The translations under genes were made by a program, and so were the position numbers. From Puniceicoccaceae bacterium (GTDB lineage Bacteria > Verrucomicrobiota > Verrucomicrobiia > Opitutales > Oceanipulchritudinaceae), in the NCBI GenBank assembly GCA_040830765.1, contig JBFOMH010000019.1, positions 143,224 through 207,223 of the forward strand: a stretch of DNA of 64,000 nucleotides, read 5' to 3'. This document shows positions 1 through 64,000 of this stretch, one piece after another. The notes below the pieces were generated by a model. The model did no database searches, was not told the origin of the DNA, and saw only the letters and a program-made list of their open reading frames with translations. Position 1 is the stretch's first letter, and each line of letters begins with the position of its first letter.

Positions 1-3000
1 TAGGCGAAAACGTTGGCAGACTTGCTGACAGTCGGCCGGAAAGTGTCTGCTTCAAATCTACTTCTGAATCCATCTCTACCAAGAGGTGATAGAGACTATC
101 AGAAGTCTCACCGGTATTCCCAAGGTCGAAGGACCCGCGATTCAAGGTCAACTCCCATGTGGCCAGGTCATCCTCCGGGTTTTGTGGATTCGGATTGGAC
201 AGTTGAACAGAACCACCCACGATATGGACGCCAAGCCCGCCAAAACCAGCACTGAAATCAAGGTTGTCCGTGTCCAGTTTCGTGCCAACGGTAACTTGAC
301 TGGAATCCCTCAAATAGAATTGCGGTGAGAGTGGATCCGATAGTTCGATTGCAAAGTCGAAATCCAGGTCAATGAGGTGCGCAAGGGTGAGATCACCGCC
401 TGCACTTATCAGGCTTGAGGGGATATTTCCCAGCTCCAGCGGAGCCAGATTGAAGTTCAATGGCAGCTCCTGACTTCCCCTGTCTCTAAAGTCAAATTCC
501 ACTTGCAGGAGATTATCCTCGAAGCTAACCGACCGGCTTTGAACAATGAGCCCATCGATGACTCCAGCAAATCCCGCTGTTGCCCGTATGGTTAGATTCG
601 CCGCATCCTGGCCCTGCTCCCAGACGACCTTGTAGCGACCGGGGAGATCCTCATTTGCCTGCAGGATCACCAAGTCCTCCTGACCCTCAAGCACATTCTC
701 CAAAACCAGTTGGCCAACATCGCCATTTCGCTCCAACAGTTCAAATTCGATAAAATAAGAGTTCCCCGCAACGAGAGGTGACTCGCTGTCCACTTCAAAA
801 ACCAGCGTATTGGTGGGATTTCCCGGAGATCCTAGAGCAACCATCTCCCCATCGTCTTCACCACGGACACGAATCGTATTTTCATCAACAATGACGGCTG
901 TGTACGGCTTCCCATCTTCCAATCCGGTGACATCGCTACTCCCGAACGTCCTGACGAAGACGATCCTGTCCCCTTCTGACAGATTATGCGGCGTTCCGAA
1001 TTGGATTGTGTTGTTAGCCGCATCCACGTCAGTCAGTGGATCAAAAGCCAGGGATACCGGGATAAATCCCGGATCCTCAATGCCTTCGACAATCACAAAT
1101 TCAGTGACAGCACCGAAGGTTGATTCCGTGCCTGAGATCGACCAGCCGCCGTTGAGCACCGGTGGACCGGCCAGCAGGCCGGAGGATCGCTCTTTTCCGT
1201 TGGAAATCTCAAACAAGGCATTGGAGAGGACCCGTTCCAGATCCGCGATGGTCAAGATTCCCGAACCTTCAATTTGATCGACGATTCCCCCGAATACATC
1301 CGACAGGTCGACCAAATCGTTGATACTTTTCTCCAGCAATATGATCTCCTGAGAAAATAAGTCATTGTTCTCAAACTCATCGATTGATGCCTGGAGTTCC
1401 CTCAGCCCTTGAACAATTTTCTGAAAAGCTAGTTCCTTTAATTTGTCCAGCTCGGGAAAGTCCTCCAAAGTGACGGAAAGAGAGGCAACATCGAAGATAT
1501 CGGTCCAGCTCACAACGATGAGCGGTTCGGTTCCTTCTTTTACCAAAGCATTGTGCAGGCTCGCGGGTCTCAACCGGACAGGCAGTTCAATATTCAGGGT
1601 GCCGGAGGGTCTGGCTTGGAATTCCGTTTTCCCTGGGTCGGTATAACTGCCTACTTCAAATAACGCTTCCTCAGGTTTGGAAACACTTTCCCAGATTTCC
1701 TTGAAGGTCATTTCTCGAGATGGATCCTTGGCCTTGATCACCAGAGTCGCTCGACCACTGCCCGATCCATCCTGAATGCCAACATTGAAGAACTGCAAAT
1801 CGGCCAAGGCATCCACATCTGATGCCTGAAAACCAAACTCAGCAGATAATTCGAAGTCCCTGATGAAGAAATTCTCCGAAAGGGAATTGGACAGAAGCGG
1901 GGCACCCGTAATCAATCCATCCCTATCGTTGTCGGTTGAGAGGATGCCCAGCCCAAACCCAGGAGCCCCGGCGGTTGAGCCATTGAGGGCGATGATGGAG
2001 AAGGTTCCGGCACCATCCGTTAAATCCTGAAACGCCAAATTGTTGGAGTCACCTGAGAGCCGCACTGAAATATTTTGTCCTACATGCAGCGTGTCTGTTG
2101 CTGGTCCTGAACTCGAGGAAACCTTGAGGTTGTATGCCAATCCAGCGTCACCGCCATACACGCGCAGGAAATAATCACCGGGCTCTAACTCCCTCAAGTC
2201 AATCTCTGGCAAATCCCCGGAGGTTAAGCGAATCGTATCCCCTGCATTGTCGATCAATTCAATAATCAACTCAGACAGCCCGAACCCCTCCAACGTGAGG
2301 CTATCTCCGGACTCCCCGGGCTCCTCAAGCGTGAACCGGAGCCAGTGTTCATCCTGACCGGACCGGAAAACCAGGCCGGTTACCTGATCAAGAAGACTAA
2401 ACCGGTTCAAATCAAGCGCGTCATCTCGACTGTCATACAAGCTCTCAGCTAAAGCGGGAACAAATTGCCCCTCGGCCTGAAGGATTGAATCCACAACCGC
2501 TCCAATAGTCGAAAGCCCATCCAGGCTGATCGGAAAGACGGTACCATCAGCCAATTGGAATCCAATGTCATCAAGCCCCGGAACCACTCCCCTCACCCCG
2601 TTATCATTATTCAGTTCGGATAGCGCTGTCCCGGATGTTAATTCCCGCCGCGACTCAGGAATACGAATTCCGAACACGAAGTTGGTCGCCAGTTCCGGCA
2701 CAATCGACAAAGTCCCATCCGTGCTGATATTGACCAAATCTCCAAGGCCTTCCGAGAAATCAAGTTCAGCGGTTAATGCTTCGAATGTGTGCCTGAAATC
2801 GATCTGGAAGGTCAACACTCCGGACGGCATGTCGAAATCGATCGCACTAAAGGCCGGAAAATCCAATTGGATGCCCTGGAGACTGTCGAAACCCGGTGAG
2901 CCCAGTTCGAGCTTCAGACCGTCGAAGAGTTCCCCGATGTAACGGAAAAAGTCCAACAGTTTATCAAGTGAAACATCGGGTAAAGTTATATCCCCAAGGT

Positions 3001-6000
3001 CCGGTAAACGGAGATTCTTGAGAAACGAAAAGTCAAATCCACTGAAGGCGGGCCCTTGTCCGAATTGGGTAAACCAGCCACTCAACTGGTCAAAGAGCCC
3101 GAGAAGATCAAACCCATCGAACAGGCTGAAGCGTCCAAAATCAAAACTGCCAGATCCCGGGTCTCCAGACTTCAGGCCATCAAACTTGAGCCAATCCGGG
3201 TTGAACTGGAAATCGAAGAATGTGTCCGGATCGATACACAAGTCGGTATCAATGCTCGTTGAAAACCCGTCCAGCTTTCGCTCATATCTTCCGATTTTCA
3301 CGATTAGGGGCAGGTTCAGATCAAACCGGACATCGCCGCAGTCCATGGCAATGAGTTCATCAAGCGATGAAGCAAGCATTTCAGCCACTGTAACCCGCCC
3401 ATCTGAATTGGGATCAACGAAATTGAGCTCTGTTGTCAGAAGGAAATCAAGCGTGGCATTTGCACTGTCGACCTGGGTTTTGAGCTCTCCAAGACGCGCT
3501 GTCACGTCAATGGGATTGCTATCCGGGCCGGCAACCGCCTTGGCAGAAAGACTCAGCAGGGGTAGAACCGCTCCCTCAGAATTCCGGGCACTAGAAATGA
3601 AGAATGCATTGGAAGAAACCTGGTCAACAGAGAGGTCTATGCCGAAGGTAAACGCCAGTTCCAGCGCGAGTTCAAGATCGACCGTTGTGTTGGAATCCAA
3701 GTCCAGTCCGATGTTCAGGTTATCCGCTGCATCTCCCAGATCGAGTGCGGCGTCCAGCGTCCTTTGCCCCTTGAAGACGATATTCTGGAATAGGATTTCA
3801 TTGCCACCTTCAATGACTATTTCAAAGTTCTCATCCAGGATGGGTGACCACTCCATGCCGTCGTGAATGAACGACTGCTTTTTTAATGTTTCGATCAGTC
3901 CAAAGCGGGTCGGTGCAGTGTCACCACTGAAGTAATTCTCAATCGGCTGAATCAGCGATTCATTGAGTTTGTCATAGATCTCGATAAGGTCGTAAATGGA
4001 ACGAGCTGCTTTGGCCAATTCCCCGTTATCCCGCTGTATCAACTCAACCAATCCCGGAATTTCCTTGGCGAGTTCGCTGGCGGCAATGTTCTCCGAGAGC
4101 ACCCGGACCAGGGCCCTGATTCCATCAAGGATGGTGGCCTGCAGTGGTTCGGACAGTATCTCTGTGGCAGGAGGGGGAGTGAAGTTGACCTGATAAATTC
4201 CCCAGTTGGTTTCCCGGTAGTCTATAGTGAGGCCGTCTACAGCCAACGATTCCCCCTCCCAGAATCGCGGGTCGTTGAAGTAAATGCTGTCAATGGAAGC
4301 CGGGCTGGAAGCCGCGGCATCCCTCAGGGCAACAAACTGGGTCCTTATCCAGGATGAGTCGTATTTATCGGCGTCGATAAGCAAATCCGCAATCTCCCAA
4401 AGGATGATCTCACTGTAAAATGCCTCCCGCGCTTGAAGAGCCGTACTCCAATCAAATCCTGCTACGCTTGAATCAGCTGCCCGGTATGAACCGTCAGGAT
4501 TTTCAACGATGACGAAACTGTCACCCCCCGGCGCCGCGACGTAAGTCATCAGCTGCCCGGTGCTATCCGATTCAAGAACGCCAAAGAAAGGGGTGTAGGT
4601 TCGGCTGCCGTCCGTTCTCAGGTTACCATTCTCATCGAAGGGCCGATTGCTGACCTCAATGAACGTAATCGGCGTATTGTCCGGGACCTCGAAGTCTATT
4701 TGCAGGCCCAATTCGTGGAGGTCGTCCTGATCGTCAGGAGGACCATGCAAGGGCGTGTCCCCACCCTGCCTCAAACTGGCACTACGCAACTCCAATGCTG
4801 GCCCGGCTGATTCCAGCAGGTTAGCAGCCCGGTAGATTATTTCCGCAGCCCAGCTGGTTCCCCAATCCTCAAGCTGGGCCTTGCCATCTACACCCATCTG
4901 GACATCGAGCCCTTCCGATTGATTGTCAGAGAATTGTTCCCACCCGGGTGCATTGGGATCGTTAAGCCACGTCGGTAGTAATTCATTACTGGGGGTGTGC
5001 TCAATTGCCGCGGAGGCAGAGGTCTTGAACGAAACCGCCCCGTTAAACAGTCCAATTGCATGAGCAGTCCCGCTTCCAATCTGCCCGGATAAGGGCAACT
5101 CATTTCCTAAAGCACTGGGAAATCCCAGGAAATTGAGCCGCTGCTGAACACGTAAGACATTCAAGGCGTCCGTCCCAGCCTGGACGGCGAATTCCCCTGT
5201 TTGTGAGTAGCCTCTGTCCACTTGAATCGTGAACGACCTCGCTGCTCCTCCGTTGACCCGGTAATTGCCGGTCAGGAATCCTTGAAATCCCCGGCTGGCG
5301 GGATCGACATCGGTAACTCCCAATGCCGTGCTGGGGGCGAAATGGAATATTCCTGTCGATGCGAATGTCCCTGTTGGAGAGTTGTCGTATTCAAATTCTG
5401 TAAACAGGGTCCCGATCAATTCAGTCCCATCGTAAATCGCCCAACTTCCTGATGGATTTTCCTGCGTTGTGTATCCATCAAACCCAACCAGTTCATAGGT
5501 CGAGCCCGACGGCTGTTGCCCGCCAAGGTTGACCTCAATGAAATCTCCTGTCCGTCCTTCAGTGAAAACGCCCCCCCCGAGACTGACATTGTCCAAATGC
5601 ACCTCGGCCTGGATGGCGTTGTCACTACCTCCATCAAGTGAGACCTCGAGCCGATAGATCTCCCTACCTGCAAAGCCTGCCGGCAGATTAAGACGAAGTG
5701 ACCGGAAAGCCCCATCCTGGGCAACAAGAGAAACCGAGGGCAAATGGATCACCGCTGAGTTGTCCGATGGTAAAAGGGCAATATTCAGGACATCATCTTG
5801 CGACGGACTGACTACTTGCAGATCCACGTGTAGTTCCGTGGCAAAACTGGGAATGTAGAACCAATTGTGGACCCTTGTCGCTGAGGCTTCATTGAGAATC
5901 AGGAAGTGGTTATTGCCGCGACCAAGACCAACACGGGCAGTCTCTCCACCACCGTGGTGGGACCAGCCAGGTTCGATATTAGTCGAATTGGAACTTTCCG

Positions 6001-7786
6001 GTTCTAAAGGTGGGGTCTCGAAATCACCATGCACAATCTCCAAAGGATCCCATTGAGGCGCCCAACGGACCTCGGTGAACTGCTGTTCCGACAATCCCAA
6101 AACGCGGAGTGCGTCTATGGCAGCAGAACCATCATCGTTTACCAGTTGGTCGGGGGTATTGTCGTGGTTCTGGGGATTTGAACTTGCGTTGACATCGCCG
6201 AAGAAAACCGGATCCGGCCGCACAGCTGTGCTGGGCATGCTGTCCAATGACTTCGCCGCGGTGCTGTAGGCATATCCAGTATTGGAAAAAATAGGATTCA
6301 AGTCTGTCTCGGGCAAAATCGCACCTTTAGGAATCGTCCCCTGGATAGTCGCCATGTAAAATGTCGACCAGACCCAGCTGTGGTCGCCCCCAAAATCCTT
6401 AGCTAACAATTCGTACTTTTCAGGGAGATAGGGATCGACCAGGAAATTGTAAGCTCCTGGTATTGGCCGGCCTCCTGGTACTGCAATGCCTCCGATACTA
6501 TTCTTGTTCTCAGTCTGGTAGTAGACGTCAGCGAATTCGACATTATCCCAAATGGTTGCCCCATACCCGTTTTGGATCTGGAAAGTATCGTAGAGAATGG
6601 TGTTGAATTGCGGCAGCCCGATCCCAGATTGCCCCTGCAGTTCGTCAATAGGAATCAGGATCTGGTCGAAGTCATGAGGATCCAGGAAGGTAACGTGGTC
6701 GACAGGAACATCATACCGGGCAAGGCGCTCTACAGCTTCACTTGTGACTGCTGAGCCAAAACTGTGCGCGATGAAGTGCAGTGGAATGTCGTTGGCAGCT
6801 CCCAACTCAGGTTCTACCAAGCCCAGCCCGGTTAGCATTGAAAAAAGCGCATCGCCTGCTGCCTCCGTCCATCCGGAGGTGGGCTCATTTGACTCAACCG
6901 CCCAATCAAACAGGAGTATGAGGTGTCCAGATTGACCAACATCCAGAACTGGGTCCGGCAGAATACTTGAATTCACCTCAGTGCTCGATCGATCAAATCC
7001 TCCCGCACCTCCTTGGTCGACTAAATCATAATCCAGCAACCAGGCTTTCTGTACGGTATCACCATTTGAGGTTATTCTCTGGTGTATTGCCTGGGCCAAC
7101 TTCCAGAGCGCATCCCCGGATTCTGCCCCATAGTCTTCCAACGCAGCTCGAAGTGAAGGCGTAAGTTCAGGATAGGATTTTAGGATGAGATCTATCGTTC
7201 CCTCAAATCCCATTTGGAATCCGTGGGTAATCACGGTCACTCCCGTGATGACCAAGTCTTTTAGCTGAGTCGCAATCTCTTGCAACGACAATAAGGATTG
7301 GTCCACTGACTCGAATACTGGTCCATTGTATTGTTCGGATGGAGGCGCCCTCGGCATCAACGATCCAGAAGTTGACTGATCGGACAAATTTGTCCTGTCC
7401 GTTTGATCTCCGGATATACTGCCTGCAGCAGCTGAGTAACTGGTAGTATCCGACAAGAGGAATTGCTCTATGGCTTGCCCATCAAGTAGTTCAAGGCTCA
7501 ATTCGGGACCGATCGCATTACCCTCGCTGGAAGTGTCAAAATTCTCCTTTTCCCCGAGAAGTTCCTGGTCTTCCACGTCGAAAATTCCGTGCTTGTGGGT
7601 ATCAGACCCATTACCTGCAACGGATATTTCACTCTCAATATCTGCGCTAAATACCTCACTTGTTTGTGCCTGATCTTCGAAGATATCCTCTTGATAGCCA
7701 ACAGGCATACCTTCTCCAGAAAGCAAGAGCCGGGGCTCAAGCCTCTCCAAATCGAAACTTCGTCGAGCTGGAATTTTCTTTGGCAC
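1..7786 (-). CDS. Second giant protein (>2,590 aa, 3'-partial): LEPR-XLL motif protein with alpha/beta-hydrolase, PG-binding-like and MepA-like domains
   Basis: Manual translation: GTG at 7786 (in-frame TGA three codons upstream) gives MPKKIPARRSFDLERLEPRLLLSGEGMPVG..., reading to ...GRLSASLPTFSP at the window edge. Frame checked at 7741, 7351, 6769, 6382, 4864, 4717, 3340, 3238 and position 4. The exact start codon is uncertain. Confidence 0.92.
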   Translation of the reverse strand, partial: MPKKIPARRSFDLERLEPRLLLSGEGMPVGYQEDIFEDQAQTSEVFSADIESEISVAGNGSDTHKHGIFDVEDQELLGEKENFDTSSEGNAIGPELSLELLDGQAIEQFLLSDTTSYSAAAGSISGDQTDRTNLSDQSTSGSLMPRAPPSEQYNGPVFESVDQSLLSLQEIATQLKDLVITGVTVITHGFQMGFEGTIDLILKSYPELTPSLRAALEDYGAESGDALWKLAQAIHQRITSNGDTVQKAWLLDYDLVDQGGAGGFDRSSTEVNSSILPDPVLDVGQSGHLILLFDWAVESNEPTSGWTEAAGDALFSMLTGLGLVEPELGAANDIPLHFIAHSFGSAVTSEAVERLARYDVPVDHVTFLDPHDFDQILIPIDELQGQSGIGLPQFNTILYDTFQIQNGYGATIWDNVEFADVYYQTENKNSIGGIAVPGGRPIPGAYNFLVDPYLPEKYELLAKDFGGDHSWVWSTFYMATIQGTIPKGAILPETDLNPIFSNTGYAYSTAAKSLDSMPSTAVRPDPVFFGDVNASSNPQNHDNTPDQLVNDDGSAAIDALRVLGLSEQQFTEVRWAPQWDPLEIVHGDFETPPLEPESSNSTNIEPGWSHHGGGETARVGLGRGNNHFLILNEASATRVHNWFYIPSFATELHVDLQVVSPSQDDVLNIALLPSDNSAVIHLPSVSLVAQDGAFRSLRLNLPAGFAGREIYRLEVSLDGGSDNAIQAEVHLDNVSLGGGVFTEGRTGDFIEVNLGGQQPSGSTYELVGFDGYTTQENPSGSWAIYDGTELIGTLFTEFEYDNSPTGTFASTGIFHFAPSTALGVTDVDPASRGFQGFLTGNYRVNGGAARSFTIQVDRGYSQTGEFAVQAGTDALNVLRVQQRLNFLGFPSALGNELPLSGQIGSGTAHAIGLFNGAVSFKTSASAAIEHTPSNELLPTWLNDPNAPGWEQFSDNQSEGLDVQMGVDGKAQLEDWGTSWAAEIIYRAANLLESAGPALELRSASLRQGGDTPLHGPPDDQDDLHELGLQIDFEVPDNTPITFIEVSNRPFDENGNLRTDGSRTYTPFFGVLESDSTGQLMTYVAAPGGDSFVIVENPDGSYRAADSSVAGFDWSTALQAREAFYSEIILWEIADLLIDADKYDSSWIRTQFVALRDAAASSPASIDSIYFNDPRFWEGESLAVDGLTIDYRETNWGIYQVNFTPPPATEILSEPLQATILDGIRALVRVLSENIAASELAKEIPGLVELIQRDNGELAKAARSIYDLIEIYDKLNESLIQPIENYFSGDTAPTRFGLIETLKKQSFIHDGMEWSPILDENFEIVIEGGNEILFQNIVFKGQRTLDAALDLGDAADNLNIGLDLDSNTTVDLELALELAFTFGIDLSVDQVSSNAFFISSARNSEGAVLPLLSLSAKAVAGPDSNPIDVTARLGELKTQVDSANATLDFLLTTELNFVDPNSDGRVTVAEMLASSLDELIAMDCGDVRFDLNLPLIVKIGRYERKLDGFSTSIDTDLCIDPDTFFDFQFNPDWLKFDGLKSGDPGSGSFDFGRFSLFDGFDLLGLFDQLSGWFTQFGQGPAFSGFDFSFLKNLRLPDLGDITLPDVSLDKLLDFFRYIGELFDGLKLELGSPGFDSLQGIQLDFPAFSAIDFDMPSGVLTFQIDFRHTFEALTAELDFSEGLGDLVNISTDGTLSIVPELATNFVFGIRIPESRRELTSGTALSELNNDNGVRGVVPGLDDIGFQLADGTVFPISLDGLSTIGAVVDSILQAEGQFVPALAESLYDSRDDALDLNRFSLLDQVTGLVFRSGQDEHWLRFTLEEPGESGDSLTLEGFGLSELIIELIDNAGDTIRLTSGDLPEIDLRELEPGDYFLRVYGGDAGLAYNLKVSSSSGPATDTLHVGQNISVRLSGDSNNLAFQDLTDGAGTFSIIALNGSTAGAPGFGLGILSTDNDRDGLITGAPLLSNSLSENFFIRDFELSAEFGFQASDVDALADLQFFNVGIQDGSGSGRATLVIKAKDPSREMTFKEIWESVSKPEEALFEVGSYTDPGKTEFQARPSGTLNIELPVRLRPASLHNALVKEGTEPLIVVSWTDIFDVASLSVTLEDFPELDKLKELAFQKIVQGLRELQASIDEFENNDLFSQEIILLEKSINDLVDLSDVFGGIVDQIEGSGILTIADLERVLSNALFEISNGKERSSGLLAGPPVLNGGWSISGTESTFGAVTEFVIVEGIEDPGFIPVSLAFDPLTDVDAANNTIQFGTPHNLSEGDRIVFVRTFGSSDVTGLEDGKPYTAVIVDENTIRVRGEDDGEMVALGSPGNPTNTLVFEVDSESPLVAGNSYFIEFELLERNGDVGQLVLENVLEGQEDLVILQANEDLPGRYKVVWEQGQDAANLTIRATAGFAGVIDGLIVQSRSVSFEDNLLQVEFDFRDRGSQELPLNFNLAPLELGNIPSSLISAGGDLTLAHLIDLDFDFAIELSDPLSPQFYLRDSSQVTVGTKLDTDNLDFSAGFGGLGVHIVGGSVQLSNPNPQNPEDDLATWELTLNRGSFDLGNTGETSDSLYHLLVEMDSEVDLKQTLSGRLSASLPTFSP
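2125..2440 (-). other. PPC-like (pre-peptidase C-terminal) beta domain in gene 2
   Basis: DSRDDALDL...QDEHWLRFTL...IELIDNAG...LEPGDYFLRVYG...YNLKV pattern. Confidence 0.6.
4181..4870 (-). other. Degenerate MepA-like (M74 / LAS-type) murein endopeptidase domain in gene 2
   Basis: WGT...ASLRQGG..LH...HELGLQID (H-x6-D, 4694-4717) resembles MepA GG..H.SHQ.GLD.D, followed by YFNDP. The expected HxH is replaced by NWGIYQVNF. Confidence 0.5.
5042..5170 (-). other. Peptidoglycan-binding (PG_binding_1-like) motif in gene 2
   Basis: NVLRVQQRLNFLGF...LSGQIGSGTAHAIGLFN matches the V..lQ.rL..lG....G..G..T..Ai..F consensus. Confidence 0.65.
5580..6040 (-). other. Carbohydrate-binding-module-like jelly-roll domain in gene 2
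   Basis: Begins IVHGDFE...PGW and ends VHLDNVSL, the GdFE..GW..DnV pattern of CBM4/9-like folds. Confidence 0.5.
6340..7245 (-). other. Alpha/beta-hydrolase (lipase/esterase-like) domain in gene 2
   Basis: Motifs occur in canonical order: VTVITHGF (oxyanion), LFDW, LHFIAHSFGS (nucleophile elbow, 6755-6769), VTFLDPHD (acid, 6671-6682), GGDHSW (His, 6380-6382). Confidence 0.8.
7718..7741 (-). other. LEPR-XLL (LEPRLLLS) N-terminal motif of gene 2
   Basis: Codons ctt gag ccc cgg ctc ttg ctt tct follow a basic N-terminus (KKIPARR). The motif is typical of large extracellular proteins in Planctomycetes and other bacteria. Confidence 0.9.
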
Positions 7787-7848
7787 TGAAGGTCACGGAG
7801 AGCTACGCTTAGACCCTGTAAGGTCGCGAACAATACTTTCATATCAGC

Positions 7849-7857
7849 TCACCTCCA
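7849..7857 (-). promoter_or_regulatory. Strong Shine-Dalgarno (GGAGGTGA) upstream of ATG 7842, out of frame with gene 2
   Basis: Minus strand reads tGGAGGTGAgctgatATG, with 6 nt between GGAGGTGA and ATG. Confidence 0.5.
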
Positions 7858-7867
7858 GTGGTCAAGA

Positions 7868-7905
7868 ATTTACATTAATACTATCTATTAAAATCGCTAA
7901 TACTT
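7868..7905 (-). promoter_or_regulatory. AT-rich candidate promoter/operator upstream of gene 2
   Basis: Strongly AT-rich patch. Weak sigma70-like TTAGCG-N17-TAATGT on the minus strand overlaps the inverted repeat TTAATA-N5-TATTAA (7875-7891). Confidence 0.3.
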
Positions 7906-7948
7906 AGGGCCTCCGCTTATCCCGACATCGTTGACTTTAGATGAGTCT

Positions 7949-8012
7949 TGGAGGAACCGATACGCCCCTCTTTCGAGGCCTCCAGGCAAGGTGAGCCGGT
8001 TAACCAAACCGG
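7949..8012 (-). other. Stem-loops immediately downstream of the gene 1 stop
   Basis: CCGGTT-N5-AACCGG (7996-8012) and CCTC-GAAA-GAGG (7967-7978), the latter enclosed by TGGAGG/CCTCCA (7979-7984 / 7949-7954). No U-tract. Confidence 0.45.
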
Positions 8013-8013
8013 A

Positions 8014-11000
8014 TCAGTCGAGGGAATCGAATCCGAGGATATCCCCGTCACCCTCAATTGAATTAGAATCCTCCTCAATTACGGGGAAGAGGTTGCTGAA
8101 GCTGCCGAGACGGGAATCCAGTGCGAAAAGTGAGCCGGTGAACGAGGTTACGGAGACGGGCTCCAGGGATGCGGACTGGCGGGCAGCAGCCTCTTCTGCA
8201 GAAATAGTCCTTGCGGCAATCATGAAGGAGGGTTGGGGCTCGGCGATCTGTGGCGTGGCTTCCGACTCAGAACTGATGATCTCGGAATCCGGGGCATAAT
8301 GGGTATAAACGAGGGAAACCGGCGTCGGCCCGTCACCGGTTGGCACCGGCTCAGAGCTGGATTCGTAGGCTGGATCATCGGTTTGGAACATCACCGTATC
8401 ATAGGCAGTATCCCCACTGGCCCCGATAAGGCCGTAACCACCATCAGTAACGACCGCATTAAAGGCATGGCCGAGAACCAGCTGGTCCTTCCACATGACA
8501 CTGACCGTGGAGCCCTTGAAGGTAACCTCAATATCCTGCGCACCGCCCTGCATAATCAAGTCATTCTGGAAGGCCGTATCAATGACAATGCCCTTGCCGG
8601 TGCGGTGTCCAATGACGACCTCACCGGTCTCGGTGTTGACGGTGGCAAACTTGTATTGCTTGGGCCCGTAGTAATCGAAGACGAAACCGCCCTCACCGCC
8701 TGTTGTCAGAGTTCCGGCAAGCCGGATTAATGAGGTGTAATCGACGTCCACGCTCATGAGGTTGATAGCCGCATCGGCAATCGCGGTTCCTGAGTAGCTG
8801 CCGTTAGCCAGCACCCAGGCACCTGTTTCAGGAGCATCGAGCAGGTCGGTGAGGGAGGCATCAAAATTATCTGTCTTGGTCAGGGTCAATTCCGGGGCAA
8901 GACGCTGGACAATGACATTGTCGATGGCCGCCTTGGAATTATCCCCACCCAAGCCAACCATGCCTTCATTAAGGGCGTGGCTGATTCCGTATTGATCGAT
9001 GACGACCGGGAAGGTGTGGGTCAGGGAAGTCCGGTTGTTGACAAGAAGCGTGGCAACCGTGCCATTAACCGAGAGGAGAACATTGTAATTGGTATTGGAC
9101 TTCAGGGAACCGGTGTAAACACCTTGGACATCAACGATCCAACCTTCGGCCGTCCGGTGGCCGATTTCCAGCTTGTTGGTTGAGACATTGATACCGGCAA
9201 ACTTGAAATCGAGCTCGCTCTTGTAGTCAAAGACCACGTAGGCATTACTCTTGTAACCGGAGGTTGGCTTTACCGGGCGAAGGACAGCCCGCATCTCGAA
9301 GTAAGTCGGGACATAATCGTTGACAAGGAAGACACTCAGGGCATCCCCACCGCGGAACTCAGGCTCAACATAGTAACTGCCGCTCTGGACACTCCAGACT
9401 CCACTATCGATGAAGAATCCCTGTGCGCTGTTGCCATCGTTGAAGCCGACTGAGCGGAGGACATCCCGCTTGCCGCCCGGGATATTGCCGGCCTGCGGAT
9501 CATCCGGGGCACCGGTCTGTGCCTTCCACCATGGATCCTGTTGCAGGACAAGGCCCAGCTCGCCGTAGGGCTCACCATTGCGCTCAACCTCGGCGGCGAT
9601 ACCGACATCGCCCGGGCGTGTCGGATCTGCGCCATCGCTTTCGGAGAGGTCATAGAGGTAATCTTGCAGTTGCGGCTGCAAAGTGCGGCTGATAGTGGCA
9701 GCGCCAAACGGTGCGAACGGCACGAGATAGCTGTTGAATTCGCCGACCCAGTCGATGAGGCGGTCGCCACCGGTGTTGCCGATGAGGACATCCCGGCCGG
9801 CTCCGCCGTAGGCGATATCCTGGTAACTATAAGCGGTATCCGGTGTATTGTTGCCAATCGGATCGATGACCTTCTTCACCGGCTGGGCAACACTGTCATG
9901 GTCGTCGTCAGCATTGAGCAAGTCATTACCAAATCCACCATAGACGCGGTCCTGACCGGTACCACCGACAATCCAGTCGTTGCCGAGGTCGCCGAAAATA
10001 CGGTCGTTGCCATCCGTGTAGACAGCGGTAGTCGTTTCATCGATAAATCCATACTGCGGACCTTCGGAGGCATAGAAGTTGCCGAAGAACTGGCCGCCGT
10101 TATCGAGGAAGATCTTCCGCAGCGGGTTGTATTCATCATAGGCGGCGAACTCTTCGGCCTTGCGGGCCTCGAAGCCAAGGACGTTACCGGGGTTGTAGGG
10201 CAGCGTGTAATCGGAACGCATCGGGGTGCCGGTGCGATCGCCATCGGGGTCAGTGTACGAGGTAAATTCCTCGAACCAGCCCATGGTGGTTGGGTCGGAT
10301 TCCAGGCCAGGCATCGCTTCGGTACCGGAAATAAAGTCGTCACCGGCTCCACCGTGGAGGGAGTCGTCACCCAGGCCGCCGAAGATGATGTCATCCGCGT
10401 ATTCCGGATCAAAGTTCGGTGTCTGGTCGTTTTCAATGCCACCACCAATGCTGTCGAGGTAGAACGGTGTCAGGTTGACGGTCTTCTTGAGCTCGTAGCG
10501 CTTGTTGATAACGGCTTGCTGCAGGTTACCCGGAGTGGAAATCGGATCGTCAAACTGGTTGTTTTCGAATCCGGCGATTCCAAAGAGTGGCTCACCGGCG
10601 AGAGTATTGCGACTGGTGTAGATACGACCGTCGTCACCGAGGGCACCGTCATTGCCGGTTCCGCCGGAAATCCAGTCATGGCCCCAGCCACCGATGAGGT
10701 TGTCATCGCCGGCCTCACCATAAAGGACATCGTTGCCGACCATGCCGTAGATTTCATCATCACCGGACTCACCGTGGATTTCGTCCCGGGCACCGTTGTC
10801 ACCGCCATCAGTGTTCTCTTCCGGATTATCCGGAACGAGGTCACGACCGCCAGGCGTGTAGTCAACCAGTTCAACCGCCCGCGGAATGAGCTTCAGGTTG
10901 TTATCGTAGCTAGTAAGGACGTCATCGATTTCGTCATCGCCGGCCCAGTTGGTGTTAAAGGTCTCGTTGTCGTAGTTGAAGCTGAGGTAGCCGAGGAAGG

Positions 11001-14000
11001 TCGCAATGTCGCCATCAGCTATGGAGCCATGGCCATCGACATTGGCAATCTCAACGCCGGAATCGGTCGTTACTCCGACCAGGCGATAGATATTGGCATT
11101 GTCACCGGTAATGGTGTCAGCATCGCGGGCGTGGAGGAGATCGCCGTAGGTATTGCGGGCGAGGTCATTGGCATCGGCGTTATCCGGGCCGCCGGCGCCA
11201 CCGAAGATAATATCGGTGCCATCCGGACGCAGGGCTTCGTCGCCTGCAAGGCCGAACATGGTTGAGCTGCCACCAACGATGTCGTCCTGGCCGAGGTTGC
11301 CGAAGATGACATCCTGGCCGCCATTACCCTCGATGTAGTCGTCACCATCGGTGGTCAGTTCGATGGACGGAGAGACGAGAAGCGGCATCAGGGGATCCCA
11401 GGAGAATGGTGTGGAGGAATCCCAAGTACCGATAACAGAGCGTCCTGCGCCCACGTCTGCGAAGAGGTCGGCCGCCGCCTTTTCAACGATCCAGCCATCA
11501 CCATCAAACTCGTGATCGGCCATCCAGCCGTCGCCCTGGAGACGATCATTGCCGAGCTGGCCGAAGATCATGTCGTTGTCCGGACCGCCGGCGATGTAGT
11601 CATTGCCATGGCTGTTCGGATGGGTCGTATTGGCGTGGTCGTAGAGGACGATGTCGCGGGCATCCTTGCCAGTGCCGCTCGGGTTGGACTGGTGGACACC
11701 GGTGACAAGGGCCGCACCGTCGGTGTAGCCGTTATTGGAGTCACCGTAGATAAATGTACTGTCGAGGACGCGCATCCGCGGGTCGGTGGCATCGCCACGG
11801 CGCAAGATGCTGGCATTGTCACCGGCAATGACATCGACATCGCGCTCACCAATAGATTGACCCGGCAGGTTGGGCTGACCCGGCAGGGCGGAGATGCCAC
11901 TGGCACCACCGGCACGGTCGGAACCACCATCGATGCGGTCGTTGCCGTCCTGGCCGAAGGCAACATTGTGACCGCCAATGAGATCGTCACTGTCATTGCC
12001 ACCGTAGATGACATCGTGGCCTTGGCCACCGATGATGATATCTTCGCCATCTTCACCGAAGATGATGTCATCACCGTTTTCAACATAGGTGGAGTAATCC
12101 GGATTGGTGTCGATTTCCGTGTGGGCGTCGATGTCAACAATCTGGGTATCGATGGAGAAGAAGGTGAACGGATCCTGCAGACCGGTAAGGCCGAAGAAGT
12201 CGAGACCAAGGTAGCTGTCACCACCAATGAGCGGCAGGGCCTGTGCGACAACGCCGCCTGCAATGGCACCGTGGTCGACTGCGTCGAGGCGACCATGGTC
12301 ACCGAAGACAAGGTCATTGCCGGCGCCGGAGCGGATTTCGTCATCACCGGTACCGCCGAAGATAAAGTCATAGCCTGCACCGCTCTGGATTTCGTCGTTA
12401 CCGCCGTTGTTCGGGTCAGTGGTGCGGATGCGGTCAATGTCGGAGGCGTTGGTATCGTCGCCGTGGCCGAATCCGGTATCGGAAAGGTAGCTGCGTTCCG
12501 CGGCGGTGTAGTCGATGAATCCATTGTCACCAAGGATGATATTATCGAGGTCGCGCGGATTGCCGCTGGTCGGATTATACGGATCGTAAGCCGACTCGGT
12601 ATCGCGGTCGTAGTTTTCGCCGAAGTTGGCGATGATGTCGTCCTGCCCAAGGCCACCGAAGATGATGTCGTAGCCAAGACCGGTGGTGATGATGTCGTAG
12701 CCACCGAGGGTTGGGCTGATGGTTGTCAGGAGACCCAAGGTGATCGGCTGGGTACCGAACTGCGGCGCATCTTCACCGGCGGCAACGATTTCCGCATTGT
12801 CACCGAAGACAATGTTGTCGCCCTGGCCGGCATTGATGGTGTCACCTTCCGGATTGTCCTCGCCGGAGACGGACTGGGCAACCTTGACGATGCCTTCAAT
12901 GATGACGTCAGTGACGATTTCGCCGTCTTCACCGCCAATGATAATGTCATCGCCGTCACCCGTGGTAATGGTATCGGAACCACCATGGCTCGGGGCGAGG
13001 GTGAAGATACGGTCGATGTCGAACGGATTTGCATCGTCACCCGGCAGCAATCCAGTGGACGGCGTATTGGTGTCGGCATAGAGGCGGCCCTCGTCATCGG
13101 CGGTCCAGTCGATGTAACCGGAGTCCCCGAGGACGATGTTATTGGCGTCCGCGCCGTTGCTATCGGTGTACTCGCCATCATTGGCAGTGATGATGTCGGC
13201 ATCGATACCACCGATGATGATGTCACGGCCAACACCAGAGGTGATTTCGTCGGAGCCACCGATAAGGGACTCAATGCTTTCGACCAGACCAAGGGTCAAC
13301 TCGATGGAACCGAAGCGGTTCAGGTCGGATGCGGCAGCGGTGATCTGGCCATTGTCACCGAAGATGATATTATCACCATGGCCGGCATTGATGATGTCGC
13401 CAGCGTCGTCTCCGTCACCAGCAGCGACAACGTCGCGGTCAAAGTCAGAGGAGATGACCACTCCGTCACCATCCGGGATGGTCGCATCGATGACGTTTTC
13501 GCCATCCTCACCACCGATGATGATATCGGTACCGTCACCCGTGGTGATAGTGTCACTGCCACCATGGTCCGGATTGGTGCTGAAGATGCGGTCGATGTCG
13601 CTGGCATCCGTATCGTCACCGGGAAGCGTGCCTGCCGGATAGGTTTCACCACCAACGCTGTAGGAACGGACGATGTCGGCATCCTCAATGCCGATGCCGT
13701 CTGCAGCGGTCCAGTCAATATAACCGGAGTCGCCAAGAACCACGTTGTTACCATGGCCGGCATCGATGACATCGCCATCGATACCACCAAAGATAAAGTC
13801 ATCACCGTCACCTGTCGTGATAGAATCGGCGCCACCAATGAGGGAATCGAGCGTCTCAGCAAGTCCGACTGTCATGACAACTTCCAGACCGATTGTACTG
13901 GTGCTGGAGAAGAAGCGGTCGGCATCGGAATCTGCAGCCACCACACGGCCATTGTCACCGAATACGATGTTACGGCCGTTACCGGTAACAACGATGTCAC

Positions 14001-17000
14001 CGTCCTCCTCGTCCTGCTGGACGGAACGGGAAATGCGGACCGGGCTGATCCAACCGGCATTAATCATGAACTCGCCGTCTTCACCGGCAAAGATGATATT
14101 GTCGCCGTTACCCACCAGGATCCAATCGTTGCCCCCGACATCAAGGTCAGTCGATTCAGCAACATCTATATCCGTATTGTCACCGTCATGGATGATGTAG
14201 TCGATACGGCCCATATCGCCAAAGACGATATTGTTGCCTTCTCCACCGTCGATGAAGTCGCCGACGAAGGACTGCCCATCGATATCCAGTTCGGTGCCGT
14301 CGTTGACGCCACCAAAGATGAGGTCATCGCCAAGTCCACCAAAGATGATGTCGTTGCCACCAATCAGCGGATATTGGGTAAAGATTTCATCCGGGTTCCT
14401 GACAGTGCTGTCGAGCTTGTCTCCGGGGCCTCCATTACCGAGGACAACAACCGCCACGACGACCTGGACGCCTGCATCCTCGTCGTTGTAGTAGACGACC
14501 TGCCCGCGGTCACCGAAGATGATGTCGTCCGCATCGCCGCCAACAATCTCATCGGAACCCTGGCCACCGAAGATGATCAACGGGAGCGTCGAGGAATAAG
14601 TACCCCACTCGGCATCGCCGGTACCGGAGGCAAAGACATGGTCGTTATCACTGATATCGAGGTAATCGTTCCACGGGCCCTGGGTGTTGAGGACAAAGAA
14701 GCCGTCAGAGACATCGGCTCCACTGTTGTTGTTTTCGGTAGCGTCGAGGTCGATATAAATCCAGTCGTCGCCAAGGCCAGTGTTGAGGCTGGTGATGGTC
14801 CGGATTCCGGCGCGATAATGAGTGCCGTCGATACGAATGGTATCGGCTCCGAAACCGGTCCAGATAGTGATACCCTCGGCAAAGTCATTGCCCGTTCCCG
14901 TGTCAGCCCAGAAGGTGATATTACCCTCGTAAAGGTCGGCCCAGCCAAAGGCATCATCGCCGCCACCGAGGCCGCGGATGACGATTTCCGCATCCGTGGG
15001 CTCGTCGCCAGACGGCTTGTCCGTGATGACGATATTATCGTTATCCAGCGTACTGGCTTCGCCACTGACCATGAGGAGATGGCTGCCCGTACCGGCATCG
15101 ATATTGAGGTCACCATTGATGAAGTGGAGGTGGCCGGTCAGGAAGTCGATATTGCTGTCTTGGGTTTCGTCAGCGGTTGAGGAAATGTAGATTCGCTCGT
15201 CACCGTCTCCGAGGAAGAGGTTTGTTTCGGCAGTTGTGCCACGGATATTGAGGACATCATCACCGGAACCGAAGCCGATGTTGAGCTCATCGATGAAGTA
15301 GTAGTTAATGCCATCAATCCGGGTCAGGTAGGTTGCAGCATGGGCCTCGACATCATCGTCCGTGCGCTCGTTGGTCGAATCCGGTGTGTCGCTGATGTCG
15401 TCGAGGACATAGAAGCGGGTCGTGAAGACATTTCCGGCGATGTTCTCGATGGTCAGGACGCCGTTCAGGCTGCTGGCGCGGAATTCCGGCAGGCCCCATT
15501 CGTTGATCAGGTCGGCCAGCTTGCGGGCGACCGATGCATGGGTGTCACCGGCTTCGGCGATCACCTTGAAGGTCAGGACGCCCGCTGCGCCAGTCGTTGT
15601 GGAAACGGCATCCAGACTGGTGGCGGTATCCAATGTAACAGTGATGTCCAGGCTGTAGACGCTCTCAAGGGTCACCTGCCAGACTTCACCAGCTTCCGGC
15701 TGACCGGCCGCCTCGATGGTGGTGGTGGCGGAGAAGAGCGTGCCGTCGGTGCGGCTGATGAGGACCACGTATCCTTCAACGGCGACGGAGTAGTCATTAC
15801 CGGTGCCGTTCAGGCCGTTCAGGTCTTCGGCCAGCTCGGCGGCGATGATTTCCAATGTATCATCAGCGAGGACGGTGTAGCTGAAGGTGTGGGAGGTGAT
15901 GCCATCGGTGACGGTAATGCTCCAGACTTCGTCGATTGCCGGTGTGCCCAGCAGGGTGACACTGGATTCCGTCGGCGTGGTGCGGTCAATTTCCACCTTG
16001 CTGAGGTCCGCCTCGGTGCTGCCGTAGTAAACCTCGGTTGAGAAGAGGTCGCCGTTGCGGTGGAAGATGACGAGCTTTCCGCCATCACCGACAGCCGTGA
16101 AGATGTCAGGACCGTTTTCATTGATCTCTTCGGCGAAGGCGGCGGCCAGTCCGGCGTAGGAGGCCGTGTCATCAACTGCCACTGTAAAGGTATGGGTAAT
16201 GCCACGGATGGTGATTGTCAGGGTCCACATCGAGTTGAGATCGAACGGCTTACCACCGGCAATAAAGTCAACCAAAGTGGCACGCGGGATGCGGATATCC
16301 GTGATGCCTTCACCTTCTGTTCCACCCAGGGTGACTTCTGTTACCAGAGCCTCGTATTCATCGGCGCCGGCGGAATTCTCCTCGGTAGTGAGACCGCTGG
16401 CGTCGAGGTCATGGATGGTCAGGTCCCGGTGCTCGCCCTGGAAGGTGATGATGAAGGTGCGCTCACCGACCTTGCGGATGGCGAAGTTGTCCGTGTAGGG
16501 CTTCCAAGTTGTACGGGTGGCAAAGTCAAACTCCGGATCAATGTCGATTGTCGAACCATTCGGGTTGAGGATCGGGCTGATGGCCTTGTAGAGGTCGAGG
16601 GCGGAGGCGTTGTAGTCGATCAGGCCGGTGGTGAAGAGCTCAAATTCGCCGAGCTCGTTTTCGATCCGGAAGGTCAGGGTGAAGGAACCACCGGTTACAT
16701 TCGGATTAATGGTAATGACCTGGATATTGTTGATACCTTCATTGACGGTCGATCCGTCGCGGATAGTGCTGATCTCGACCGCCACGGAGGCGTTTTCATC
16801 CGGCACCAGCCCGGTCGTCTCGGTGTTTTCGGCCCACTGGATTTGCTGCTGGTCAATGCCAGCCATGTCGCCGACGAATGTGATGGTGTAGGTGACACTG
16901 CCGTTAGCGAAGGAGGCAGTGACATCGATATCCTCGGTGGCATAGAGGGCGCGCAGGCGTTCAGCCATTGCTTCAGCAGTGATACCGTAATCGATACGGA

Positions 17001-20000
17001 CTTCCGCCCAGCCTTCGCCACGGACGACATCCCCTGCCTCGAGGCGGGTTTCGAAAATGCCACCCTCGCGATCGATGACAATCAAGCGCTCGCCAACAGC
17101 AATGGCAGTGTAACGGGCATTGGCATCATCGAGTGGATCTCCACTCAGGGTCACGGAGAGTCCTTCACCTTCGTTTATCTGTCTGGCGAACTCGATAACC
17201 AAGTCCACGAGTGATTCCGCCGTAGTGGCATTCGTGGTGATTTCGTAATACAGCTCACCGATGCGCAGGCGCCACAGTTCATCCGTCTGCGGGGTACCGA
17301 CAAAGTCAACCAGTGTGGTTGTGGCGGTCCCACCATCAATGTCGGCGCTGGCCACCGGAGCCAATGAGGTGTAGGCGGTGAGGAAGCGGCCCGTCGTATC
17401 GGCGATAACCAGATTGTCACCGGAGATGGAGGCAATTACACCAACCAGGGCCAGATCGCCCTCGGCGACTGAGAGATTGATGAGGTCGGCAAATCCCTGG
17501 GCAATGTCAGAAGCACTGTCCGCGGCAGTGACCTCGAGGAAGAACTCAAAGTTGTTGCTGCCAACTGAGAGGTGCAGGATCCATGTAGAGCCGGTGACCG
17601 GAGTGCCGGTAATGGTCACCTCGATGGGCTCAAGACCGGTATTGATGATGCCAGCACCTGCCGGACGGAAGGCTGGCAGGACTTCACCGTCGGATGTGAA
17701 GTCGGCACCTGTCCGGTTGACGATGTAAAGGTTAATGCCATTGGCGAGGGCCGTGAAGGTACCCGTGAGGTCGGAGTTGATGACCTCAGCAAGGGCGTCG
17801 ATCAAGTCATCAAAGGCGTCGAAGTCCACAATGGTCTCATCGATTTCGAAGCCGTACTCTACCCCGTCAAGGGTCACAATGAAGGTTTCGCCATTCGTGA
17901 AGTCTCCAGCGGCGGTGAACTTGCTCGTCGGTGCATCGCCAGTGATGGCTCCAGAGCCGGCGATGGTTCCGTCAGGCAGTCCGACTTCAAAGGCGACCTC
18001 AAGGCTGCGTCCGGCCGGGTCGACGATGTAGAGGGTTTCCCCGTCAGCAATGGCGGTGAATCCGGCCTGCGTATCGAGGCTGATCAGGGCAGCCAGGGCG
18101 CCGGTGATAGTTGCCAGGGAATCCTGGTTGCCGGCAATCTTGTAGCCGTAGGCAAAAGCGCTTTCCCCGGAGATTATACGGATGTACCAGGTCTGGTCGA
18201 CAAAGCGGGTGCCGTCGAGGTTGACCACGGCAGCGGACGGAGTCGTGGCGTCGATTTCGACGGTGGCCGTCGGGTAGACTTCGAAGGCAGCCGTAATGCT
18301 GGTCGTACCATCGCGAACGATGACCAGGGAATCACCATCCATGAAGGCAGTGTATTCACCTGTGACACCGGCATTGATCTTGGCAGCGAGGGAAGCTCCT
18401 ATTTCGGCAGCAGTCTCAAGAATGCCATCGACAAGTGCCACTGTGTGGCGGAAGACCGCACCATCAAGAACAACCTCCCATGCCTCGCCTTCAACCGGTG
18501 TGGTCGTCGAGGTGATGATCACTTCTGAGGTTGTATCGTCGTAAACGAGGGAATTGCGCGGGGTAATGCTGCTGGTGTCCATTCCATCATCCGGCATAAA
18601 TGTGCCGGTGAGCGGGACGATGAGGACCGAGCTACCTGCGGCAATAGCTGTAAAGGCAACCTCAACACTGGTAGTCACGGAAACATCAATTGCGGCGGCA
18701 CCAGCCGGGCGGCGGGTTGTAGTGGTGGAGTCGAGGATCGGATCATCCGAGGTCACGAGGAGATCGGCACCATCTGCTTCCACCTTGAATGGCGTTCCAA
18801 TGACGGCGTTGAGGGCGGCGGCAAGACCGTCAGCAACATCAATCATGCTGGCCGTGGTAGCGAGGAAGGAGGCAGTGGCCTCGAAGCCGGCCGAACTCAG
18901 CGTCACGGTCCAGGTTTCATCGATGGCTGGAGTGTCGCCGAAGACAATCCGGATAGTTGTGCGGGACTGGATTTGCGTCGCCAGTTTGTCAGCAATGACC
19001 GCTGTATCCTCAAGGACATAGCTGTAGGACTCGCCACCAACCGTGATGGTCCAGGTCTCGCCAATGGTCGCTGTGCCGTCGAGAGTCACCTCGGTCACTG
19101 CATCAGAGAGCACCGTGATGGCATAGCTACCGGCGGAACCGGCGGATGGCGTAATGGAGAAGGTGGTCACGAACCCGTCTGCGGCCAGTTCTTCAATCTC
19201 GAGGATGACCTCACCACCAACAAGCTTGGCCGAGGCAATAAAGTTACTGCTGCCGACATTGATCCGGTCCGCCAGGCCTTCAGCGATTTCGAGGAGCGGA
19301 ACGTTTTCTCGAACCACGTAATCGTAGGGATCCTCGTTGGAATCGAGGTGGATGGTCCAGGTCTCGCCAGCGGCGGCAGTTCCACCGAAGGAGATTTGCG
19401 TCGACACGATAACGGCCGACACGGTGCCTTCGTTGACAGTGGTCGGGATAGAGTAGACGGCCGAGGAGGCAGAGGTGCCAATAATGACCAATGTGTCACC
19501 ACGGGCAGCGGCTTGGTATTCACCACGGGCGTTAATCAGGTCCGCAATACCAGTCGCCACGTCGGCGAGGCTGTCCTCAGCCATGACGGTGTAGTCGTAG
19601 TTGTACGTACCCAAGGCTGTGTCATCCATAGCGACGCGCCAGACCTCGTTCTCGACCGGCGTACCGGTGAGGATCGCCACGGAACGATCCGCTGCCGTTG
19701 TGGAATCCACACCAAGCGGCGCATCCGGAGCGGCCCGGGAAAGACTGAAGGTGACGAGGAAGGCCTCCGCATGGGAAATGGTCAGGCTTTCGCCAGTTGC
19801 CACAACGGTGAAGCCGTCATCATTATGGACAGCCGTCTCGATTTCGGTAGCAAGGGTGGCCAGGGAAGTGCTGCCGATGGTGAAGTCGTAGCTGTTTACA
19901 GTCGCCCCGCGGGTCAGGACGAGCGTCCAGATATCGTCAATCACTGCCGGGCCGATGATATCGAGTGCGGCCTGGTTGACATTCACTTCAACGTCAAATC

Positions 20001-23000
20001 CACCAACCGGGGTGATTTCCATCTTCGAATTGAATGTCACCCCACCCTTGTTGATGACAAGAAGGTCGTCGCCGTTGGCGATGGCCAGGAAGTTGGCCGA
20101 AGCAAGGCTGTTGATGACTTCTGCGAGGCCGGCGGCGATATCTGCCAAGGTGGCATCGTCTACATCAACCGTATACTCGAAGCGGGTAATGATATCCTCG
20201 CCGGAAATATTCCGTGTCAGCAGGACGGCCCAGGTATCGCCTTCGTTGACGACCGTAGCCCCGGCATCACTCAGGGTCATTGCCGTGCTGGAGGAGACCT
20301 CCGTCTTGGTGTAGGTGCCGTTGGCGTCAAGATCAGTGATGGAAATGGCGGATGGTGCAGTGATGAAGATCCGGTCACCAGAGGCAATGGCCGAGTAGCC
20401 AACGAAATTATCACTGATGTAAAATGCGAGGCCGGCGGCCACCGACTCAAGGATTTCGGCGAGGATTTCTGGTGCAGTTGTGCCGTCGGTCAGAAGGTCA
20501 TCGGCAGTCACCGTGTAAAGGACGTCGCTTCCGTTGATCTGGAAGTTCCACAGTTCGGCGAGGGAGATAGTGCCATCCTCACTGGCAATGGTCACCGTGG
20601 CTGGATAGGTGCGGCTGATATCGTTATAAACCTGGACATTGATCACCGGGGTGGCATCGAAGGTGGTGCCGACAGTGCTGAGGATTATCGAATCGCCATC
20701 GGCGAGGGCAGCGTAGTCGGCGCTGTCGGCATTGACCAAGGCAGCAATGGCTTCGGCCAGATCGGCCTTGTTCATGCCATCAGTCACGGTAACCGGGAAG
20801 GAGACCGGGCCGGAGGAGCTTGTTTCAAACTCGAGGGTCCAGATTTCACCCGCCACCGGTGTACCCACGAGGTCAATGACGTGGGCTTCCGAGTTATCGG
20901 TCGCCGATTCCGTACCGCTGGTGGTGGAACCGTCACTGATGGAAATGCTGGCCTCGATGGCTGCAGAATCGAAAGTTTCGTCCGCACTGGTGACAAAGAG
21001 CTGGTTCCCGACGGCCGAGGCCGCGAAGTCAGGACCGTTATTGAGGGTCCAGGCAAACCAGGTGGCCAATGCCTCGGCAGAGTCAATCAGGATATCCACA
21101 GTTCCCATTGTCTGGGTGGTACCGATGACAACCGAGAGCGCGACTGTAGTGGGCTCTGTGGTAACGATATCAACTTCCCATGTCGAACCGTCAATCGGCA
21201 CTCCGTTGAAAGTCAGGGTGATGGAGTCCGCGGTGGTATTGATATCCCCGGCCGAACCCGCGCGGGCGATGGTAGCGGACGTGTCGAGCACTTCACTACC
21301 GCTGGAGACGATAGCCAGACCGTTACCAGCGGCATTGACGCTGGCGGCAAATTCACCGGTGGCATTGATCTTGAAGGCCAGTGCCTCGACAAAGTCGGCA
21401 AGTGTCTGGACGATCGTTCCATCGACATCCTCGTCGTAATCAACCTCGACCATGTAGGTTGTGTTAAGGTCGATGGACCAGGTCTCACCCGGCTGAGGAA
21501 GTCCCGCGAAGGTGGCGACAACGGCATCGGAAGCGGTAACGCTCGCCGTGGCACCGAAGCGGGTGACGACGACAGACGGATCCAGGCCGGCGCCCGTAAT
21601 GGTGATGTCACTACTTGCTGCGGTGGCCGTGATGGCCGGGCCAAGGGAATCGGTGACCTTCCAGGCCAGGGCGGTAGCGATCTCTTCCAATGTATCAACT
21701 TCCACGCTGTCGACTGTTTCCCCGAAGGTGACACTGACAAAGTCGGTATCATTGAGGTTCAGGGTCCAGATATCCAAGGCGCGCGGAGCGGCTGAAGCGG
21801 AGGTATCGAGGCTGATTTCGGCATCGGTGCCGGACACGGAAGTAACCGTTCCACCACTGGATGGAATCTCGATGCTGAAGCGGGCATTCACATCGGTACC
21901 AGTAGTGCTGAAGATGGAGAGGATGTTTCCGGAAAGGACCGTGCTCAGGCCAGCGACACCATCAACGGAGTCAGCCAGTGCGTTCGCCAGGGACTCGAGG
22001 GTATCTCCCTCGGCAACCGTAATGGAGTGCAGGACGGACTCTGTGGTTTCATTCTGGCCCTCGAACCATGTCTTGAGAATCCAGGTATTACCCGGTTGTG
22101 GCACACCGGCAAGAGTCAGGACCACGGCATCCCCGCTGGCCTGCTCGGTAAAGGTGCCTTCAACATCTGTCTGCAGGGCGATCCAGGAACTGGTGACGAA
22201 CGGTTCGGCGGCCCGGTCGACGATAAAGAGCGTATTCCCGTCAACAAAGGCAACGAAGGTGGCAAGACCATCGGTGTTGTTGATCATGTGGGCGAAGATT
22301 TCGGCAATGGTGGCGGGGCTGTTCGCATCCACGGTGTAATCCGGATCATCCTCCGTAAACGGATCGTATGTATCACCGGCCAGAATCTGGAACTCGAAGG
22401 ATCCTTCAACAGTGGTCAGGCGGATGGCCCAGGTGTCACCAGTGACAACCGTTCCATCAAGGAAGAGCTTGGTTACTTCTGCCTCGGAACCAGCAGTGAC
22501 AAGGTTGCCGGCCGGCAGAACGGAGGCTTCCGCAGTAAAGGCCACGTCGTTGTCGAGTGTCAGGACATTGGCCAAGGCATCTGCCGTAAAGCTATCAAAG
22601 ACCGGATCCAGATCGCCGAGAAGAAGTAGTTTTTCACCGAGCTTGGCAGCCACCATGTCGAGCGTGTCACCCTCGAGGACCTTGTAAGATACCGCTGTCA
22701 CGGCTGCACCCTCCTGCACGCGGAGGAGCCAGGTTTGCCCGGCAACTGCGGTTCCGTTGAGGGTCAGGTCGATTCCGTAGGTAGTACCGGAGGAAGCACT
22801 GGAGGCCGAGCCGTCCGTGGAATTGGTGGTCTGGAGGTTGAAGGAAGCACTGGTGGCACTGGCGATGACCATGCTGTTACCGGTCGCTGCAGCGGCAAAG
22901 TCACCAAGGACATTGATGTCACCGGCGAGGATGGCGACGATTTCAGCAACCGACTGCGCCACCTCGGCGGTATCCGGATCGGCATCATGGTCCACACCGA

Positions 23001-26000
23001 GGATGGTGTGGCTGACCGTGGTCGAGCCGTCGAGGACGATTGACCAGATATCACCGATTGCGGGTGTACCACCGAGCGTGAGGGAAATGGAGTTGAAGGT
23101 CTGCTGGGTGAAGATGCTGCCCACCGGCTCAACCTCAACACCCGTGACAAAGGCGTTTACGGAGTTTTCAAGGGTCAGCTCATTGCCGATGGCCTCGGCG
23201 CTGAAGGCGGAGATAAAGGTGTCTGCCGAGCTGGTGATGGCCAGTTCGAAGGCAGCGGCAATGGCAGCAAGGTCGTCACCTGCCTGGACAGTGTACTCAA
23301 TGGTCTTGATGGTGGTGAGGACCTGCAGGCGGAGGACCCAGGTCTGACCTTCAATAACCGGACCGAGCAGGGTCAGGGTAGCGAGTGTTGAGTAACCGGT
23401 GGCGTTGTTGTCAGCATAGCCATTGGTGTCCACTCCCGCCTTGACCGATAATGGAGTCGGCAGGTTGCTGGCTATGAGGATAGTGTCACCGGAGGCACTG
23501 GCGGTAAAGCCGGCCAATGCTTCAACTTCGGCTGCCAGCGCGGCCGCGATGGTGGCGATACTGTCCGGTGTTCCGGAACCGGCATCAAGGATGGTGTAAC
23601 GGACAGTGACGGAGTTATTGAGCGTCAGGGTCCAGACATCACCAATGACCGGGTCACCTCCAAGGCGGAAGTTGACCGCATTGCCGGCCTCCGGCTGAAC
23701 GGTGATGGTGCCACCGGTTCCAGCGCTGTCGGCGAGCTGGATTTCCAGCGAAATTTCCGGAGCGGCGGCGCCAGCCATGACATTGATGACGATAAGGGTG
23801 TTGCCGACCGCAATAGCCACCTTGCCCGGTTCATTGGCATTGATCTCAGCCGCGATGAAGGCGGCGATGTCAGCCAAGGTGGTAGTCGTCGTAACTGGGA
23901 AGCTGCTTAAGAAGGTATCGATGGTGAAGTCCCACTGGTCTCCATCAACCGGTGTGCCGGTGAGGACGATGGAGGAAGTGGCGCCATCAACCAGGTCGAA
24001 TGTACCTTCCGGTGCCTGGACCGGACTGGTGACACTGAAGGAAACCAGGTAAGCGGCTCCGGATTCGCTGACGATGATGAGCACGTCACCCAGTGAGGTG
24101 GCGGTAAAGTCATCGTTAGCGTTGATGAGTCCGGCAAGGTATTCGGCGATTTCGGATACTGAGGTAAGAACGCCGCTGCCGGTATCTTCACCCACCGTGT
24201 AGAAGAAGGCCGGGAGATCATCGATAACGACATTCCAGGTATCTCCGTCGATCAGGTTGCCACTGAGACGGACCATGGTAGTGGTTGCGGTCTCAGAATC
24301 GATGGTCGGGTCGGTGATCCGAACCTTGTAAGTACCCGTGGCGGCCTGGACGAAGATTGTCTGGATTTCAGAAATGGACGGCATGCCCAGACCGGTCAGG
24401 GATTCACCGGTCAAAATTCCGGTGCTGTTGCCGCTTTCACCGCGGTCGTCGAGGTAGAGGACATCTTCATCCGTGTCGTCACCACCGATAATGACCAACA
24501 GGGCGCGGACCGTGTCGAGTTGTGAGTCATCATTGCCATCAACGGATTCCGTGGTGGTGGTGAAGCCAAAGACATTGGGCAGGGCCTTGCTGCCGACATA
24601 GAAGGTGTCTGCTCCGGTCTGGCCGTCGATGATGGTGTGGCCGTCGATGGACTCAACGATAAGGCTGTCATCACCGGCACCGAGGTAGATGTTGGTCGCG
24701 CCGGCGTGGGTCGACTTCACGGTGAAGTTGTCGTTACCGGTTCCAAGATAGATATTCAGGACCTCAAGGTCGCGGTACTCGATACCGGCCGGCAAGGTGC
24801 GACCAGCGATGACCGTTTCAGGCGCCATGCCCATGCCGGTCAGTTGATCCGCCGTCAGGATAGCGACATTATCGGCCGGGCTGTTGTTGTGATAGACCGT
24901 CATGGTATCGACCTGGTCCGCCTCATCGACACGTGTGTTCAGGTTGACCGGGCGGTAGAAGTACTCATCTCCCGGACGCGGTTCATTGAACTCACGGATT
25001 TCGATAATGGAGACGGTTCCGACAGGCGTGATCTGGACGGAGGTATCGAATTCCTGGGCCTCGAGATTGACGATGGCAACCTGGTTGCCAATCGCCACGG
25101 CAGTGAAGGTAACCACACCGAAGGCACGGACATGGGCAGCCAGGGCGTTCGCTACATCCTCGATCGTGTCACCTTCCTGGACCACATAGGAATGGGTGGT
25201 GGAGAAGGTTCCATCGTTGAGGAAGATGGACCAGACTTCACCGGCGAAGACCGTGTTGGTCCCGGGAACGGTGTTGGCATCGGCAAAACCACTCAGGGTC
25301 ACGACCGAACCAACGCCGTCAACGGAGCTCGAGGCCGCGTTTTCAAGGCTGAAGCTGATACCGGCACGGTTGACAACGGTGAGTTTTCCGTCGGCAACGA
25401 AGGCGGTGAATTCCTCGTCAGCCGCGACATTGATGCTGGCTGCCAAGGCAGTCAGGATAGCATCCGCTGTTTCCCCATCTGCGGCGACATAGGTGTGGAC
25501 GCTGGTTTGTTCACCGATTCTCAGTAAAGTGGTGTAGAGCTGTGTCAGTCCTCCTGTCAGGGCGACTGGAGTTGCAATCTGTCCAGTCTGGGCAGTTGGG
25601 ATGACAAGGGATTCCGTGATGCGGATATCCGGTTCGAAAGTGGCCTCACCAGAGGACTTGATGGTGTACTCAGGCTCAGTCGGTTCGGTAAAGTCAGTCC
25701 CGTCGGTATTGATGATAATGAGGACCTTGCCCTCGGCATAGGCCGCATGGCTGTCGGCACCGGAATTAATGGCTTCAGCGAGGGCTTGGGCGATATCGAA
25801 GGTCGTGTCGCCGGCCAGGACGGTGTAATTATAGTCCTTGGTTGTCGCCTCACCGGGCAGGGTCACTTGCCAGACATCATCCACAACCGGCAATCCGGCA
25901 AGGATGGCACTGCGGACCGGTGCATTGGCATCGTCAACGGTAACCGCGTAATTGCCACTGCCATCGTCGGTGCTGGCTGCAGTCGACGCAGGAGCGATGG

Positions 26001-29000
26001 TGACCTCGGCAATGAAGCCATCACCGGAAGCACGAACAATAACAAGGCTGTCCCCTTCCACCATCGCGGTTAAGAAGTCCGGGCTTTCAGCAAGGGTGCT
26101 GCCATTGATCTCGTCAGCAAGGTTCTGGGCCACGTCTTCCAGGTTGTCACCCGCAATCACCGTGTAGGTGAATGACGTTGCCGAGCCTGTCTTGACCCCG
26201 AATGCATCAACATCCCAGATACTGACAGTCCACTCTTCGAAGGCCAGCGGTGTTCCGGTAAACTTGATCGAAGCTGCCGGCAACTGCGGATTGATGTCGC
26301 TGAGGTCGTCCGTGTTTTCCTCGGCGGGCAGGATCCGAACCTCGACACTGAAGCTGGAAGTGGCATTGGCGATAACGAGGGCATTGCCATTGGAGATGGC
26401 GTACAGGTCACCACCGGTTATCAACTCAGCAAAGACAGCGGCAACGGAGTCCCAATTATCAGCCACGACTTCCTCACCATCAACCAGGTAGGTCTCGCCG
26501 ATGGATACGCGGAAGAAGGAGCTGCCGTCGATGCGGACCGTCCACAGTTCACGCGGCTGGACGAAGTCAGTGAAGGTCACGGTGGCGGCACGCGAGGTCA
26601 GGCCATCCGTGGAGGCCGGAGCGCTGGCCCCGGAGTCGATGGACAATGTGGCGGACAAGTCAGCACCATCGCGATCGACAATGACCAGTTTGGCATCGCG
26701 GTAGCCAGCTGTGAGGGAAGCTGCGCCGGTCGAATTGATTTCAGCGGCAAGTTCCTCGGCGATGTCACTAAAGGTGTCGCCAGGCTGGATGACATAGGAG
26801 AAGTCAACCGGCGTACCGTCATCCAGGCTCAGGGCCAGGGTCCAGGTGTCGCCGTCGGTTGGCGTGCTCTGGAATTCGATGGAAAGGCTGGTCGGGGCCG
26901 GACTGGCGGGGACGGGTTCGTAGCCACTGATAGTGCCGATGGAGAATGACGGCGTAAAGGCTGCACCGGTCCGGTTGACGAGTATGAGGTCGTCGCCGTC
27001 AACCAGGGCGGTGTAGTTCTCAACGGCAACCCGTGCGTCGCTGTTGATAAGGGCGGCCAGTCCAGTTGCGGCTTCCGCAACCGAGGAGATTGTGGTTCCA
27101 TCAATTTCAACACTCCAGGAAAGGCTGCCAATGGATACGGTCCAGATTTCATCAACGACAACTGGTCCGGTGAGATCAATCTCGGCAGTGTAGGTTGAAT
27201 TATTGACCGTGTAGGCGCGGGCTGCGGTAACGGAAGATTCAACCACCAGTGGTTCACCAATTACGTTGACCACACCAAGCAGCACTCCCTCGCTGATTGC
27301 TACATAATCCCCGCCGGCGGTATTAATGGCGTTGGCCAGTTCGCTGGCGATATCGCTGAGGGAGTCGCCCTCAAGGACCGTGTAAGTGAAGGCTGCACCA
27401 ACGCCAGGCAGGGTTATGGACCAGATTTCATCGACAACAGCAACACCGGTGATTTCGACGGTGTTGGTAGTCGCTGTGGAGGCATCGATACCAACAATGG
27501 TTGCCGGCAGGACATCCACGTCGACGGAGAAGGCTGCCCCACCCGTCCGGAATACCTCGATCGTATCCCCAACGAGCGTTGCTGTGTAGGGGCCAGCGGT
27601 ATCGGCGTTGATCAAGTCCACAAGACCCGTGAGGATGTCCGTGAGACTGGTGCCTGCGGATTCAAAGGCGTAGGTCGAAGTCGTGGAACCGGAAGTAAGC
27701 TGGATGACCCACTGCTCGTCGGCAATCATGCCGGTCGCGGCGGTGAAGTCCACAGTGGCCTTGCTGGCTATGGTCTCACTGCGGAGGGCCGTTCCGGCAG
27801 CAACCGTCTCGAGGGCCAGCGTAAAGGCATCATCGGCCCGGTTGAGGATGTAGAGCTTGGAACCGTCATAAAGGGCGGTGAAGTTGGAGGCATCCGGATC
27901 GGTGGAATTGTTGAGTTCATAACCCAGCATCATCGCCACCTGCTCGGCGGTATCATCCGCATCCGCCGTGTAATCAACAAGGATGTGCTCACCGTTGATG
28001 CTGATATCGATCGAGAATACTTCCCCTTCGCGGACTGGCGTTCCGACATCGACTTGTGCGGATTGCATCGGCAGACCGGTGTCGGTGAGCGCGCCGGCCG
28101 GCAAGACGTCATAAGCAATACTGCTGACCCGGGTGGAGCGGTTGACGATGTAAATCATGTCACCTTCCGGCATGGCAGTAAATTCGGACTGACCTTGGGC
28201 ATTGATCGCGACTGCGAGGCCTGCAGCGACGGCAGCGAGGTCATCACCCGGCTGGACAGCATACTTCACCAGGATGGTGGTTTCGTTGGCACCCGTTCCA
28301 ATGGTCAGTTCGGCGGTCCAGATTTCTCCTTCAACGAGGGATGTTGCAGTGGAAAGCGTGTTGGAATTGGCCGTCGCGGCAACCGCTCCGGCTGTGATCG
28401 CGCCATCAAGACTTCCGGCCACCGGTGTAATGCTGAAGCTGGAGGTGAAAGCGGTATCCGTCCGGTTGACAATAACCAGGATGGAACCATCACCGAAGGC
28501 CGTGTAATCGGCGAGGGTTGCGTTGGCATTGATGAGGTCCGCCAGATTGTCGGCAATATTATCCCGTGTATCAACCAGCTCGACACGGTAACTGACAGTC
28601 GTTCCGTCGACAGTGGCCTTCCAGACTTCACCAGCCTTTGGCGTGCCGGAGAGGATGGCGGTGGCAACGGAGGTGATGGCCGTACCGGTCATGCTGCTCC
28701 ATGCGCTGGTCGAGGCGGTCAGCGGAACGAAGGCGGTTACGAGCGAGGAACCGTCCGGACCGGCAATGATAACCCGTGGTCCGGATTCGACTGCGGCAAA
28801 TCCATCAACAACGGTATTGATCTTGGCCGCGAGGATACGGGCGATGTTACCAAGCGAGCTGGCCACGACATCGGTTGTCCCGATAGTAAAGGTTTCGCCG
28901 ACGGTAACCTCGAAGATCAAATCGCCGCTACCGGCATTGTCATTGAGTGTCACTCTCCAGATGTCACCCGTCACGGCTGAGCCGGAGAGCTGAACCATGA

Positions 29001-32000
29001 AGGTGGCCGGATCATCGAGGGATTCCGTCAGGCTGGAGGCTGCCTCAACAGTAAGATCCGGGGCGGTGAACGCGGTTCCATCCCGCTTCACGACTACCAG
29101 GGAGGCGATCAGGGATGGGTCAGTGGAAAGGATCCTTGAAGAGGCACTGAAGTCGCCGAGACTGCCGTGGGTGCGGATTCCTTCAGCAAGGGCTTCAGCC
29201 ACGTCAGCCAGCGTTTCATCAACCCCAACTACATGGAAGACGTCCGTGCCGTTGACATTGATGGTCCAGGTCTCACCGACTTGGGCAGTTCCGTTGAGCA
29301 CGTAGGTGTAGGCGGTGACGTTGCCGTTCTGCGTCGTCGAGGCATTGTCGGCAGCGGCCGGGGAGACCACGATACTAGTCACGAAACTGTCAGCGGTACG
29401 CTTGACGATGTAAAGGGTGCCATCGGCAGTGACCGCATTGAATTCAGACAGGTTGCCATTGCCGTTGATCTGATCTGCGAACCATTGGGCGATTCCCGGG
29501 AAGGTGTTGGTGACACCATCAACGGTCAGTGAGAAGGGCTCTCCGGCAACGGTCAGGTCGAAGGTCTCGCCAACGACTATGTCGCCATCCACAAGGACAC
29601 CGTCCACCAGGGTCTTGCCGAAGGTCACGGTCGTGGTACGGGCGGTGACGGTATCGACATCACCATAACTGCCGATTTCAAAGGCGTTTCCAAGACGGTT
29701 GACGATTACCAGCAGGTTGCCATCGGCTGCTGCGGTGTAGTCGCCCAGCGAGCCATTGCTGTTGAGGAGGGCTGCCAGGCCAGCTGCGATGGCGCTCGAG
29801 CTCAGGGTGCCGCCGCTGGTGTTTTCAAATTCAATTTCCGTTCCCAGGCCATCCTCGACTATTACCAGGCTCCAGAATCCACCCGCCACAAGGTCATCGA
29901 CGATAGTCACGACAGCAGAGGAAGCGGAAGTGGTGTCAACGACCGCGCCGGATGCCGGTGTCACTGACAGGCTGAGATTGACGCTGCCACCACGCGTGTT
30001 GACAACGATGAGGAGGTCACCTTCCGCACTGGCAACGAGGTTTACGGAATCGTCCGTGGCGTCCGCATTAATGGCCTCGGCGAGGGCAGTCGCGACGTCG
30101 GAAAGGGTCGATGCAACCGTAATGCTATGGCTGACTTCGAGATTACCAATGGTCGCCGTCCAGGTTTCACCGATGGCCGGTTCACCGACAAGGGTAATGA
30201 TGCTCGTACGGCCAATCGTTGTTCCGATGGAACCGGAGTCCGCGTCGAAGCTGGCCGTAAAGGCACCATAGGTACGCTTGATGAGGACAATTGCATCACC
30301 ATCAGCAACAGCAGTGAAGTCGGCACCAAGGATATTGGAAATGGACTGTGCCAGCGAGGAGGCGATATCCTCGAGGGTGTCTCCCGCTTCGATGATGTGG
30401 GAGACACGGCGCACTTGGCCGTCGAAGTCGAGTTGGATGCCCCAGTCGTCACCGACCACCGGCGATCCGGTCAAAGTCATGACCGTGGAGGATGCGGTTC
30501 CGCTGATGCCGTCGTCCTGGTCGAGGGCGAAAGCGCCTGCGAGGGTGAAACGGTAACCGGCCTGATGGACAACAACCAACTGGGCGCCATCCGCGATAGC
30601 GGCATAATCGGCCGGGGCGAAAGCGTTGATGAGTGCTGCCAGGGTTTCGGCCAACTCGGCCCCGGACTGGGCGGAATCACCGGACTGCTGCACCACATGG
30701 GTAAGGACATGGGAGAGTCCATCACCAACAAGGGTAATCGTGATCAGCTGTCCGACAGGCAGGTCATCCGACAAGGTGGAGATACGGATAAACGGATCAA
30801 CACCGTCGGCAAGGACACCTGCCGGCAGGATGTTGATACCCGGCGTAAAGGCCACATTGTCGCGATTGAGGATGTAGAGCTTTTCTGCCACTGAGAGGGC
30901 ACTGTACTGGGCAAGGCCGTCCCCGTTGACCGTAATGGCCAGCTTGGCGACCACATCCTCGAGCGTTTCGAGTGTCTTCAGGGTATCCGGATTGTTATCG
31001 GCATCGACCAGCTGGACAATGTAGGAGACGAGACTGTCGAGATTGCCACCCTCAATTTCCAGGGCGAAGACTTCGCCCGCAACCGGAATGCCACTGAAGG
31101 TGCCGCGCTGGACTGCGCTTTCCATGGCGGTCATATCCGGGGCAAAATCACCTGTCCGGCTGCCAGCGACGGTTGTCACGGTAGCCTCGACGGAGAAGGC
31201 CAGGCCATCCTCATTGACGATGAGGAGATTCGACCCATCCGCGAGGGAGACAAAGCCGGCATCTGTTGCGTCGAAAGAGGTGTTGATATGGCGGGCCAGC
31301 TTGCGGGCAATGGCATTGCGGGTATCACCCGGGAGGACTGCGACCGCATGGGTGCTGACGGTCGAGCTGGAGCCATCGTCAACAAGCTCGATAAGCCAGA
31401 TTTCATCCACTGTCGGGGCCCCTTCAAAGAGTACCGAATAACCGGTCGCTGCCGTATCCAGTCCCCAGATAGTCGAGGTTTCAGTGAAGGGATCAAAGAC
31501 CGTGCTGGTCGTGAAAGTGGTGTCACTGTGGACGATGATGAGCTTGGCGCCTTCACTGGTGGCAAGATATGGAGCGGCAGCGTTGGCATTGATGTCGGCT
31601 GCCAGGATGGAAGCGATGACCTCAAGGGATTCCACTGTGTAGCTGAAGGTCGTGCCATCAACGACGACAGACCAGGTTTCCCCAATACGGGCCGTACCGG
31701 TAAATTCGACGCGGGTCACATTCGGGGAAGCGGTCCTCGGAATCATCTCACCATCGGTCTCGAGAATCGGCAGGATCTGCGAACCAGTGCTGAAGCCGGG
31801 GGCGACCTCGGTTTCGATAACCAGCACATTGCCCTGGACGCGGGCGGTGAAGTCACCGAGGACGGCGTTGATCTTCGCAGCCAGGCCACTTGCCACTTCC
31901 GCCAGCGGTACCGTCTCGCGGACAGTGTGGGAGTGGATTGATTCAACGTCCCCACCGAGGGCAGAGTCGTAGTAGCTCAGCTCGACGGTCCAGATGTCAC

Positions 32001-35000
32001 CGATGACCGGCGTACCGAAGAGGTCGATGGAACCGGTGTAGGCCGGATCCGGATCCGGGACAACAACGGTGTCGTTCGGTGAGATTTCGAAAGTGGTTGA
32101 ATTGGTATTGCCGGCAACATTGTTGATGACCAGGGCCACGCCAACCGAGAGGGCCGAGAGATTGCCAGCCGGATCAGCCTGGACCAGAAGGGCCAACTGC
32201 TCAGCGATGGTTTCGAGTGTGTCGTCCTCAACGATGGTGTAACTGAAGGTCTTGTCCTCGCCGTCAATGTCGAGGTTGAGGCTCCAGGTGTCCCCTACCC
32301 TGACATCGCCACTGAGGATGACCGTACTGGTGTCTTCGGAGGGCCATGGGGCATTGAAGGTGACATTGTAACCCGAGACGATCGGCTTGAAATTGGACGG
32401 AATCTCATCGAAGAGGCTGAAGGTAAGCAGATCCAGCGGGTCACCGGGTAGCATGGTCACGGTGACATCGGAAGGGCCGGAGGCATCGGTGAGAGTAAGT
32501 TTCCAAGCGCCAGCGAGGTCGGCGGCGTCGTCCGGATCATCGAGGAACTCAAAGGCGACGACGCCCCAGTCGATACCGAAGAGATAGGAGAAGTCCTGGA
32601 CGGGTGTTCCGCTGATGGAGTCACTGCCATTGCCACCGGAGCGGACAACTTCCACGCGGAACGGAACAACGGCATTGCTGTTGCCGGAGTCGACCACACT
32701 GATCCGCAACTTGGCGTTGCCCAGGATATCAACGAAGCCTTCAGCAGTGAAGACGTAGTCCTCGATACCGGTATCGTCATAATCGCCGGTATTCAGCTTT
32801 TCAGCCCATTCGCGGACAATCTTGGAGAGGGCCTTGTTGTCTTCGCCCACATCATAGACGATATCCAGATCGGACGTGGCATCGTCCCCGAAATTGAACA
32901 TGAGGGTCCATGTTTCCGTATTGGCTGCAAAGCCACCAAGACTGATTGTCGCCTCAAGCCACTCGATGGTGGTATCGCTATCGCTGTTTACATTCGCGAA
33001 ACCAACCAGATCCTGATCGGGTGTACCGCTAAAGAGGACATCATCGGATGTGACATTCCCAGTGCCCCTATCGAGATCAACCTTGAATGGCTCATCCCCG
33101 CCAATGGAAAGGATTTCCTGGGAGATGCCAAGGACGTCGAGGAACCGATCGAGGGCCGGGCCTTCAAGCCACGTAAACTCGAATGGGAATTCGTTCATCC
33201 GCGGATCGAATCCAGGACGCTCGCCGTAAATGTCATTGAAGTGGAATGACTCACGGTCGGTCATGACCGCATTGCCGTTGTTGTCGATGCTGATGCCGGT
33301 CACCGTTCCATCGGCCTGTGGATCATTGGTTTCCTCCGGCAGGCGGAATGGATCGTTGAGGAAGCGTTCCTCACCAACAAGGGCACCGCCGACAATGCTG
33401 AGCGGACCACGGATGCCGTTAACCCGTTCCTCGAAGGCCGGGAAGACAAGGGCATCACTGCCATCAATCACGTTGTCGTCGATAGCCTGTATCCAGACTG
33501 TGCGGACAACATCCCAACCGTAGTCGGTGGCATCGGCATCCCCAGCGGGAACGAAGCGCAGTTGCGGAATGATGGCAGCATCACCAACCGGTGCGACAAT
33601 GTTCGTCGGGCCAGTGCTGGCGCTACTATTCAGGCCTTCGAGTCCCACGAGGACGCGTGCATCGATGTCCTTGTTCTGGGATTCGGTGGCATTGCTGATG
33701 GTGATGCTTCGGCCTTCGACGAGGACGTCGTACTGGCTCAGGTCAAGCTGGTTGGCCAGCATCATGGCAATGGTGGAAAGGGTATCACCGAACTTGGTTG
33801 TGTATTCAACGCCGGTGCCCCATGCGGCATTCGGATTGGAACTGATGTCGCGCAGTTGCAGGGTCCAGATTTCGCCAGCAGTAACATCTCCCTTGAGGGC
33901 CACCTCGACCGATTCGAAGAAGCTGGTAGTCGGGGTTTGGGAGATGCGGTTGACTTCCACCTCGCCCCATCCAAGGGCCCGGCGACGGTAGTCGGAATCA
34001 CTGCCTGTGTCGACATCGACACCAATCTCAAAGGCGGTAAAGAATGGCGTGTAGTCAGCCTCGTTATCCGTCGTGATGAGGATTTGTGGCGTTTCCCGCA
34101 TGGAAATACCGGCGGAAGCCCATGTTGTTCCACTACCCTTATCCATGACTGCCGAGAAGATGACTGTCTGGTCAGGATCGAGGACAAGGATGGTCTCGCC
34201 ATCAGCAACCGCCTTATAGCCGGCCGCTGTGTTACCGTTGATCAGGCTGGCCAGCCCAAGCGCCACATCAGACAGGGTATCGGTGGCCGTGGGCTCATAG
34301 GTAAAGACCGTGTCGCTGCCATCATTGAGGGTCAGGCGCCAGAAGGTGCCCTGGTCAACCGAACCGGAGAGGACAAGGGTCATGCCCGGATCAAGGTCCG
34401 CGGTGTAATCAATGCCCACAGAGGTGTTCAAGATGGTGATCTGGCCCGCAATCGAAGCGGCAACTTCTGTTAGCGTCTGTGGCGTGGTGGCATTGATGAA
34501 GAGACCGACGACGTCGCTCTTGGTGGCATGCAAGGCTGCGAACTCGTCCGAATTAATTCCGCCATCGGAAAGCTTTTCATAGACCATGTCACGGAAGGCA
34601 TCGACGCTGATGGTGCTCTCCGGACCAGTCAGGGTCATGAACCACACCTGGCCTCCTGCCGGTGTGCCATCGAACTGGACAAGGGTGCGGTCTGTGGCAA
34701 TACGGACTTGCTCGGCAAGGTTTTCGCCAAATGCCTCATCCGCATTGAAGGCCTCATCCGCATTATAGGTCCGGGTTTCAACCGGCAGGATATTGACGAT
34801 TACCTCATCCGTCGGGTTCTTCGTAAGGACGATATCCCAGGTATCGCTGATAAGGTCGCCATCGTCATTGAGGAAGCTTGAATACGGCAGTGGCAGGGTT
34901 TCCTCGGAAATCCGGTAGGTGATGTCGTACTTGCTGTCGAAGAGCGGGACTTCACTCCAGTTGTCAAAGCCGGATGTCGAGACATAGAAGGCTTGGCTGG

Positions 35001-38000
35001 TCGGATCGTAGTCGATGATTGTACCGGCCTGCCCGGCGGCCTGCCCTTCTACAACCTGGATACCTCGTCCGGTCAGCTCGATGGCGGCAAGATTCGTCGG
35101 GTGACCCGGGATGGAAATGATCAACTCGTAATCGAGTCCCGGATAGATGCCGGCATACTGGTATTGCGGGTAGAACTTGTCGTAGGTGACGACGGAGGAT
35201 ACCCGGATGAGGAACGGTTGTGCCGTGGTCGGCGCTGGAATCAGGTACTCGAGGAAGGGATCATATGGGCTGTTGCTTCCCTCGTCGACCGGGACAGAGG
35301 AATCCGGGACATACTTGGAGGAAGCCAGAATCGAGCCGCTGGTCGGATTGATCAACTCAATGACCGGGCTAATGGTGTAGTTGACCGTTTCGAGAATCGG
35401 CACCGTCTTGTAGACCGGGATGAATCCGAAGAGGTAGTAATCGACGACTTCCTCGTAACCGGTCACGACCTGGAAGCTGCCCTTGACCAGTTTGGTGTTG
35501 TCGATATCGAAAACGGCAAAGACATCGCCACCCCGTTCGGCGCGGAAGGCAAATGGGTTGAGGCCATGACCACCACCGGGCTTGGTCAGGTCCGGCGCAC
35601 CGGATGAGCCGTCCTGGTCCTCGATGGTGATGGAAGTATCGGTGGCACTGGCCTTGTAAAGTCCGAGTGCATCCACGACCTTGGCCAGTTCGTCCGCCAC
35701 CGTCTTGAAATTGAGTTCACCGAGCTGTGTTCCCTCCTTGAGGCCGCCCGGGACTTCCCAGAAGTATTCCACGTTATTGAGGAAGACCGAGAAGACCTGA
35801 CCGGCGGAGACATCGCGCAGACCAGCATCCCCTTGCAGGTCGAAGGTGACCGAGAAGAAGTGTGGATCGCCGTCTCCGGGCCACGTTACAGCCGTGGTAA
35901 AGTCTTCTGCACCATTGGAGCTGTCCGGATCGACGAAGGCATGGACGCGGACCCATCTCAGGTCACCGAGTTCGACCAGGTTACCGTCGGAGCGAACGAC
36001 CTTTACGGAGCCGTCGGCCTGGGCGGTTGCCGAAAGCACACCGCTGAGCCCGGTCGATGCATCATCAAGGGCCGAATCGAGGAAGGCCTTGACGGCATCC
36101 GCGATACTGGTGGAAGCGCCGCTGGTGGTGCCAACGGTAAAGGACGGATCCGGGGTTTCCCCGTTGTAGGACAGGATAAAGGTGTCACCTGCGTAGAGTG
36201 GTGTGGCATACCCGGCCACATCCGGATGGATGATCATTTCCCAAGGCAGCTTGACCGTACCGGAAAGCGTGGCGCTGGCAGAGACATCGACCGGATCGAC
36301 AAGCGGTGAAGTGACGGTAAATGAGCCTGGGCCGAAGATGAAGAAGGAAGTACTGGTGAGGGAAACCGTGGAGTAATCACCCGTTACCAGGGCCTTAAGG
36401 CTGGTTGTCACGGAGGAAAGGCTTGGATTGGTGCCACTGACACCACTCTTCAGCGGGACAGGATAGCTCGGGTCCGTGCCGGAGCTCAGGTCAAGGCTCC
36501 AGGTCTGGCCTTCATAGACGACTCCACCTAGTTCAACGAGATAGGCACGGACACTGGTACCCGACTTGACATTGGTGTCTGTCGTACCGTTCAGATCCTC
36601 AGTGAGGGTTGCCGTGAAGGCGGCCAGGCCGGAGTCGCGCCAGATCGTTAGAATCTTGCTTGATGAGTTGTAATCAGCCGAGTAGATGGTGCCATCGATT
36701 GCGGTTTCCAGGGCGCCTGCCTTGGCATCGACTCCGGTGAGACTGTTGGAGGTAATGTTGATATTACCGATGCCGGTCAGGGCCAGTATCCAGTCGTCGT
36801 TATTGTCTGCCTCAAGGCCACTGCTGAGGTTCAATGTCACATAGGCCGTGCCAGTAGCGTCCAGTGTACCCCCTATCGGCTGGGCATCGACCTCCAGGTA
36901 CTGGAAGCCGCGGTTGCCGGTCCAGGTAGACTTGAAGACAAAGGTGATCTTGCCGTTAGAGGAAGCCGTGACCGAGGTGAATGGATCGCTCGGACCGCTG
37001 AGAATATTAAACTTGTTGGCAAGGTCCTCGGCCACGCCGATAACTTCATCGGGCAGTCCGGAATTGATGGTATTGAGCTGCGTCAACAGGCCGACATTAC
37101 TGGTCTTTTCAATGTTGGCCACCTTGAGTCTCCAGTCCTCTCCCTGATGCGGCGCGCCCCCAAGGTCGACAGTCAGGGTGGTCCAATTGATTGCGGTATA
37201 GGTCGCGCCAACTGGCAGGGAACCGGTCTGACCGGCAGGGGTGCCGGAGATCTTGGCACTGCCATCCGGATTGATGCCGGTTGTGGTAATGGAGACCGAG
37301 ACACCGGCAGCAGCCACCGCATTGAAGGTCACCTTGTCGGCTGATCCGCCAACACTGGAAATGATGCCACTAAAGGCGGCTGCTCCAAGGGCGGTGCGGA
37401 TGCCTGCCGCAACCTGATCGGGAGATGTGTAACCAGTAAGGATGCTTGCTCCGGTAGGTGTGGAGGTTGAGTTGATGGTTACCACCCATGTATCGGCGGC
37501 ATCGATACCAGAGCCATCAATGTCAATCTCGACATTGCCAAAGAGGATATCGGAGCTTCCAGCGGCATTCTTGGCGGTTGTTGTCCGGCTGACCGTTCCC
37601 GCATTATTCACGGTATGGACAAGCCCGTCGACACTGCCGGCCTCACCACGACCCTTAAGGACAAATCCTCCGCCGAGGTTGCTCACGGTGAGCGTATTTG
37701 TGGTGGCATCGACCGAGTAGCCTTCGATGAATCCGTCGGTCTGGGCATCGAGGATTTCCTGGGCCAGCGCGGCGGCGACACCGGCTGCTGAGGAATTGGT
37801 GCCATCGACAGTGACGATGAAGTCGCGGTAACCCAGACCCAGCTGATAAGTGTCGCCCACCTCGACCTTGTCGGTCAACTGGAAGGTAACCGTGCTGTAA
37901 TACTGGGAACCATCGGAGCTGCCGGATGCTCCTTCGACCTCGTCCGGATTGGCATCCACGTGGAACTTGTAGATGTCGTAGGACCAGTCACCGGTACCGA

Positions 38001-41000
38001 CCACCTTGACATACGGTGTGGTGTAGTCGATTCCCGGACGATCACCCGGCTCGCCAGCGAGGTGGATGTTGCCCACGGCAGGATCGTAGAAAGTGAAGAA
38101 GCTCGAACCGTCGGAACCATCGCCATCCAGTTCCTGCCCGGTGGAGGAATCAATGGCGCCGCTCTGGTTGTTACCGAATTCATCTTCGAGCACCGGCTCG
38201 GGAGCGAAGATAAAGGAATCCTCGGCATGCTGTTCAATGGAGAAGTGCAGTTCGTAGTCGACCCCTTCCGGGACCCCGTCGATACCGACAGGCCAGGCTG
38301 CCGTGACCTCAACGTAGTACGTACCCGGTGTCTCAATGAAGTAGGACAACTGGCTGTCATAGAAGTAGCTGCTACCCGGATCCAGCGTCCAGCTGAACCA
38401 GGAACCTTCCTCGAGGAGGGTCGGCGTGCGGGGCTGATCCGGATCCAGTGGATCGACCAGTTCGTACAGCTTGAGCTGGCTGGCCCAGAACTGGGAATCG
38501 CCGATATCGAATCCGTGGTCGATGTCGAAGAAGACTTCCAAGCCCTTGTATCCAACGGTGCTACCGCTGTTCTCGGACTTGTAGGCCTCCACCGATGCCT
38601 CGTACATTTCCTCGGTGACCTCGAAGGAATAGAAGTCCGCATTGCCGTCACCCGTGCCAAGAATGGTAGTGTGCGGCAGGAGATTGGACTTGTAGATATT
38701 GGCCACGAAAGTGGTATTCCACTTGGAGGTATCGATATCCTGCGGGATGAAGACAGAGTCATGAACCTCTTCCTGTTCCTCGCCGATGGAGGTGCCGAAG
38801 TCGCCCACAAAAATGACCGCATAGGTGCTGCCATCGGAAACCAGCTCGACCTTGATGAAGATACTGAAGGTCTCGCCGCCACCGGTCTTGTCGACTTCAA
38901 TGTATTCGCCGGAAGATGTGGCCGTGTAATCGGTCAAGGCATCAATTTGTCCCGCAAGGGCACTCGCAATTGCGGTAAAGGAGGTGCCGATGATGGGTGT
39001 TGCTGTGCTGACAGAGGTACCCGTTTCATCAACGAGGTGGGCCGTCCAGCGCATGTTCGTGGTCGGTTGCTCAGGCTGGATTCCGTCGAGGGTCGCATTG
39101 GTATCTTCCGGAGAGAGACCGAGGCGGAAGCGGGCGAGGTCAGTCTGGGTCGGGAAGCCATTGCCAAGGAGGACCAACTCCGTCGGCTCGATGACATCGG
39201 TTGACTCGAGGGACTGGATAACGAGTACGCCCGGAGCGTCGTTGTCGGCAACAATGACGTCGATGGAGTTTGGTACGGTGACTTCACGGTTTTCACCAAC
39301 CACATACTTGTACTCGACGGTGTTGAGGTCTTCGCCCGCCGTCACGGAAACATCGCTCTGGGCATCGACCTCGGCCTCAGCAGGCAGGGTGATGACAAGA
39401 TCCAGCGTGAAGGCTCCAAAGCGCTCGACCTGGATGCTGGCCGTGTCGTCGTCCAGTTCGGTAGTCCCGCCATCGTTATAGGTAACGGAGGCTGAGTAAC
39501 CGGTGAAGGCGTCAATCTGGGTTTCCAGATCGTCAACGATGTCCTGCAAGGTCTCATCCTCACCGACGGTATAGCTGGCCTGCACACCCCAACCCATCGC
39601 AGTGAGGTCGATGGTGTACGTTTCGCCTTCTTCCGGTGCGCCGTTGAGGCTGACCGATTGGACATCCGGGCTGGCGCCGAGGATGAGCGTCCAGGCCGAC
39701 CCCTCGGCATAGGCGAAGGTATCATTGGTGAAGTCGACGTGGGTCAGCTGGTAAACAAGCTTGGCGTAGTGGGTCGGGCTTTCGAGGGACTCACCCGTGC
39801 TGTGGGCCTTGGCGCTGCCTCCGGAATCCGTAACATCGACTTGGGAAGCAGACTCGGCCAGCAGGACATCCAAGCTGAATGGCGTGCCATCGGTGGTGAA
39901 GATGACCACGGATTCGCCAGTTGTGCTTCCATCTATCTCAGCACTGCTCTGGACGGTGCTACCGGTCACGGAGATGCGGATTGAGAAGTAATCCGTGCCC
40001 TTGTTGACCGTAAATTCAGTACCCGTCGGATCGGTTGCGGTAAAGTCGGTCAACTCGTCAATCTTGTCGGACAACTGGGTTGCGATGTGACTCAAGTTGT
40101 TGCCGCTTTCCACGGTGTAGGAAACCTCGATGCTGTTGTCCAAGGTCACGGTCCAGACATCTCCCTTGAGCGGGGTGCCCTTCAATTCGACATCAGCGGT
40201 GGTGAACTTGGTGGCAAAGCGGGTTCCACTGAGGTTGATGACGTTGCTCAGCCCATTGGCAACATCCTGCAGGGTCTCTGCGGAGGCCGTTGTGCCCTGG
40301 CGGGTGTAGCGGAATTCCGTGTCATCGAGGGTGACAATCCAGACCGAGCCGGTAACATCATCAACGGCTGTGTCATCAAGGGTGACATCCGCCACGTTCC
40401 AGGCCTTGACGCTGTCGGCCGTGACGATCTGGAAGCCGAGGGCAGTCTCGCCACTGAAGGTGGCCCGGCCCTCGGACTCACCAGAGGCGTAGAAATTGAC
40501 CTTGAGGAACTTGTTGTTGGAACTGGAAAGTTCGATCGATGTGCCGTCCAATGAGGCGTCGACACCATCCTGCCCGTCAATCTTGCCGACCAGGGCGGAG
40601 GCGATCGTGGCGAGTGTATCATCAACATCAACTGTATGGAAGAAGGCCCGGCCATTGATCGTAACAACCCAGGTTTCCCCTTCTGCCGGTGTGCCGGCAA
40701 GGTCAATATCGACAGCCGTAAACGGTGTCAGCAGGTTGCCCTGGAAGGCAGGACCAGTGATTTCCACCGTATCCGTTCCGGAATCACCTTCATAATCGGT
40801 GTCGATGTTGCCATCGATGATATTGGCGATGCCGTCGACGACGTTGTTCTTTGTCACGCCGAGGAAGAACTCCATGTCGCTCTCGGATATGCGGTGATTA
40901 ATCCGGGCGTAGTGTGTCCCCTCCTTGGCGTTGTCATTGACGGCACGGACAACCACTTCCTTGGGCTGATCCCAATCCGTCTGGTCGAAGGTCACGGTCA

Positions 41001-44000
41001 CGGCACCTTGTACCGGAACGCCGTCGACCTCGGTGATGGTCTGGGTATCACCGTCAATTTCCGTAATGAGGACATTGCTGTTCGGAGTGAGGGTGATTTC
41101 GACCTGACCGGTCGGCCGCTTGGTCAGGACAATCCAGTAATTATCAGACTGGAGGAATCCCGGTGCATCTGGATCAGAGCCGGCTGCGACGGTGAATTCC
41201 CAATCGCCGCCTTCCCCGACGATCGGGGAGAAGATGCTTGCCGAGTCCACACTGGTACCATCGTGACCGGCAATGAGGACGGCTGCCGAATCGTCATCGA
41301 CCACAGTGGCCACGACCCCAAGGATGGCCAATCCGTCATAGGCGCCACCATCAGCGGCACTGGCTCCCTGCTGGGTGCGGTGGACAATGGTGTACCCGTT
41401 GGTTCCCTCGGCCAAGTTATCAGCCGGGGCAAAGACAAAGACTTCCTGCGGAACGAACCAGTCCTGGCGGGTAAAGGTCAGGGTGAGGCCGTTCTCGTCC
41501 GGTGTGCCCGAGTCGCTGGTGGACAGGCCAACGCCCTTTCCACCTGCGGCGAGGACACTTTCACGGATGGCCACCGGAGCAGCGGTGACAAGGACCGTTT
41601 CTTCGGGTGAACGGGTCAGGACGACCTGGTAGGACTGGACTACCAGTGCGACTCCGCCACTTTCAAAGACCCGGATCGGGCCCATGGTCGAAAGGACCAC
41701 TACATCCGCTTCATCGTTATCGCGCACATCAGCCGAGACATCCCGGACAAAGACGTTCTTGTATTCCGGATCGTCAGTGGTTGTGGTCTGGATGACAAGG
41801 CCGCTGTGCCCCTCGAGATTGTTACTGACGACGGTAACCTCGCGGCCGCCACTGCCACCGATGCTGAAGTTGTCGCTACCCAGCCCGCCAACAACTTCGA
41901 GGGAAACTTCCTCGCTGGTACTCTCGATGAAGAAGCGGTCATTCCCCTCGATGGCGTCGACGACGATGCGCTCAAGCCCGCTGTAGGTAACAAACAGACC
42001 GGCCCCGTAGACTCCCTGTTCGTTAATGACAAAGTCATCACCAAACTCAGTGCCAATCACGGTCAAAGTATCGAATCCGTCACCACCCTCAATCCGGACC
42101 GGGGCATTCACGGTAAAGGAAATGAAGTCAGCACCCTGGCCGCCGTTGATGTTGGTGAACGGTGCCTTGGGATCGTTCGGATCGACCTTGACGAAGGCCC
42201 GGACGGTAAAGGTGTCATCATCCTCATCCCCAAAGAGGAAGAGCTCGGCCTTGTTGCTGTAGACCGTAAAGTTGTCATTGCCGGTGCCGCCGAAGAGGGT
42301 CGAGCTGAAGCTGATACCATTGGACAGGAAGCCGCGGGTAATCTGGGTGGTCTCGAAGTAGTCTTCCTCGGCGAGGCCATTATCAGGATTGTTGCCATCC
42401 CGGAAGGATTCGAAGACCTGTCCGATCTGGAAGGTGTCGTTACCGGCATCACCGAAGACCGTGACCGGGGCCAGGTTGTCATCAAGGACGAAGACGTCAT
42501 CGGCATCCCGGCCAAAGACTTCGACCGCACCATTGATGTCGTAGTCGTAGTTGATGCGTTCGATGACACCACCGGGGACCGGTTCGCGGTTTTCATCAAC
42601 CTCGATAGCGGCAACCATACCCTGGCCAATCTCCTTGTTGGCCCGGAAGAGGAAGTAGTCGACTTCGTTGGTGCCGTAGATGCGCAGGCGGTCGATGCCC
42701 GGATCGCCGCGGGACTCGTCGAAGACATTGATACGGGAGGAAATGCGCCCAGCGAGGCCGATTTCGTATTTGTCACTGCCCTGCTGGCCATGGAGGGTCA
42801 GTTCGCCGTCGATACCGCTTTCAAAGGTCTGCTTGCCACTGCGGTCGTAGTTGACCCGAATGATGTCGTTCCCGTTACCGGCACTGACAGTAGTCGTACC
42901 GGAAATGCTACGGATGTTCACGACATCGTTAACGCCATTGATAACCGGTGATTCATCGCCCATGTCGATGGTGGTGACACCGGTGTGGGTTGAATCGAGG
43001 AAGAAGGCGTTGTCATTGTCGCTGAGCCAGATGCGCAGGAGTTCGAAGCTGGTGTAGTTGACTCCCAGGGTCATGCCCATGCCGAGGATTTCGTCACGGG
43101 TCAGCTCGCCTGCCTCACGCTCGGTATCACCGGCATCGTAAATCTTCAGGGTATCGGCGGTCCCTTCCCCACCCTCGATGGTCAGGCGTCCAAGGATAGC
43201 ATTGACGTTGCCGTCGAGGGCATCGATCAGGGTACTGGTCTGGCCGAGTTGTCCGGCTGTGCTACCGACACGGACAGTGTCATTACCATCACCGGTGGAG
43301 AGGTTGAGATTCCCGTCGACGCTTTCGATATTGATGATGTCATCACCACCGAGACTGGTCAGGTTCGTGATCGAGTTACCCGCGTGGGTGCTCTCCACGG
43401 TGAAGTAGTTCCCGACACCATCAAGATGGATGTTGAGCACTTCCAGCGTGCTGTAGGTGACGCCGCCGTTCGGGCCGAAGAGCAGATTGCTGGTACCGGC
43501 CACGTTGTTGCGCAAGGTCGTGGCGGTAAGGGTACCATGATTGATCGGAATCAGGTCAGTATCCCCGGAGTCGTCAAAGGAGACGATGTCCTCGTCAAAA
43601 CTGCCTTGGCCGTTGATGGTCATCGGTGCCCTGATATTGTCGAGAACACCCCGGACAAAACCATCGGCTGACGGATCATCGACACCATCAACCGTTGCCG
43701 TACTGCCGACGTTGACAATGTCACTGCCCGCACCGGTGTTCAGGATGGTGTTGGTATGGATAGCCTGGACAGCGATCCGGTCGTCACCGCCCCGGGTATC
43801 AATTTCCACATTTTCAACACCCGTATGCGTGATGAGCATCGAGGAGACAGTACTGGCTTCAATCTGGCCCTTGGTGTCCAGAACCGGCACTGTCAGGGTC
43901 ATCCAGTCGGCAGAGTCGGTACCGGTTACGACGAGGCGGTCACTGCTGTCAGAGACGGTACTGTCGATGTGGACCTGGGCGACACTGTCGAGCGGCATGG

Positions 44001-47000
44001 TGAGGAGATAGTGCTCCGGATTGCCACTGCTGTTGCCCTGATTGTCGAGGTGGGCTTCGCCGCGCCAGTTGACCACTGAAAGTGTTGTTCCGGCGACGCG
44101 GATGGAACGGTCGAGGTCGTTGACGACGATGGTATTGTTGCCACCCATGCCATTGATCCAGGCAATCTCGAACTGACTGGCGATGTCCTCGACAATGGTT
44201 CCTGAGGCCCAGCGATCGCCTGGGTCGAAGAGCTCGCTGGCAGCGTTCTTGCCAACCGCAAACTGACCGGACCCGGCGCTGTTTTGCAGGGTGCCGACTA
44301 CCAGTTTGTCATCGAAGAGACCGATATCGGAATCGAACTGCTCAACGAGGATATCCGCGGAACCGGAGGAATCGATGAGGATGTCCTTCGAGAGTCCGCC
44401 AGTGACGGTGTCGTTACCGGCACCGGAATCAATAAAGTCTTCAAACTGCGAGCCGATGATGCGGTCGTCATTATCGCCACCAAAGAGGCGCAGGGCAGCG
44501 TAATTTGTCGTCAGGCCGGCGATGACTGGATCAGCGAAGATCAGGTCGTTGCCTTCTGCGGTATCGACGTTGACTGTATCGCCCTCGGCCCGGACCGAGT
44601 CAGATATGACGATCCTGTAGAGTTCGCTTCCAGCAGCGTTGGGCATGAAGAGCGGCGACCCGTCGATTGTGTAACTGTCATAGAAGGTCAGGCTCATGCC
44701 CGGGTAGTTATCCCAGTCGCTGTCGCTGATCCTGATGTAGTCTGCAAGGGCGTTACCGTTGATGGTGATGGTGTCGGCAACCTGGTCCGGGCTGACATTG
44801 ACAACGGGTTGTTCGACCAGTTGACCATTGACTTCAACAAGCTCGATACCGCCCTCGGTAACAATCTTGCCGGCACTGATGTTGACCAGGTCGAGGCCGG
44901 AACCGTTGAGGTGATTCACGGTGAAGGTATCGGCAGCACCACGGCCCTCGATGACCAGGGATTCAAAGCCCTTGCCAATAATGGAACCTTCAGGTGTGCC
45001 GCCCTGGACATTGACCAGCTTGAACTTGTCGCCGAGGAGGGAGGAGAGTTCAAAATTGTCCTCGGTCTTGATGCCGTAGACGCGAAGTTCATCCCCAACC
45101 GTGTCGGGCAGGGACTGGCCGTCTGATCCACCTTCAATCTTGACCAGCTCAAGGGCGACATAATCCCAGTGGATGACATCATTACCGGCATCACCATAGA
45201 TTTCATCGATGCCGCCGCGGCCGTCGATTTCATCATCACCAGTGCCACCGCGGATAACATCGTTACCGGCTCCACCAAAGATGATGTCGTTTCCGGCTCC
45301 GCCGTCGATGGTGGCGCTGCCCGTTCCGTCGAAGACGATGTAGTCAAAGCCACTTCCACCAAAGATGGTGGCATTGATACTGGTCGGGGCCGTGTAGAAG
45401 TAATCGTCACCAGCATCACCGTAGAGAACGGCGGAACCCTTGCCTTCGTAGATGACGACATCATTGCCGCCACCGCCGTGGAACTCGATATCCGAGACAA
45501 CATCCGGTCCGATGTAGATGTGGTCATCGCCCGGACCTGCGTAGGCAACGATCTTCTTGACCCCGCGGAACTGGGTTTCACGGCCACTGAAGAGAACCTT
45601 GATGGTTTCCCCGGTTTCGTCACCGCCAACATGCTCGATCTTGTACAGTTCGGCCCCTTCGCCTTCACCGATACCACGGATGGTATTGCGATCACCCATG
45701 TTGAGATAGAGGACCCCATTGGCCGCCACCGGATCCCAGACCCGGAAGTCACCAGTCGGATTACCGGCAAGGTAGACCTTACGCGGCAGCTCGATGTAGC
45801 CAAGGGTGAAGCTCATGCTGACCGAGACGGAGAAGAAGAGGAATTCAACTTCTGCACTGGCCCGGACAATGATCGGCACGCGGCCTTCGCCTGAAGCAGT
45901 GACGCTGGCGGAAATGGTTACCCCGGCAAAGGTGATGCCGAAGGCCCGCAGCTTGGCCCCACCGGAGAATTCGACGAGGAAGAAGAATTCGGTCAGGCCC
46001 GGGGTGCCGATGACTTCGCGTTCACCAAAGGCGACCCGGAAGTGGAAGCTGGCCTTGAGCCCGAAGCTGTCCGTACCGAGGGTCAGGCCACCATCAAGGG
46101 ATATGTCGAAGTGGCCCTTGTAGTTGAACATGCCATAGGCGGAAAGCGTGACCAGGCCGAAGAAGTCCATGCTGGCATTGAACTCGACGCGCCATGAGCC
46201 AGCCCCTTCATATCCGACCTCAAGGATGAATCCGGCATCGAACTTGAGAACCTCGAGGAAGGAAACGGAGCCATTGAGGGCAATGAGGAAACTGTTGGGA
46301 GCCATCGTGATGCCGACGAGTGTCCTCGAGGCGCCGGTGGTGTTGAGCTGCAGCTTGCCGGAGGCTTTAATCTTGATGACTTCGAATATATTGACGTCCA
46401 GGCTGACATCGAGGAGGAGCGCCAGTCCGGGATTGGAATCCGTGTAGATGGCCGCCCCACCCTTTGCCGAGACGGTTATCGGACCCAGTTCGATATCAAT
46501 TTCAAATTCGATGGAGAAGACGTTGGCCTGCATCGTAATGATGATGCTTCCGGAGGCCGAGGCCAGTCCGAGGAAGGTCACCGAGCCACGCATACCCAGC
46601 TTGAAGCCTGCCTTGACGACAACTGTTTCCCCGTCCGCGGTGGTCAGGGTCTTCTCCTGCAGACCGCCGATGTAAAGTTCTAATGTTGCTTCAACGCTGA
46701 AGCTGAGCCCGATATCGCCACCGAAGCCGGCACCGATCGAGAGGTCCACGTAGGCGGCGAATCCGTCGCCATCGACCTGGAAGACCGCATCGATATCGAA
46801 TTCACCGATACCAAACAGCTTCATCGTCGCGGAAGCGCGAATCTCAATGCTGAATGGATCCGGGCGGAAGACGAATTCAAAGCGGCCCTCAATATCAATG
46901 ACCGGACCCAGGCGCAGGTGACCCTGCAGGACCAGGCGGAGACCGGACTGGATGGTCACATCCCCGAAGAGGAAGAAACCGGTATCCGGGTCGGTGGCCA

Positions 47001-50000
47001 GGATATTGGGCTGGGTAGCGGCGTCGGGCGTTCCCGCCTCCGCGTTCGTTACGAAGGTGCTGACGGTCTGGTCTTCAAGGAACGTATTCACCTCAAGGAT
47101 GAACTGCCCTTCAAGCGTAACTCCCGGGATGGTCCCGGCATCAGCAATGGCCAACTGGACGCGCCCGACAAGGCCTGGGCCGAGGCCGGCACGATTGGCG
47201 TAGAAGAGGAAGTCCAGGCTGCCGGAAAGGGCACCGACATACTCGATATTGAGGCTGACCGCACCGGAAATCCTGACATAGGCATTCCCGTCCGTATCGA
47301 TGGAGGCGACAAAGCCAAGGAAGCCGCTCAGGGTAATCGTATCAAAGATGATGATGCTGCCCTGGATGCTGGCCGCGATGTAGAAGGCTGGTGCGCCGCC
47401 AGCGTCGGTACCATCCGGATTCGGGGCCGAGGCATAGACTGTGTAGGATGTCGGGGCATCATCCGGCAGGAATTCGAGGAAGCTGTCAGGCACTTCGAAG
47501 GTCTGTTCCCTCAGGGTGGTATTCATCATCAGGGCGACTTCACCACGGACCTCGAAGATGCCGTCGAAGGCGGACGTCTGTTCACTGCCTTCCGGGGTTG
47601 CCCCAAGGGACAATTCAACGGTGGCGTAGAGGGCCAGACCCGGAATGCCCGGGCTTTCCAGGGAGGCATCGAGAATGACCAGGCCAACTGCCTTGCCGTA
47701 AAGACCGAGAACCGGAATTTCCGCTTCTGCCTGGATGAAGACCTCGAAGCGAACCGGTGTAATCCGGAGGAAGAATCCACCAAAGAAGCGGACCGCGTCA
47801 TCAGCATCCGGATCCGAGGAGCCATCAACCTTGATCTTCAGGGAGCCAACGATCTCGATGGCGAAGGATTCGGCCGGGAGGATGAATTCCTGACCTTCAG
47901 AAAGCAGGTCGGTCGAGCCGTCGGAGGAGTTGACCTTGAAGAAATAGCTCGGTCCGAGTTTTTCGCCACCCTCTCCATCATCGACCTTGGTGATGATCTT
48001 GTACTGCTGGTTCTTGATGATCGTCTGGACTGTCCCACTGGTGATGGTCAGGCCGGATCCGAGCCCATCTTCCTTGGCCTGGACGAGGTCGAGGATTTCC
48101 TGTGAGGCCTCCACTTCACCAAGGACGGAAGTCGAGAATCCGCTGGTGCCGATACCGGTGTCTTCCTGCACCACGTCGCCCGGAATTCCCTCAAGGATCA
48201 GGGTTTCCACCTTTTCAGTCGGCGTGGTGTTGATTTGCAGCATGGCGCTGCCGTCAGCGAAGATGCCGTAGTTCTTGAGGAAGTCGAGATTAGCCTGGAT
48301 CTTGGCCACACCCCAGAATTCCGGATTTCCGGAAACGGTGTCGCCGGTAAGAAGTGTAAAGCGGGCGGCGGCCGAACCAATGTTGCCCAGCTTGATAATC
48401 TTGATGGTACCGTTGGCATCGAGGCTGAACTTCTTGACGATGCTGCCGTCGCTGAGTTGAAGGTCGCCAATTTCAAGGGTCACACCACCGCGGATATCAA
48501 TGATTGGCTCCTCGGTGAAGCCAAGGCCCTGAAGCTTGATACCACCGGAAATCTCGATGTAGAACACCTTGCCGATTTCCTGCGGTTCCTCACTCGGTTC
48601 CTTGACGGTGGCGATGACCTGGAAGGCCTGTTCGCTGTCCTGACCCGGATTACCCTGCTCGTCCGCCCAGGCTTCTCCGTCAAAGTTAACCACAACCGAA
48701 CCCTCGGTGAAGACACGGTTGATGAAGAAACGATAGACCGTTTCATCCGCCTCGTCGATAAGGCCATCGGAGTCATTGTCGAGGCCGTCGGTATTGCTGG
48801 TAATCTGGAGCGTGCTGTAGACCGTCACCGCATCACTCAAGCCGTTGCCGGAAAGGGAGAATTCGTCGCCGTTGATCTCGGAAGCAACCAGCTCAACGCC
48901 ACCGGCAGTCGAGAAGCGGACATCGATCCATGTGTGGCTGGTATCCTCGGCCACGGCAATTGAGTCCGCACCAGCGGCATTGCCATTGGAATCCCCGGCC
49001 GGGGTGATGACATTGTAGGCATCTGCGATATAGTTGATATCGATGGTGCCGTGGGTGAAAGTCCCGACATACCAGTAACGGAAGGTGTAGGGATCCCCGT
49101 CAACGCGCGGAAGCAGGATCGGAGCCTGGCTGTCGTCAAGGGTCAGGGTTCCGTCGGAGACAGAGGTGATTTCAAATTCCGGATCGAGGTCGGTGATGCT
49201 ATCAATGTCGAGGGCATTACCGGCACCAGGATCGATAGTCACGTCGAAGAAACCGCGGTTGTTGAGCAGGTCCTGATCGGTTTTTGAACCAACCACCGGA
49301 TCGGCCAGTTCAGCCTTGAGGACAACAACCGTGAAGGACTCACTGGAGGCCAGCATGCCGACCGCGGCGTTGACTGGCAGGTCCCAGCCCGGCTCCGGAT
49401 CAACAGCGACTGCCTTGGACTCGACGGCGTCGACCGCGAAGTTCACCGTCACCTTGCCCTCGGTGAATTCGCCGGTGAAGAAGTAACGGAAGGTATTGCT
49501 GCTGGTAAGTTGCAGTGGTTCGACACCACTTGCCGGGGCAAAGTCGCCGGAAACGCCACCCTCAACCGTGAACTCGGTTCCATCAATGCTGTCGAGGTCC
49601 AGTTGACGACCCGTGACCGGGGTGTAGTTGACGTCAATGTAAGTCAGATTGGCAGTGGTCGGGTCGGCGACCGTTAGTGTATCCGTGGATGTGTTGCTGG
49701 AACCGTCGGTAAAGCTGATCGAGTCCGGCAAGAGGGTTACGGTTACCGCTCCGGAGGTGTAGGACCCCAGAGTGAAGTAGCGGAAAGTATAGCTGCCATC
49801 AGCGCTTTCGAGCAGGACCGGAGCCTCAGCACTGTTGAGGGCCAGGTCGTGACCGCCAGCGGGATTGATATCAAACTCAGGATCCTCGTCGTAGAAGGAG
49901 TCGAGGATCGGGGTCAGTCCTGATGGGAATCCGAAGGTGACATCGATGAAGCCACGGTCATTGATCGAGGCCAGGCCGACAGCACCGTTATTGACTGGTC

Positions 50001-53000
50001 CCTTGATGGCGGCGGTTGTTCCGACAAGCGTAAAGGTCTGGACAATTTCCCGGTTGAAATGGTTGAGGCTGTCCTGGATGGAATCAGCTGGAATCGTGAC
50101 GGTAACCTCTCCGTCGCCGGCAATGGCAAAGTCGGTACCTGAATTGATGTAGAAGCGGTATAAGTCGTTCCCGAGCTCGGTAAAGTCCTTCATTCCAATC
50201 TCGAAGATAGAGGCATCGCCCGATGCAGCGCCGTCGAAGACGATCTCGCCGGAATCGAGATAATTGGTAAAGGTGATATCCGGATCCGCAGTATTGGTCT
50301 TCTTGGAGGGGAGGATTTCAATATCGATGTAGTTCATGCTCCCTGAAACGATGAGGGAGGAATCGATGGCAATATTGCCGTCATCATCCGCAGTCCCACC
50401 GGCTTCCAAGATGACATTCATGTCATCGGAGCTGGCGCTGGCGTCCGTTTCATTCGTGAAGGACCACGCACTGGCATCGAAATTCAGGGTTACGCTCTGT
50501 GTACCGTCGGCAGCGAAGTCGCCTTGGATGGCGTAACGATAAGTATTGGTATCGCCGATACGGGTTGGCGCTTCATCGCGAATCAGGAAGATTGTTCCGG
50601 TGCCCGTCTTGGATTCATTCTGACCACTGTAGCTGAGGGAGAATTCATCCCCGAAATCAAGGATGGAACCTGGATCGAGTTCAAAGCCTGACGGAATATT
50701 GTCGAACTCGACCGTCAGGATGGTCGGATCATCGAGGACGATCGAGGCAACCGAAGGAGTGCTGGCGGCGTCTTCAGTGAAGGACCAGCTGCCATCGATG
50801 AATGTGACATTGACCACATCCTCGACCCCTGCATCCTCGGCGAAGAATCCAGTGGTCCAGTAACGGAAGCGGTAGGAATTGCCGGCCTCTTCCAGGAGGA
50901 CCGGAGCCTGCCCGGTATCCAGCTGGATGGTACCCAAACCGGGACCACTAAGGGTGAATTCCGGCGTCAGGTCAGTGACGGAGTCCGAATCCAGCGTGAA
51001 TCCGTCGAGGGTTTCCGTGAAAGTGACATCAATATAGCCGCGGCCCCAGATCGCACCGATATCGAGTTGTCCACCATTGCCCGGGGAGACGAGGCGGACC
51101 GTCGGACCATCAATGCCGAAGGCGATATTGTTTCCTTCATCATCGGTGGGAACGGTGTCGACGGGGAGGTAGTTACCGGCCGTATCACGCCAGCCATCTT
51201 CGCCGAGATAGCGCTTAAAGGTCACCTCGAGGGTTTCCGGTGAGTAGGTGCTGCCGGAGACATCATAGCGGAACACCGTGATACCCTCATCAGCGAGCAT
51301 CTGGTACCAGGCATCATCGTCGGTGACCTCGGACGGACGTTCGAATTCCTCGATGGTAGCAATGCCGTTTTCATCAACGACGGTGGTGATGGGCACCGGC
51401 TCGCCGGAAACGACAGAGAGACTGCCAACAGTGAATTCAAATTCGTGGCCCGAATCGAGGATGGAGGCATAATCGAGGGCCGCGCCTGGAGTAGCCCCGA
51501 AGGTCACGTCGACGTAGGTTGTGCCGAAGCTACCGAAGGCCGGTTGGGCATTGGCCACATTGACGTCCACGAACGGCTTGTCGTTGGTGAATGGCAGGGA
51601 AATTTCAGCCGTCGGGAGGACGACACCAAAGCTGTGGTTCCGTGGATCACTGGTCGATTCATCGCTGTCTTCCCATGCTCCGATCTCGAGCCGGTAGGTG
51701 CCTTCGGTGAGGGCGTCCTCGGCGTAGAAGAAACGCACCATGTTGTCGCCCATGCGGATGCCGTGCTTGCCACTGGCGGTTACGTTTTCGGCTGCAATGG
51801 GATCTTCACTTTCATCCGGCTTGACCCGGAACAGGGCAGCGCCGCTGTTGATGAAGCTGTCGATGACAACATCGGTCAAATCACCCGTGGCGGACGGGAT
51901 CAGTTTCACATCCAGGTATGGAAGCAGGAAGATGGAGGTGGAGGCCAGGGTCTGGGTGCTGGCTGACTCTTCTTGCCACGCTCCGTCGGGATCCTGGTAA
52001 GCGCCGAAGGTTTCATTGAAGACTTCAACCCCTTCCGAATCCGTGTAGGACCATGTTTCCTTGAGCCAGACGATATCGACAGTGGATGGGGCGGATTCAT
52101 CAATAGACGTAATCCAGTACCAGAACTTGCCCTCGACGAGAACAGGCGCCTGGGTTGTGTCGAGAATCAGTGAACTGGACTCGAGTCTGAATTCGGGTGA
52201 AAGGTCGACAACCGTATCAACATTGAGGGTCGTGCCGGCCGGACCCGCTGGGACATCAACGACAAGGTAACCGCGGTTGTTAATCGTGCCCTGTCCAATC
52301 ACACCGCCATCGGTTGGACCAACAAGGTTGGTATACGGCTTGCCGGTCTTGGGATCGACCACGGTCAACGTTGCCTCTTCACCGGTATTCGGATTGCGGA
52401 AGCCCATCTTGAAGCGGCCGTCAATGGTCAACAACTGGACCTGATCCGGGATATCGGCAAGGAAGAGAACCGTGGCCTCGCCGGCGGCAATCTTCGACAT
52501 GTCGGCATAGAGCCTGGCACTGATGCTAAGGTTGTCAGCGGCAAAATTGAGTTTACCGATGGCAAGGAACTTGCCGTCCGTGCTGATGCGGAGGACGATC
52601 TGGCCGTTGAAGACCTTCTCGGAGGTGAAGATGGAGAATATCTTGGCCGAACCGGTGATGATCATCGGCGAAGTAAAGGCAGCGAGGAAGCCACCGATGG
52701 CCGGGTTCGCCTTGACGGCCTGGTACTGGTTGACCACCTGCAGCTTGACGCTGTCAAGCCACTGATCGGCTGACTGGGCAGTCGGCAGGTTGAAGGCCGG
52801 TCCACGCAGCTCTTCCGGCTTGTCAATGGACGGCAGGGTGCTGAAGAACTCAACCCCGGCGGCGAAGTTATTGATGGCCAGGCCAATCTGCGGGACAAGG
52901 ACGATACCACCCGGGATGGAGCCCTCGATGTAGACCCCCAACGGACCCAGTTCGGAAAGGGCGAAGCGGATGGTAAAGCCGCCGGCACCGGCAAACTCGA

Positions 53001-56000
53001 AGCCACCCTGGACGCCCATGAAGAACAAGCGTTCCTCAACCGGTGTCGTGGTATCCAGACTACTGATTATGGAACCGGTTGCATCCAGCTTGAGGATGCC
53101 ACCAATGAGCGCGGCACTGATCCTGCCGCCAAAGAGATCGCCCTCAAGGGAAACGCCAATGGAGGCGATGTCCTCGATCGGGAATTCTCCACGGAAGAGT
53201 TTTCCGACATTGATCCGGATGCCCTCGATTGATCCGGAGAAGGTCAGGCCACCAGCCCCTTCAAGGCCGGTTACGCTGGCGGAGAGGATGAGGGTAAAGT
53301 CTTCCGGCCGGTTCTGGATGTCGTCCCAGATAAGGCCGATCTCATCGATGCGGATGGGCAGCCAACTTGGCCACTTGAAGCTTTCACCCGTCGCACCACC
53401 AATGCTCAGGAAGACCCCGAAGCCCTGCTTGGTAACAAAGGTTCCATCACCGAGGAAGGCGAAGTTGCGGGCTTCACCGCCAATGACCAACGAACCAATC
53501 TTCACCTCGGCACCGACCGAGCGGAAGCTGACCAGCTCTTCATCCGCGGCGGCCCCGGTATTGATGGCCACATCCTGGGCCGTAAGGGTGAGGAAGGAAC
53601 CGAGGGTTATCCGTACAGTGTCCGCGTTGAAGATAAAGGCCTTGGCCCGGCCGTTTTCAAATTCGACCCCGAGCCGGATGGCTTCCGTGTCCTCGATACC
53701 ATTGGCCAGGCGAGGCTCGGAAGAGGTCCGGTCGGTAATGGAAGCGGAAACCGCCTTGCCCTCGAAGAGGTAGGCCCCGCCGGAGGCAAAGAAGATAGTC
53801 CCGTCGAAGTCGATATCTTCGCCGAATGTGACGGAGAAGTTGCTTACCCCTACCCTCAGGTCGTCAAATTCGATAATGCCCGCGATGCCAATTCGATCGT
53901 TTCCGCCGGAGGTCTGCTGCATCGCATTGGGATCGTCCGGATTGGTATTGCCTGGATCGTAAATCAGCTGTGCCTCGCCAATATCAAATCCGTCCGGATA
54001 AACAACCAGTCCCGGCGTTCCATCACTGGGAGCAATCTGACCGGTAACCCCAAAGGCCGGGAAGGTGACTTGGGCCGCCTGGACGACAAGGATCTGCTGG
54101 CGCAGGCCACCGTTGGCTTCCTGGTCGTAATTGGGATCCCAATTGAAGACAATGCCCGAGGCGGTGACGTTGACAACGTTCGGGATGTTGACCTCAAGAC
54201 CGGCAACCTGGATGCCGAACTTGCCTGGGACAGAGAATGCATCGGCAAGACTTCCACCACCGGTAATCGCACCAAGGGCAGCAAGGACGTCGACATTGAT
54301 GTCAAATGTACCGAGCAGGCCTGTAGCGGTCGCACTGATACCACCACTGGAGGACGAACCGGATGAACCACCTGTTCCTCCGGAACCGCCTGTCCCACCA
54401 GATGTGCTGCTGGAGCTGCCACCGAAACTGAGGCTGGCGCTGTCGACCCCGATACCGACGGTAATGACCAGCTGGCCGTCCTTGAACTGGGTCTTGACCA
54501 GGCTGAGGGACGGACCTTCCAGGGACAACGGCCCGAGGGCAATCGGATTGGTGGCATCGGCCCCATCCTGCTGGGTGGAGGAAATCGTGAAGACCTCGTC
54601 GGAACGGACACTGCTGACCGCACTGGCGCCGGTACCGGTCTGCCAACTACCCGCAACAAACTGGACGTTGACGTCGCCGGCGACGAACATGTCGGAAGCC
54701 TGGACACCCGCTTTCGGCGTGAAGAGGTAACGGTAAGTGTTGGCGGACTGCCGGATGACAGTGACCATGGCCGTTCCATCCGGGTTAACAGCCACATTGG
54801 AAGCTCCCACGCCAGTCAGCCTGATTTCATTACCATCGATACTGGCTGGGTCGATAGCCGCGCCAGTCGGGCTGTAGAAGACCACATCGAGGGAACCATT
54901 GGCATTGATCTTGGACAGACCAACGGTCGCTCCATTGCCCGGGCTAGCCAGCGAGGCATACGGTCCCGGGGACGGTGCCGTGGCGGCCTTGTAGAGGACA
55001 AACCGCTCGGAACCGGAGGCCCCGTTCTTGCCGAGGGAGTCGGACCAGGAGGTGCCGCCGATGAAGGTAACCGTGACATTGACCTTGCCAGCCGTCTGGA
55101 CGGCATCCTTGAAGGCCTGGGTCATGGAAATCGGGTAAAGGAAAGTGCGGTCGTTGGTGGAATCGGTAAATTTCTCAACCGCGGCATTGTCGACTGTCAG
55201 ACCGGTGAGGGAGGTTCCATCCGGTTTCGTGACAGCGACATTAAACTCGGCCGTACTGTCGAGGATGGAAGCATCATTGAGGCCCTGGCGGTTCGGATCA
55301 TTATAGGTTACCGCGAGGTAGCTGAAGTCATCCAGGTTGACAATGGACGTGGAGACCGGACTGGCCAGAACGGCTGTCGGGGTGACAAGTGCCGACGCCG
55401 GGGTGGCAATTGTTGCTCCCTGGCCAAAGATGGAGTAGCCGCTGACACGGATGTTATCGAGGGAGAATCCGTCAATCCCGCCAAAGTGGAATTGCGCCGC
55501 CCCGGAGAGGGCGAAGACTTCATCGAGTCCGCCGGAATCATTGGGAAGCTTGATAATGACATTGGCTTCCGGGACATCGACATTGACCACCCCGTTGGGC
55601 TGCCTGATGAAGGACATGGCCCCGGAAATCGTGAAGACATCCGCCGCACTGAAGGTCAGCAGGTTATCCTCGTCGATTTCACCGGTTTCCGTGAAGCCGG
55701 CAGAGAATTCCTCGATCTTGGCTGTGCTGTTGAACTTGACGCGGATGGCAGCTTGTTCGCCTTCTTCATCAATGAGGCCGTTGCCGTTATCGTCCTCGCC
55801 GTTGTCGTCCACCGGTTCCGAGGCCAGCGGATCTGTCGGGAGAATAATCGACTTGTCGATGGCCTGGCCGGAGTTGTTGAGCTTGACGGTGATCGAGCCA
55901 CTGATGGTCAGACCGTCGAGGCCAACCAGTTCGGCCACACCGTAAGCAATGACAGCATAACGGTCAGGCGTACCCGGGACCGAGGCCCACTTGATGAGAC

Positions 56001-59000
56001 CCAGGGAAGCGTTTGTTACCAGGAGGCCAATGGCGCCGTCCTTGATATTGCCATCAGCGTCGCGGACAGAACCGCCATCCGGAACATAGCCAAGGAAAAT
56101 TTCCACGTTGCGGGCACCGTACAGGGTGAGGTCACCCTCGGTCTGGACGGTGAAATCACCGGTCAACTCGAAGAACGGCGGGATGGAAATGCTGGCATTG
56201 AGAACAGCAAAGCGGACCACGTTGCCTTCGAGGGCGCTGAAGACGATGGAGATGTTGGTATTGCCAACGGAAATGGACTGGTTGACGGCCTTGCCGGTGG
56301 TGTTGATCTCAAGGAGAATGTCGCCGCCGAGGGTCGGCAGGCTGGGCTGCGAGGAGCTTTCGGCGGAAACGGTCACGCGCAGGACACCGGCAACCCCGTC
56401 CGGAGTAAAGACGAACCCGCCCTGGCCATCTTCCAGCCTGACATCAAAGACCGTCAAGGTGACCTCCGAGGCAGCGATGCGGATCATCTTCGGTGCCGGG
56501 ATGGTGTCACTTGGATTTGGATCGGCCAGCGTTATCTGTTCAAAGGTGAAGTAACCGCTGAGGGTAAACGGATCCGAGACCGAGGAGTCATTAAAGGTGA
56601 TGGCGACATTGAGGTAACCGGTAATGCGGAAGAAGGGGCCCTTAGGCAGGATGAGGTCTTCCGTGTTGCCATCGCTGTCCACCACGAAGGTCTCATCGAC
56701 GGCTGCATTGGTGGTGTTGATCTCAACGGCGATGTTTCCGCCAAAGGCAATATTGGCCCCACCGGCATCAAAATCGAGGTTGAAGCCATCATAGCGGATG
56801 CTGGCCGCCATGCCCTGCGGGGTAATCAGGATAAGTCCACTGAGGCCACTGAGGGTAAAGATCGGATCGTCCGGATCGCCGAGGGAGAAGGAGAAATTGG
56901 TGACAGCAATCTTGATGATTTCCGAACCGTTCGGACGGACGGACTTTTCAAAGGAGATAAAGGTACTGACAGAGATGTCGGCGGTATCGTCGAGGTCGAA
57001 ATCAAAGCCGAGGGTAACGTCACCGGAAGCGGCGATGATGCGGGTTTCCATCTTCAGGTAAACAGGATCCGTACCTTCGCCAGTACCAACCTCGTATCCT
57101 GATGCCCCGAAGGAATCGATAAAGTCGATAACCGATGGCGGCGGAACGGTCGTGGTGGAGGTGTTTCCGGTGGCCCGGACCGAAGCGCTGTTGACATCAA
57201 CCTTGAGGTTTTCGACGTCGAGAATGACACCCGGAACACCGACCAGGCTGATATCAGCGGCCTCGGCGTGTAGGGCGAAGTAGCTGGACTGGTCAGCCAC
57301 GGCAACCGGTTTGAACATAGCCATGCCGAAATCAAAGTCCTGGATGCTCAGGCCGATGGCATCGGTCTCGGACGGATCGTCGTTCTCGTCAAAGTTACCG
57401 TCCCCGTTGCTGTCCGGATCGCCGATTCCAACGAATGCGCTGACATCGGCGGCACCAACGGTCAGGACGTTGACGCTCTTGGTCGTTCCGTCGGAAAGGG
57501 TCACGGTCTGCGGCGTGCTGCTCTTGTAGAACTCGAAACTGCCGCTGACGTAGACGAAATTCTCAACAATCAAGGTGACATCGCCATAGGCACGGGTCAG
57601 TTCCTTGTTGAAGTCGAGCAGGATCGACGGTGCAACGGCATCCCCTTCCCCATCAGGATCAATACCGGTCTGGACAATGAGTCCACCATCGGATGCCCAG
57701 TCAGCAGTGGTTTTAAAGTCAACAACCTGCGGCAAGAGCGTTGGCGAGGTGTTGGTTCCCGTCTTGCCACTGTTCATTTCGACACCGAGGACATCGGCCC
57801 GGATAGTGACACCTTCGATACCGACAATTTCCACGCCGCCACTTGCCTTGAGGCCGAAGTAGCTGGAGACATCATCTGCCTGACCGGTCGCGGTCTGGTC
57901 GGCCTTCATCATGGCCATGCCGAACTCGAGGTCACTGAGGACAAAGCCCATTGCCCCGTCTTCTTCCGGGGTGTCATTGGAATCAATGATGCCATCCTCG
58001 TTGGAGTCGACGAAGTACGGTCCGCCGATGCCGACAAAGCCATTCACGTCACTGGCCCCGATGGTCATGACATTAACGACCTTGGTACCGGTCGCGCCTT
58101 CAGGACCAACCGTGTTGACCGTTACCGGATCTCCACTCTTCTCAAAGGCGAACTGGCCACTGACATGGACGAAGTCGGAGAGGCTGAGGGCAACGTAACC
58201 ACTGGCCCGCAGGAGTTGGTCTTCCGTGAAGGAAATCAGCTCGGTATCGTCGACTGTCGGGCCGGTTATGACCTGCAGTCCTGCGGAGCTGCCATAACCT
58301 GTCGGGTCGGCGGCCGCGCTGGCTGCGTAATCGATGGAAGGTGTCAGTCCAGTCAGGCTGAGTGGATCGGTATCCTTGCCCTGGTTGACCTCGATGGTCA
58401 GGCGGCCAGTGAGGGTAATTCCATCGATGCCAATAAGGTCAGCGGTTCCGGTACCCTTGAGAGAGAAGTACTTCTTTGTCGAAGGCGTGGCTTCCGGAGC
58501 GACAACCGGCTTCATTAGTACCAGGGCCATCTTTTCCACACCCAGGGAAACACCAGTTGTGTTCTCTTCCAGTGTCGCGACATCGTCCACCTCGTAATTG
58601 TCGTCGCTGTCCGCGTTGCCGATTCCGGCAAAGACGCGCAGGTTGTACATGCCAATCGAGAGGACGGACATCTTGACCGACTCGGTGGAGCCAATGGTCT
58701 TGGCAAACAGTTCCTGCTTCTGCAGGGCGAGGGTTCCACTGACCCAGACGAAGCCGGCGATATTGAGGAAGAATGAACCGATGAAGAGGAAGTCGACCGT
58801 GTCATCCAGGTCGGCGAGGGCGGTTCCGGCAAGGGCCCAGTCCTTGCTTAAATCATCTTGCTGCTCGGCAAGGTACTTCCAGTCGATCTTTGTCCCGCCG
58901 GCATCCGGCATGTTCATCCACAGCTTCATGTTCATGAGCCGCAGGGAGAAGACGTCCTCATCGAGGCCGGTAAAGGTCATGAGGTCGAGGCCGGCGGCAA

Positions 59001-62000
59001 TGCCGACCCACTTCTGGGCAGTGGCACCGGTACCGACACTCAGTAGAGCGAGGTCGAGGAAGGCCCCGCCGATGAGGAAACCGAGTGCATCCGCGTCCTC
59101 GAGGTCCTGTTCAAAGTCAGCAACATCGGTGTAGCCTTCCTTGTCGATAACTCCGTCCACCCCGGCGAAGAGGTAGACTTCGGAAAGCCGGATGACGAGG
59201 AGGTTGGCACCATCGAGGGACAGACCGTTGTGGTCGGCGGCGCTGTCGAGCATGCGCTGGGAAATGGAGAATTCAGCGGAAAGGATAACGAACCCGGAGA
59301 CATTCAGGTAGAGCTTCCCTTTCACATCAAGGAGAGTCCCCTGCGTCATGTCAGCCAGTGGCGTTCCGGAGATGCCTAAGGGATCGCCGGTGAGGGTGGC
59401 CAGTCCGCTCCAATTGAGACGCGTGCCATCAGCAGCTGCGGCTTGGTTGTAAAGGACACTGAGCTGGAGAATTTCCAGTTCAAAGGTATCCGGCAACCCG
59501 TGCAGGGCCATGGCGTCGACGCTGGCCGCAAGACCCATCCAACTGCGCATGGCGCCGTCGGCCTCGGTCACCATGACCAGTTCGAGGCTGCCACCACTGA
59601 CACTGAATCCGATCGCGTCATCCGTATTGAGGCCAATGACGTTGCCATCATCGTCGAGTTCGAAGTCACCATTGACCCCAACAAAGAGCTGGAGGCCGGA
59701 AAGCGAGATACGCTGACCATTTGCGGTCGTGCTCAGGGTGGTGCCGGCACCGTCGCTCAGTCCGCCGAGGCCATCCAGTTTAAAGTACTCGAACGAGCCG
59801 GCGGCGAGGACGAAGCCAAAAATGTTAATCTTGATGGAGCCGCCGATGCGGAATTCCGGTCCGGTAAAGCCAAGCGGGGTGCCATTGACGAGAATCAGAT
59901 CCGCATCAAAGGTATCATCGCCGCTCTGCAGATCGACTTGCCCCCCTGCTCCATCGGTCCAGTCAAGGGCCGGTTCTGGCGGAGGTGCGGGGCTGGCGAC
60001 CGGTGAAGTACCGCTGGAGGTATTGCTTTCGTAATAGAGTTCAACCGCCTCAATGATGAAATCTGTCGGCATGCCGCTGAGACGGGCCCCGCGGACATTG
60101 ATTTTCATCGCCGTGTAGGTCCGGTCGAAGCCACTCGGGTTCTTCACCGGATCCGGATTCACCTTGATGGTGGCGATGGCCACTTCACCGGAATCCACTT
60201 CGAAGCCAGGACCACCGGGCACACCGATGAAGAGACCGGGCAGGTCATCACCGGAGGTGGCGGAAGATGGCAGAAGAGCATTGTAAATTGCTAAATCATC
60301 CGCATCGACATCGTCGTCGCCATCAATATCGGTTTCATCGGACAGCGCGACTAGTTCCAGACCGATGGTCAGCAACTGGGCATCATCATAATCCGTGGCC
60401 GGGTTGATTATATCGTCCCCGTCGAGTTTCACGTCAACCGGCTGGATGACCATCTCGAAGCCGGCAAAAATCTGTACTGCGCCGTCACCAAGGCTGAGAC
60501 TGAGCAGTCCGGAAATGCCGGTAAAGGCGGTTTCCAGCTCAATCGGGATGACGGCCGGCGGATTTTCTGGAATGGTTGCCTGGACCTCGACCACGACAGC
60601 CTCGGGCGTGAAGTCACCTGTAGTGGCATTACCCGTACCAATATCGGTATTCCAGTCAATAGCCTCGGCCAGGGTTGTCGTTCCGGGCGTGTTGCCCTTG
60701 GCGCTGTTGACCAGGACCTCGATGTTGGCCGCAGTAATATCAAATCCGGGAATGCCTTCGAAGGAGGCTGTCCCGATGCTTGAGGAAATGGCGGTGTAGC
60801 CCCGGGTATCGCCCGGAATGATGGTCTGGTTGGCCGTGATGGAGACAAAGGCGATTTCCCCACCGGTCACGCTGAAGCCGATCGCGTCGGTATCATCGAC
60901 TGAACCATCGGTCTCATCCAAGCTGGCCCCCACTCCGATAAAGACGCTCGTAATATTGAGCCCGATCTTGAGCATGGTGGCATCCTCGAGGTCCTTCTCG
61001 GTTGTCGGCGAGAAGTACCCGTTGCCATTAGCATCGACGTCGACCTCGGTGCGCGACATCGAGAAGCTGGCCAGGCCAACAACAAATCCGAAGAGGTCGA
61101 CGGCCACGGTTCCACCGATTTCCAGGGCTGTGTCCTTTGTCAGCGCGTCTGGGAATTCCGGAAGGATGCCTTCAGTGTCACTGGCACCGGCCCAGTCGAT
61201 CCGGTCAGTCGATTCTTCACCTGCAGCATTGGTTGCCTTGTTGATAAGAACGCTGCCATTGAGGACCTTCAGGGTCAGACCGTCGATACCGACCAGGCTG
61301 GCGCTTTCCAGTCCGATGGCCAGGCCAGTATAGCTGGTCAGGTTGGTCGGTGATGCATCAGCCGGTTTGACCAAGCCAACAGTCACACTGCCACCCTCGA
61401 TGCTGAATCCGATTGCCGAACCAACATCCACGGTATCGTCCGTCGGGGTCAGGGTACCGTTGTCATTCAAGGCCGCACCCACACCGGCAAACAAGCTCAT
61501 CGGAGCACCGGTATCCGGATTTTCACCCAAGGTGATGGCCATCGTCGGGGCGTTAGCCAGGACGCCATCGACATTGTCTAAAGGATTGGTCTCACCCGAG
61601 CCCGGGATGGCCGTGTTGTTGGTATCAACATCCGAGGTTCCCTGGGTCATGGTGAAGTAGGCGGTACCCACAACGAAGCCGAAGATATCGACGGAGGCAC
61701 TACCCTGGATACTCAGGTCAATACCACTGGTCAGTTGGTCGCTGAAGTCGGGCAGCAGGGTACCGGTTGCAGTGGCCCAGTTAATCTTGGGGAGTACGGC
61801 GGCGGTGCCATCGGTTGCCTTGTTGACCAGGACCGTTCCGCTGGCAATGAGGGTCAGCCCGTCGATACCGACAAGGGTTGCTCCTTCAAGTCCGATTTCC
61901 AGACCGGTATAGCTGATGAGAGGATTATCAGCCGGCTTGACAATGGCCATGTCAACGGTACCGCCCACAATGCTGAATCCGAGAGCACCTTCGGTATCGA

Positions 62001-64000: not shown

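Follow-up and report, generated by a model that had tools for sequence, protein, structure and literature searches.

Large RTX adhesins such as LapA and MpIBP combine a long repeat arm, Ca-binding RTX repeats and an acidic composition. Among less familiar systems, Kamneva, Poudel and Ward (2015) described a secondary SecA_DEAD / type I-related gene module (PMC4452313), with a SecA_DEAD protein without wing and scaffold, M50-HlyD, GAF-HlyD, HlyD and OEP proteins, and no ABC transporter. The main text of that paper names no substrate ('giant', 'adhesin', 'RTX' and 'large protein' have 0 occurrences in it). In Chlorobium chlorochromatii, the LEPRxLL giants Cag_663 and Cag_665 have been reported to be transcribed, made and transferred (10.64898/2026.03.19.712371). 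They are tandem giants above 20,000 aa with an N-terminal LEPRxLL, and the preprint describes a beta-sheet, predicted to be extended, that bears a hydrophobic cleft and has HK97 domains looped out of it, a Ca-binding distal part, and 12,000-14,000 aa of beta-helix. It assigns them to a SapC/TolC/HlyD route, C-terminus first, and its available text does not link them to an M50/short-SecA cassette ('M50', 0 occurrences).

In planctomycetes, the leader RRLxxExLExRxLLA (PF07595) was proposed as an export signal (Studholme 2004, as cited in PMC8567305), and 20 of the 52 leader-bearing proteins of Tuwongella were detected by proteomics (PMC8567305). The planctomycete leader resembles the one described below and also sits on very long proteins, reaching 10,566 aa, to which the available text of that paper assigns no export machine. 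The Omnitrophota giants have a comparable size, attachment and hydrolase domains, and a wingless SecA-like domain proposed as the exporter, but this SecA domain and many transmembrane helices lie inside the giant, and 'LEPR' is absent from the available text (10.1101/2023.11.21.568195).

We analyzed a 64,000-nucleotide stretch of DNA (the window) from a Puniceicoccaceae-like verrucomicrobium, a marine-type bacterium. The original prediction, that two co-oriented genes fill more than 99% of the window, was borne out, as two minus-strand ORFs, A and B, occupy 99.6% of it. Gene A (8014..63999, minus strand) has 18,661 aa in the window and is open at the window end, which is also the contig end. 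Gene B (2..7786, minus strand) begins with GTG and is open at the window start, so both genes run off the window as predicted; however, only the first 2,595 codons of B lie in the window, and B is complete within contig C19 (C19:124574-151009, 8,811 aa). The predicted size of A, above 18.6 kaa, holds for the window but falls short of the whole: A starts with 2,642 aa on contig C7, followed by an inferred 86-aa gap before the C19 part. The whole is a LEPR-XLL giant of ~21,390 aa (~2.2 MDa), whose 3' 18,661 codons are in the window.

We concluded that A continues from C7 to C19 because a same-genus orthologue spans the gap and because the repeat at both contig ends is found nowhere else in the genome. 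The assembly breaks inside a 165-200-aa beta-rich repeat of A. In the orthologue (G007), a single ORF shares 59% identity with the C7 part and, farther on, 72-74% with residues 9-865 of A in the window, with the same 86-aa spacing between the two parts. In G004, a 14,125-aa giant is collinear with both the C7 and C19 parts. The A-B junction is genuine and not the misassembly that the original prediction had named as a possible objection: one contig of run X1, which may be the source run, spans positions 2000-14000 with zero differences, and runs X3 and X5, from two other studies, cover the gap with zero differences, X5 in one contig (7634-8210).

Extension beyond the window, where it had been suggested to look for secretion genes, revealed a candidate set. 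On contig C7 (C7:24193-32759), upstream of A, Pfam domains identified a cassette of TolC, HlyD, GAF-HlyD, M50-HlyD and a short SecA, the same composition as the module of Kamneva and colleagues. The gene order is TolC, HlyD, GAF-HlyD, M50-HlyD, wingless SecA, giant 1 (~5,270 aa), A, B and tRNA-Ser(TGA), the last lying downstream of B and beyond the window. Three LEPR giants, ~35,500 aa combined, thus follow the cassette, with A as the second and B as the third. The cassette motifs are intact (HEFGH, NxxPxxxxDG as NANPLLRFDG, Walker A and DEAD). The short SecA, a separate gene here and not part of a giant as in Omnitrophota, has 685 aa with only SecA_DEAD, P-loop and PP_bind, and lacks SecA_SW; no SecA match was found within A or B. 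A second SecA frame of 1,034 codons, taken as the canonical SecA that accompanies such a module, lies on contig C18. In same-genus genomes the cassette is followed by either one or three cargo genes; G009 has a single giant between the cassette and tRNA-Ser(TGA), in the order seen here.

The giants share the LEPR-XLL leader (NF012209, cut-off 17), which scored 19.2-24.3 bits in B and 27.9-32.6 bits in the C7 part of A. It has 35 residues with seven invariant positions; the B motif lies at 7718..7750 (minus strand) and is followed by an acidic linker. Across the family the N-terminal leader is conserved and the C-termini differ. We searched 41 genomes, and found the short SecA in 15, LEPR matches in 16 and both in 13, while all 12 genomes with a LEPR match at E<=1e-4 also have the short SecA and cassette. 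The LEPR gene is directly behind the short SecA in 8 genomes, directly before the cassette in 1 and non-adjacent in 4 (G014, G017, G021, G038); two genomes have a short SecA and no LEPR match (G001, 68% complete, and G020). We also inspected 46 loci around homologues of M50 in several phyla: 12 have a long LEPR ORF (7/17 of those of >=20 kb), compared with 6/164 tiles of the present, LEPR-rich genome; the other 34 have none in the available flank, and many of these are short contigs. Kin are not independent in these tallies, and some genomes are in both. The cassette, an unusual putative export machine, probably recognizes a short tag at the start of the giants.

Our best explanation, which we hold at a probability of roughly 60%, is that these giants are modular LEPR-XLL surface appendages sharing one ABC-less exporter, and that A and B do not form one apparatus. 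Each giant would be transcribed from its own AT-rich promoter. The M50 membrane protease may read the N-terminal LEPR leader and possibly cleave it, and the short SecA ATPase would push the unfolded chain through the adaptor/TolC duct, replacing an ABC pump, with the chain presumably leaving N-terminus first. Outside the cell, Ca2+ would fold the RTX blocks and the repeats would form a long arm; as attachment appendages, the giants may use their hydrolase heads, which resemble a protease in A and a lipase in B, to condition the surface, mucus or matrix they hold. One cassette would serve every LEPR giant in the genome, both in cis and in trans, and A would adjoin B because cargo genes accumulate downstream of it.

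This genome is a compact test case for how bacteria export proteins of 1-2 MDa that lack both a Sec signal and a type I ABC partner, with one cassette, six LEPR-leader genes and one 5'-open giant, which together make up 5.4% of the genome. The cargoes appear to evolve by swapping heads, by expansion of a 60-copy repeat block in one lineage, and by addition of a low-GC gene beside the tRNA. The cassette (2015) and the LEPR giants (2026 preprint) have already been published separately; what the window adds is the anatomy of the cargoes, together with evidence that speaks against A and B forming one apparatus. In the literature searched, we found no statement of a link between cassette and LEPR giants, and neither for this link nor for a lipid-bridge role did relevant papers emerge beyond those cited, although the supplementary cluster tables of PMC4452313 may list such neighbours.

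One alternative is that A and B are LapA-type RTX adhesins that leave the cell C-terminus first through a type I-like ABC system elsewhere in the genome, and that the cassette is merely a neighbour. A and B do resemble LapA and MpIBP in the long repeat arm, the RTX repeats (PF00353, above the Pfam cut-off in both) and the acidic, nearly Cys-free chains. A MacAB-TolC-like cluster, assigned by eye on contig C9, might serve, or an unassembled system, since the genome is 96.9% complete. However, PF03412 (C39) had no match in the genome, and TIGR01842, TIGR01843 and TIGR03375 had none above cut-off, leaving no C39-ABC, PrtD, LssB or type I HlyD at that threshold. The RTX blocks of B lie mid-protein, with the dense part ending ~3,700 aa before the C-terminus, the signal seems N-terminal, and the conserved leader co-occurs with the cassette. 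We regard this alternative as improbable. The type I route implied by calling A and B RTX adhesins is probably wrong; the view that both are probably exported, Ca-binding surface giants is supported.

The 3' end of A matches the end of B (7998..8165, minus strand; 168 nt, 72% identical) over the last 50 codons, the stop and 16 nt, and the 56-aa C-terminal tail was found nowhere but in A and B, as would suit either LapA-type export or an A-B pair. RTX repeats with a common C-terminal tail, as in C-terminally signalled type I substrates, speak against export by the leader, as does the C-terminus-first route assigned to the Chlorobium LEPR giants.

The original prediction went further and proposed that A, a stiff attachment scaffold, may be co-expressed with B, an enzyme carrier, and that the pair forms a contact apparatus that attacks or remodels the envelope of another cell. 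B does carry an alpha/beta-hydrolase (lipase-like) head (6200..7252, minus strand) with an HGF motif and Ser342, Asp369 and His469, whose roles were assigned by motif. In the family of this head, Ser is conserved in 49/52, Asp in 52/52, His in 39/52 (10 gaps) and HG in 51/52 sequences. The triad looks intact. The best PDB match was pancreatic lipase-related protein 2, at only E 0.33, and the head alone as query gave no Pfam or PDB match.

Zinc peptidases of the MepA/M74 or M15 type have a His-x6-Asp motif and a downstream His-x-His, which serve as zinc or catalytic residues. A peptidoglycan-binding-like helix bundle followed by an M15/M74-like peptidase fold was found in B (4187..5158, minus strand), with Atlas scores of 0.90-0.91 to PG_binding_1 with M15/M74 clusters; its AlphaFold model, built from 2 sequences, had a pLDDT of 37. 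HELGLQID is present, but by eye neither copy has a His in the last strand region (NWGIYQV, NWGIFQV). The third zinc histidine appears absent and the domain is probably catalytically degenerate. Thus, of the lipase and peptidoglycan-directed modules predicted for B, a lipase-type domain and a peptidoglycan-binding-like module were recovered, and the peptidase motif appears incomplete in both copies. No relative of the peptidoglycan module was found in protein searches, genome contigs, plasmids, the PDB or 36 family genomes, and the lipase and peptidoglycan modules occur in 0/36 other family genomes. Beyond the window, B has RTX, FG-GAP, ELWxxDGT, LRR, Golvesin-C, SdrD-B and PKD domains.

To evaluate the pairing, we examined the A-B gap (7787..8013, minus strand; 227 nt). 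The short distance and the shared orientation favor co-transcription, and no intrinsic terminator was found in 7600-8300, as predicted; this absence says little because shuffled sequences average only 0.7. The gap showed no more folding than shuffled sequences (z -0.42), and a sigma-70 scan gave 0 matches and was uninformative. Against a common transcript, the gap holds an AT-rich tract (7867-7906, 7 G+C in 40), the most AT-rich 40-mer of the window, and then TTGACC (7860-7865), which is probably B's own promoter. An AT-rich tract with TTGAC precedes 4 of the 6 LEPR genes, and in three of these it lies 113-115 nt from the motif. In favor of the pair, the gap is bridged by one contig of a run that may be RNA, so some read-through may occur. 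Contigs of an RNA run cover parts of the B 5' end without differences. In RNA run X2, almost no contigs cover A at 8015-14000, and the B 5' end is covered. This contrast was set aside as evidence because contigs cannot rank expression and because the library is oligo-dT with uncontrolled DNA carry-over; the run search had used another part of A, with 26% of its words in X2.

The comparison with other genes argues against the pair. A full-length paralogue of B stands alone, without a giant gene upstream of it, and the GC (51%) and GC3 (0.53) of B are unlike those of A, with lower GC. The synteny expected of a conserved pair is not seen in the same genus, where unrelated genes lie downstream of the A-like giants (G004 and G007-type loci). 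A tandem pair in G023 (21,533 + 7,280 aa) was rejected as an orthologous A-B pair, being a mosaic and a protein related to another giant. Furthermore, A is not a pure scaffold, as it has an enzyme-like head of its own on contig C7, predicted to be protease-like: it is matrixin-like (PF00413, 24.2 bits, cut-off 24), with HExxHxxGxxH present as HEVGHLLGLGH and kept in G004 and G007. These observations leave the proposed apparatus with little likelihood, and A and B look like separately switched cargoes and not a two-part weapon.

Another alternative is a feeding conduit, in which the hydrolase head would release lipids or other hydrophobic molecules and the open beta-sheet would guide these to the cell in a greasy groove, much as bridge-like lipid-transfer proteins do. 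After a beta-rich repeat of 165-200 aa (56911..63999, minus strand; 13 copies, with 4 more on C7), A has a predicted long-stranded antiparallel meander sheet (45790..56910, minus strand) from which 10 Ig-like domains of ~130 aa each (48589-55377, minus strand) are looped out. AlphaFold was run on 900 aa (54001-56700) only (pLDDT 88), and gave 27 strands of 11.7 aa on average in a single sheet with one hydrophobic side (KD 1.9 vs -0.3). However, the Ig strands alternate equally strongly (2.1 vs -0.5), and a dimer could bury such a hydrophobic face, as was proposed for Cag_663 in its preprint. The best structural matches in VIA were beta-barrels (rmsd 17-20 A), with no bridge-like lipid-transfer protein among the matches listed in either search, and Foldseek gave Ig-level matches only (TM 0.12 or less).

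Hydrolase-like heads are found on 5 of the 6 LEPR genes of this genome, and 4 of the 6 are lipid-active in type (lipase-like twice, LCAT-like and a weak Zn-phospholipase C), which suits a conduit, but the head of A itself is protease-like. Since Pfam recognized a hydrolase head in only 4/17 LEPR N-termini of relatives, such a head is not a family rule. What follows the sheet is RTX blocks and repeats and no membrane anchor. The highest 19-residue hydropathy (1.96 in A, 1.58 in B) indicates no clear transmembrane helix in either protein, unlike in the Omnitrophota giants. A lipid conduit seems quite unlikely. We give no better odds to a broader version, in which a SecA-driven, ABC-less TolC machine would export the chain N-terminus first with the hydrolase head at the far tip, and an extracellular hydrophobic groove of ~7,000 beta-sheet residues would carry lipids or other greasy molecules from the surface of a host or partner to the bacterium; if true, bacteria would have a secreted equivalent of bridge-like lipid-transfer proteins to which a lipase is added as a plug-in.

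[quoted passage not shown]

The remainder of A fits a long modular appendage. The original prediction called the giants RTX-, Ig- and LamG-rich; the RTX repeats agree with Pfam and the Ig-like domains are supported by the structure model, but the supposed LamG domains, C-terminal beta-rich domains of A (8350..9462, minus strand), had zero Pfam or PDB matches. The first RTX nonapeptide block by Pfam (44320..45552, minus strand), which we take to be a Ca-binding beta-roll, is followed by 60 copies of a repeat with weak phage tail-sheath likeness (15400..40710, minus strand; period ~102 aa in the dense part). We rejected a LysM array there: the Pfam match spans 17/43 positions of the LysM model and lies within the sheath-like repeat, and 6/41 of these repeats matched the model, weakly. 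Pfam also identified a second RTX region (9460..15132, minus strand). The last ~1,250 aa form a module that is absent from B and present in two giants of the same genome, as well as in many LEPR giants of the genus.

We found that two minus-strand frames, genes A and B, fill 99.6% of the window, as the original prediction of two co-oriented giants filling more than 99% of 64 kb had stated. Gene A occupies 8014-63999 (18,661 codons, start codon absent in the window), and the window (C19:143224-207223 of genome G000) extends to the very end of contig C19. Gene B starts downstream with a GTG at 7786. Both run off the window as described, but B is complete in the contig (8,811 aa), where the next gene is a tRNA-Ser(TGA) on the opposite strand. 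The 227-nt A-B gap held no terminator-like and no sigma-70-like site passing the scan; the predicted lack of a terminator stands, but it carries little weight because shuffled sequence yields only 0.7 and 0.6 such sites. Among public sequencing runs, X1 (maybe the source) has a single contig spanning the junction; X3 and X5, which belong to two other studies, agree without a differing letter, and an X5 contig crosses it (7634-8210). Thus, the junction is not a misassembly and the observed feature is real.

Within the genome, the 165-aa repeat at the window end is confined to two sites, one at the C19 end and the other at the beginning of contig C7. C7 opens with a frame of 2,649 codons that is led by the N-terminal LEPR-XLL motif (LEPR leader, model NF012209) and runs off the contig; the repeat register sets the smallest C7-C19 gap at 86 aa. 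In G007, of the same genus, a single frame is 59% identical to the C7 part (2,673 columns) and then 72% identical to positions 9-865 of A in the window, again spaced by 86 aa. The 14,125-aa giant of G004 is collinear with both parts, with only the big repeat block absent. Because the register, G007 and G004 all join C7 to C19, A measures about 21,390 aa (2,642 + 86 + 18,661), a minimum-gap figure that grows if the gap conceals additional repeat copies. Upstream of A, C7 carries another LEPR giant, the third, in a frame of 5,302 codons, together with a cassette of five genes: OEP/TolC, HlyD, GAF-HlyD, M50-HlyD and a 685-aa SecA without wing/scaffold. The closest named homologues of the M50 protein are from Puniceicoccaceae/Opitutales (74-96%), which makes membership of the organism in that family very probable. 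The rebuilt order agrees with G009, where one giant of 7,142 codons lies between the cassette and tRNA-Ser(TGA). This tRNA terminates the locus in both genomes (L001:861-950, L083:1031-1120). The low-GC gene B adjoins it, an arrangement expected of a gene inserted at a tRNA, and short direct repeats lie between the stop of B and the tRNA.

The leader was found on six genes of the genome, which has a single cassette and no canonical type I system that we could find. Among 41 genomes, related ones not being independent, 15 have the short SecA, 16 have LEPR matches and 13 have both. The three LEPR-only genomes give weak matches (E 1e-3 to 8e-3, frames of 138-636 codons), and the short SecA is present in 12/12 genomes with LEPR at E<=1e-4. 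A LEPR gene begins within 0.4 kb behind SecA in G000 (the source genome), G004, G007, G008, G009, G012, G013 and G023, stands before the cassette in G022, and does not adjoin it in G014, G017, G021 and G038; no LEPR gene was found in G001 and G020. We also examined 46 M50 loci from Verrucomicrobiota, Acidobacteriota, Gammaproteobacteria and others, some belonging to the 41 genomes. Long or open LEPR frames were present at 12 of them (7/17 among loci >=20 kb), and two more have the motif in shorter frames; in the own-genome comparison, 6/164 tiles had a LEPR frame, all six being known giants. The M50 protein resembles a daptide leader peptidase model (E 8e-50, below cut-off), a likeness that would fit leader reading. 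Short frames (<500 codons) that follow the short SecA in L033, L034 and L035 begin with the motif as well, L034 having it twice; they may be small tagged cargo or leader-only peptides. In G013, giants flank the cassette on both sides (C63:3-27044 and 35884 onward); the upstream piece (9,014 codons) aligns with several parts of A at 33-37% identity.

The cassette has the same genes as the module of PMC4452313, a paper that does not name a substrate in its main text; here, LEPR giants stand behind it. In planctomycetes, the leader has been put forward as an export signal (PMC8567305), and LEPRxLL giants with a hydrophobic-cleft sheet have been described and shown to be made and transferred (10.64898/2026.03.19.712371). 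In the Omnitrophota giants described in 10.1101/2023.11.21.568195, the SecA domain lies in cis within the giant, whereas here SecA is a separate gene. Literature searches, with subscription texts and supplements outside their reach, found no paper joining the cassette to LEPR giants.

Taken together, we favour, at a probability of roughly 60% for the mechanism as a whole, that the giants are independent surface proteins sharing the cassette exporter. Its established part comprises the genes, their order, motifs, co-occurrence and one domain model. Each giant would be expressed from its own promoter, its leader would be read and perhaps cleaved, and SecA would thread the chain out, presumably N-terminus first. 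RTX proteins fold in a calcium-dependent manner, and the giants would likewise fold outside with calcium, serving in attachment and surface conditioning.

The leader of B scores above cut-off and precedes a hydrolase family with 83 matches. When 50 of these matches were aligned with the query and its paralogue, Ser342 was kept in 49/52 rows, Asp369 in 52/52 and His469 in 39/52 (10 gaps); in PDB, the profile matches pancreatic lipase-related protein 2 alone (E 0.33), and this match covers the nucleophile elbow. Residues 870-1215 have a sub-threshold PG_binding_1 match (E 0.1), and their Atlas neighbours carry PG_binding_1 and M15/M74 peptidases (0.90-0.91). This domain has the His-x6-Asp motif, but B and its paralogue lack any histidine in the stretch that, presumably, would hold the His-x-His motif (set from the MepA motif, placed by eye). 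It is probably a binding module rather than a muralytic enzyme. Beyond the window, B continues with RTX, FG-GAP, ELWxxDGT, LRR, Golvesin-C, SdrD-B and PKD. Parts of its 5' region are covered by contigs from an RNA run in which DNA carry-over is uncontrolled.

The original prediction was that A, as scaffold, and B, as enzyme carrier, may be co-expressed partners that attack or remodel another cell envelope. A 168-nt tail common to A and B (72% identical, found only there) and the X5 contig bridging the gap, if X5 is RNA as we guess, speak for it; the tail is equally compatible with a past 3'-end duplication or recombination and with a signal or anchor used by both. However, the full-length paralogue of B (C8 and C33 joined by a 126-nt exact overlap; 9,748 codons; 55-61% identical across the first 5,300 aa, 38% further on) stands alone, with no giant upstream. 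The lipase and peptidoglycan modules occur in 0/36 family genomes, and other genes stand behind A-like giants elsewhere; G023 has the cassette and two tandem LEPR giants, the second unrelated to B. GC is 51% (GC3 0.53) in B versus 57.5% (0.68) in A and 57% (0.67) in the C8 part of the paralogue. The gap also contains the most AT-rich 40-mer of the window, immediately ahead of TTGACC; only 0.016% of genome positions are as G+C-poor, and an AT-rich tract with TTGAC precedes 4/6 LEPR genes (113-115 nt from the motif match in three). An attack pair is therefore improbable.

In A, the leader is followed by an acidic linker, a matrixin-like domain (HEVGHLLGLGH; Pfam, at cut-off; motif retained in G004 and G007) and a weak Vps10-like propeller match (E 3e-4). 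In the beta-rich region that comes next, a 165-200-aa repeat occurs 17 times, and 10 repeats of 130 aa are inserted. AlphaFold modelled residues 2434-3333 (92 sequences; pLDDT 87.8, pTM 0.72) as a long-stranded meander, not a closed barrel since it matches beta-barrels only at rmsd 17-20 A; two inserts match Ig domains of SbsC, LdtMt2 and CopC (Z 7.6-8.4, rmsd ~3). Sheet strands (n=27) average KD 1.9 on one side versus -0.3 on the other, but Ig strands of the model alternate as strongly, so alternation alone is no proof of an open greasy face. A bolder reading, in which the protein leaves the cell tip-first and acts outside as a lipid conduit with a plug-in lipase, is similarly unlikely. The sheet family, which Pfam does not name, is broad (634 representatives at E<=0.001). 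Next come an RTX block, a 60-copy repeat, a second RTX region and a C-terminal module of ~1,250 aa, the last present in 5/5 same-genus genomes searched (best matches 51-65% identical). The profile of the 60-copy repeat bears a weak resemblance to phage tail-sheath proteins (E 3e-4 to 6e-3), and designed proteins score equally or higher; the repeat is present in only 2/36 family genomes, with 4 and 1 copies. In the window part of A, cysteine is absent, Asp+Glu make up 14.6% and no transmembrane helix is clearly evident.

A hydrolase-like head is present on 5/6 LEPR genes of the genome (lipase-like twice, matrixin-like, LCAT-like, and weak reprolysin plus Zn-phospholipase C) and, by Pfam, which would miss the B family, on only 4/17 N-termini of relatives, all four of the same genus. 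This DNA is present in a mollusc-metagenome-labelled study (X1, X2) and two other studies (X3, X5); association with a host is possible. Genes resembling TonB-dependent receptors and several resembling sulfatases were noted by eye at C19:98030-113574, some 11-26 kb downstream of B; such genes are typical of a verrucomicrobium that degrades polysaccharides.

Other giants were also observed. Immediately after two giants of C6 lie 258-266-codon genes (C6:13721-14497 and C6:68655-69455; L005, L079) with a signal-peptide-like start, a cohesin-like look by eye and no Pfam or NCBIfam match. The 6,958-codon giant of C6 has a C-terminal Dockerin_1 domain above cut-off; judged from sequence, cohesin-dockerin anchoring of LEPR giants is possible. 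A related seventh giant frame (C6:3-13742; 5'-open, 4,579 codons) lacks its start, since the assembly offers no further 3'-open LEPR piece that would match. The stand-alone LEPR giant at C5:130168-175248 (15,026 codons) has metzincin-type motifs at both ends, a weak Zn-phospholipase C match and a C-terminal module in common with A. At C17:166769-190711, a 7,980-codon frame, filamentous-haemagglutinin-like by eye, has no LEPR leader and, as far as checked, no adjoining cassette. Long stretches of it share 25% identity with a G023 giant of 7,280 codons that does begin with the LEPR leader, so one kind of body may be exported by two routes. Three large non-LEPR frames (C5:393887-409978, C5:385757-392917 and C17:233223-241421; 5,363, 2,386 and 2,732 codons) have more cysteine and signal-peptide-like starts.

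Follow-up and report, generated by a model that had tools for sequence, protein, structure and literature searches.

A giant predicted protein encoded in the 64,000-nucleotide window (the whole stretch of DNA that was analysed) contains a small domain, dom1, whose two parts stand on either side of a long array of repeats. This arrangement raises the question whether the two parts come together in the folded protein. Beads on a string is the customary picture of a giant repeat protein. Should the two parts rejoin, it would follow that an entire repeat array can form a closed loop held by a single small domain, which would alter the shape, reach and mechanics predicted for such proteins and the annotation of their domains.

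Host protein and position of the split domain

The ORF concerned (8014..63999, minus strand) runs for 55,986 bases without a stop codon and specifies at least 18,661 amino acids; its 5' end is open and the contig stops at the end of the window. As judged from its domain content, it encodes a giant extracellular-type protein with calcium-binding RTX repeats. Nine stretches of RTX nonapeptides of the beta-roll type (PF00353) were found, all within the last 2,829 amino acids, the best of them at 9916..10017 (minus strand; E 3.9e-42 for the piece). The first 4,333 amino acids of the truncated ORF, whose true N-terminus lies beyond the contig end, matched no Pfam family. For the type I secretion ABC transporter model TIGR01842, the best match in the organism's own genome scored 238 bits versus a cut-off of 510, and none of 14 control genomes passed either.

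Read in the direction of the protein (minus strand throughout), the region of interest starts with an array of 25 modules, termed IN modules (24982..32346, residues 10552-13006), which is followed by a beta-helix-like unit (24394..24981, residues 13007-13202) that ends in LTGLGM. Next come the N-terminal piece of dom1 (24316..24393, residues 13203-13228), which consists of GLGMPSIS and the hairpin EIQTIFVQAATGTYKVRI, the inserted array of 24 diverged IN modules of about 100 amino acids each (17008..24315, residues 13229-15664, approximately 2,436 amino acids) and the C-terminal body of dom1 with a conserved tail and linker (16747..17007, residues 15665-15751). An intact paralogous neighbour, dom2, follows directly (16426..16734, residues 15756-15858), and dom2 is joined to the RIDGINYY beta-helix/RTX region by three more IN modules in line (15352..16287). 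The upstream array of 25 modules is likewise in line. Its nesting in a split domain of its own was considered and rejected, as the corresponding site is contiguous in P0038 and P0072, where a short proline-rich linker is found.

An earlier reading of the sequence had proposed that a single domain is interrupted by the array, and all of the strings on which it relied were located on the minus strand of this one ORF. EIQTIFVQAATGTYKVRI occupies residues 13211-13228 (24316-24369), RIDYGITAE...YTITFVG residues 15668-15710 (about 16870-16998), and NIQVITIN...FIITFQG, from the intact neighbour, residues 15758-15855 (16435-16728). A module HMM placed 24 modules between the halves, the approximate number given in that reading. 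The proposed likeness of the hairpin to the start of dom2 held in part: the string is present, but the 18-residue pairwise match is not significant by BLASTP, and a 36-amino-acid N-terminal piece gave no alignment to dom2 at E <= 100. The significance of the split comes instead from a dom1 profile, an HMM built from nine uninterrupted dom1 copies of other organisms. Across all 18,661 amino acids, its matches were limited to two complementary pieces about 2,420 residues apart: profile positions 1-42 matched residues 13203-13244 (E 2e-10) and positions 43-130 matched residues 15665-15751 (E 1e-27). Together with contiguous homologues, these matches bear out the proposal of an interrupted domain. 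A short first section is thus followed by the insert and then by the bulk of the domain, the same kind of discontinuity as in the split domains of RTX adhesins. The insertion point is the loop after the first beta-hairpin of dom1.

Occupancy of the insertion loop and conservation of the hairpin

Homologues with an empty insertion site, which had been named as a check on the proposal, were sought in a census of 101 sequences (78 proteins that match dom2 at E <= 0.001, 16 related loci, the present protein, L016 and five others). The census yielded 15 contiguous dom1 copies in 13 sequences versus 13 split copies. One split copy carried an unrelated 59-amino-acid insert that is not of the IN type (P0079), two carried four modules (P0014 and L033), and the remaining ten, with the present protein counted, carried 19 (L020), 21 (L021), 23 (L027), 24 (the present protein and L026) or 25 modules (L022-L025 and L034). 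With contents that range from 0 amino acids to 25 modules at one position, the loop evidently tolerates inserts of widely differing size. The hairpin was kept in all 12 module-bearing sequences that cover the whole region, and four further fragments showed the hairpin followed by modules before the sequence stops. In the homologues, dom1 is invariably preceded by a beta-helix-like unit. The dom1/dom2 family also occurs as tandem contiguous copies in G696 and G457.

That the split results from misassembly or gene decay is practically negligible as an explanation. The assembly is indeed a draft in 40 contigs and the ORF runs off the end of one of them, but the frame is free of stop codons over its full length and the same split, with the hairpin retained, recurs in 10 independent public genome records and in P0014. 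A search of the inserted array for tandem repeats at the DNA level found none that could mislead an assembler, and identity of the array modules to the first aligned module is 18-35%.

Conservation was compared among nine module-bearing homologues (36 pairs; L023, L024 and L034 were left out as near-copies of L022). Mean identity was highest in the hairpin (66.7%), followed by dom2 (59.5%), the linker (55.9%), the beta-helix tail (46.6%), the last and first IN modules (44.7 and 44.5%) and the C-half window (41.8%). For the hairpin, pN/pS was 0.38 (27 codons, 11 sequences, 55 pairs), a value that is only moderately low and for which pS is near saturation. In the six pairs formed by the close relatives L022, L023, L024 and L034, the hairpin showed 37 synonymous differences and no nonsynonymous ones. 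These codon comparisons show purifying selection on the orphan hairpin, whose conserved and variable positions are the same as in contiguous homologues.

The hairpin could also be conserved on account of another partner, for instance the first module or the beta-helix unit before it. On such a reading, which is rather unlikely, the split would be an evolutionary scar: the hairpin would cap the beta-helix or pack on the first module, the C-terminal body would fold alone or borrow strands from the last module, and the protein would stay a string of beads. Alignments by MAFFT, which put N-termini of modules onto the hairpin, fit this reading: as far as sequence pattern goes, the strands can stand in for one another. 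Against it, the hairpin is the best-conserved segment and retains the position pattern of contiguous homologues. Moreover, an LTGMGM motif at residue 13053 of the beta-helix-like unit runs directly into beta-helix sequence without a hairpin after it, so the motif is not always in need of one. The first and last modules are both HMM-complete and equally conserved, with the last one, directly before the C-half, covering HMM positions 2-98; no second hairpin adjoins the C-half.

Folds of the halves and possible ways of joining them

Both dom1 and dom2 belong to one unnamed family of small domains, probably of alpha/beta fold, with the pattern EVQ..V.A..GTY.L....LDY...A..L..LYG....V....VTYT.TF. 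Neither dom1, dom2 nor the modules had a significant match in Pfam, NCBIfam or PHROGs, PDB sequence searches with dom1 and dom2 found no relative, and Foldseek against the PDB gave no match at E <= 0.001. Since dom1, dom2 and the modules lack a Pfam family, split domains of this kind are missed by homology-based tools. The dom2 model resembled domains of the mycobacteriophage Bxb1 tail tip and capsid and of phage Patience (9d93_Ma, Z 7.3, 29% identity; 9d9w_Aa, Z 6.3, 24%; 8giu_1, Z 6.9, 26%). On the basis of this model, no solved structure comes closer to the dom1/dom2 family than these phage domains. The Bxb1 and Patience entries report no split form, whereas dom1 is split here.

An AlphaFold2 model was made of residues 15556-15862, which comprise the last module, the C-half, the linker and dom2, with the hairpin left out. 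The intact dom2 was modelled with a pLDDT of 74-91 and the C-half with 77-83, while the strongly conserved linker after the C-half appeared disordered (pLDDT about 32). In VIA-align, model residues 112-166 stood by themselves as a small alpha/beta unit (Z 4.1), and the C-half alone matched small alpha/beta units only, at the same Z. That the C-half was modelled at this pLDDT without the hairpin, and as a unit of its own, is consistent with an evolutionary scar, as the body may not need the hairpin; alternatively, AlphaFold2 may have completed a pattern. The MAFFT mix-ups had further suggested that the IN modules, dom1 and dom2 make up one fold family. This idea was rejected because hhalign gave the module profile a probability of only 0.8% against dom1 and 0.5% against dom2, and because the fold neighbours of modules and domains differ. 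The same hhalign values speak against a body that is completed by strands from a module.

The favoured reading, with a probability of about 0.65, is that hairpin and body rejoin as one domain and that the array forms a closed side loop, in the manner of the split domains of RTX adhesins; it draws on the sequence comparisons described above and on analogy. Residues 13211-13228, the hairpin, would pack with residues 15665-15710 of the body as a single domain, and the array of 24 modules would hang off the main chain as a closed side loop, outside the load-bearing string. The loop or branch geometry would follow from physical rejoining of the halves, and both steps are conditional. A rough estimate, which treats the array as 24 freely jointed segments, each about 4 nm long, suggests that closure is feasible: the two ends would lie about 20 nm apart (root mean square), at an effective concentration in the tens of micromolar. 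Fold-back of the array into a hairpin, enabled by an even number of modules, was rejected, as counts of 19, 21, 23 and 25 occur. With both odd and even counts among the homologues (4, 19, 21, 23, 24 and 25), no fixed fold-back geometry would apply and closure would rely on flexibility.

The hairpin of one protein could also complete the body of another by domain swapping or donor-strand complementation, which would give chains or a mesh. The separation of the halves by approximately 2,436 residues would fit such an arrangement, and the estimated concentration within one molecule need not exceed the local level on a crowded surface. Contiguous homologues argue against it, as they indicate that the ancestral domain was an ordinary intramolecular one, as does the far closer spacing of the halves in the four-module forms. 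Complementation between molecules is given a small chance.

A further and quite improbable reading is that the split domain acts as a mechanical clasp. Tension would then pass through the non-covalent joint of hairpin and body, and the loop would be shielded until the clasp opens. Opening would release some 2,400 residues of folded reserve length, analogous to a sacrificial bond with hidden length; the variable number of modules (4 to 25) would tune this reserve, and in a variant of the scheme swapping of the joint between molecules would knit proteins into a mesh. A clasp of this type, if true, would be a hidden-length device of a size for which no precedent is described among bacterial surface proteins. 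Independently of its mechanics, the homologues with 0, 4 or 19-25 modules at this loop offer natural constructs with which limits to the separation of domain halves can be tested.

IN modules and comparison with split domains of RTX adhesins

The module HMM matched the present protein 65 times. At two places one IN module is split by another, an arrangement also found once in P0014. The first nest (18544..19098, minus strand) lies inside the inserted array and consists of an outer N-terminal part (18961-19098, HMM 7-59), a complete inner module (18667-18966) and an outer C-terminal part (18544-18660, HMM 62-96). The second (39826..40407, minus strand) consists of residues 7865-7928 (HMM 3-64), a complete module at residues 7930-8025 and residues 8022-8058 (HMM 64-99), the match of this last part being weak (E 0.008). 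A scripted search of betaproteobacterial loci for such nests returned only the P0014 case at the threshold used. Spacings of 64 and 123 amino acids were seen in those loci and are no more than a hint of nesting.

None of 21 modules matched the Pfam family Flagellin_IN (PF07196) at E <= 10, and the sole link to this flagellin hook IN motif was a lead from a language model (rank 30, score 0.89, 22% of cluster members). The module profile did match the tail sheath of phage PhiTE (9cb9_A, E 4.2e-5 over query positions 6-85). The structural model of an IN module matched 8i4m_A (Z 10.4, rmsd 2.1, 86 aligned residues), 8kee_A (Z 9.6) and 9cb9_A (Z 7.9), and further 4nx9_A (Z 7.2) and FliD (Z 5-6). 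In sequence profile and in fold the IN modules therefore resemble outer domains of phage tail sheaths; this is a statement of similarity and not of common descent. Such outer or insertion domains, in the sheath and nozzle proteins of phage tails as in flagellin and FliD, are themselves surface-exposed insertions. Those proteins carry one or few such domains each, in contrast to the 65 module matches in the present protein.

Split domains that project other domain units are known from the RTX adhesins AhLap of Aeromonas hydrophila, FrhA of Vibrio cholerae and MpIBP, in which a short first section is followed by an insert and then by the bulk of the domain (PMC12077191, PMC10865825, bioRxiv 10.1101/2025.09.30.679566). 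The adhesins and the present protein have in common a small structural domain that is discontinuous in sequence, a giant host with RTX repeats, and domain-in-domain nesting more than once per protein. They differ in the first section, which is one strand in the adhesins described and one hairpin here, and in the host domain, which is Ig-like, beta-roll, vWFA or CBM in the adhesins and here a small domain, probably alpha/beta, from the unnamed family. Reassembly of the adhesin domains is described from crystal structures and AlphaFold models, whereas that of dom1 is a proposal from sequence. The largest difference concerns the insert: a single globular ligand-binding domain of about 17-30 kDa with its termini side by side in the adhesins described, but 24 tandem modules (approximately 2,436 amino acids) here. 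Most likely, by analogy and from the sequence evidence, the present protein extends the known split-domain design from one binding domain to a whole repeat array.

The giant frame and its interrupted domain

Nearly the whole window is occupied by a single minus-strand open reading frame (8014..63999; 18,661 aa without a stop codon), in which residue i is encoded by window bases 64000-3i to 64002-3i. Its 5' end is open and the N-terminus of the protein is missing because the contig stops at the window end. An 8,813-aa frame lies directly downstream (window 2..7786 is part of it), and GC content was 0.50-0.54 in this neighbour (window 1-8000) and 0.56-0.59 in the giant frame (8000-64000). In the 4.0-Mb genome, 14 open frames reach or exceed 2,000 aa, among them this neighbour and one encoding 15,026 aa.

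The sequence-only reading had proposed that a small domain (dom1) is split by a repeat array and has an intact neighbour (dom2). The strings quoted for the dom1 hairpin (EIQTIFVQAATGTYKVRI, residues 13211-13228), the dom1 C-half (RIDYG...YTITFVG, residues 15668-15710) and dom2 (NIQVITIN...FIITFQG, residues 15758-15855) were all located as quoted on the minus strand. The claimed match of the hairpin to dom2 did not hold pairwise: BLASTP of the 36-aa N-terminal piece against dom2 gave no alignment at E ≤ 100, so that, as a pairwise match, the split was not beyond chance. It did hold via a profile. A full-library search with dom2 retrieved 78 proteins at E ≤ 0.001, many of which carried an uninterrupted dom1 copy directly upstream of dom2 and directly after the motif LTGLDM. 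A dom1 profile built from nine contiguous copies in relatives matched the giant protein exactly twice, in a complementary manner, with profile positions 1-42 at residues 13203-13244 (E 2e-10) and positions 43-130 at residues 15665-15751 (E 1e-27), both on the minus strand. The break point is the loop behind the first beta-hairpin, a loop of ~6 (genome G665) to ~26 residues (library homologue P0035) in contiguous homologues. At the sequence level, interruption of one small domain by ~2,436 residues of modules can be considered secure.

An iterative HMM built from the ~100-aa repeats (IN modules) yielded 65 matches, all at residues 7757-16216 of the giant frame, to which these modules were confined among the 14 long frames of the genome. 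Minus-strand runs comprised 25 modules at residues 10552-13006, 24 modules at residues 13234-15671, between both dom1 pieces and in agreement with the ~24 originally estimated, and three modules after dom2. The modules are old and diverged, sharing 18-35% identity with the leading module of an alignment of 21 of them; Tandem Repeats Finder reported nothing over 16 kb of module DNA. At residues 14968-15152 (window 18544-19098, minus strand), a complete IN module sits inside another one, which it interrupts behind the helix, giving an N-part (HMM ~3-64), a full module and a C-part (HMM ~62-99) in succession. The same split recurs at residues 7865-8058 (window 39826-40407, minus strand), and homologue P0014 likewise holds one such nest. 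Nesting is a habit of the giant protein. In the betaproteobacterial loci, the spacing of modules hints at conservation of the first nest.

Occupancy of the insertion loop in homologues

Scanning one genome from each species yielded 16 loci, each taken with flanks of 10 kb. Ten, from Sulfuritalea, Rhodocyclales, Burkholderiales and other betaproteobacterial MAGs, showed the same split with the hairpin kept and 4, 19, 21, 23, 24 or 25 intervening modules; one (L031, a Verrucomicrobiales MAG) had a contiguous dom1, and five, cut off on their upstream side, were uninformative. Homologues with an empty insertion site were also sought in a census of 101 sequences scored at domain E ≤ 1e-4, and were found as 15 contiguous dom1 copies in 13 sequences. 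The census further contained 13 split copies, four fragments with hairpin and modules whose sequence ends early, and 14 rows with the C-half only; the remaining sequences fell into none of these dom1 classes at that threshold. Among the split copies, P0079 carried an unrelated 59-aa insert, P0014 and locus L033 four modules each, and the other ten, including the giant protein, 19-25 modules. It is likewise secure at the sequence level that many relatives have nothing at this loop and that some carry other inserts there. By eye, the P0079 insert (residues 650-708, ~59 aa, non-IN) looks like a small beta-barrel domain found in line in L016.

In seven of the 14 C-half-only rows a module lay directly upstream, and all seven were truncated upstream. 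No module-bearing, hairpin-less sequence spanning the region occurred in the census, and 12/12 retained the hairpin.

A contiguous query matched four of 401 sampled genomes of the own phylum, and matched the giant protein solely from the C-half onward. In own-phylum relatives with the same gene context (G263 and G665; G338 left out) dom1 was contiguous; G696 and G457 carried tandem contiguous copies of the wider domain family. In locus L004 (G013:C63), from the same taxonomic family, one uninterrupted domain sits between the motifs LTGLGM and RTDGINYY, with neither a dom1/dom2 pair nor IN modules. The nearest relatives of the region were betaproteobacterial MAGs (Sulfuritalea, Rhodocyclales, Burkholderiales; 57-63% identity, among loci L019-L034), which, together with the rarity of the gene in the sampled own class (3/401 genomes) and phylum (4/401), hints at gene transfer between phyla.

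Conservation and predicted structure of the domain pieces

Across nine module-bearing homologues (36 pairs; L023, L024 and L034 excluded as near-copies of L022), mean pairwise identity was 66.7% for the hairpin, 59.5% for dom2, 46.6% for the beta-helix tail, 44.7% and 44.5% for the last and first module, and 41.8% for the C-half window. Hairpin codons showed pS 0.41 and pN 0.16 (27 codons, 11 sequences, 55 pairs), and the close relatives L022, L023, L024 and L034 showed 37 synonymous versus 0 nonsynonymous hairpin differences in six mutually non-independent pairs. Conserved and variable hairpin positions were identical in split and contiguous copies. The linker after dom1 (AGID..QIxWxE..TGLVP...ASVxVxIxTxRDG, residues ~15707-15751, window 16747-16880, minus strand) was among the best-conserved stretches (55.9%), and was nonetheless modelled as disordered (pLDDT ~32).

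This AlphaFold2 model covered residues 15556-15862, from which the hairpin is absent (21-row alignment, mean pLDDT 72.9). Confidence was ~70-86 for the last module, 74-91 for dom2 and, despite the missing hairpin, 77-83 for the dom1 C-half. The latter value keeps alive the main rival explanation, in which the dom1 body folds without the hairpin and the hairpin is retained for another contact.

With VIA-align, the IN module resembled outer domains of phage nozzle and sheath proteins (8i4m_A, Z 10.4; 8kee_A, Z 9.6; 9cb9_A, Z 7.9), modules of GbpA (Z 8.6) and CbpD (Z 8.3), and flagellin and FliD (Z 5-7), and the module profile matched the PhiTE sheath sequence (E 4.2e-5). The dom2 model resembled a domain found in structural proteins of mycobacteriophage Bxb1 and phage Patience (VIA-align Z 6.3-7.3 at 24-29% identity). 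Foldseek gave no match at E ≤ 0.001 against the PDB and seven against a viral library, one bearing the name tail fibre protein and the others uncharacterised or unnamed phage proteins. No relation of the module profile to dom1 or dom2 was found with hhalign.

Comparison with split domains of RTX adhesins

Among mechanisms, a split domain of the RTX-adhesin type has the best support, with reassembly as its inferred step. In this mechanism, the hairpin would leave dom1, the 24-module array would follow, and the returning chain would complete dom1 with the C-half. A rough polymer estimate, assuming 24 freely jointed 4-nm segments, puts the array ends at an effective concentration of tens of micromolar, which makes closure plausible.

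RTX repeats occur in the giant protein. No type I secretion ABC protein scored above the family cut-off in its genome, as was also the case in control genomes; for this reason, and because the N-terminus is missing, the protein is not filed as an RTX adhesin. The proposal, limited to the array-bearing part, is that this part would work like RTX-adhesin split-domain units. In these units, according to passages of PMC12077191, PMC10865825 and bioRxiv 10.1101/2025.09.30.679566, a short opening section exits, the projected domain takes up its fold, and the chain then comes back to finish the host domain; the inserts described in these passages are single domains only. A literature search on split domains in adhesins returned, besides these three, just PMC12970687 and an unrelated protein-ligase paper; a whole-array insert may still be in print. 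Compared with RTX adhesins as portrayed in those passages, the split domain of the giant protein has a different host fold, and its cargo is a chain of 24 modules rather than one globular binding domain.

What the first reader, a model, noticed from the sequence alone, without database searches (positions are those of the whole stretch)
33460..41150. Multi-level nesting: IN modules inside a PPC domain inside Calx-beta-like domains
Seen: PPC copy 2 starts PYVKVVGTGDWSYDIYKF (37957-38016) and resumes VFDIDN...DPFLEY...YELIISIPGH at 35100-35525, with ~7 modules between, while copy 1 is contiguous. Both PPC copies sit between DNDAPGVLV..DVIE (~39190) and DTWDIVLTKNP (~34845), which are close together in the intact Calx-like copy. 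That domain is split again before LRFVP...WDVVRTVWIQAIDD (33460-33566).
Basis: partly seen in the sequence, partly recalled or inferred. Interest (0 to 1): 0.75.

Follow-up and report, generated by a model that had tools for sequence, protein, structure and literature searches.

The report
Nested split domains in giant protein
Inside a bacterial surface-type protein of more than 18,600 residues, one small beta-sandwich domain is interrupted by two collagenase-type binding domains, and the second of these is itself interrupted by a chain of seven small repeat modules; the same layout recurs in giant proteins of several phyla and extends a budding principle already known from large bacterial adhesins.

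Summary
The region lies in one minus-strand ORF (8014..63999, at least 18,661 aa, cut at its 5' end by the contig end).

- **Split host domain.** A profile of 42 uninterrupted copies of the host beta-sandwich finds three colinear, non-overlapping pieces in the region.
- **PPC copies.** PPC copy 1 is contiguous. Its model matches clostridial collagen-binding (PPC-type) domains at Z 11.9.
- **PPC copy 2.** It is split after its second strand by 795 aa holding seven modules. A model of the uncut 1036-aa stretch brings the two halves together into a PPC-type sandwich (Z 7.5-8.2).
- **Homologues.** 14 of 14 homologues with both halves carry 680-1506 aa at that point. The other insertion sites vary in steps of about 100 aa, down to zero.
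- **Label not supported.** Sequence tests gave no support for "Calx-beta-like", and the fold was not modelled.
- **Precedent.** Split domains that bud other domains, including three-level nests, are published for RTX adhesins. This is a new variant of a known kind.

What is new is a multi-module array inside a PPC loop and an unannotated module family. Function is inferred, not shown.

The parts
8014..63999 (-). Giant ORF, at least 18,661 aa. Its 5' end is cut by the contig end. RTX nonapeptide repeats lie near the C-terminus.
41296..41751 (-). Uninterrupted host-type beta-sandwich copy A (aa 7417-7568)
   Evidence: hmm 1-142 of 142, iE 1.9e-43; alignment
40837..41322 (-). Uninterrupted host-type copy B (aa 7560-7721). 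It has a roughly 35-aa loop at the position of the large insertion in copy C.
   Evidence: hmm 3-137, iE 4.9e-27
39442..40728 (-). Site 0: four HMM-detected IN modules between copy B and split copy C (aa 7758-8186)
   Evidence: The B-to-C gap is 520 aa here and -10/-11 aa in 8 of 27 homologue rows.
39175..39267 (-). Split copy C, piece 1 (aa 8245-8275, SIDVIVADNDAPGVLV...DVIEPTEL)
   Evidence: hmm 4-34, iE 3.5e-5
38872..39069 (-). Site 1: one IN module (aa 8311-8376) between piece 1 and PPC1
38125..38802 (-). PPC copy 1, contiguous (aa 8400-8625), with a helix and loop between strands 2 and 3
37942..38046 (-). PPC copy 2, N-terminal half (aa 8652-8686), holding the two strands YVKVVGT and DIYKFHV
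35557..37941 (-). Site 2: array of seven IN modules inside PPC copy 2 (aa 8687-9481, 795 aa)
35065..35556 (-). PPC copy 2, C-terminal half (aa 9482-9645), starting near VFAVFDIDN
34723..35061 (-). Conserved roughly 70-aa return segment, then split copy C piece 2 (core aa 9715-9745, DTWDIVLTKNPTDEVIVNILP)
   Evidence: (hmm 38 to about 65, iE 2.3e-5)
33679..34695 (-). Site 3: three HMM-detected IN modules inside split copy C (aa 9769-10107)
33454..33519 (-). Split copy C, piece 3 (aa 10161-10182, GWDVVRTVWIQAIDDNVIDGSD)
   Evidence: hmm 90-111, iE 8.5e-3; alignment with 12 homologues

Best explanation
The region encodes a three-level nested split-domain unit of a giant secreted or surface protein that carries RTX repeats.

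Architecture. A small beta-sandwich (copy C of a domain that occurs twice uninterrupted just upstream) lays down its first strands. The chain then leaves to build one IN module, a complete PPC/collagen-binding-type jelly roll (PPC1) and the first two strands of a second one (PPC2). It leaves again, in the strand 2-3 loop of PPC2, to build seven IN modules of about 100 aa each. It returns to finish PPC2, returns to the host sandwich, leaves once more for three or four IN modules, and finally completes the host. The IN module is an unannotated beta-alpha-beta unit with 64 HMM-detected copies in this protein. Because a single copy fits into roughly 100-aa loop gaps, its two ends are probably close together.

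Proposed function (inferred, not shown). As in the split domains of RTX adhesins, the host sandwich would project the two PPC-type domains, as candidate calcium-dependent ligand binders, sideways from the protein axis. PPC2 would clasp both ends of a module array that forms a further projecting arm. That array is the one IN site occupied in every homologue examined, so it is probably integral to the unit's function. The other sites are optional spacers that grow and shrink in one-module steps.
For: - One ORF without stops and no DNA repeats.
- Colinear, complementary HMM pieces for PPC2 and for the host domain, above 200 shuffles.
- PPC1 model: pLDDT 87.8. It matches ColG/ColH collagen-binding domains with Foldseek E 5.5e-5 and Z 11.2-11.9.
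- Model of the uncut aa 8630-9665: mean pLDDT 71.7, pTM 0.48, seven helix-bearing units. The N-terminal strands have pLDDT 83-87 and the C-terminal half 66-89.
- In the search of 48,161 chains, 34 of the 50 rows shown span model residues from <=37 to >=1000. They include Tk-SP C-domain (Z 8.1-8.2, 102-105 aligned), ColH collagen-binding domain (Z 7.8, 99 of 117 aligned, chain 863-979) and B. anthracis PPC (Z 7.5, 90 of 105 aligned). These are the same neighbours as for PPC1.
- Homologues: both PPC2 halves were located in 14 homologues, and all 14 carry 680-1506 aa between them.
- Site 1 gaps fall into classes of 11-20 aa (19 homologues), 95-142 aa (15) and 205-227 aa (4).
- Site 3 gaps are 15-30 aa in 3 of 11 homologues and 101-375 aa in the other 8; a twelfth homologue (P0065) has about 31 aa.
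- Site 0 gaps run from -10 to 519 aa.
- PPC1 relatives include 6 multi-PPC proteins with PF04151. In 5 of the 6 the Pfam stretch lies inside a full-length match of my PPC1 HMM; in the sixth it overlaps a PPC2C-HMM match.
- Precedent: passages of PMC12077191 and of bioRxiv 10.1101/2025.09.30.679566 describe split domains that project ligand-binding domains, and nests of beta-roll > vWFA > insert or CBM.
Against: - No coordinates could be inspected, so contact between the PPC2 halves is inferred from alignment ranges, which give only the first and last aligned residue. pTM is 0.48.
- The PPC2 structural matches have Z 7.5-8.2, a range the tool calls middling.
- No homologue with an uninterrupted PPC2 was found, so 'insertion' there rests on likeness to PPC1 and other PPC domains.
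- That piece 1 belongs to the same fold as pieces 2 and 3 rests on sequence profiles only.
- Pfam and NCBIfam name none of the parts in the window.
- Ligand binding is pure analogy.
- The protein departs from the RTX-adhesin pattern. No Ig-like extender array was seen. No HlyD-family type I secretion protein scored over its cut-off in the 97%-complete genome (best 55.7 bits against 208.65). The N-terminus is missing.
- The domain was not found in 40 related genomes with this query.
Confidence: 0.72

Rival explanations
1. Same nested architecture, different purpose. The nests are a hierarchical reserve of hidden length rather than a ligand-presenting device. Everything placed in a loop is shielded from tension along the main chain until the clasping domain unfolds. 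The host sandwich would shield about 1,900 aa and PPC2 would shield about 800 aa. Each would release its length in steps, like a mechanical fuse.
For: - The PPC2-clasped array is present in 14 of 14 homologues and is always long, 680-1506 aa.
- Arrays at the other sites vary freely, as expected for length elements.
- The modules resemble structural outer domains of flagellins and phage tails, not binding domains.
Against: - There are no mechanical data.
- PPC1 is a well-conserved, complete collagen-binding-type domain with no array inside it, which this reading does not need.
- The published precedent for split domains is ligand presentation.
Confidence: 0.15
2. The halves are not parts of single folds. 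The short N-terminal pieces (aa 8652-8686 and 8245-8275) would be degenerate remnants or linkers. The C-terminal pieces would be truncated domains that fold alone. The modules would then simply lie between domains.
For: - The short pieces score low: 3.7 bits for PPC2N and 2.1 bits for host piece 3.
- IN modules also occur between domains, at site 0.
- No uninterrupted PPC2 exists among the homologues.
Against: - The HMM coordinates of the pieces are complementary and colinear.
- Iterated profiles of the PPC2 halves recover the matching parts of PPC1 at iE 6e-15 and 4e-24.
- The pieces are conserved in order across homologues named by their sources from four phyla.
- The AF2 model gives the N-terminal hairpin pLDDT 83-87 and aligns it, together with the C-terminal half, to whole PPC domains.
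- Host pieces 2 and 3 are contiguous in 4 homologues.
Confidence: 0.08
3. Artefact: misassembly of a repetitive gene, a frame error, or chance similarity.
For: - The genome is a 40-contig draft and the gene runs off a contig end.
- Giant repetitive genes are often misassembled, as a passage of 10.1101/2025.09.30.679566 says.
Against: - There are no stops in 18,661 codons.
- There are no direct or tandem DNA repeats in 33000-42000.
- Modules are only 26% identical at the median and 49% at most, so there is nothing to collapse.
- The order of parts is the same in independent assemblies from other phyla.
- The shuffle control is clean.
Confidence: 0.02

Closest known systems
Split domains of RTX adhesins (AhLap of Aeromonas hydrophila, FrhA of Vibrio cholerae; PMC12077191 and PMC10865825; bioRxiv 10.1101/2025.09.30.679566)
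   Same: A beta-sandwich in a giant protein with RTX repeats lays down its first strand or strands, lets other domains bud out, then completes its fold. Nests of three levels are described there (beta-roll > vWFA > insert or CBM). I read passages of the first and third papers. The second was seen only in the search listing.
   Different: - The budded units here are two PPC/collagen-binding-type domains.
- The innermost insert is an array of 7 modules (680-1506 aa in homologues), not a single domain or short insert.
- The host domain is split twice.
- The repeat unit of the protein is not an Ig-like extender.
- A retention module could not be tested, and no type I secretion partner over its cut-off was found.
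PPC / collagen-binding domains of clostridial collagenases ColG and ColH (PF04151; PDB 1nqd, 4hpk, 5iku, 3jqw) and the PPC domain of B. anthracis collagenase (5sv5)
   Same: Same jelly-roll fold. PPC1 gives Z 11.2-11.9, rmsd 2.1-2.7 A, with 108-114 residues aligned and 18-25% identity. The split PPC2 gives Z 7.5-7.8.
   Different: - Pfam's model does not score on the window copies.
- PPC1 carries an extra helix and loop between strands 2 and 3.
- PPC2 carries 795 aa at that point.
- Collagen binding is not implied.
Outer or insertion domains of flagellins, phage tail sheath and nozzle proteins, the crAss001 auxiliary capsid protein, and GbpA/CbpD middle modules
   Same: Single IN units of the model align with these at Z 7.1-9.7, rmsd 2.2-3.5 A, with 80-114 residues aligned. 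The Atlas feature search also listed a crAss_AuxCP cluster (rank 18, score 0.91).
   Different: - There is no sequence-family match.
- The Z values are in the range the tool calls middling.
- Here the units form arrays of up to 25 copies.
Flagellin domain organisation (D0 > D1 > D2 > D3 hairpin nesting; recalled, from no call)
   Same: Successive domains are each inserted within the previous one.
   Different: Flagellin nests one domain per level. Here a level holds two domains plus module arrays.

Membership tests
PPC / bacterial pre-peptidase C-terminal domain (PF04151, includes collagenase collagen-binding domains) | Scores on the Pfam model | tested here: not met
   no PF04151 hit at E<=10 on PPC1, PPC2N or PPC2C. 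The only hit on PPC1 was PKD, at E 0.013 and below its cut-off.
PPC / bacterial pre-peptidase C-terminal domain (PF04151, includes collagenase collagen-binding domains) | Jelly-roll fold superposable on solved PPC or collagen-binding domains over the whole domain | tested here: met
   PPC1: Z 11.9 to 5iku, 11.7 to 1nqd, 11.2 to 3jqw and 8.3 to 5sv5; Foldseek E 5.5e-5. PPC2 with its array: Z 7.8 to 3jqw, 7.6 to 5iku and 7.5 to 5sv5.
PPC / bacterial pre-peptidase C-terminal domain (PF04151, includes collagenase collagen-binding domains) | Sequence relatives that themselves carry PF04151 at the matched place | tested here: met
   6 multi-PPC proteins are among the hits. The Pfam stretch lies inside my full-length PPC1-HMM match in 5 of them and overlaps a PPC2C-HMM match in the sixth. 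A PDB profile search hit ColG collagen-binding domains at E 0.022.
Calx-beta (PF03160) | Scores on the Pfam model, or profile similarity to true Calx-beta copies | tested here: not met
   0 families on aa 7420-7720; no Calx-beta on 4 long homologues (P0006, P0025, P0027, P0043); hhalign probability 0.3% against 4 Calx-beta copies. Atlas rank-3 cluster with 19% PF03160 (a lead only).
Calx-beta (PF03160) | Calx-beta fold | not tested
A PDB sequence-profile search gave only a complement C3 MG-type domain at E 0.017.
RTX adhesin with a split-domain ligand-binding region | C-terminal RTX beta-roll | tested here: met
   HemolysinCabind at 144.4 bits, 9 stretches, in aa 16001-18661.
RTX adhesin with a split-domain ligand-binding region | Split domain from which other domains project | tested here: met
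   (sequence profiles, homologues, model).
RTX adhesin with a split-domain ligand-binding region | N-terminal retention module | not testable with these tools
   The ORF is cut at the contig end.
RTX adhesin with a split-domain ligand-binding region | Tandem array of Ig-like extender domains before the ligand-binding region | tested here: not met
   No Ig-like family was found in any chunk of the protein. The tandem unit is the IN module, and its large arrays lie after the split unit.
RTX adhesin with a split-domain ligand-binding region | Type I secretion partner (HlyD-family adaptor) | tested here: inconclusive
   best match in the own genome is 55.7 bits against a cut-off of 208.65, and none is on the gene's contig. 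The genome is 96.9% complete, and only one family was searched.
LysM (PF01476), for the IN module | Full-length match to the LysM model | tested here: not met
   summed scores of 37 and 59.1 bits come only from many partial matches to model positions 1-14 and 1-17. No single stretch passes.

The most novel reading that the evidence does not exclude
These proteins form an undescribed class. A conserved core of about 3,700 aa (as in homologue P0043) is inflated to more than 18,000 aa by arrays of one insertion-competent module at seven or more fixed sites, at least three of them loops inside folded domains. One array, clasped at both ends by a PPC domain, is obligatory. It forms a closed loop of roughly 6-14 domains that would be the working organ of the unit. 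That would be the largest regular intradomain insertion known, and a new way for giant proteins to grow.
Probability: 0.35. Interest if true: 0.75.

Novelty: new variant of a known kind. Interest (0 to 1): 0.55.

Why it matters
- **Annotation.** It gives a parsable architecture to part of a protein that Pfam and NCBIfam leave almost blank, and to relatives that their sources call hypothetical. Those relatives come from Chloroflexota, Thermodesulfobacteriota, Betaproteobacteria and Verrucomicrobiota.
- **Reach of the split-domain rule.** The budding rule worked out for RTX adhesins of pathogens appears to reach into environmental giant proteins.
- **Fold tolerance.** A 120-residue sandwich appears to tolerate 680-1506 residues of folded modules in one loop. 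This makes a natural test case for folding, domain insertion and protein design.

Tried and rejected
- **Complex prediction.** The three host-domain pieces were sent as separate chains. Score 0.00; the verdict was no answer, the controls were not run, and it is not used either way.
- **The search for related loci, single PPC1.** 36 pattern matches, none a relative.
- **Related genomes.** PPC1 was not found in 40 related genomes: 0 of 12 in the same genus and 0 of 24 in the same family.
- **Family libraries.** Pfam on 4,500-aa chunks and on eight short pieces and NCBIfam name neither the PPC domain, the host domain nor the module.
- **PDB sequence searches with single sequences.** Nothing below E 0.4.
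- **Alignment A3.** It misaligned host piece 3.
- **Alignment A4.** It misaligned host piece 2. Each alignment was used only where I had checked it.
- ** table.** Rows for multi-PPC proteases and similar proteins (P0008, P0017, P0039, P0055, P0060, P0085, P0125) showed 'gaps' of 25-436 aa between neighbouring complete PPC domains. I dropped them from the insert counts as a different family.
- **Truncated homologues.** Four (P0016, P0047, P0052, P0059) have 917-1067 aa after PPC2N with no PPC2C found. They may be truncated before it or may lack it.
- **Literature.** A search for 'nested domain', 'domain insertion', 'giant protein' gave nothing relevant.
- **Earlier notes of this scan.** By place and by sequence: nothing.

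Full report
**Setting.**
The finding lies inside a single minus-strand ORF, 8014..63999, with 18,661 codons and no stop. The contig ends at the window's last base, so the 5' end of the gene is missing. In 4,500-aa chunks Pfam recognises only RTX nonapeptide repeats (144.4 bits near the C-terminus, 34 bits near aa 6,225) and many partial LysM-like matches. A second large ORF (2..7786, at least 2,595 aa, no Pfam family) follows on the same strand.

**The observation.**
I defined three sequence families within the protein and among homologues.

**1. The IN module.**
An 81-column HMM, iterated within the protein, finds 64 copies between aa 7758 and 16197. Median pairwise identity is 26% and the maximum is 49%.

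**2. The PPC-like domain.**
A search of 1.84 billion representatives with aa 8400-8625 gave 239 proteins at E<=1e-3 and 25 at E<=1e-30. An HMM of 50 contiguous homologue domains plus the window copy matches three places in the giant protein, in colinear order:

| Place (aa) | HMM positions | Score |
|---|---|---|
| 8400-8625 | 1-198 of 202 | iE 2e-74 |
| 8660-8683 | 40-63 | 3.7 bits |
| 9526-9636 | 95-173 | 21.4 bits |

Profiles iterated from the two PPC2 halves recover the matching parts of PPC1 at iE 6e-15 and 4e-24.

**3. The host domain.**
An HMM built only from 42 uninterrupted copies in 26 proteins matches the two intact copies (aa 7417-7568 and 7560-7721). It then matches three pieces that are colinear and non-overlapping in model coordinates:

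| Place (aa) | HMM positions | iE |
|---|---|---|
| 8245-8275 | 4-34 | 3.5e-5 |
| 9715 to about 9745 | 38 to about 65 | 2.3e-5 |
| 10161-10182 | 90-111 | 8.5e-3 |

**Controls.**
In 200 locally shuffled copies of the whole protein, the PPC HMM never reached 3.7 bits and the host HMM never reached 9.9 bits. The host HMM reached 2.1 bits once. No direct or tandem DNA repeat exists in 33000-42000.

**Fold evidence.**
- PPC1, modelled with a 30-sequence alignment, has pLDDT 87.8.
- It matches the collagen-binding domains of ColG and ColH at Foldseek E 5.5e-5 to 4e-4 and at Z 11.2-11.9, rmsd 2.1-2.7 A, with 108-114 residues aligned. That is about 3 Z units above the next family. The B. anthracis PPC domain scores Z 8.3.
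- The uncut stretch aa 8630-9665 (1036 aa, 15-sequence alignment) gave mean pLDDT 71.7 and pTM 0.48.
- Its first two strands (YVKVVGT, DIYKFHV) have pLDDT 83-87, and seven units each carry one long helix.
- In the search against 48,161 representative chains, 34 of the 50 rows shown span model residues from <=37 to >=1000. They are the same neighbours as for PPC1: Tk-SP C-domain (Z 8.1-8.2), ColH collagen-binding domain (Z 7.8, 99 of 117 residues, chain 863-979), ColG (Z 7.6), the B. anthracis PPC domain (Z 7.5, 90 of 105), PliG and the DeCLIC N-domain.
- So the model closes the sandwich with the strands that lie 795 aa upstream. I could not inspect coordinates. The ranges give only the first and last aligned residues, and these Z values are middling by the tool's own note.
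- The break falls after strand 2. At the same place PPC1 has an extra helix and loop (residues 64-87 of the model).
- The other 16 rows are single IN units. They align to phage sheath and nozzle domains, the crAss001 auxiliary capsid protein, flagellin and FliD outer domains and GbpA/CbpD modules, at Z 6.3-9.7.

**Homologues as a natural deletion series.**
The order piece 1 - PPC1 - PPC2N - array - PPC2C - return segment plus piece 2 - piece 3 recurs in the homologues. The tables give gap lengths at each insertion site.

| Site | Window | Homologues |
|---|---|---|
| Site 2, inside PPC2 | 795 aa | Both halves located in 14 homologues; all 14 carry 680-1506 aa (3-12 HMM-detected modules) |
| Site 1, piece 1 to PPC1 | 117 aa, one module | 11-20 aa in 19; 95-142 aa in 15; 205-227 aa in 4 |
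| Site 3, piece 2 to piece 3 | 398 aa, three modules | 15-30 aa in 3 of 11 and 101-375 aa in the other 8; about 31 aa in P0065 |
| Site 0, copy B to copy C | 520 aa | Abutting (-10/-11 aa) in 8 of 27 rows; 93-519 aa in the rest |

- A single module in a gap of about 100 aa inside a sandwich loop implies that the module's ends lie close together. This is an inference.
- Rows for multi-PPC proteases were dropped as a different family. Four truncated homologues with 917-1067 aa after PPC2N show no PPC2C.

**Beyond the finding.**
- The compact homologue P0043 (3,733 aa, starts with M) maps colinearly onto the giant protein.
- P0043 residues 2502-2619, 2649-2848, 2850-3053 and 3059 onward match aa 10165-10284, 13006-13226, 15642-15867 and 16221 onward.
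- The joints are 30, 2 and 6 aa long in P0043. In the window they hold about 2,720, 2,416 and 354 aa, with 25, 24 and 3 HMM-detected modules.
- In P0043 only the PPC2 site carries modules (884 aa). So the PPC2 array is the constant one and the others look optional.

**Labels.**
- 'PPC' is supported by fold and by relatives that carry PF04151. It is not supported by a direct Pfam hit.
- 'Calx-beta-like' is not supported by Pfam, by hhalign (0.3%) or by a PDB profile search (best hit a complement C3 MG-type domain, E 0.017). An Atlas cluster with 19% PF03160 is the only lead. The fold was not modelled.

**Comparison with what is known.**
- Passages of PMC12077191 describe Ig-like split domains that project ligand-binding domains away from the adhesin axis. 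They also describe a nest in which an RTX beta-roll is split by a vWFA domain that is itself split by an insert.
[quoted passage not shown] They say that projections arise after the first strand or before the last two strands, and they give a beta-roll > vWFA > CBM-like example.
- The present unit follows the same principle: it leaves the host after the first strands. It differs in the budded domains, in the multi-module array inside a PPC loop, in the double split of the host, and in the module family.
- Membership among RTX adhesins proper is open. RTX repeats are present. No Ig-like extenders were seen. The N-terminus is missing. No HlyD-family protein scored over its cut-off in the genome.
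- Homologues are called hypothetical by their sources and come from four phyla. PPC1 was not found in 40 related genomes.
It also reports an export protease-adaptor linked to giant proteins that bear an N-terminal tag. That cannot be tested here because the 5' end is missing.

**Verdict.**
- The nested architecture is real with high probability.
- Its role as a projecting, ligand-presenting unit is an inference by analogy. A hidden-length role is a live rival.
- It is a new variant of a known kind.

Noticed in passing
window 15409-32961 (aa 10347-16197): The long 'tail' of IN modules is really three arrays of 25, 24 and 3 HMM-detected modules. They are separated by core segments (aa 13006-13226 and 15642-15867) that are only 30, 2 and 6 aa apart in the compact homologue P0043. 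The giant protein therefore looks like a core of about 3.7 kaa inflated at fixed sites. Whether those core segments belong to one fold was not tested.
   Followed up: partly
window 2-7786, minus strand: A second large ORF (at least 2,595 aa, running off the window start) lies directly downstream of the giant gene on the same strand. Pfam finds no family at E<=0.001.
   Followed up: partly
window 63999 / G000:C19 end: The contig ends at the window's last base, so the giant ORF lacks its start. Its first 35 residues recur almost exactly at aa 166-200, so the missing part probably continues a repeat. The first roughly 7,000 aa have no counterpart in P0043, apart from weak repeat-type matches at aa 6131-6937.
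   Followed up: partly
IN modules throughout, e.g. window 14500-27999: Pfam LysM gives summed scores of 37 and 59.1 bits. These come only from many partial matches to its first 14-17 positions (the Y.V..GDTL..IA motif of the module), and no stretch is significant alone.
   Followed up: partly
window 34858-35061 (aa 9647-9714): A conserved segment of about 70 aa (IQVVEGQAAGQ...YDP...) sits between the end of PPC2 and piece 2 of the host domain in all 12 homologues aligned there. It has no counterpart in the intact host copies, and its role is unknown.
   Followed up: no
window 38700-38802 (aa 8400-8433): The N-terminal lead of PPC1 (family consensus E.E.HDS) aligns in the structure search with the N-terminal linker of the calcium-bound ColG collagen-binding domain (model 1..189 to chain 891..1008). 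From memory, that linker holds an E.E.ND calcium site. Conservation of a calcium site was not tested.
   Followed up: no
window 41750-42100 and 33100-33450 (flanks of the unit): The alignment consensus shows GG.G.D-type solenoid-like motifs conserved both upstream of copy A and downstream of piece 3. The three sandwich domains might therefore themselves bud from a split beta-roll, which would be a fourth level. Not tested.
   Followed up: no
own genome (G000): No HlyD-family type I secretion adaptor scores over its cut-off (best 55.7 against 208.65 bits) although the giant protein carries RTX repeats. The export route is open.
   Followed up: partly
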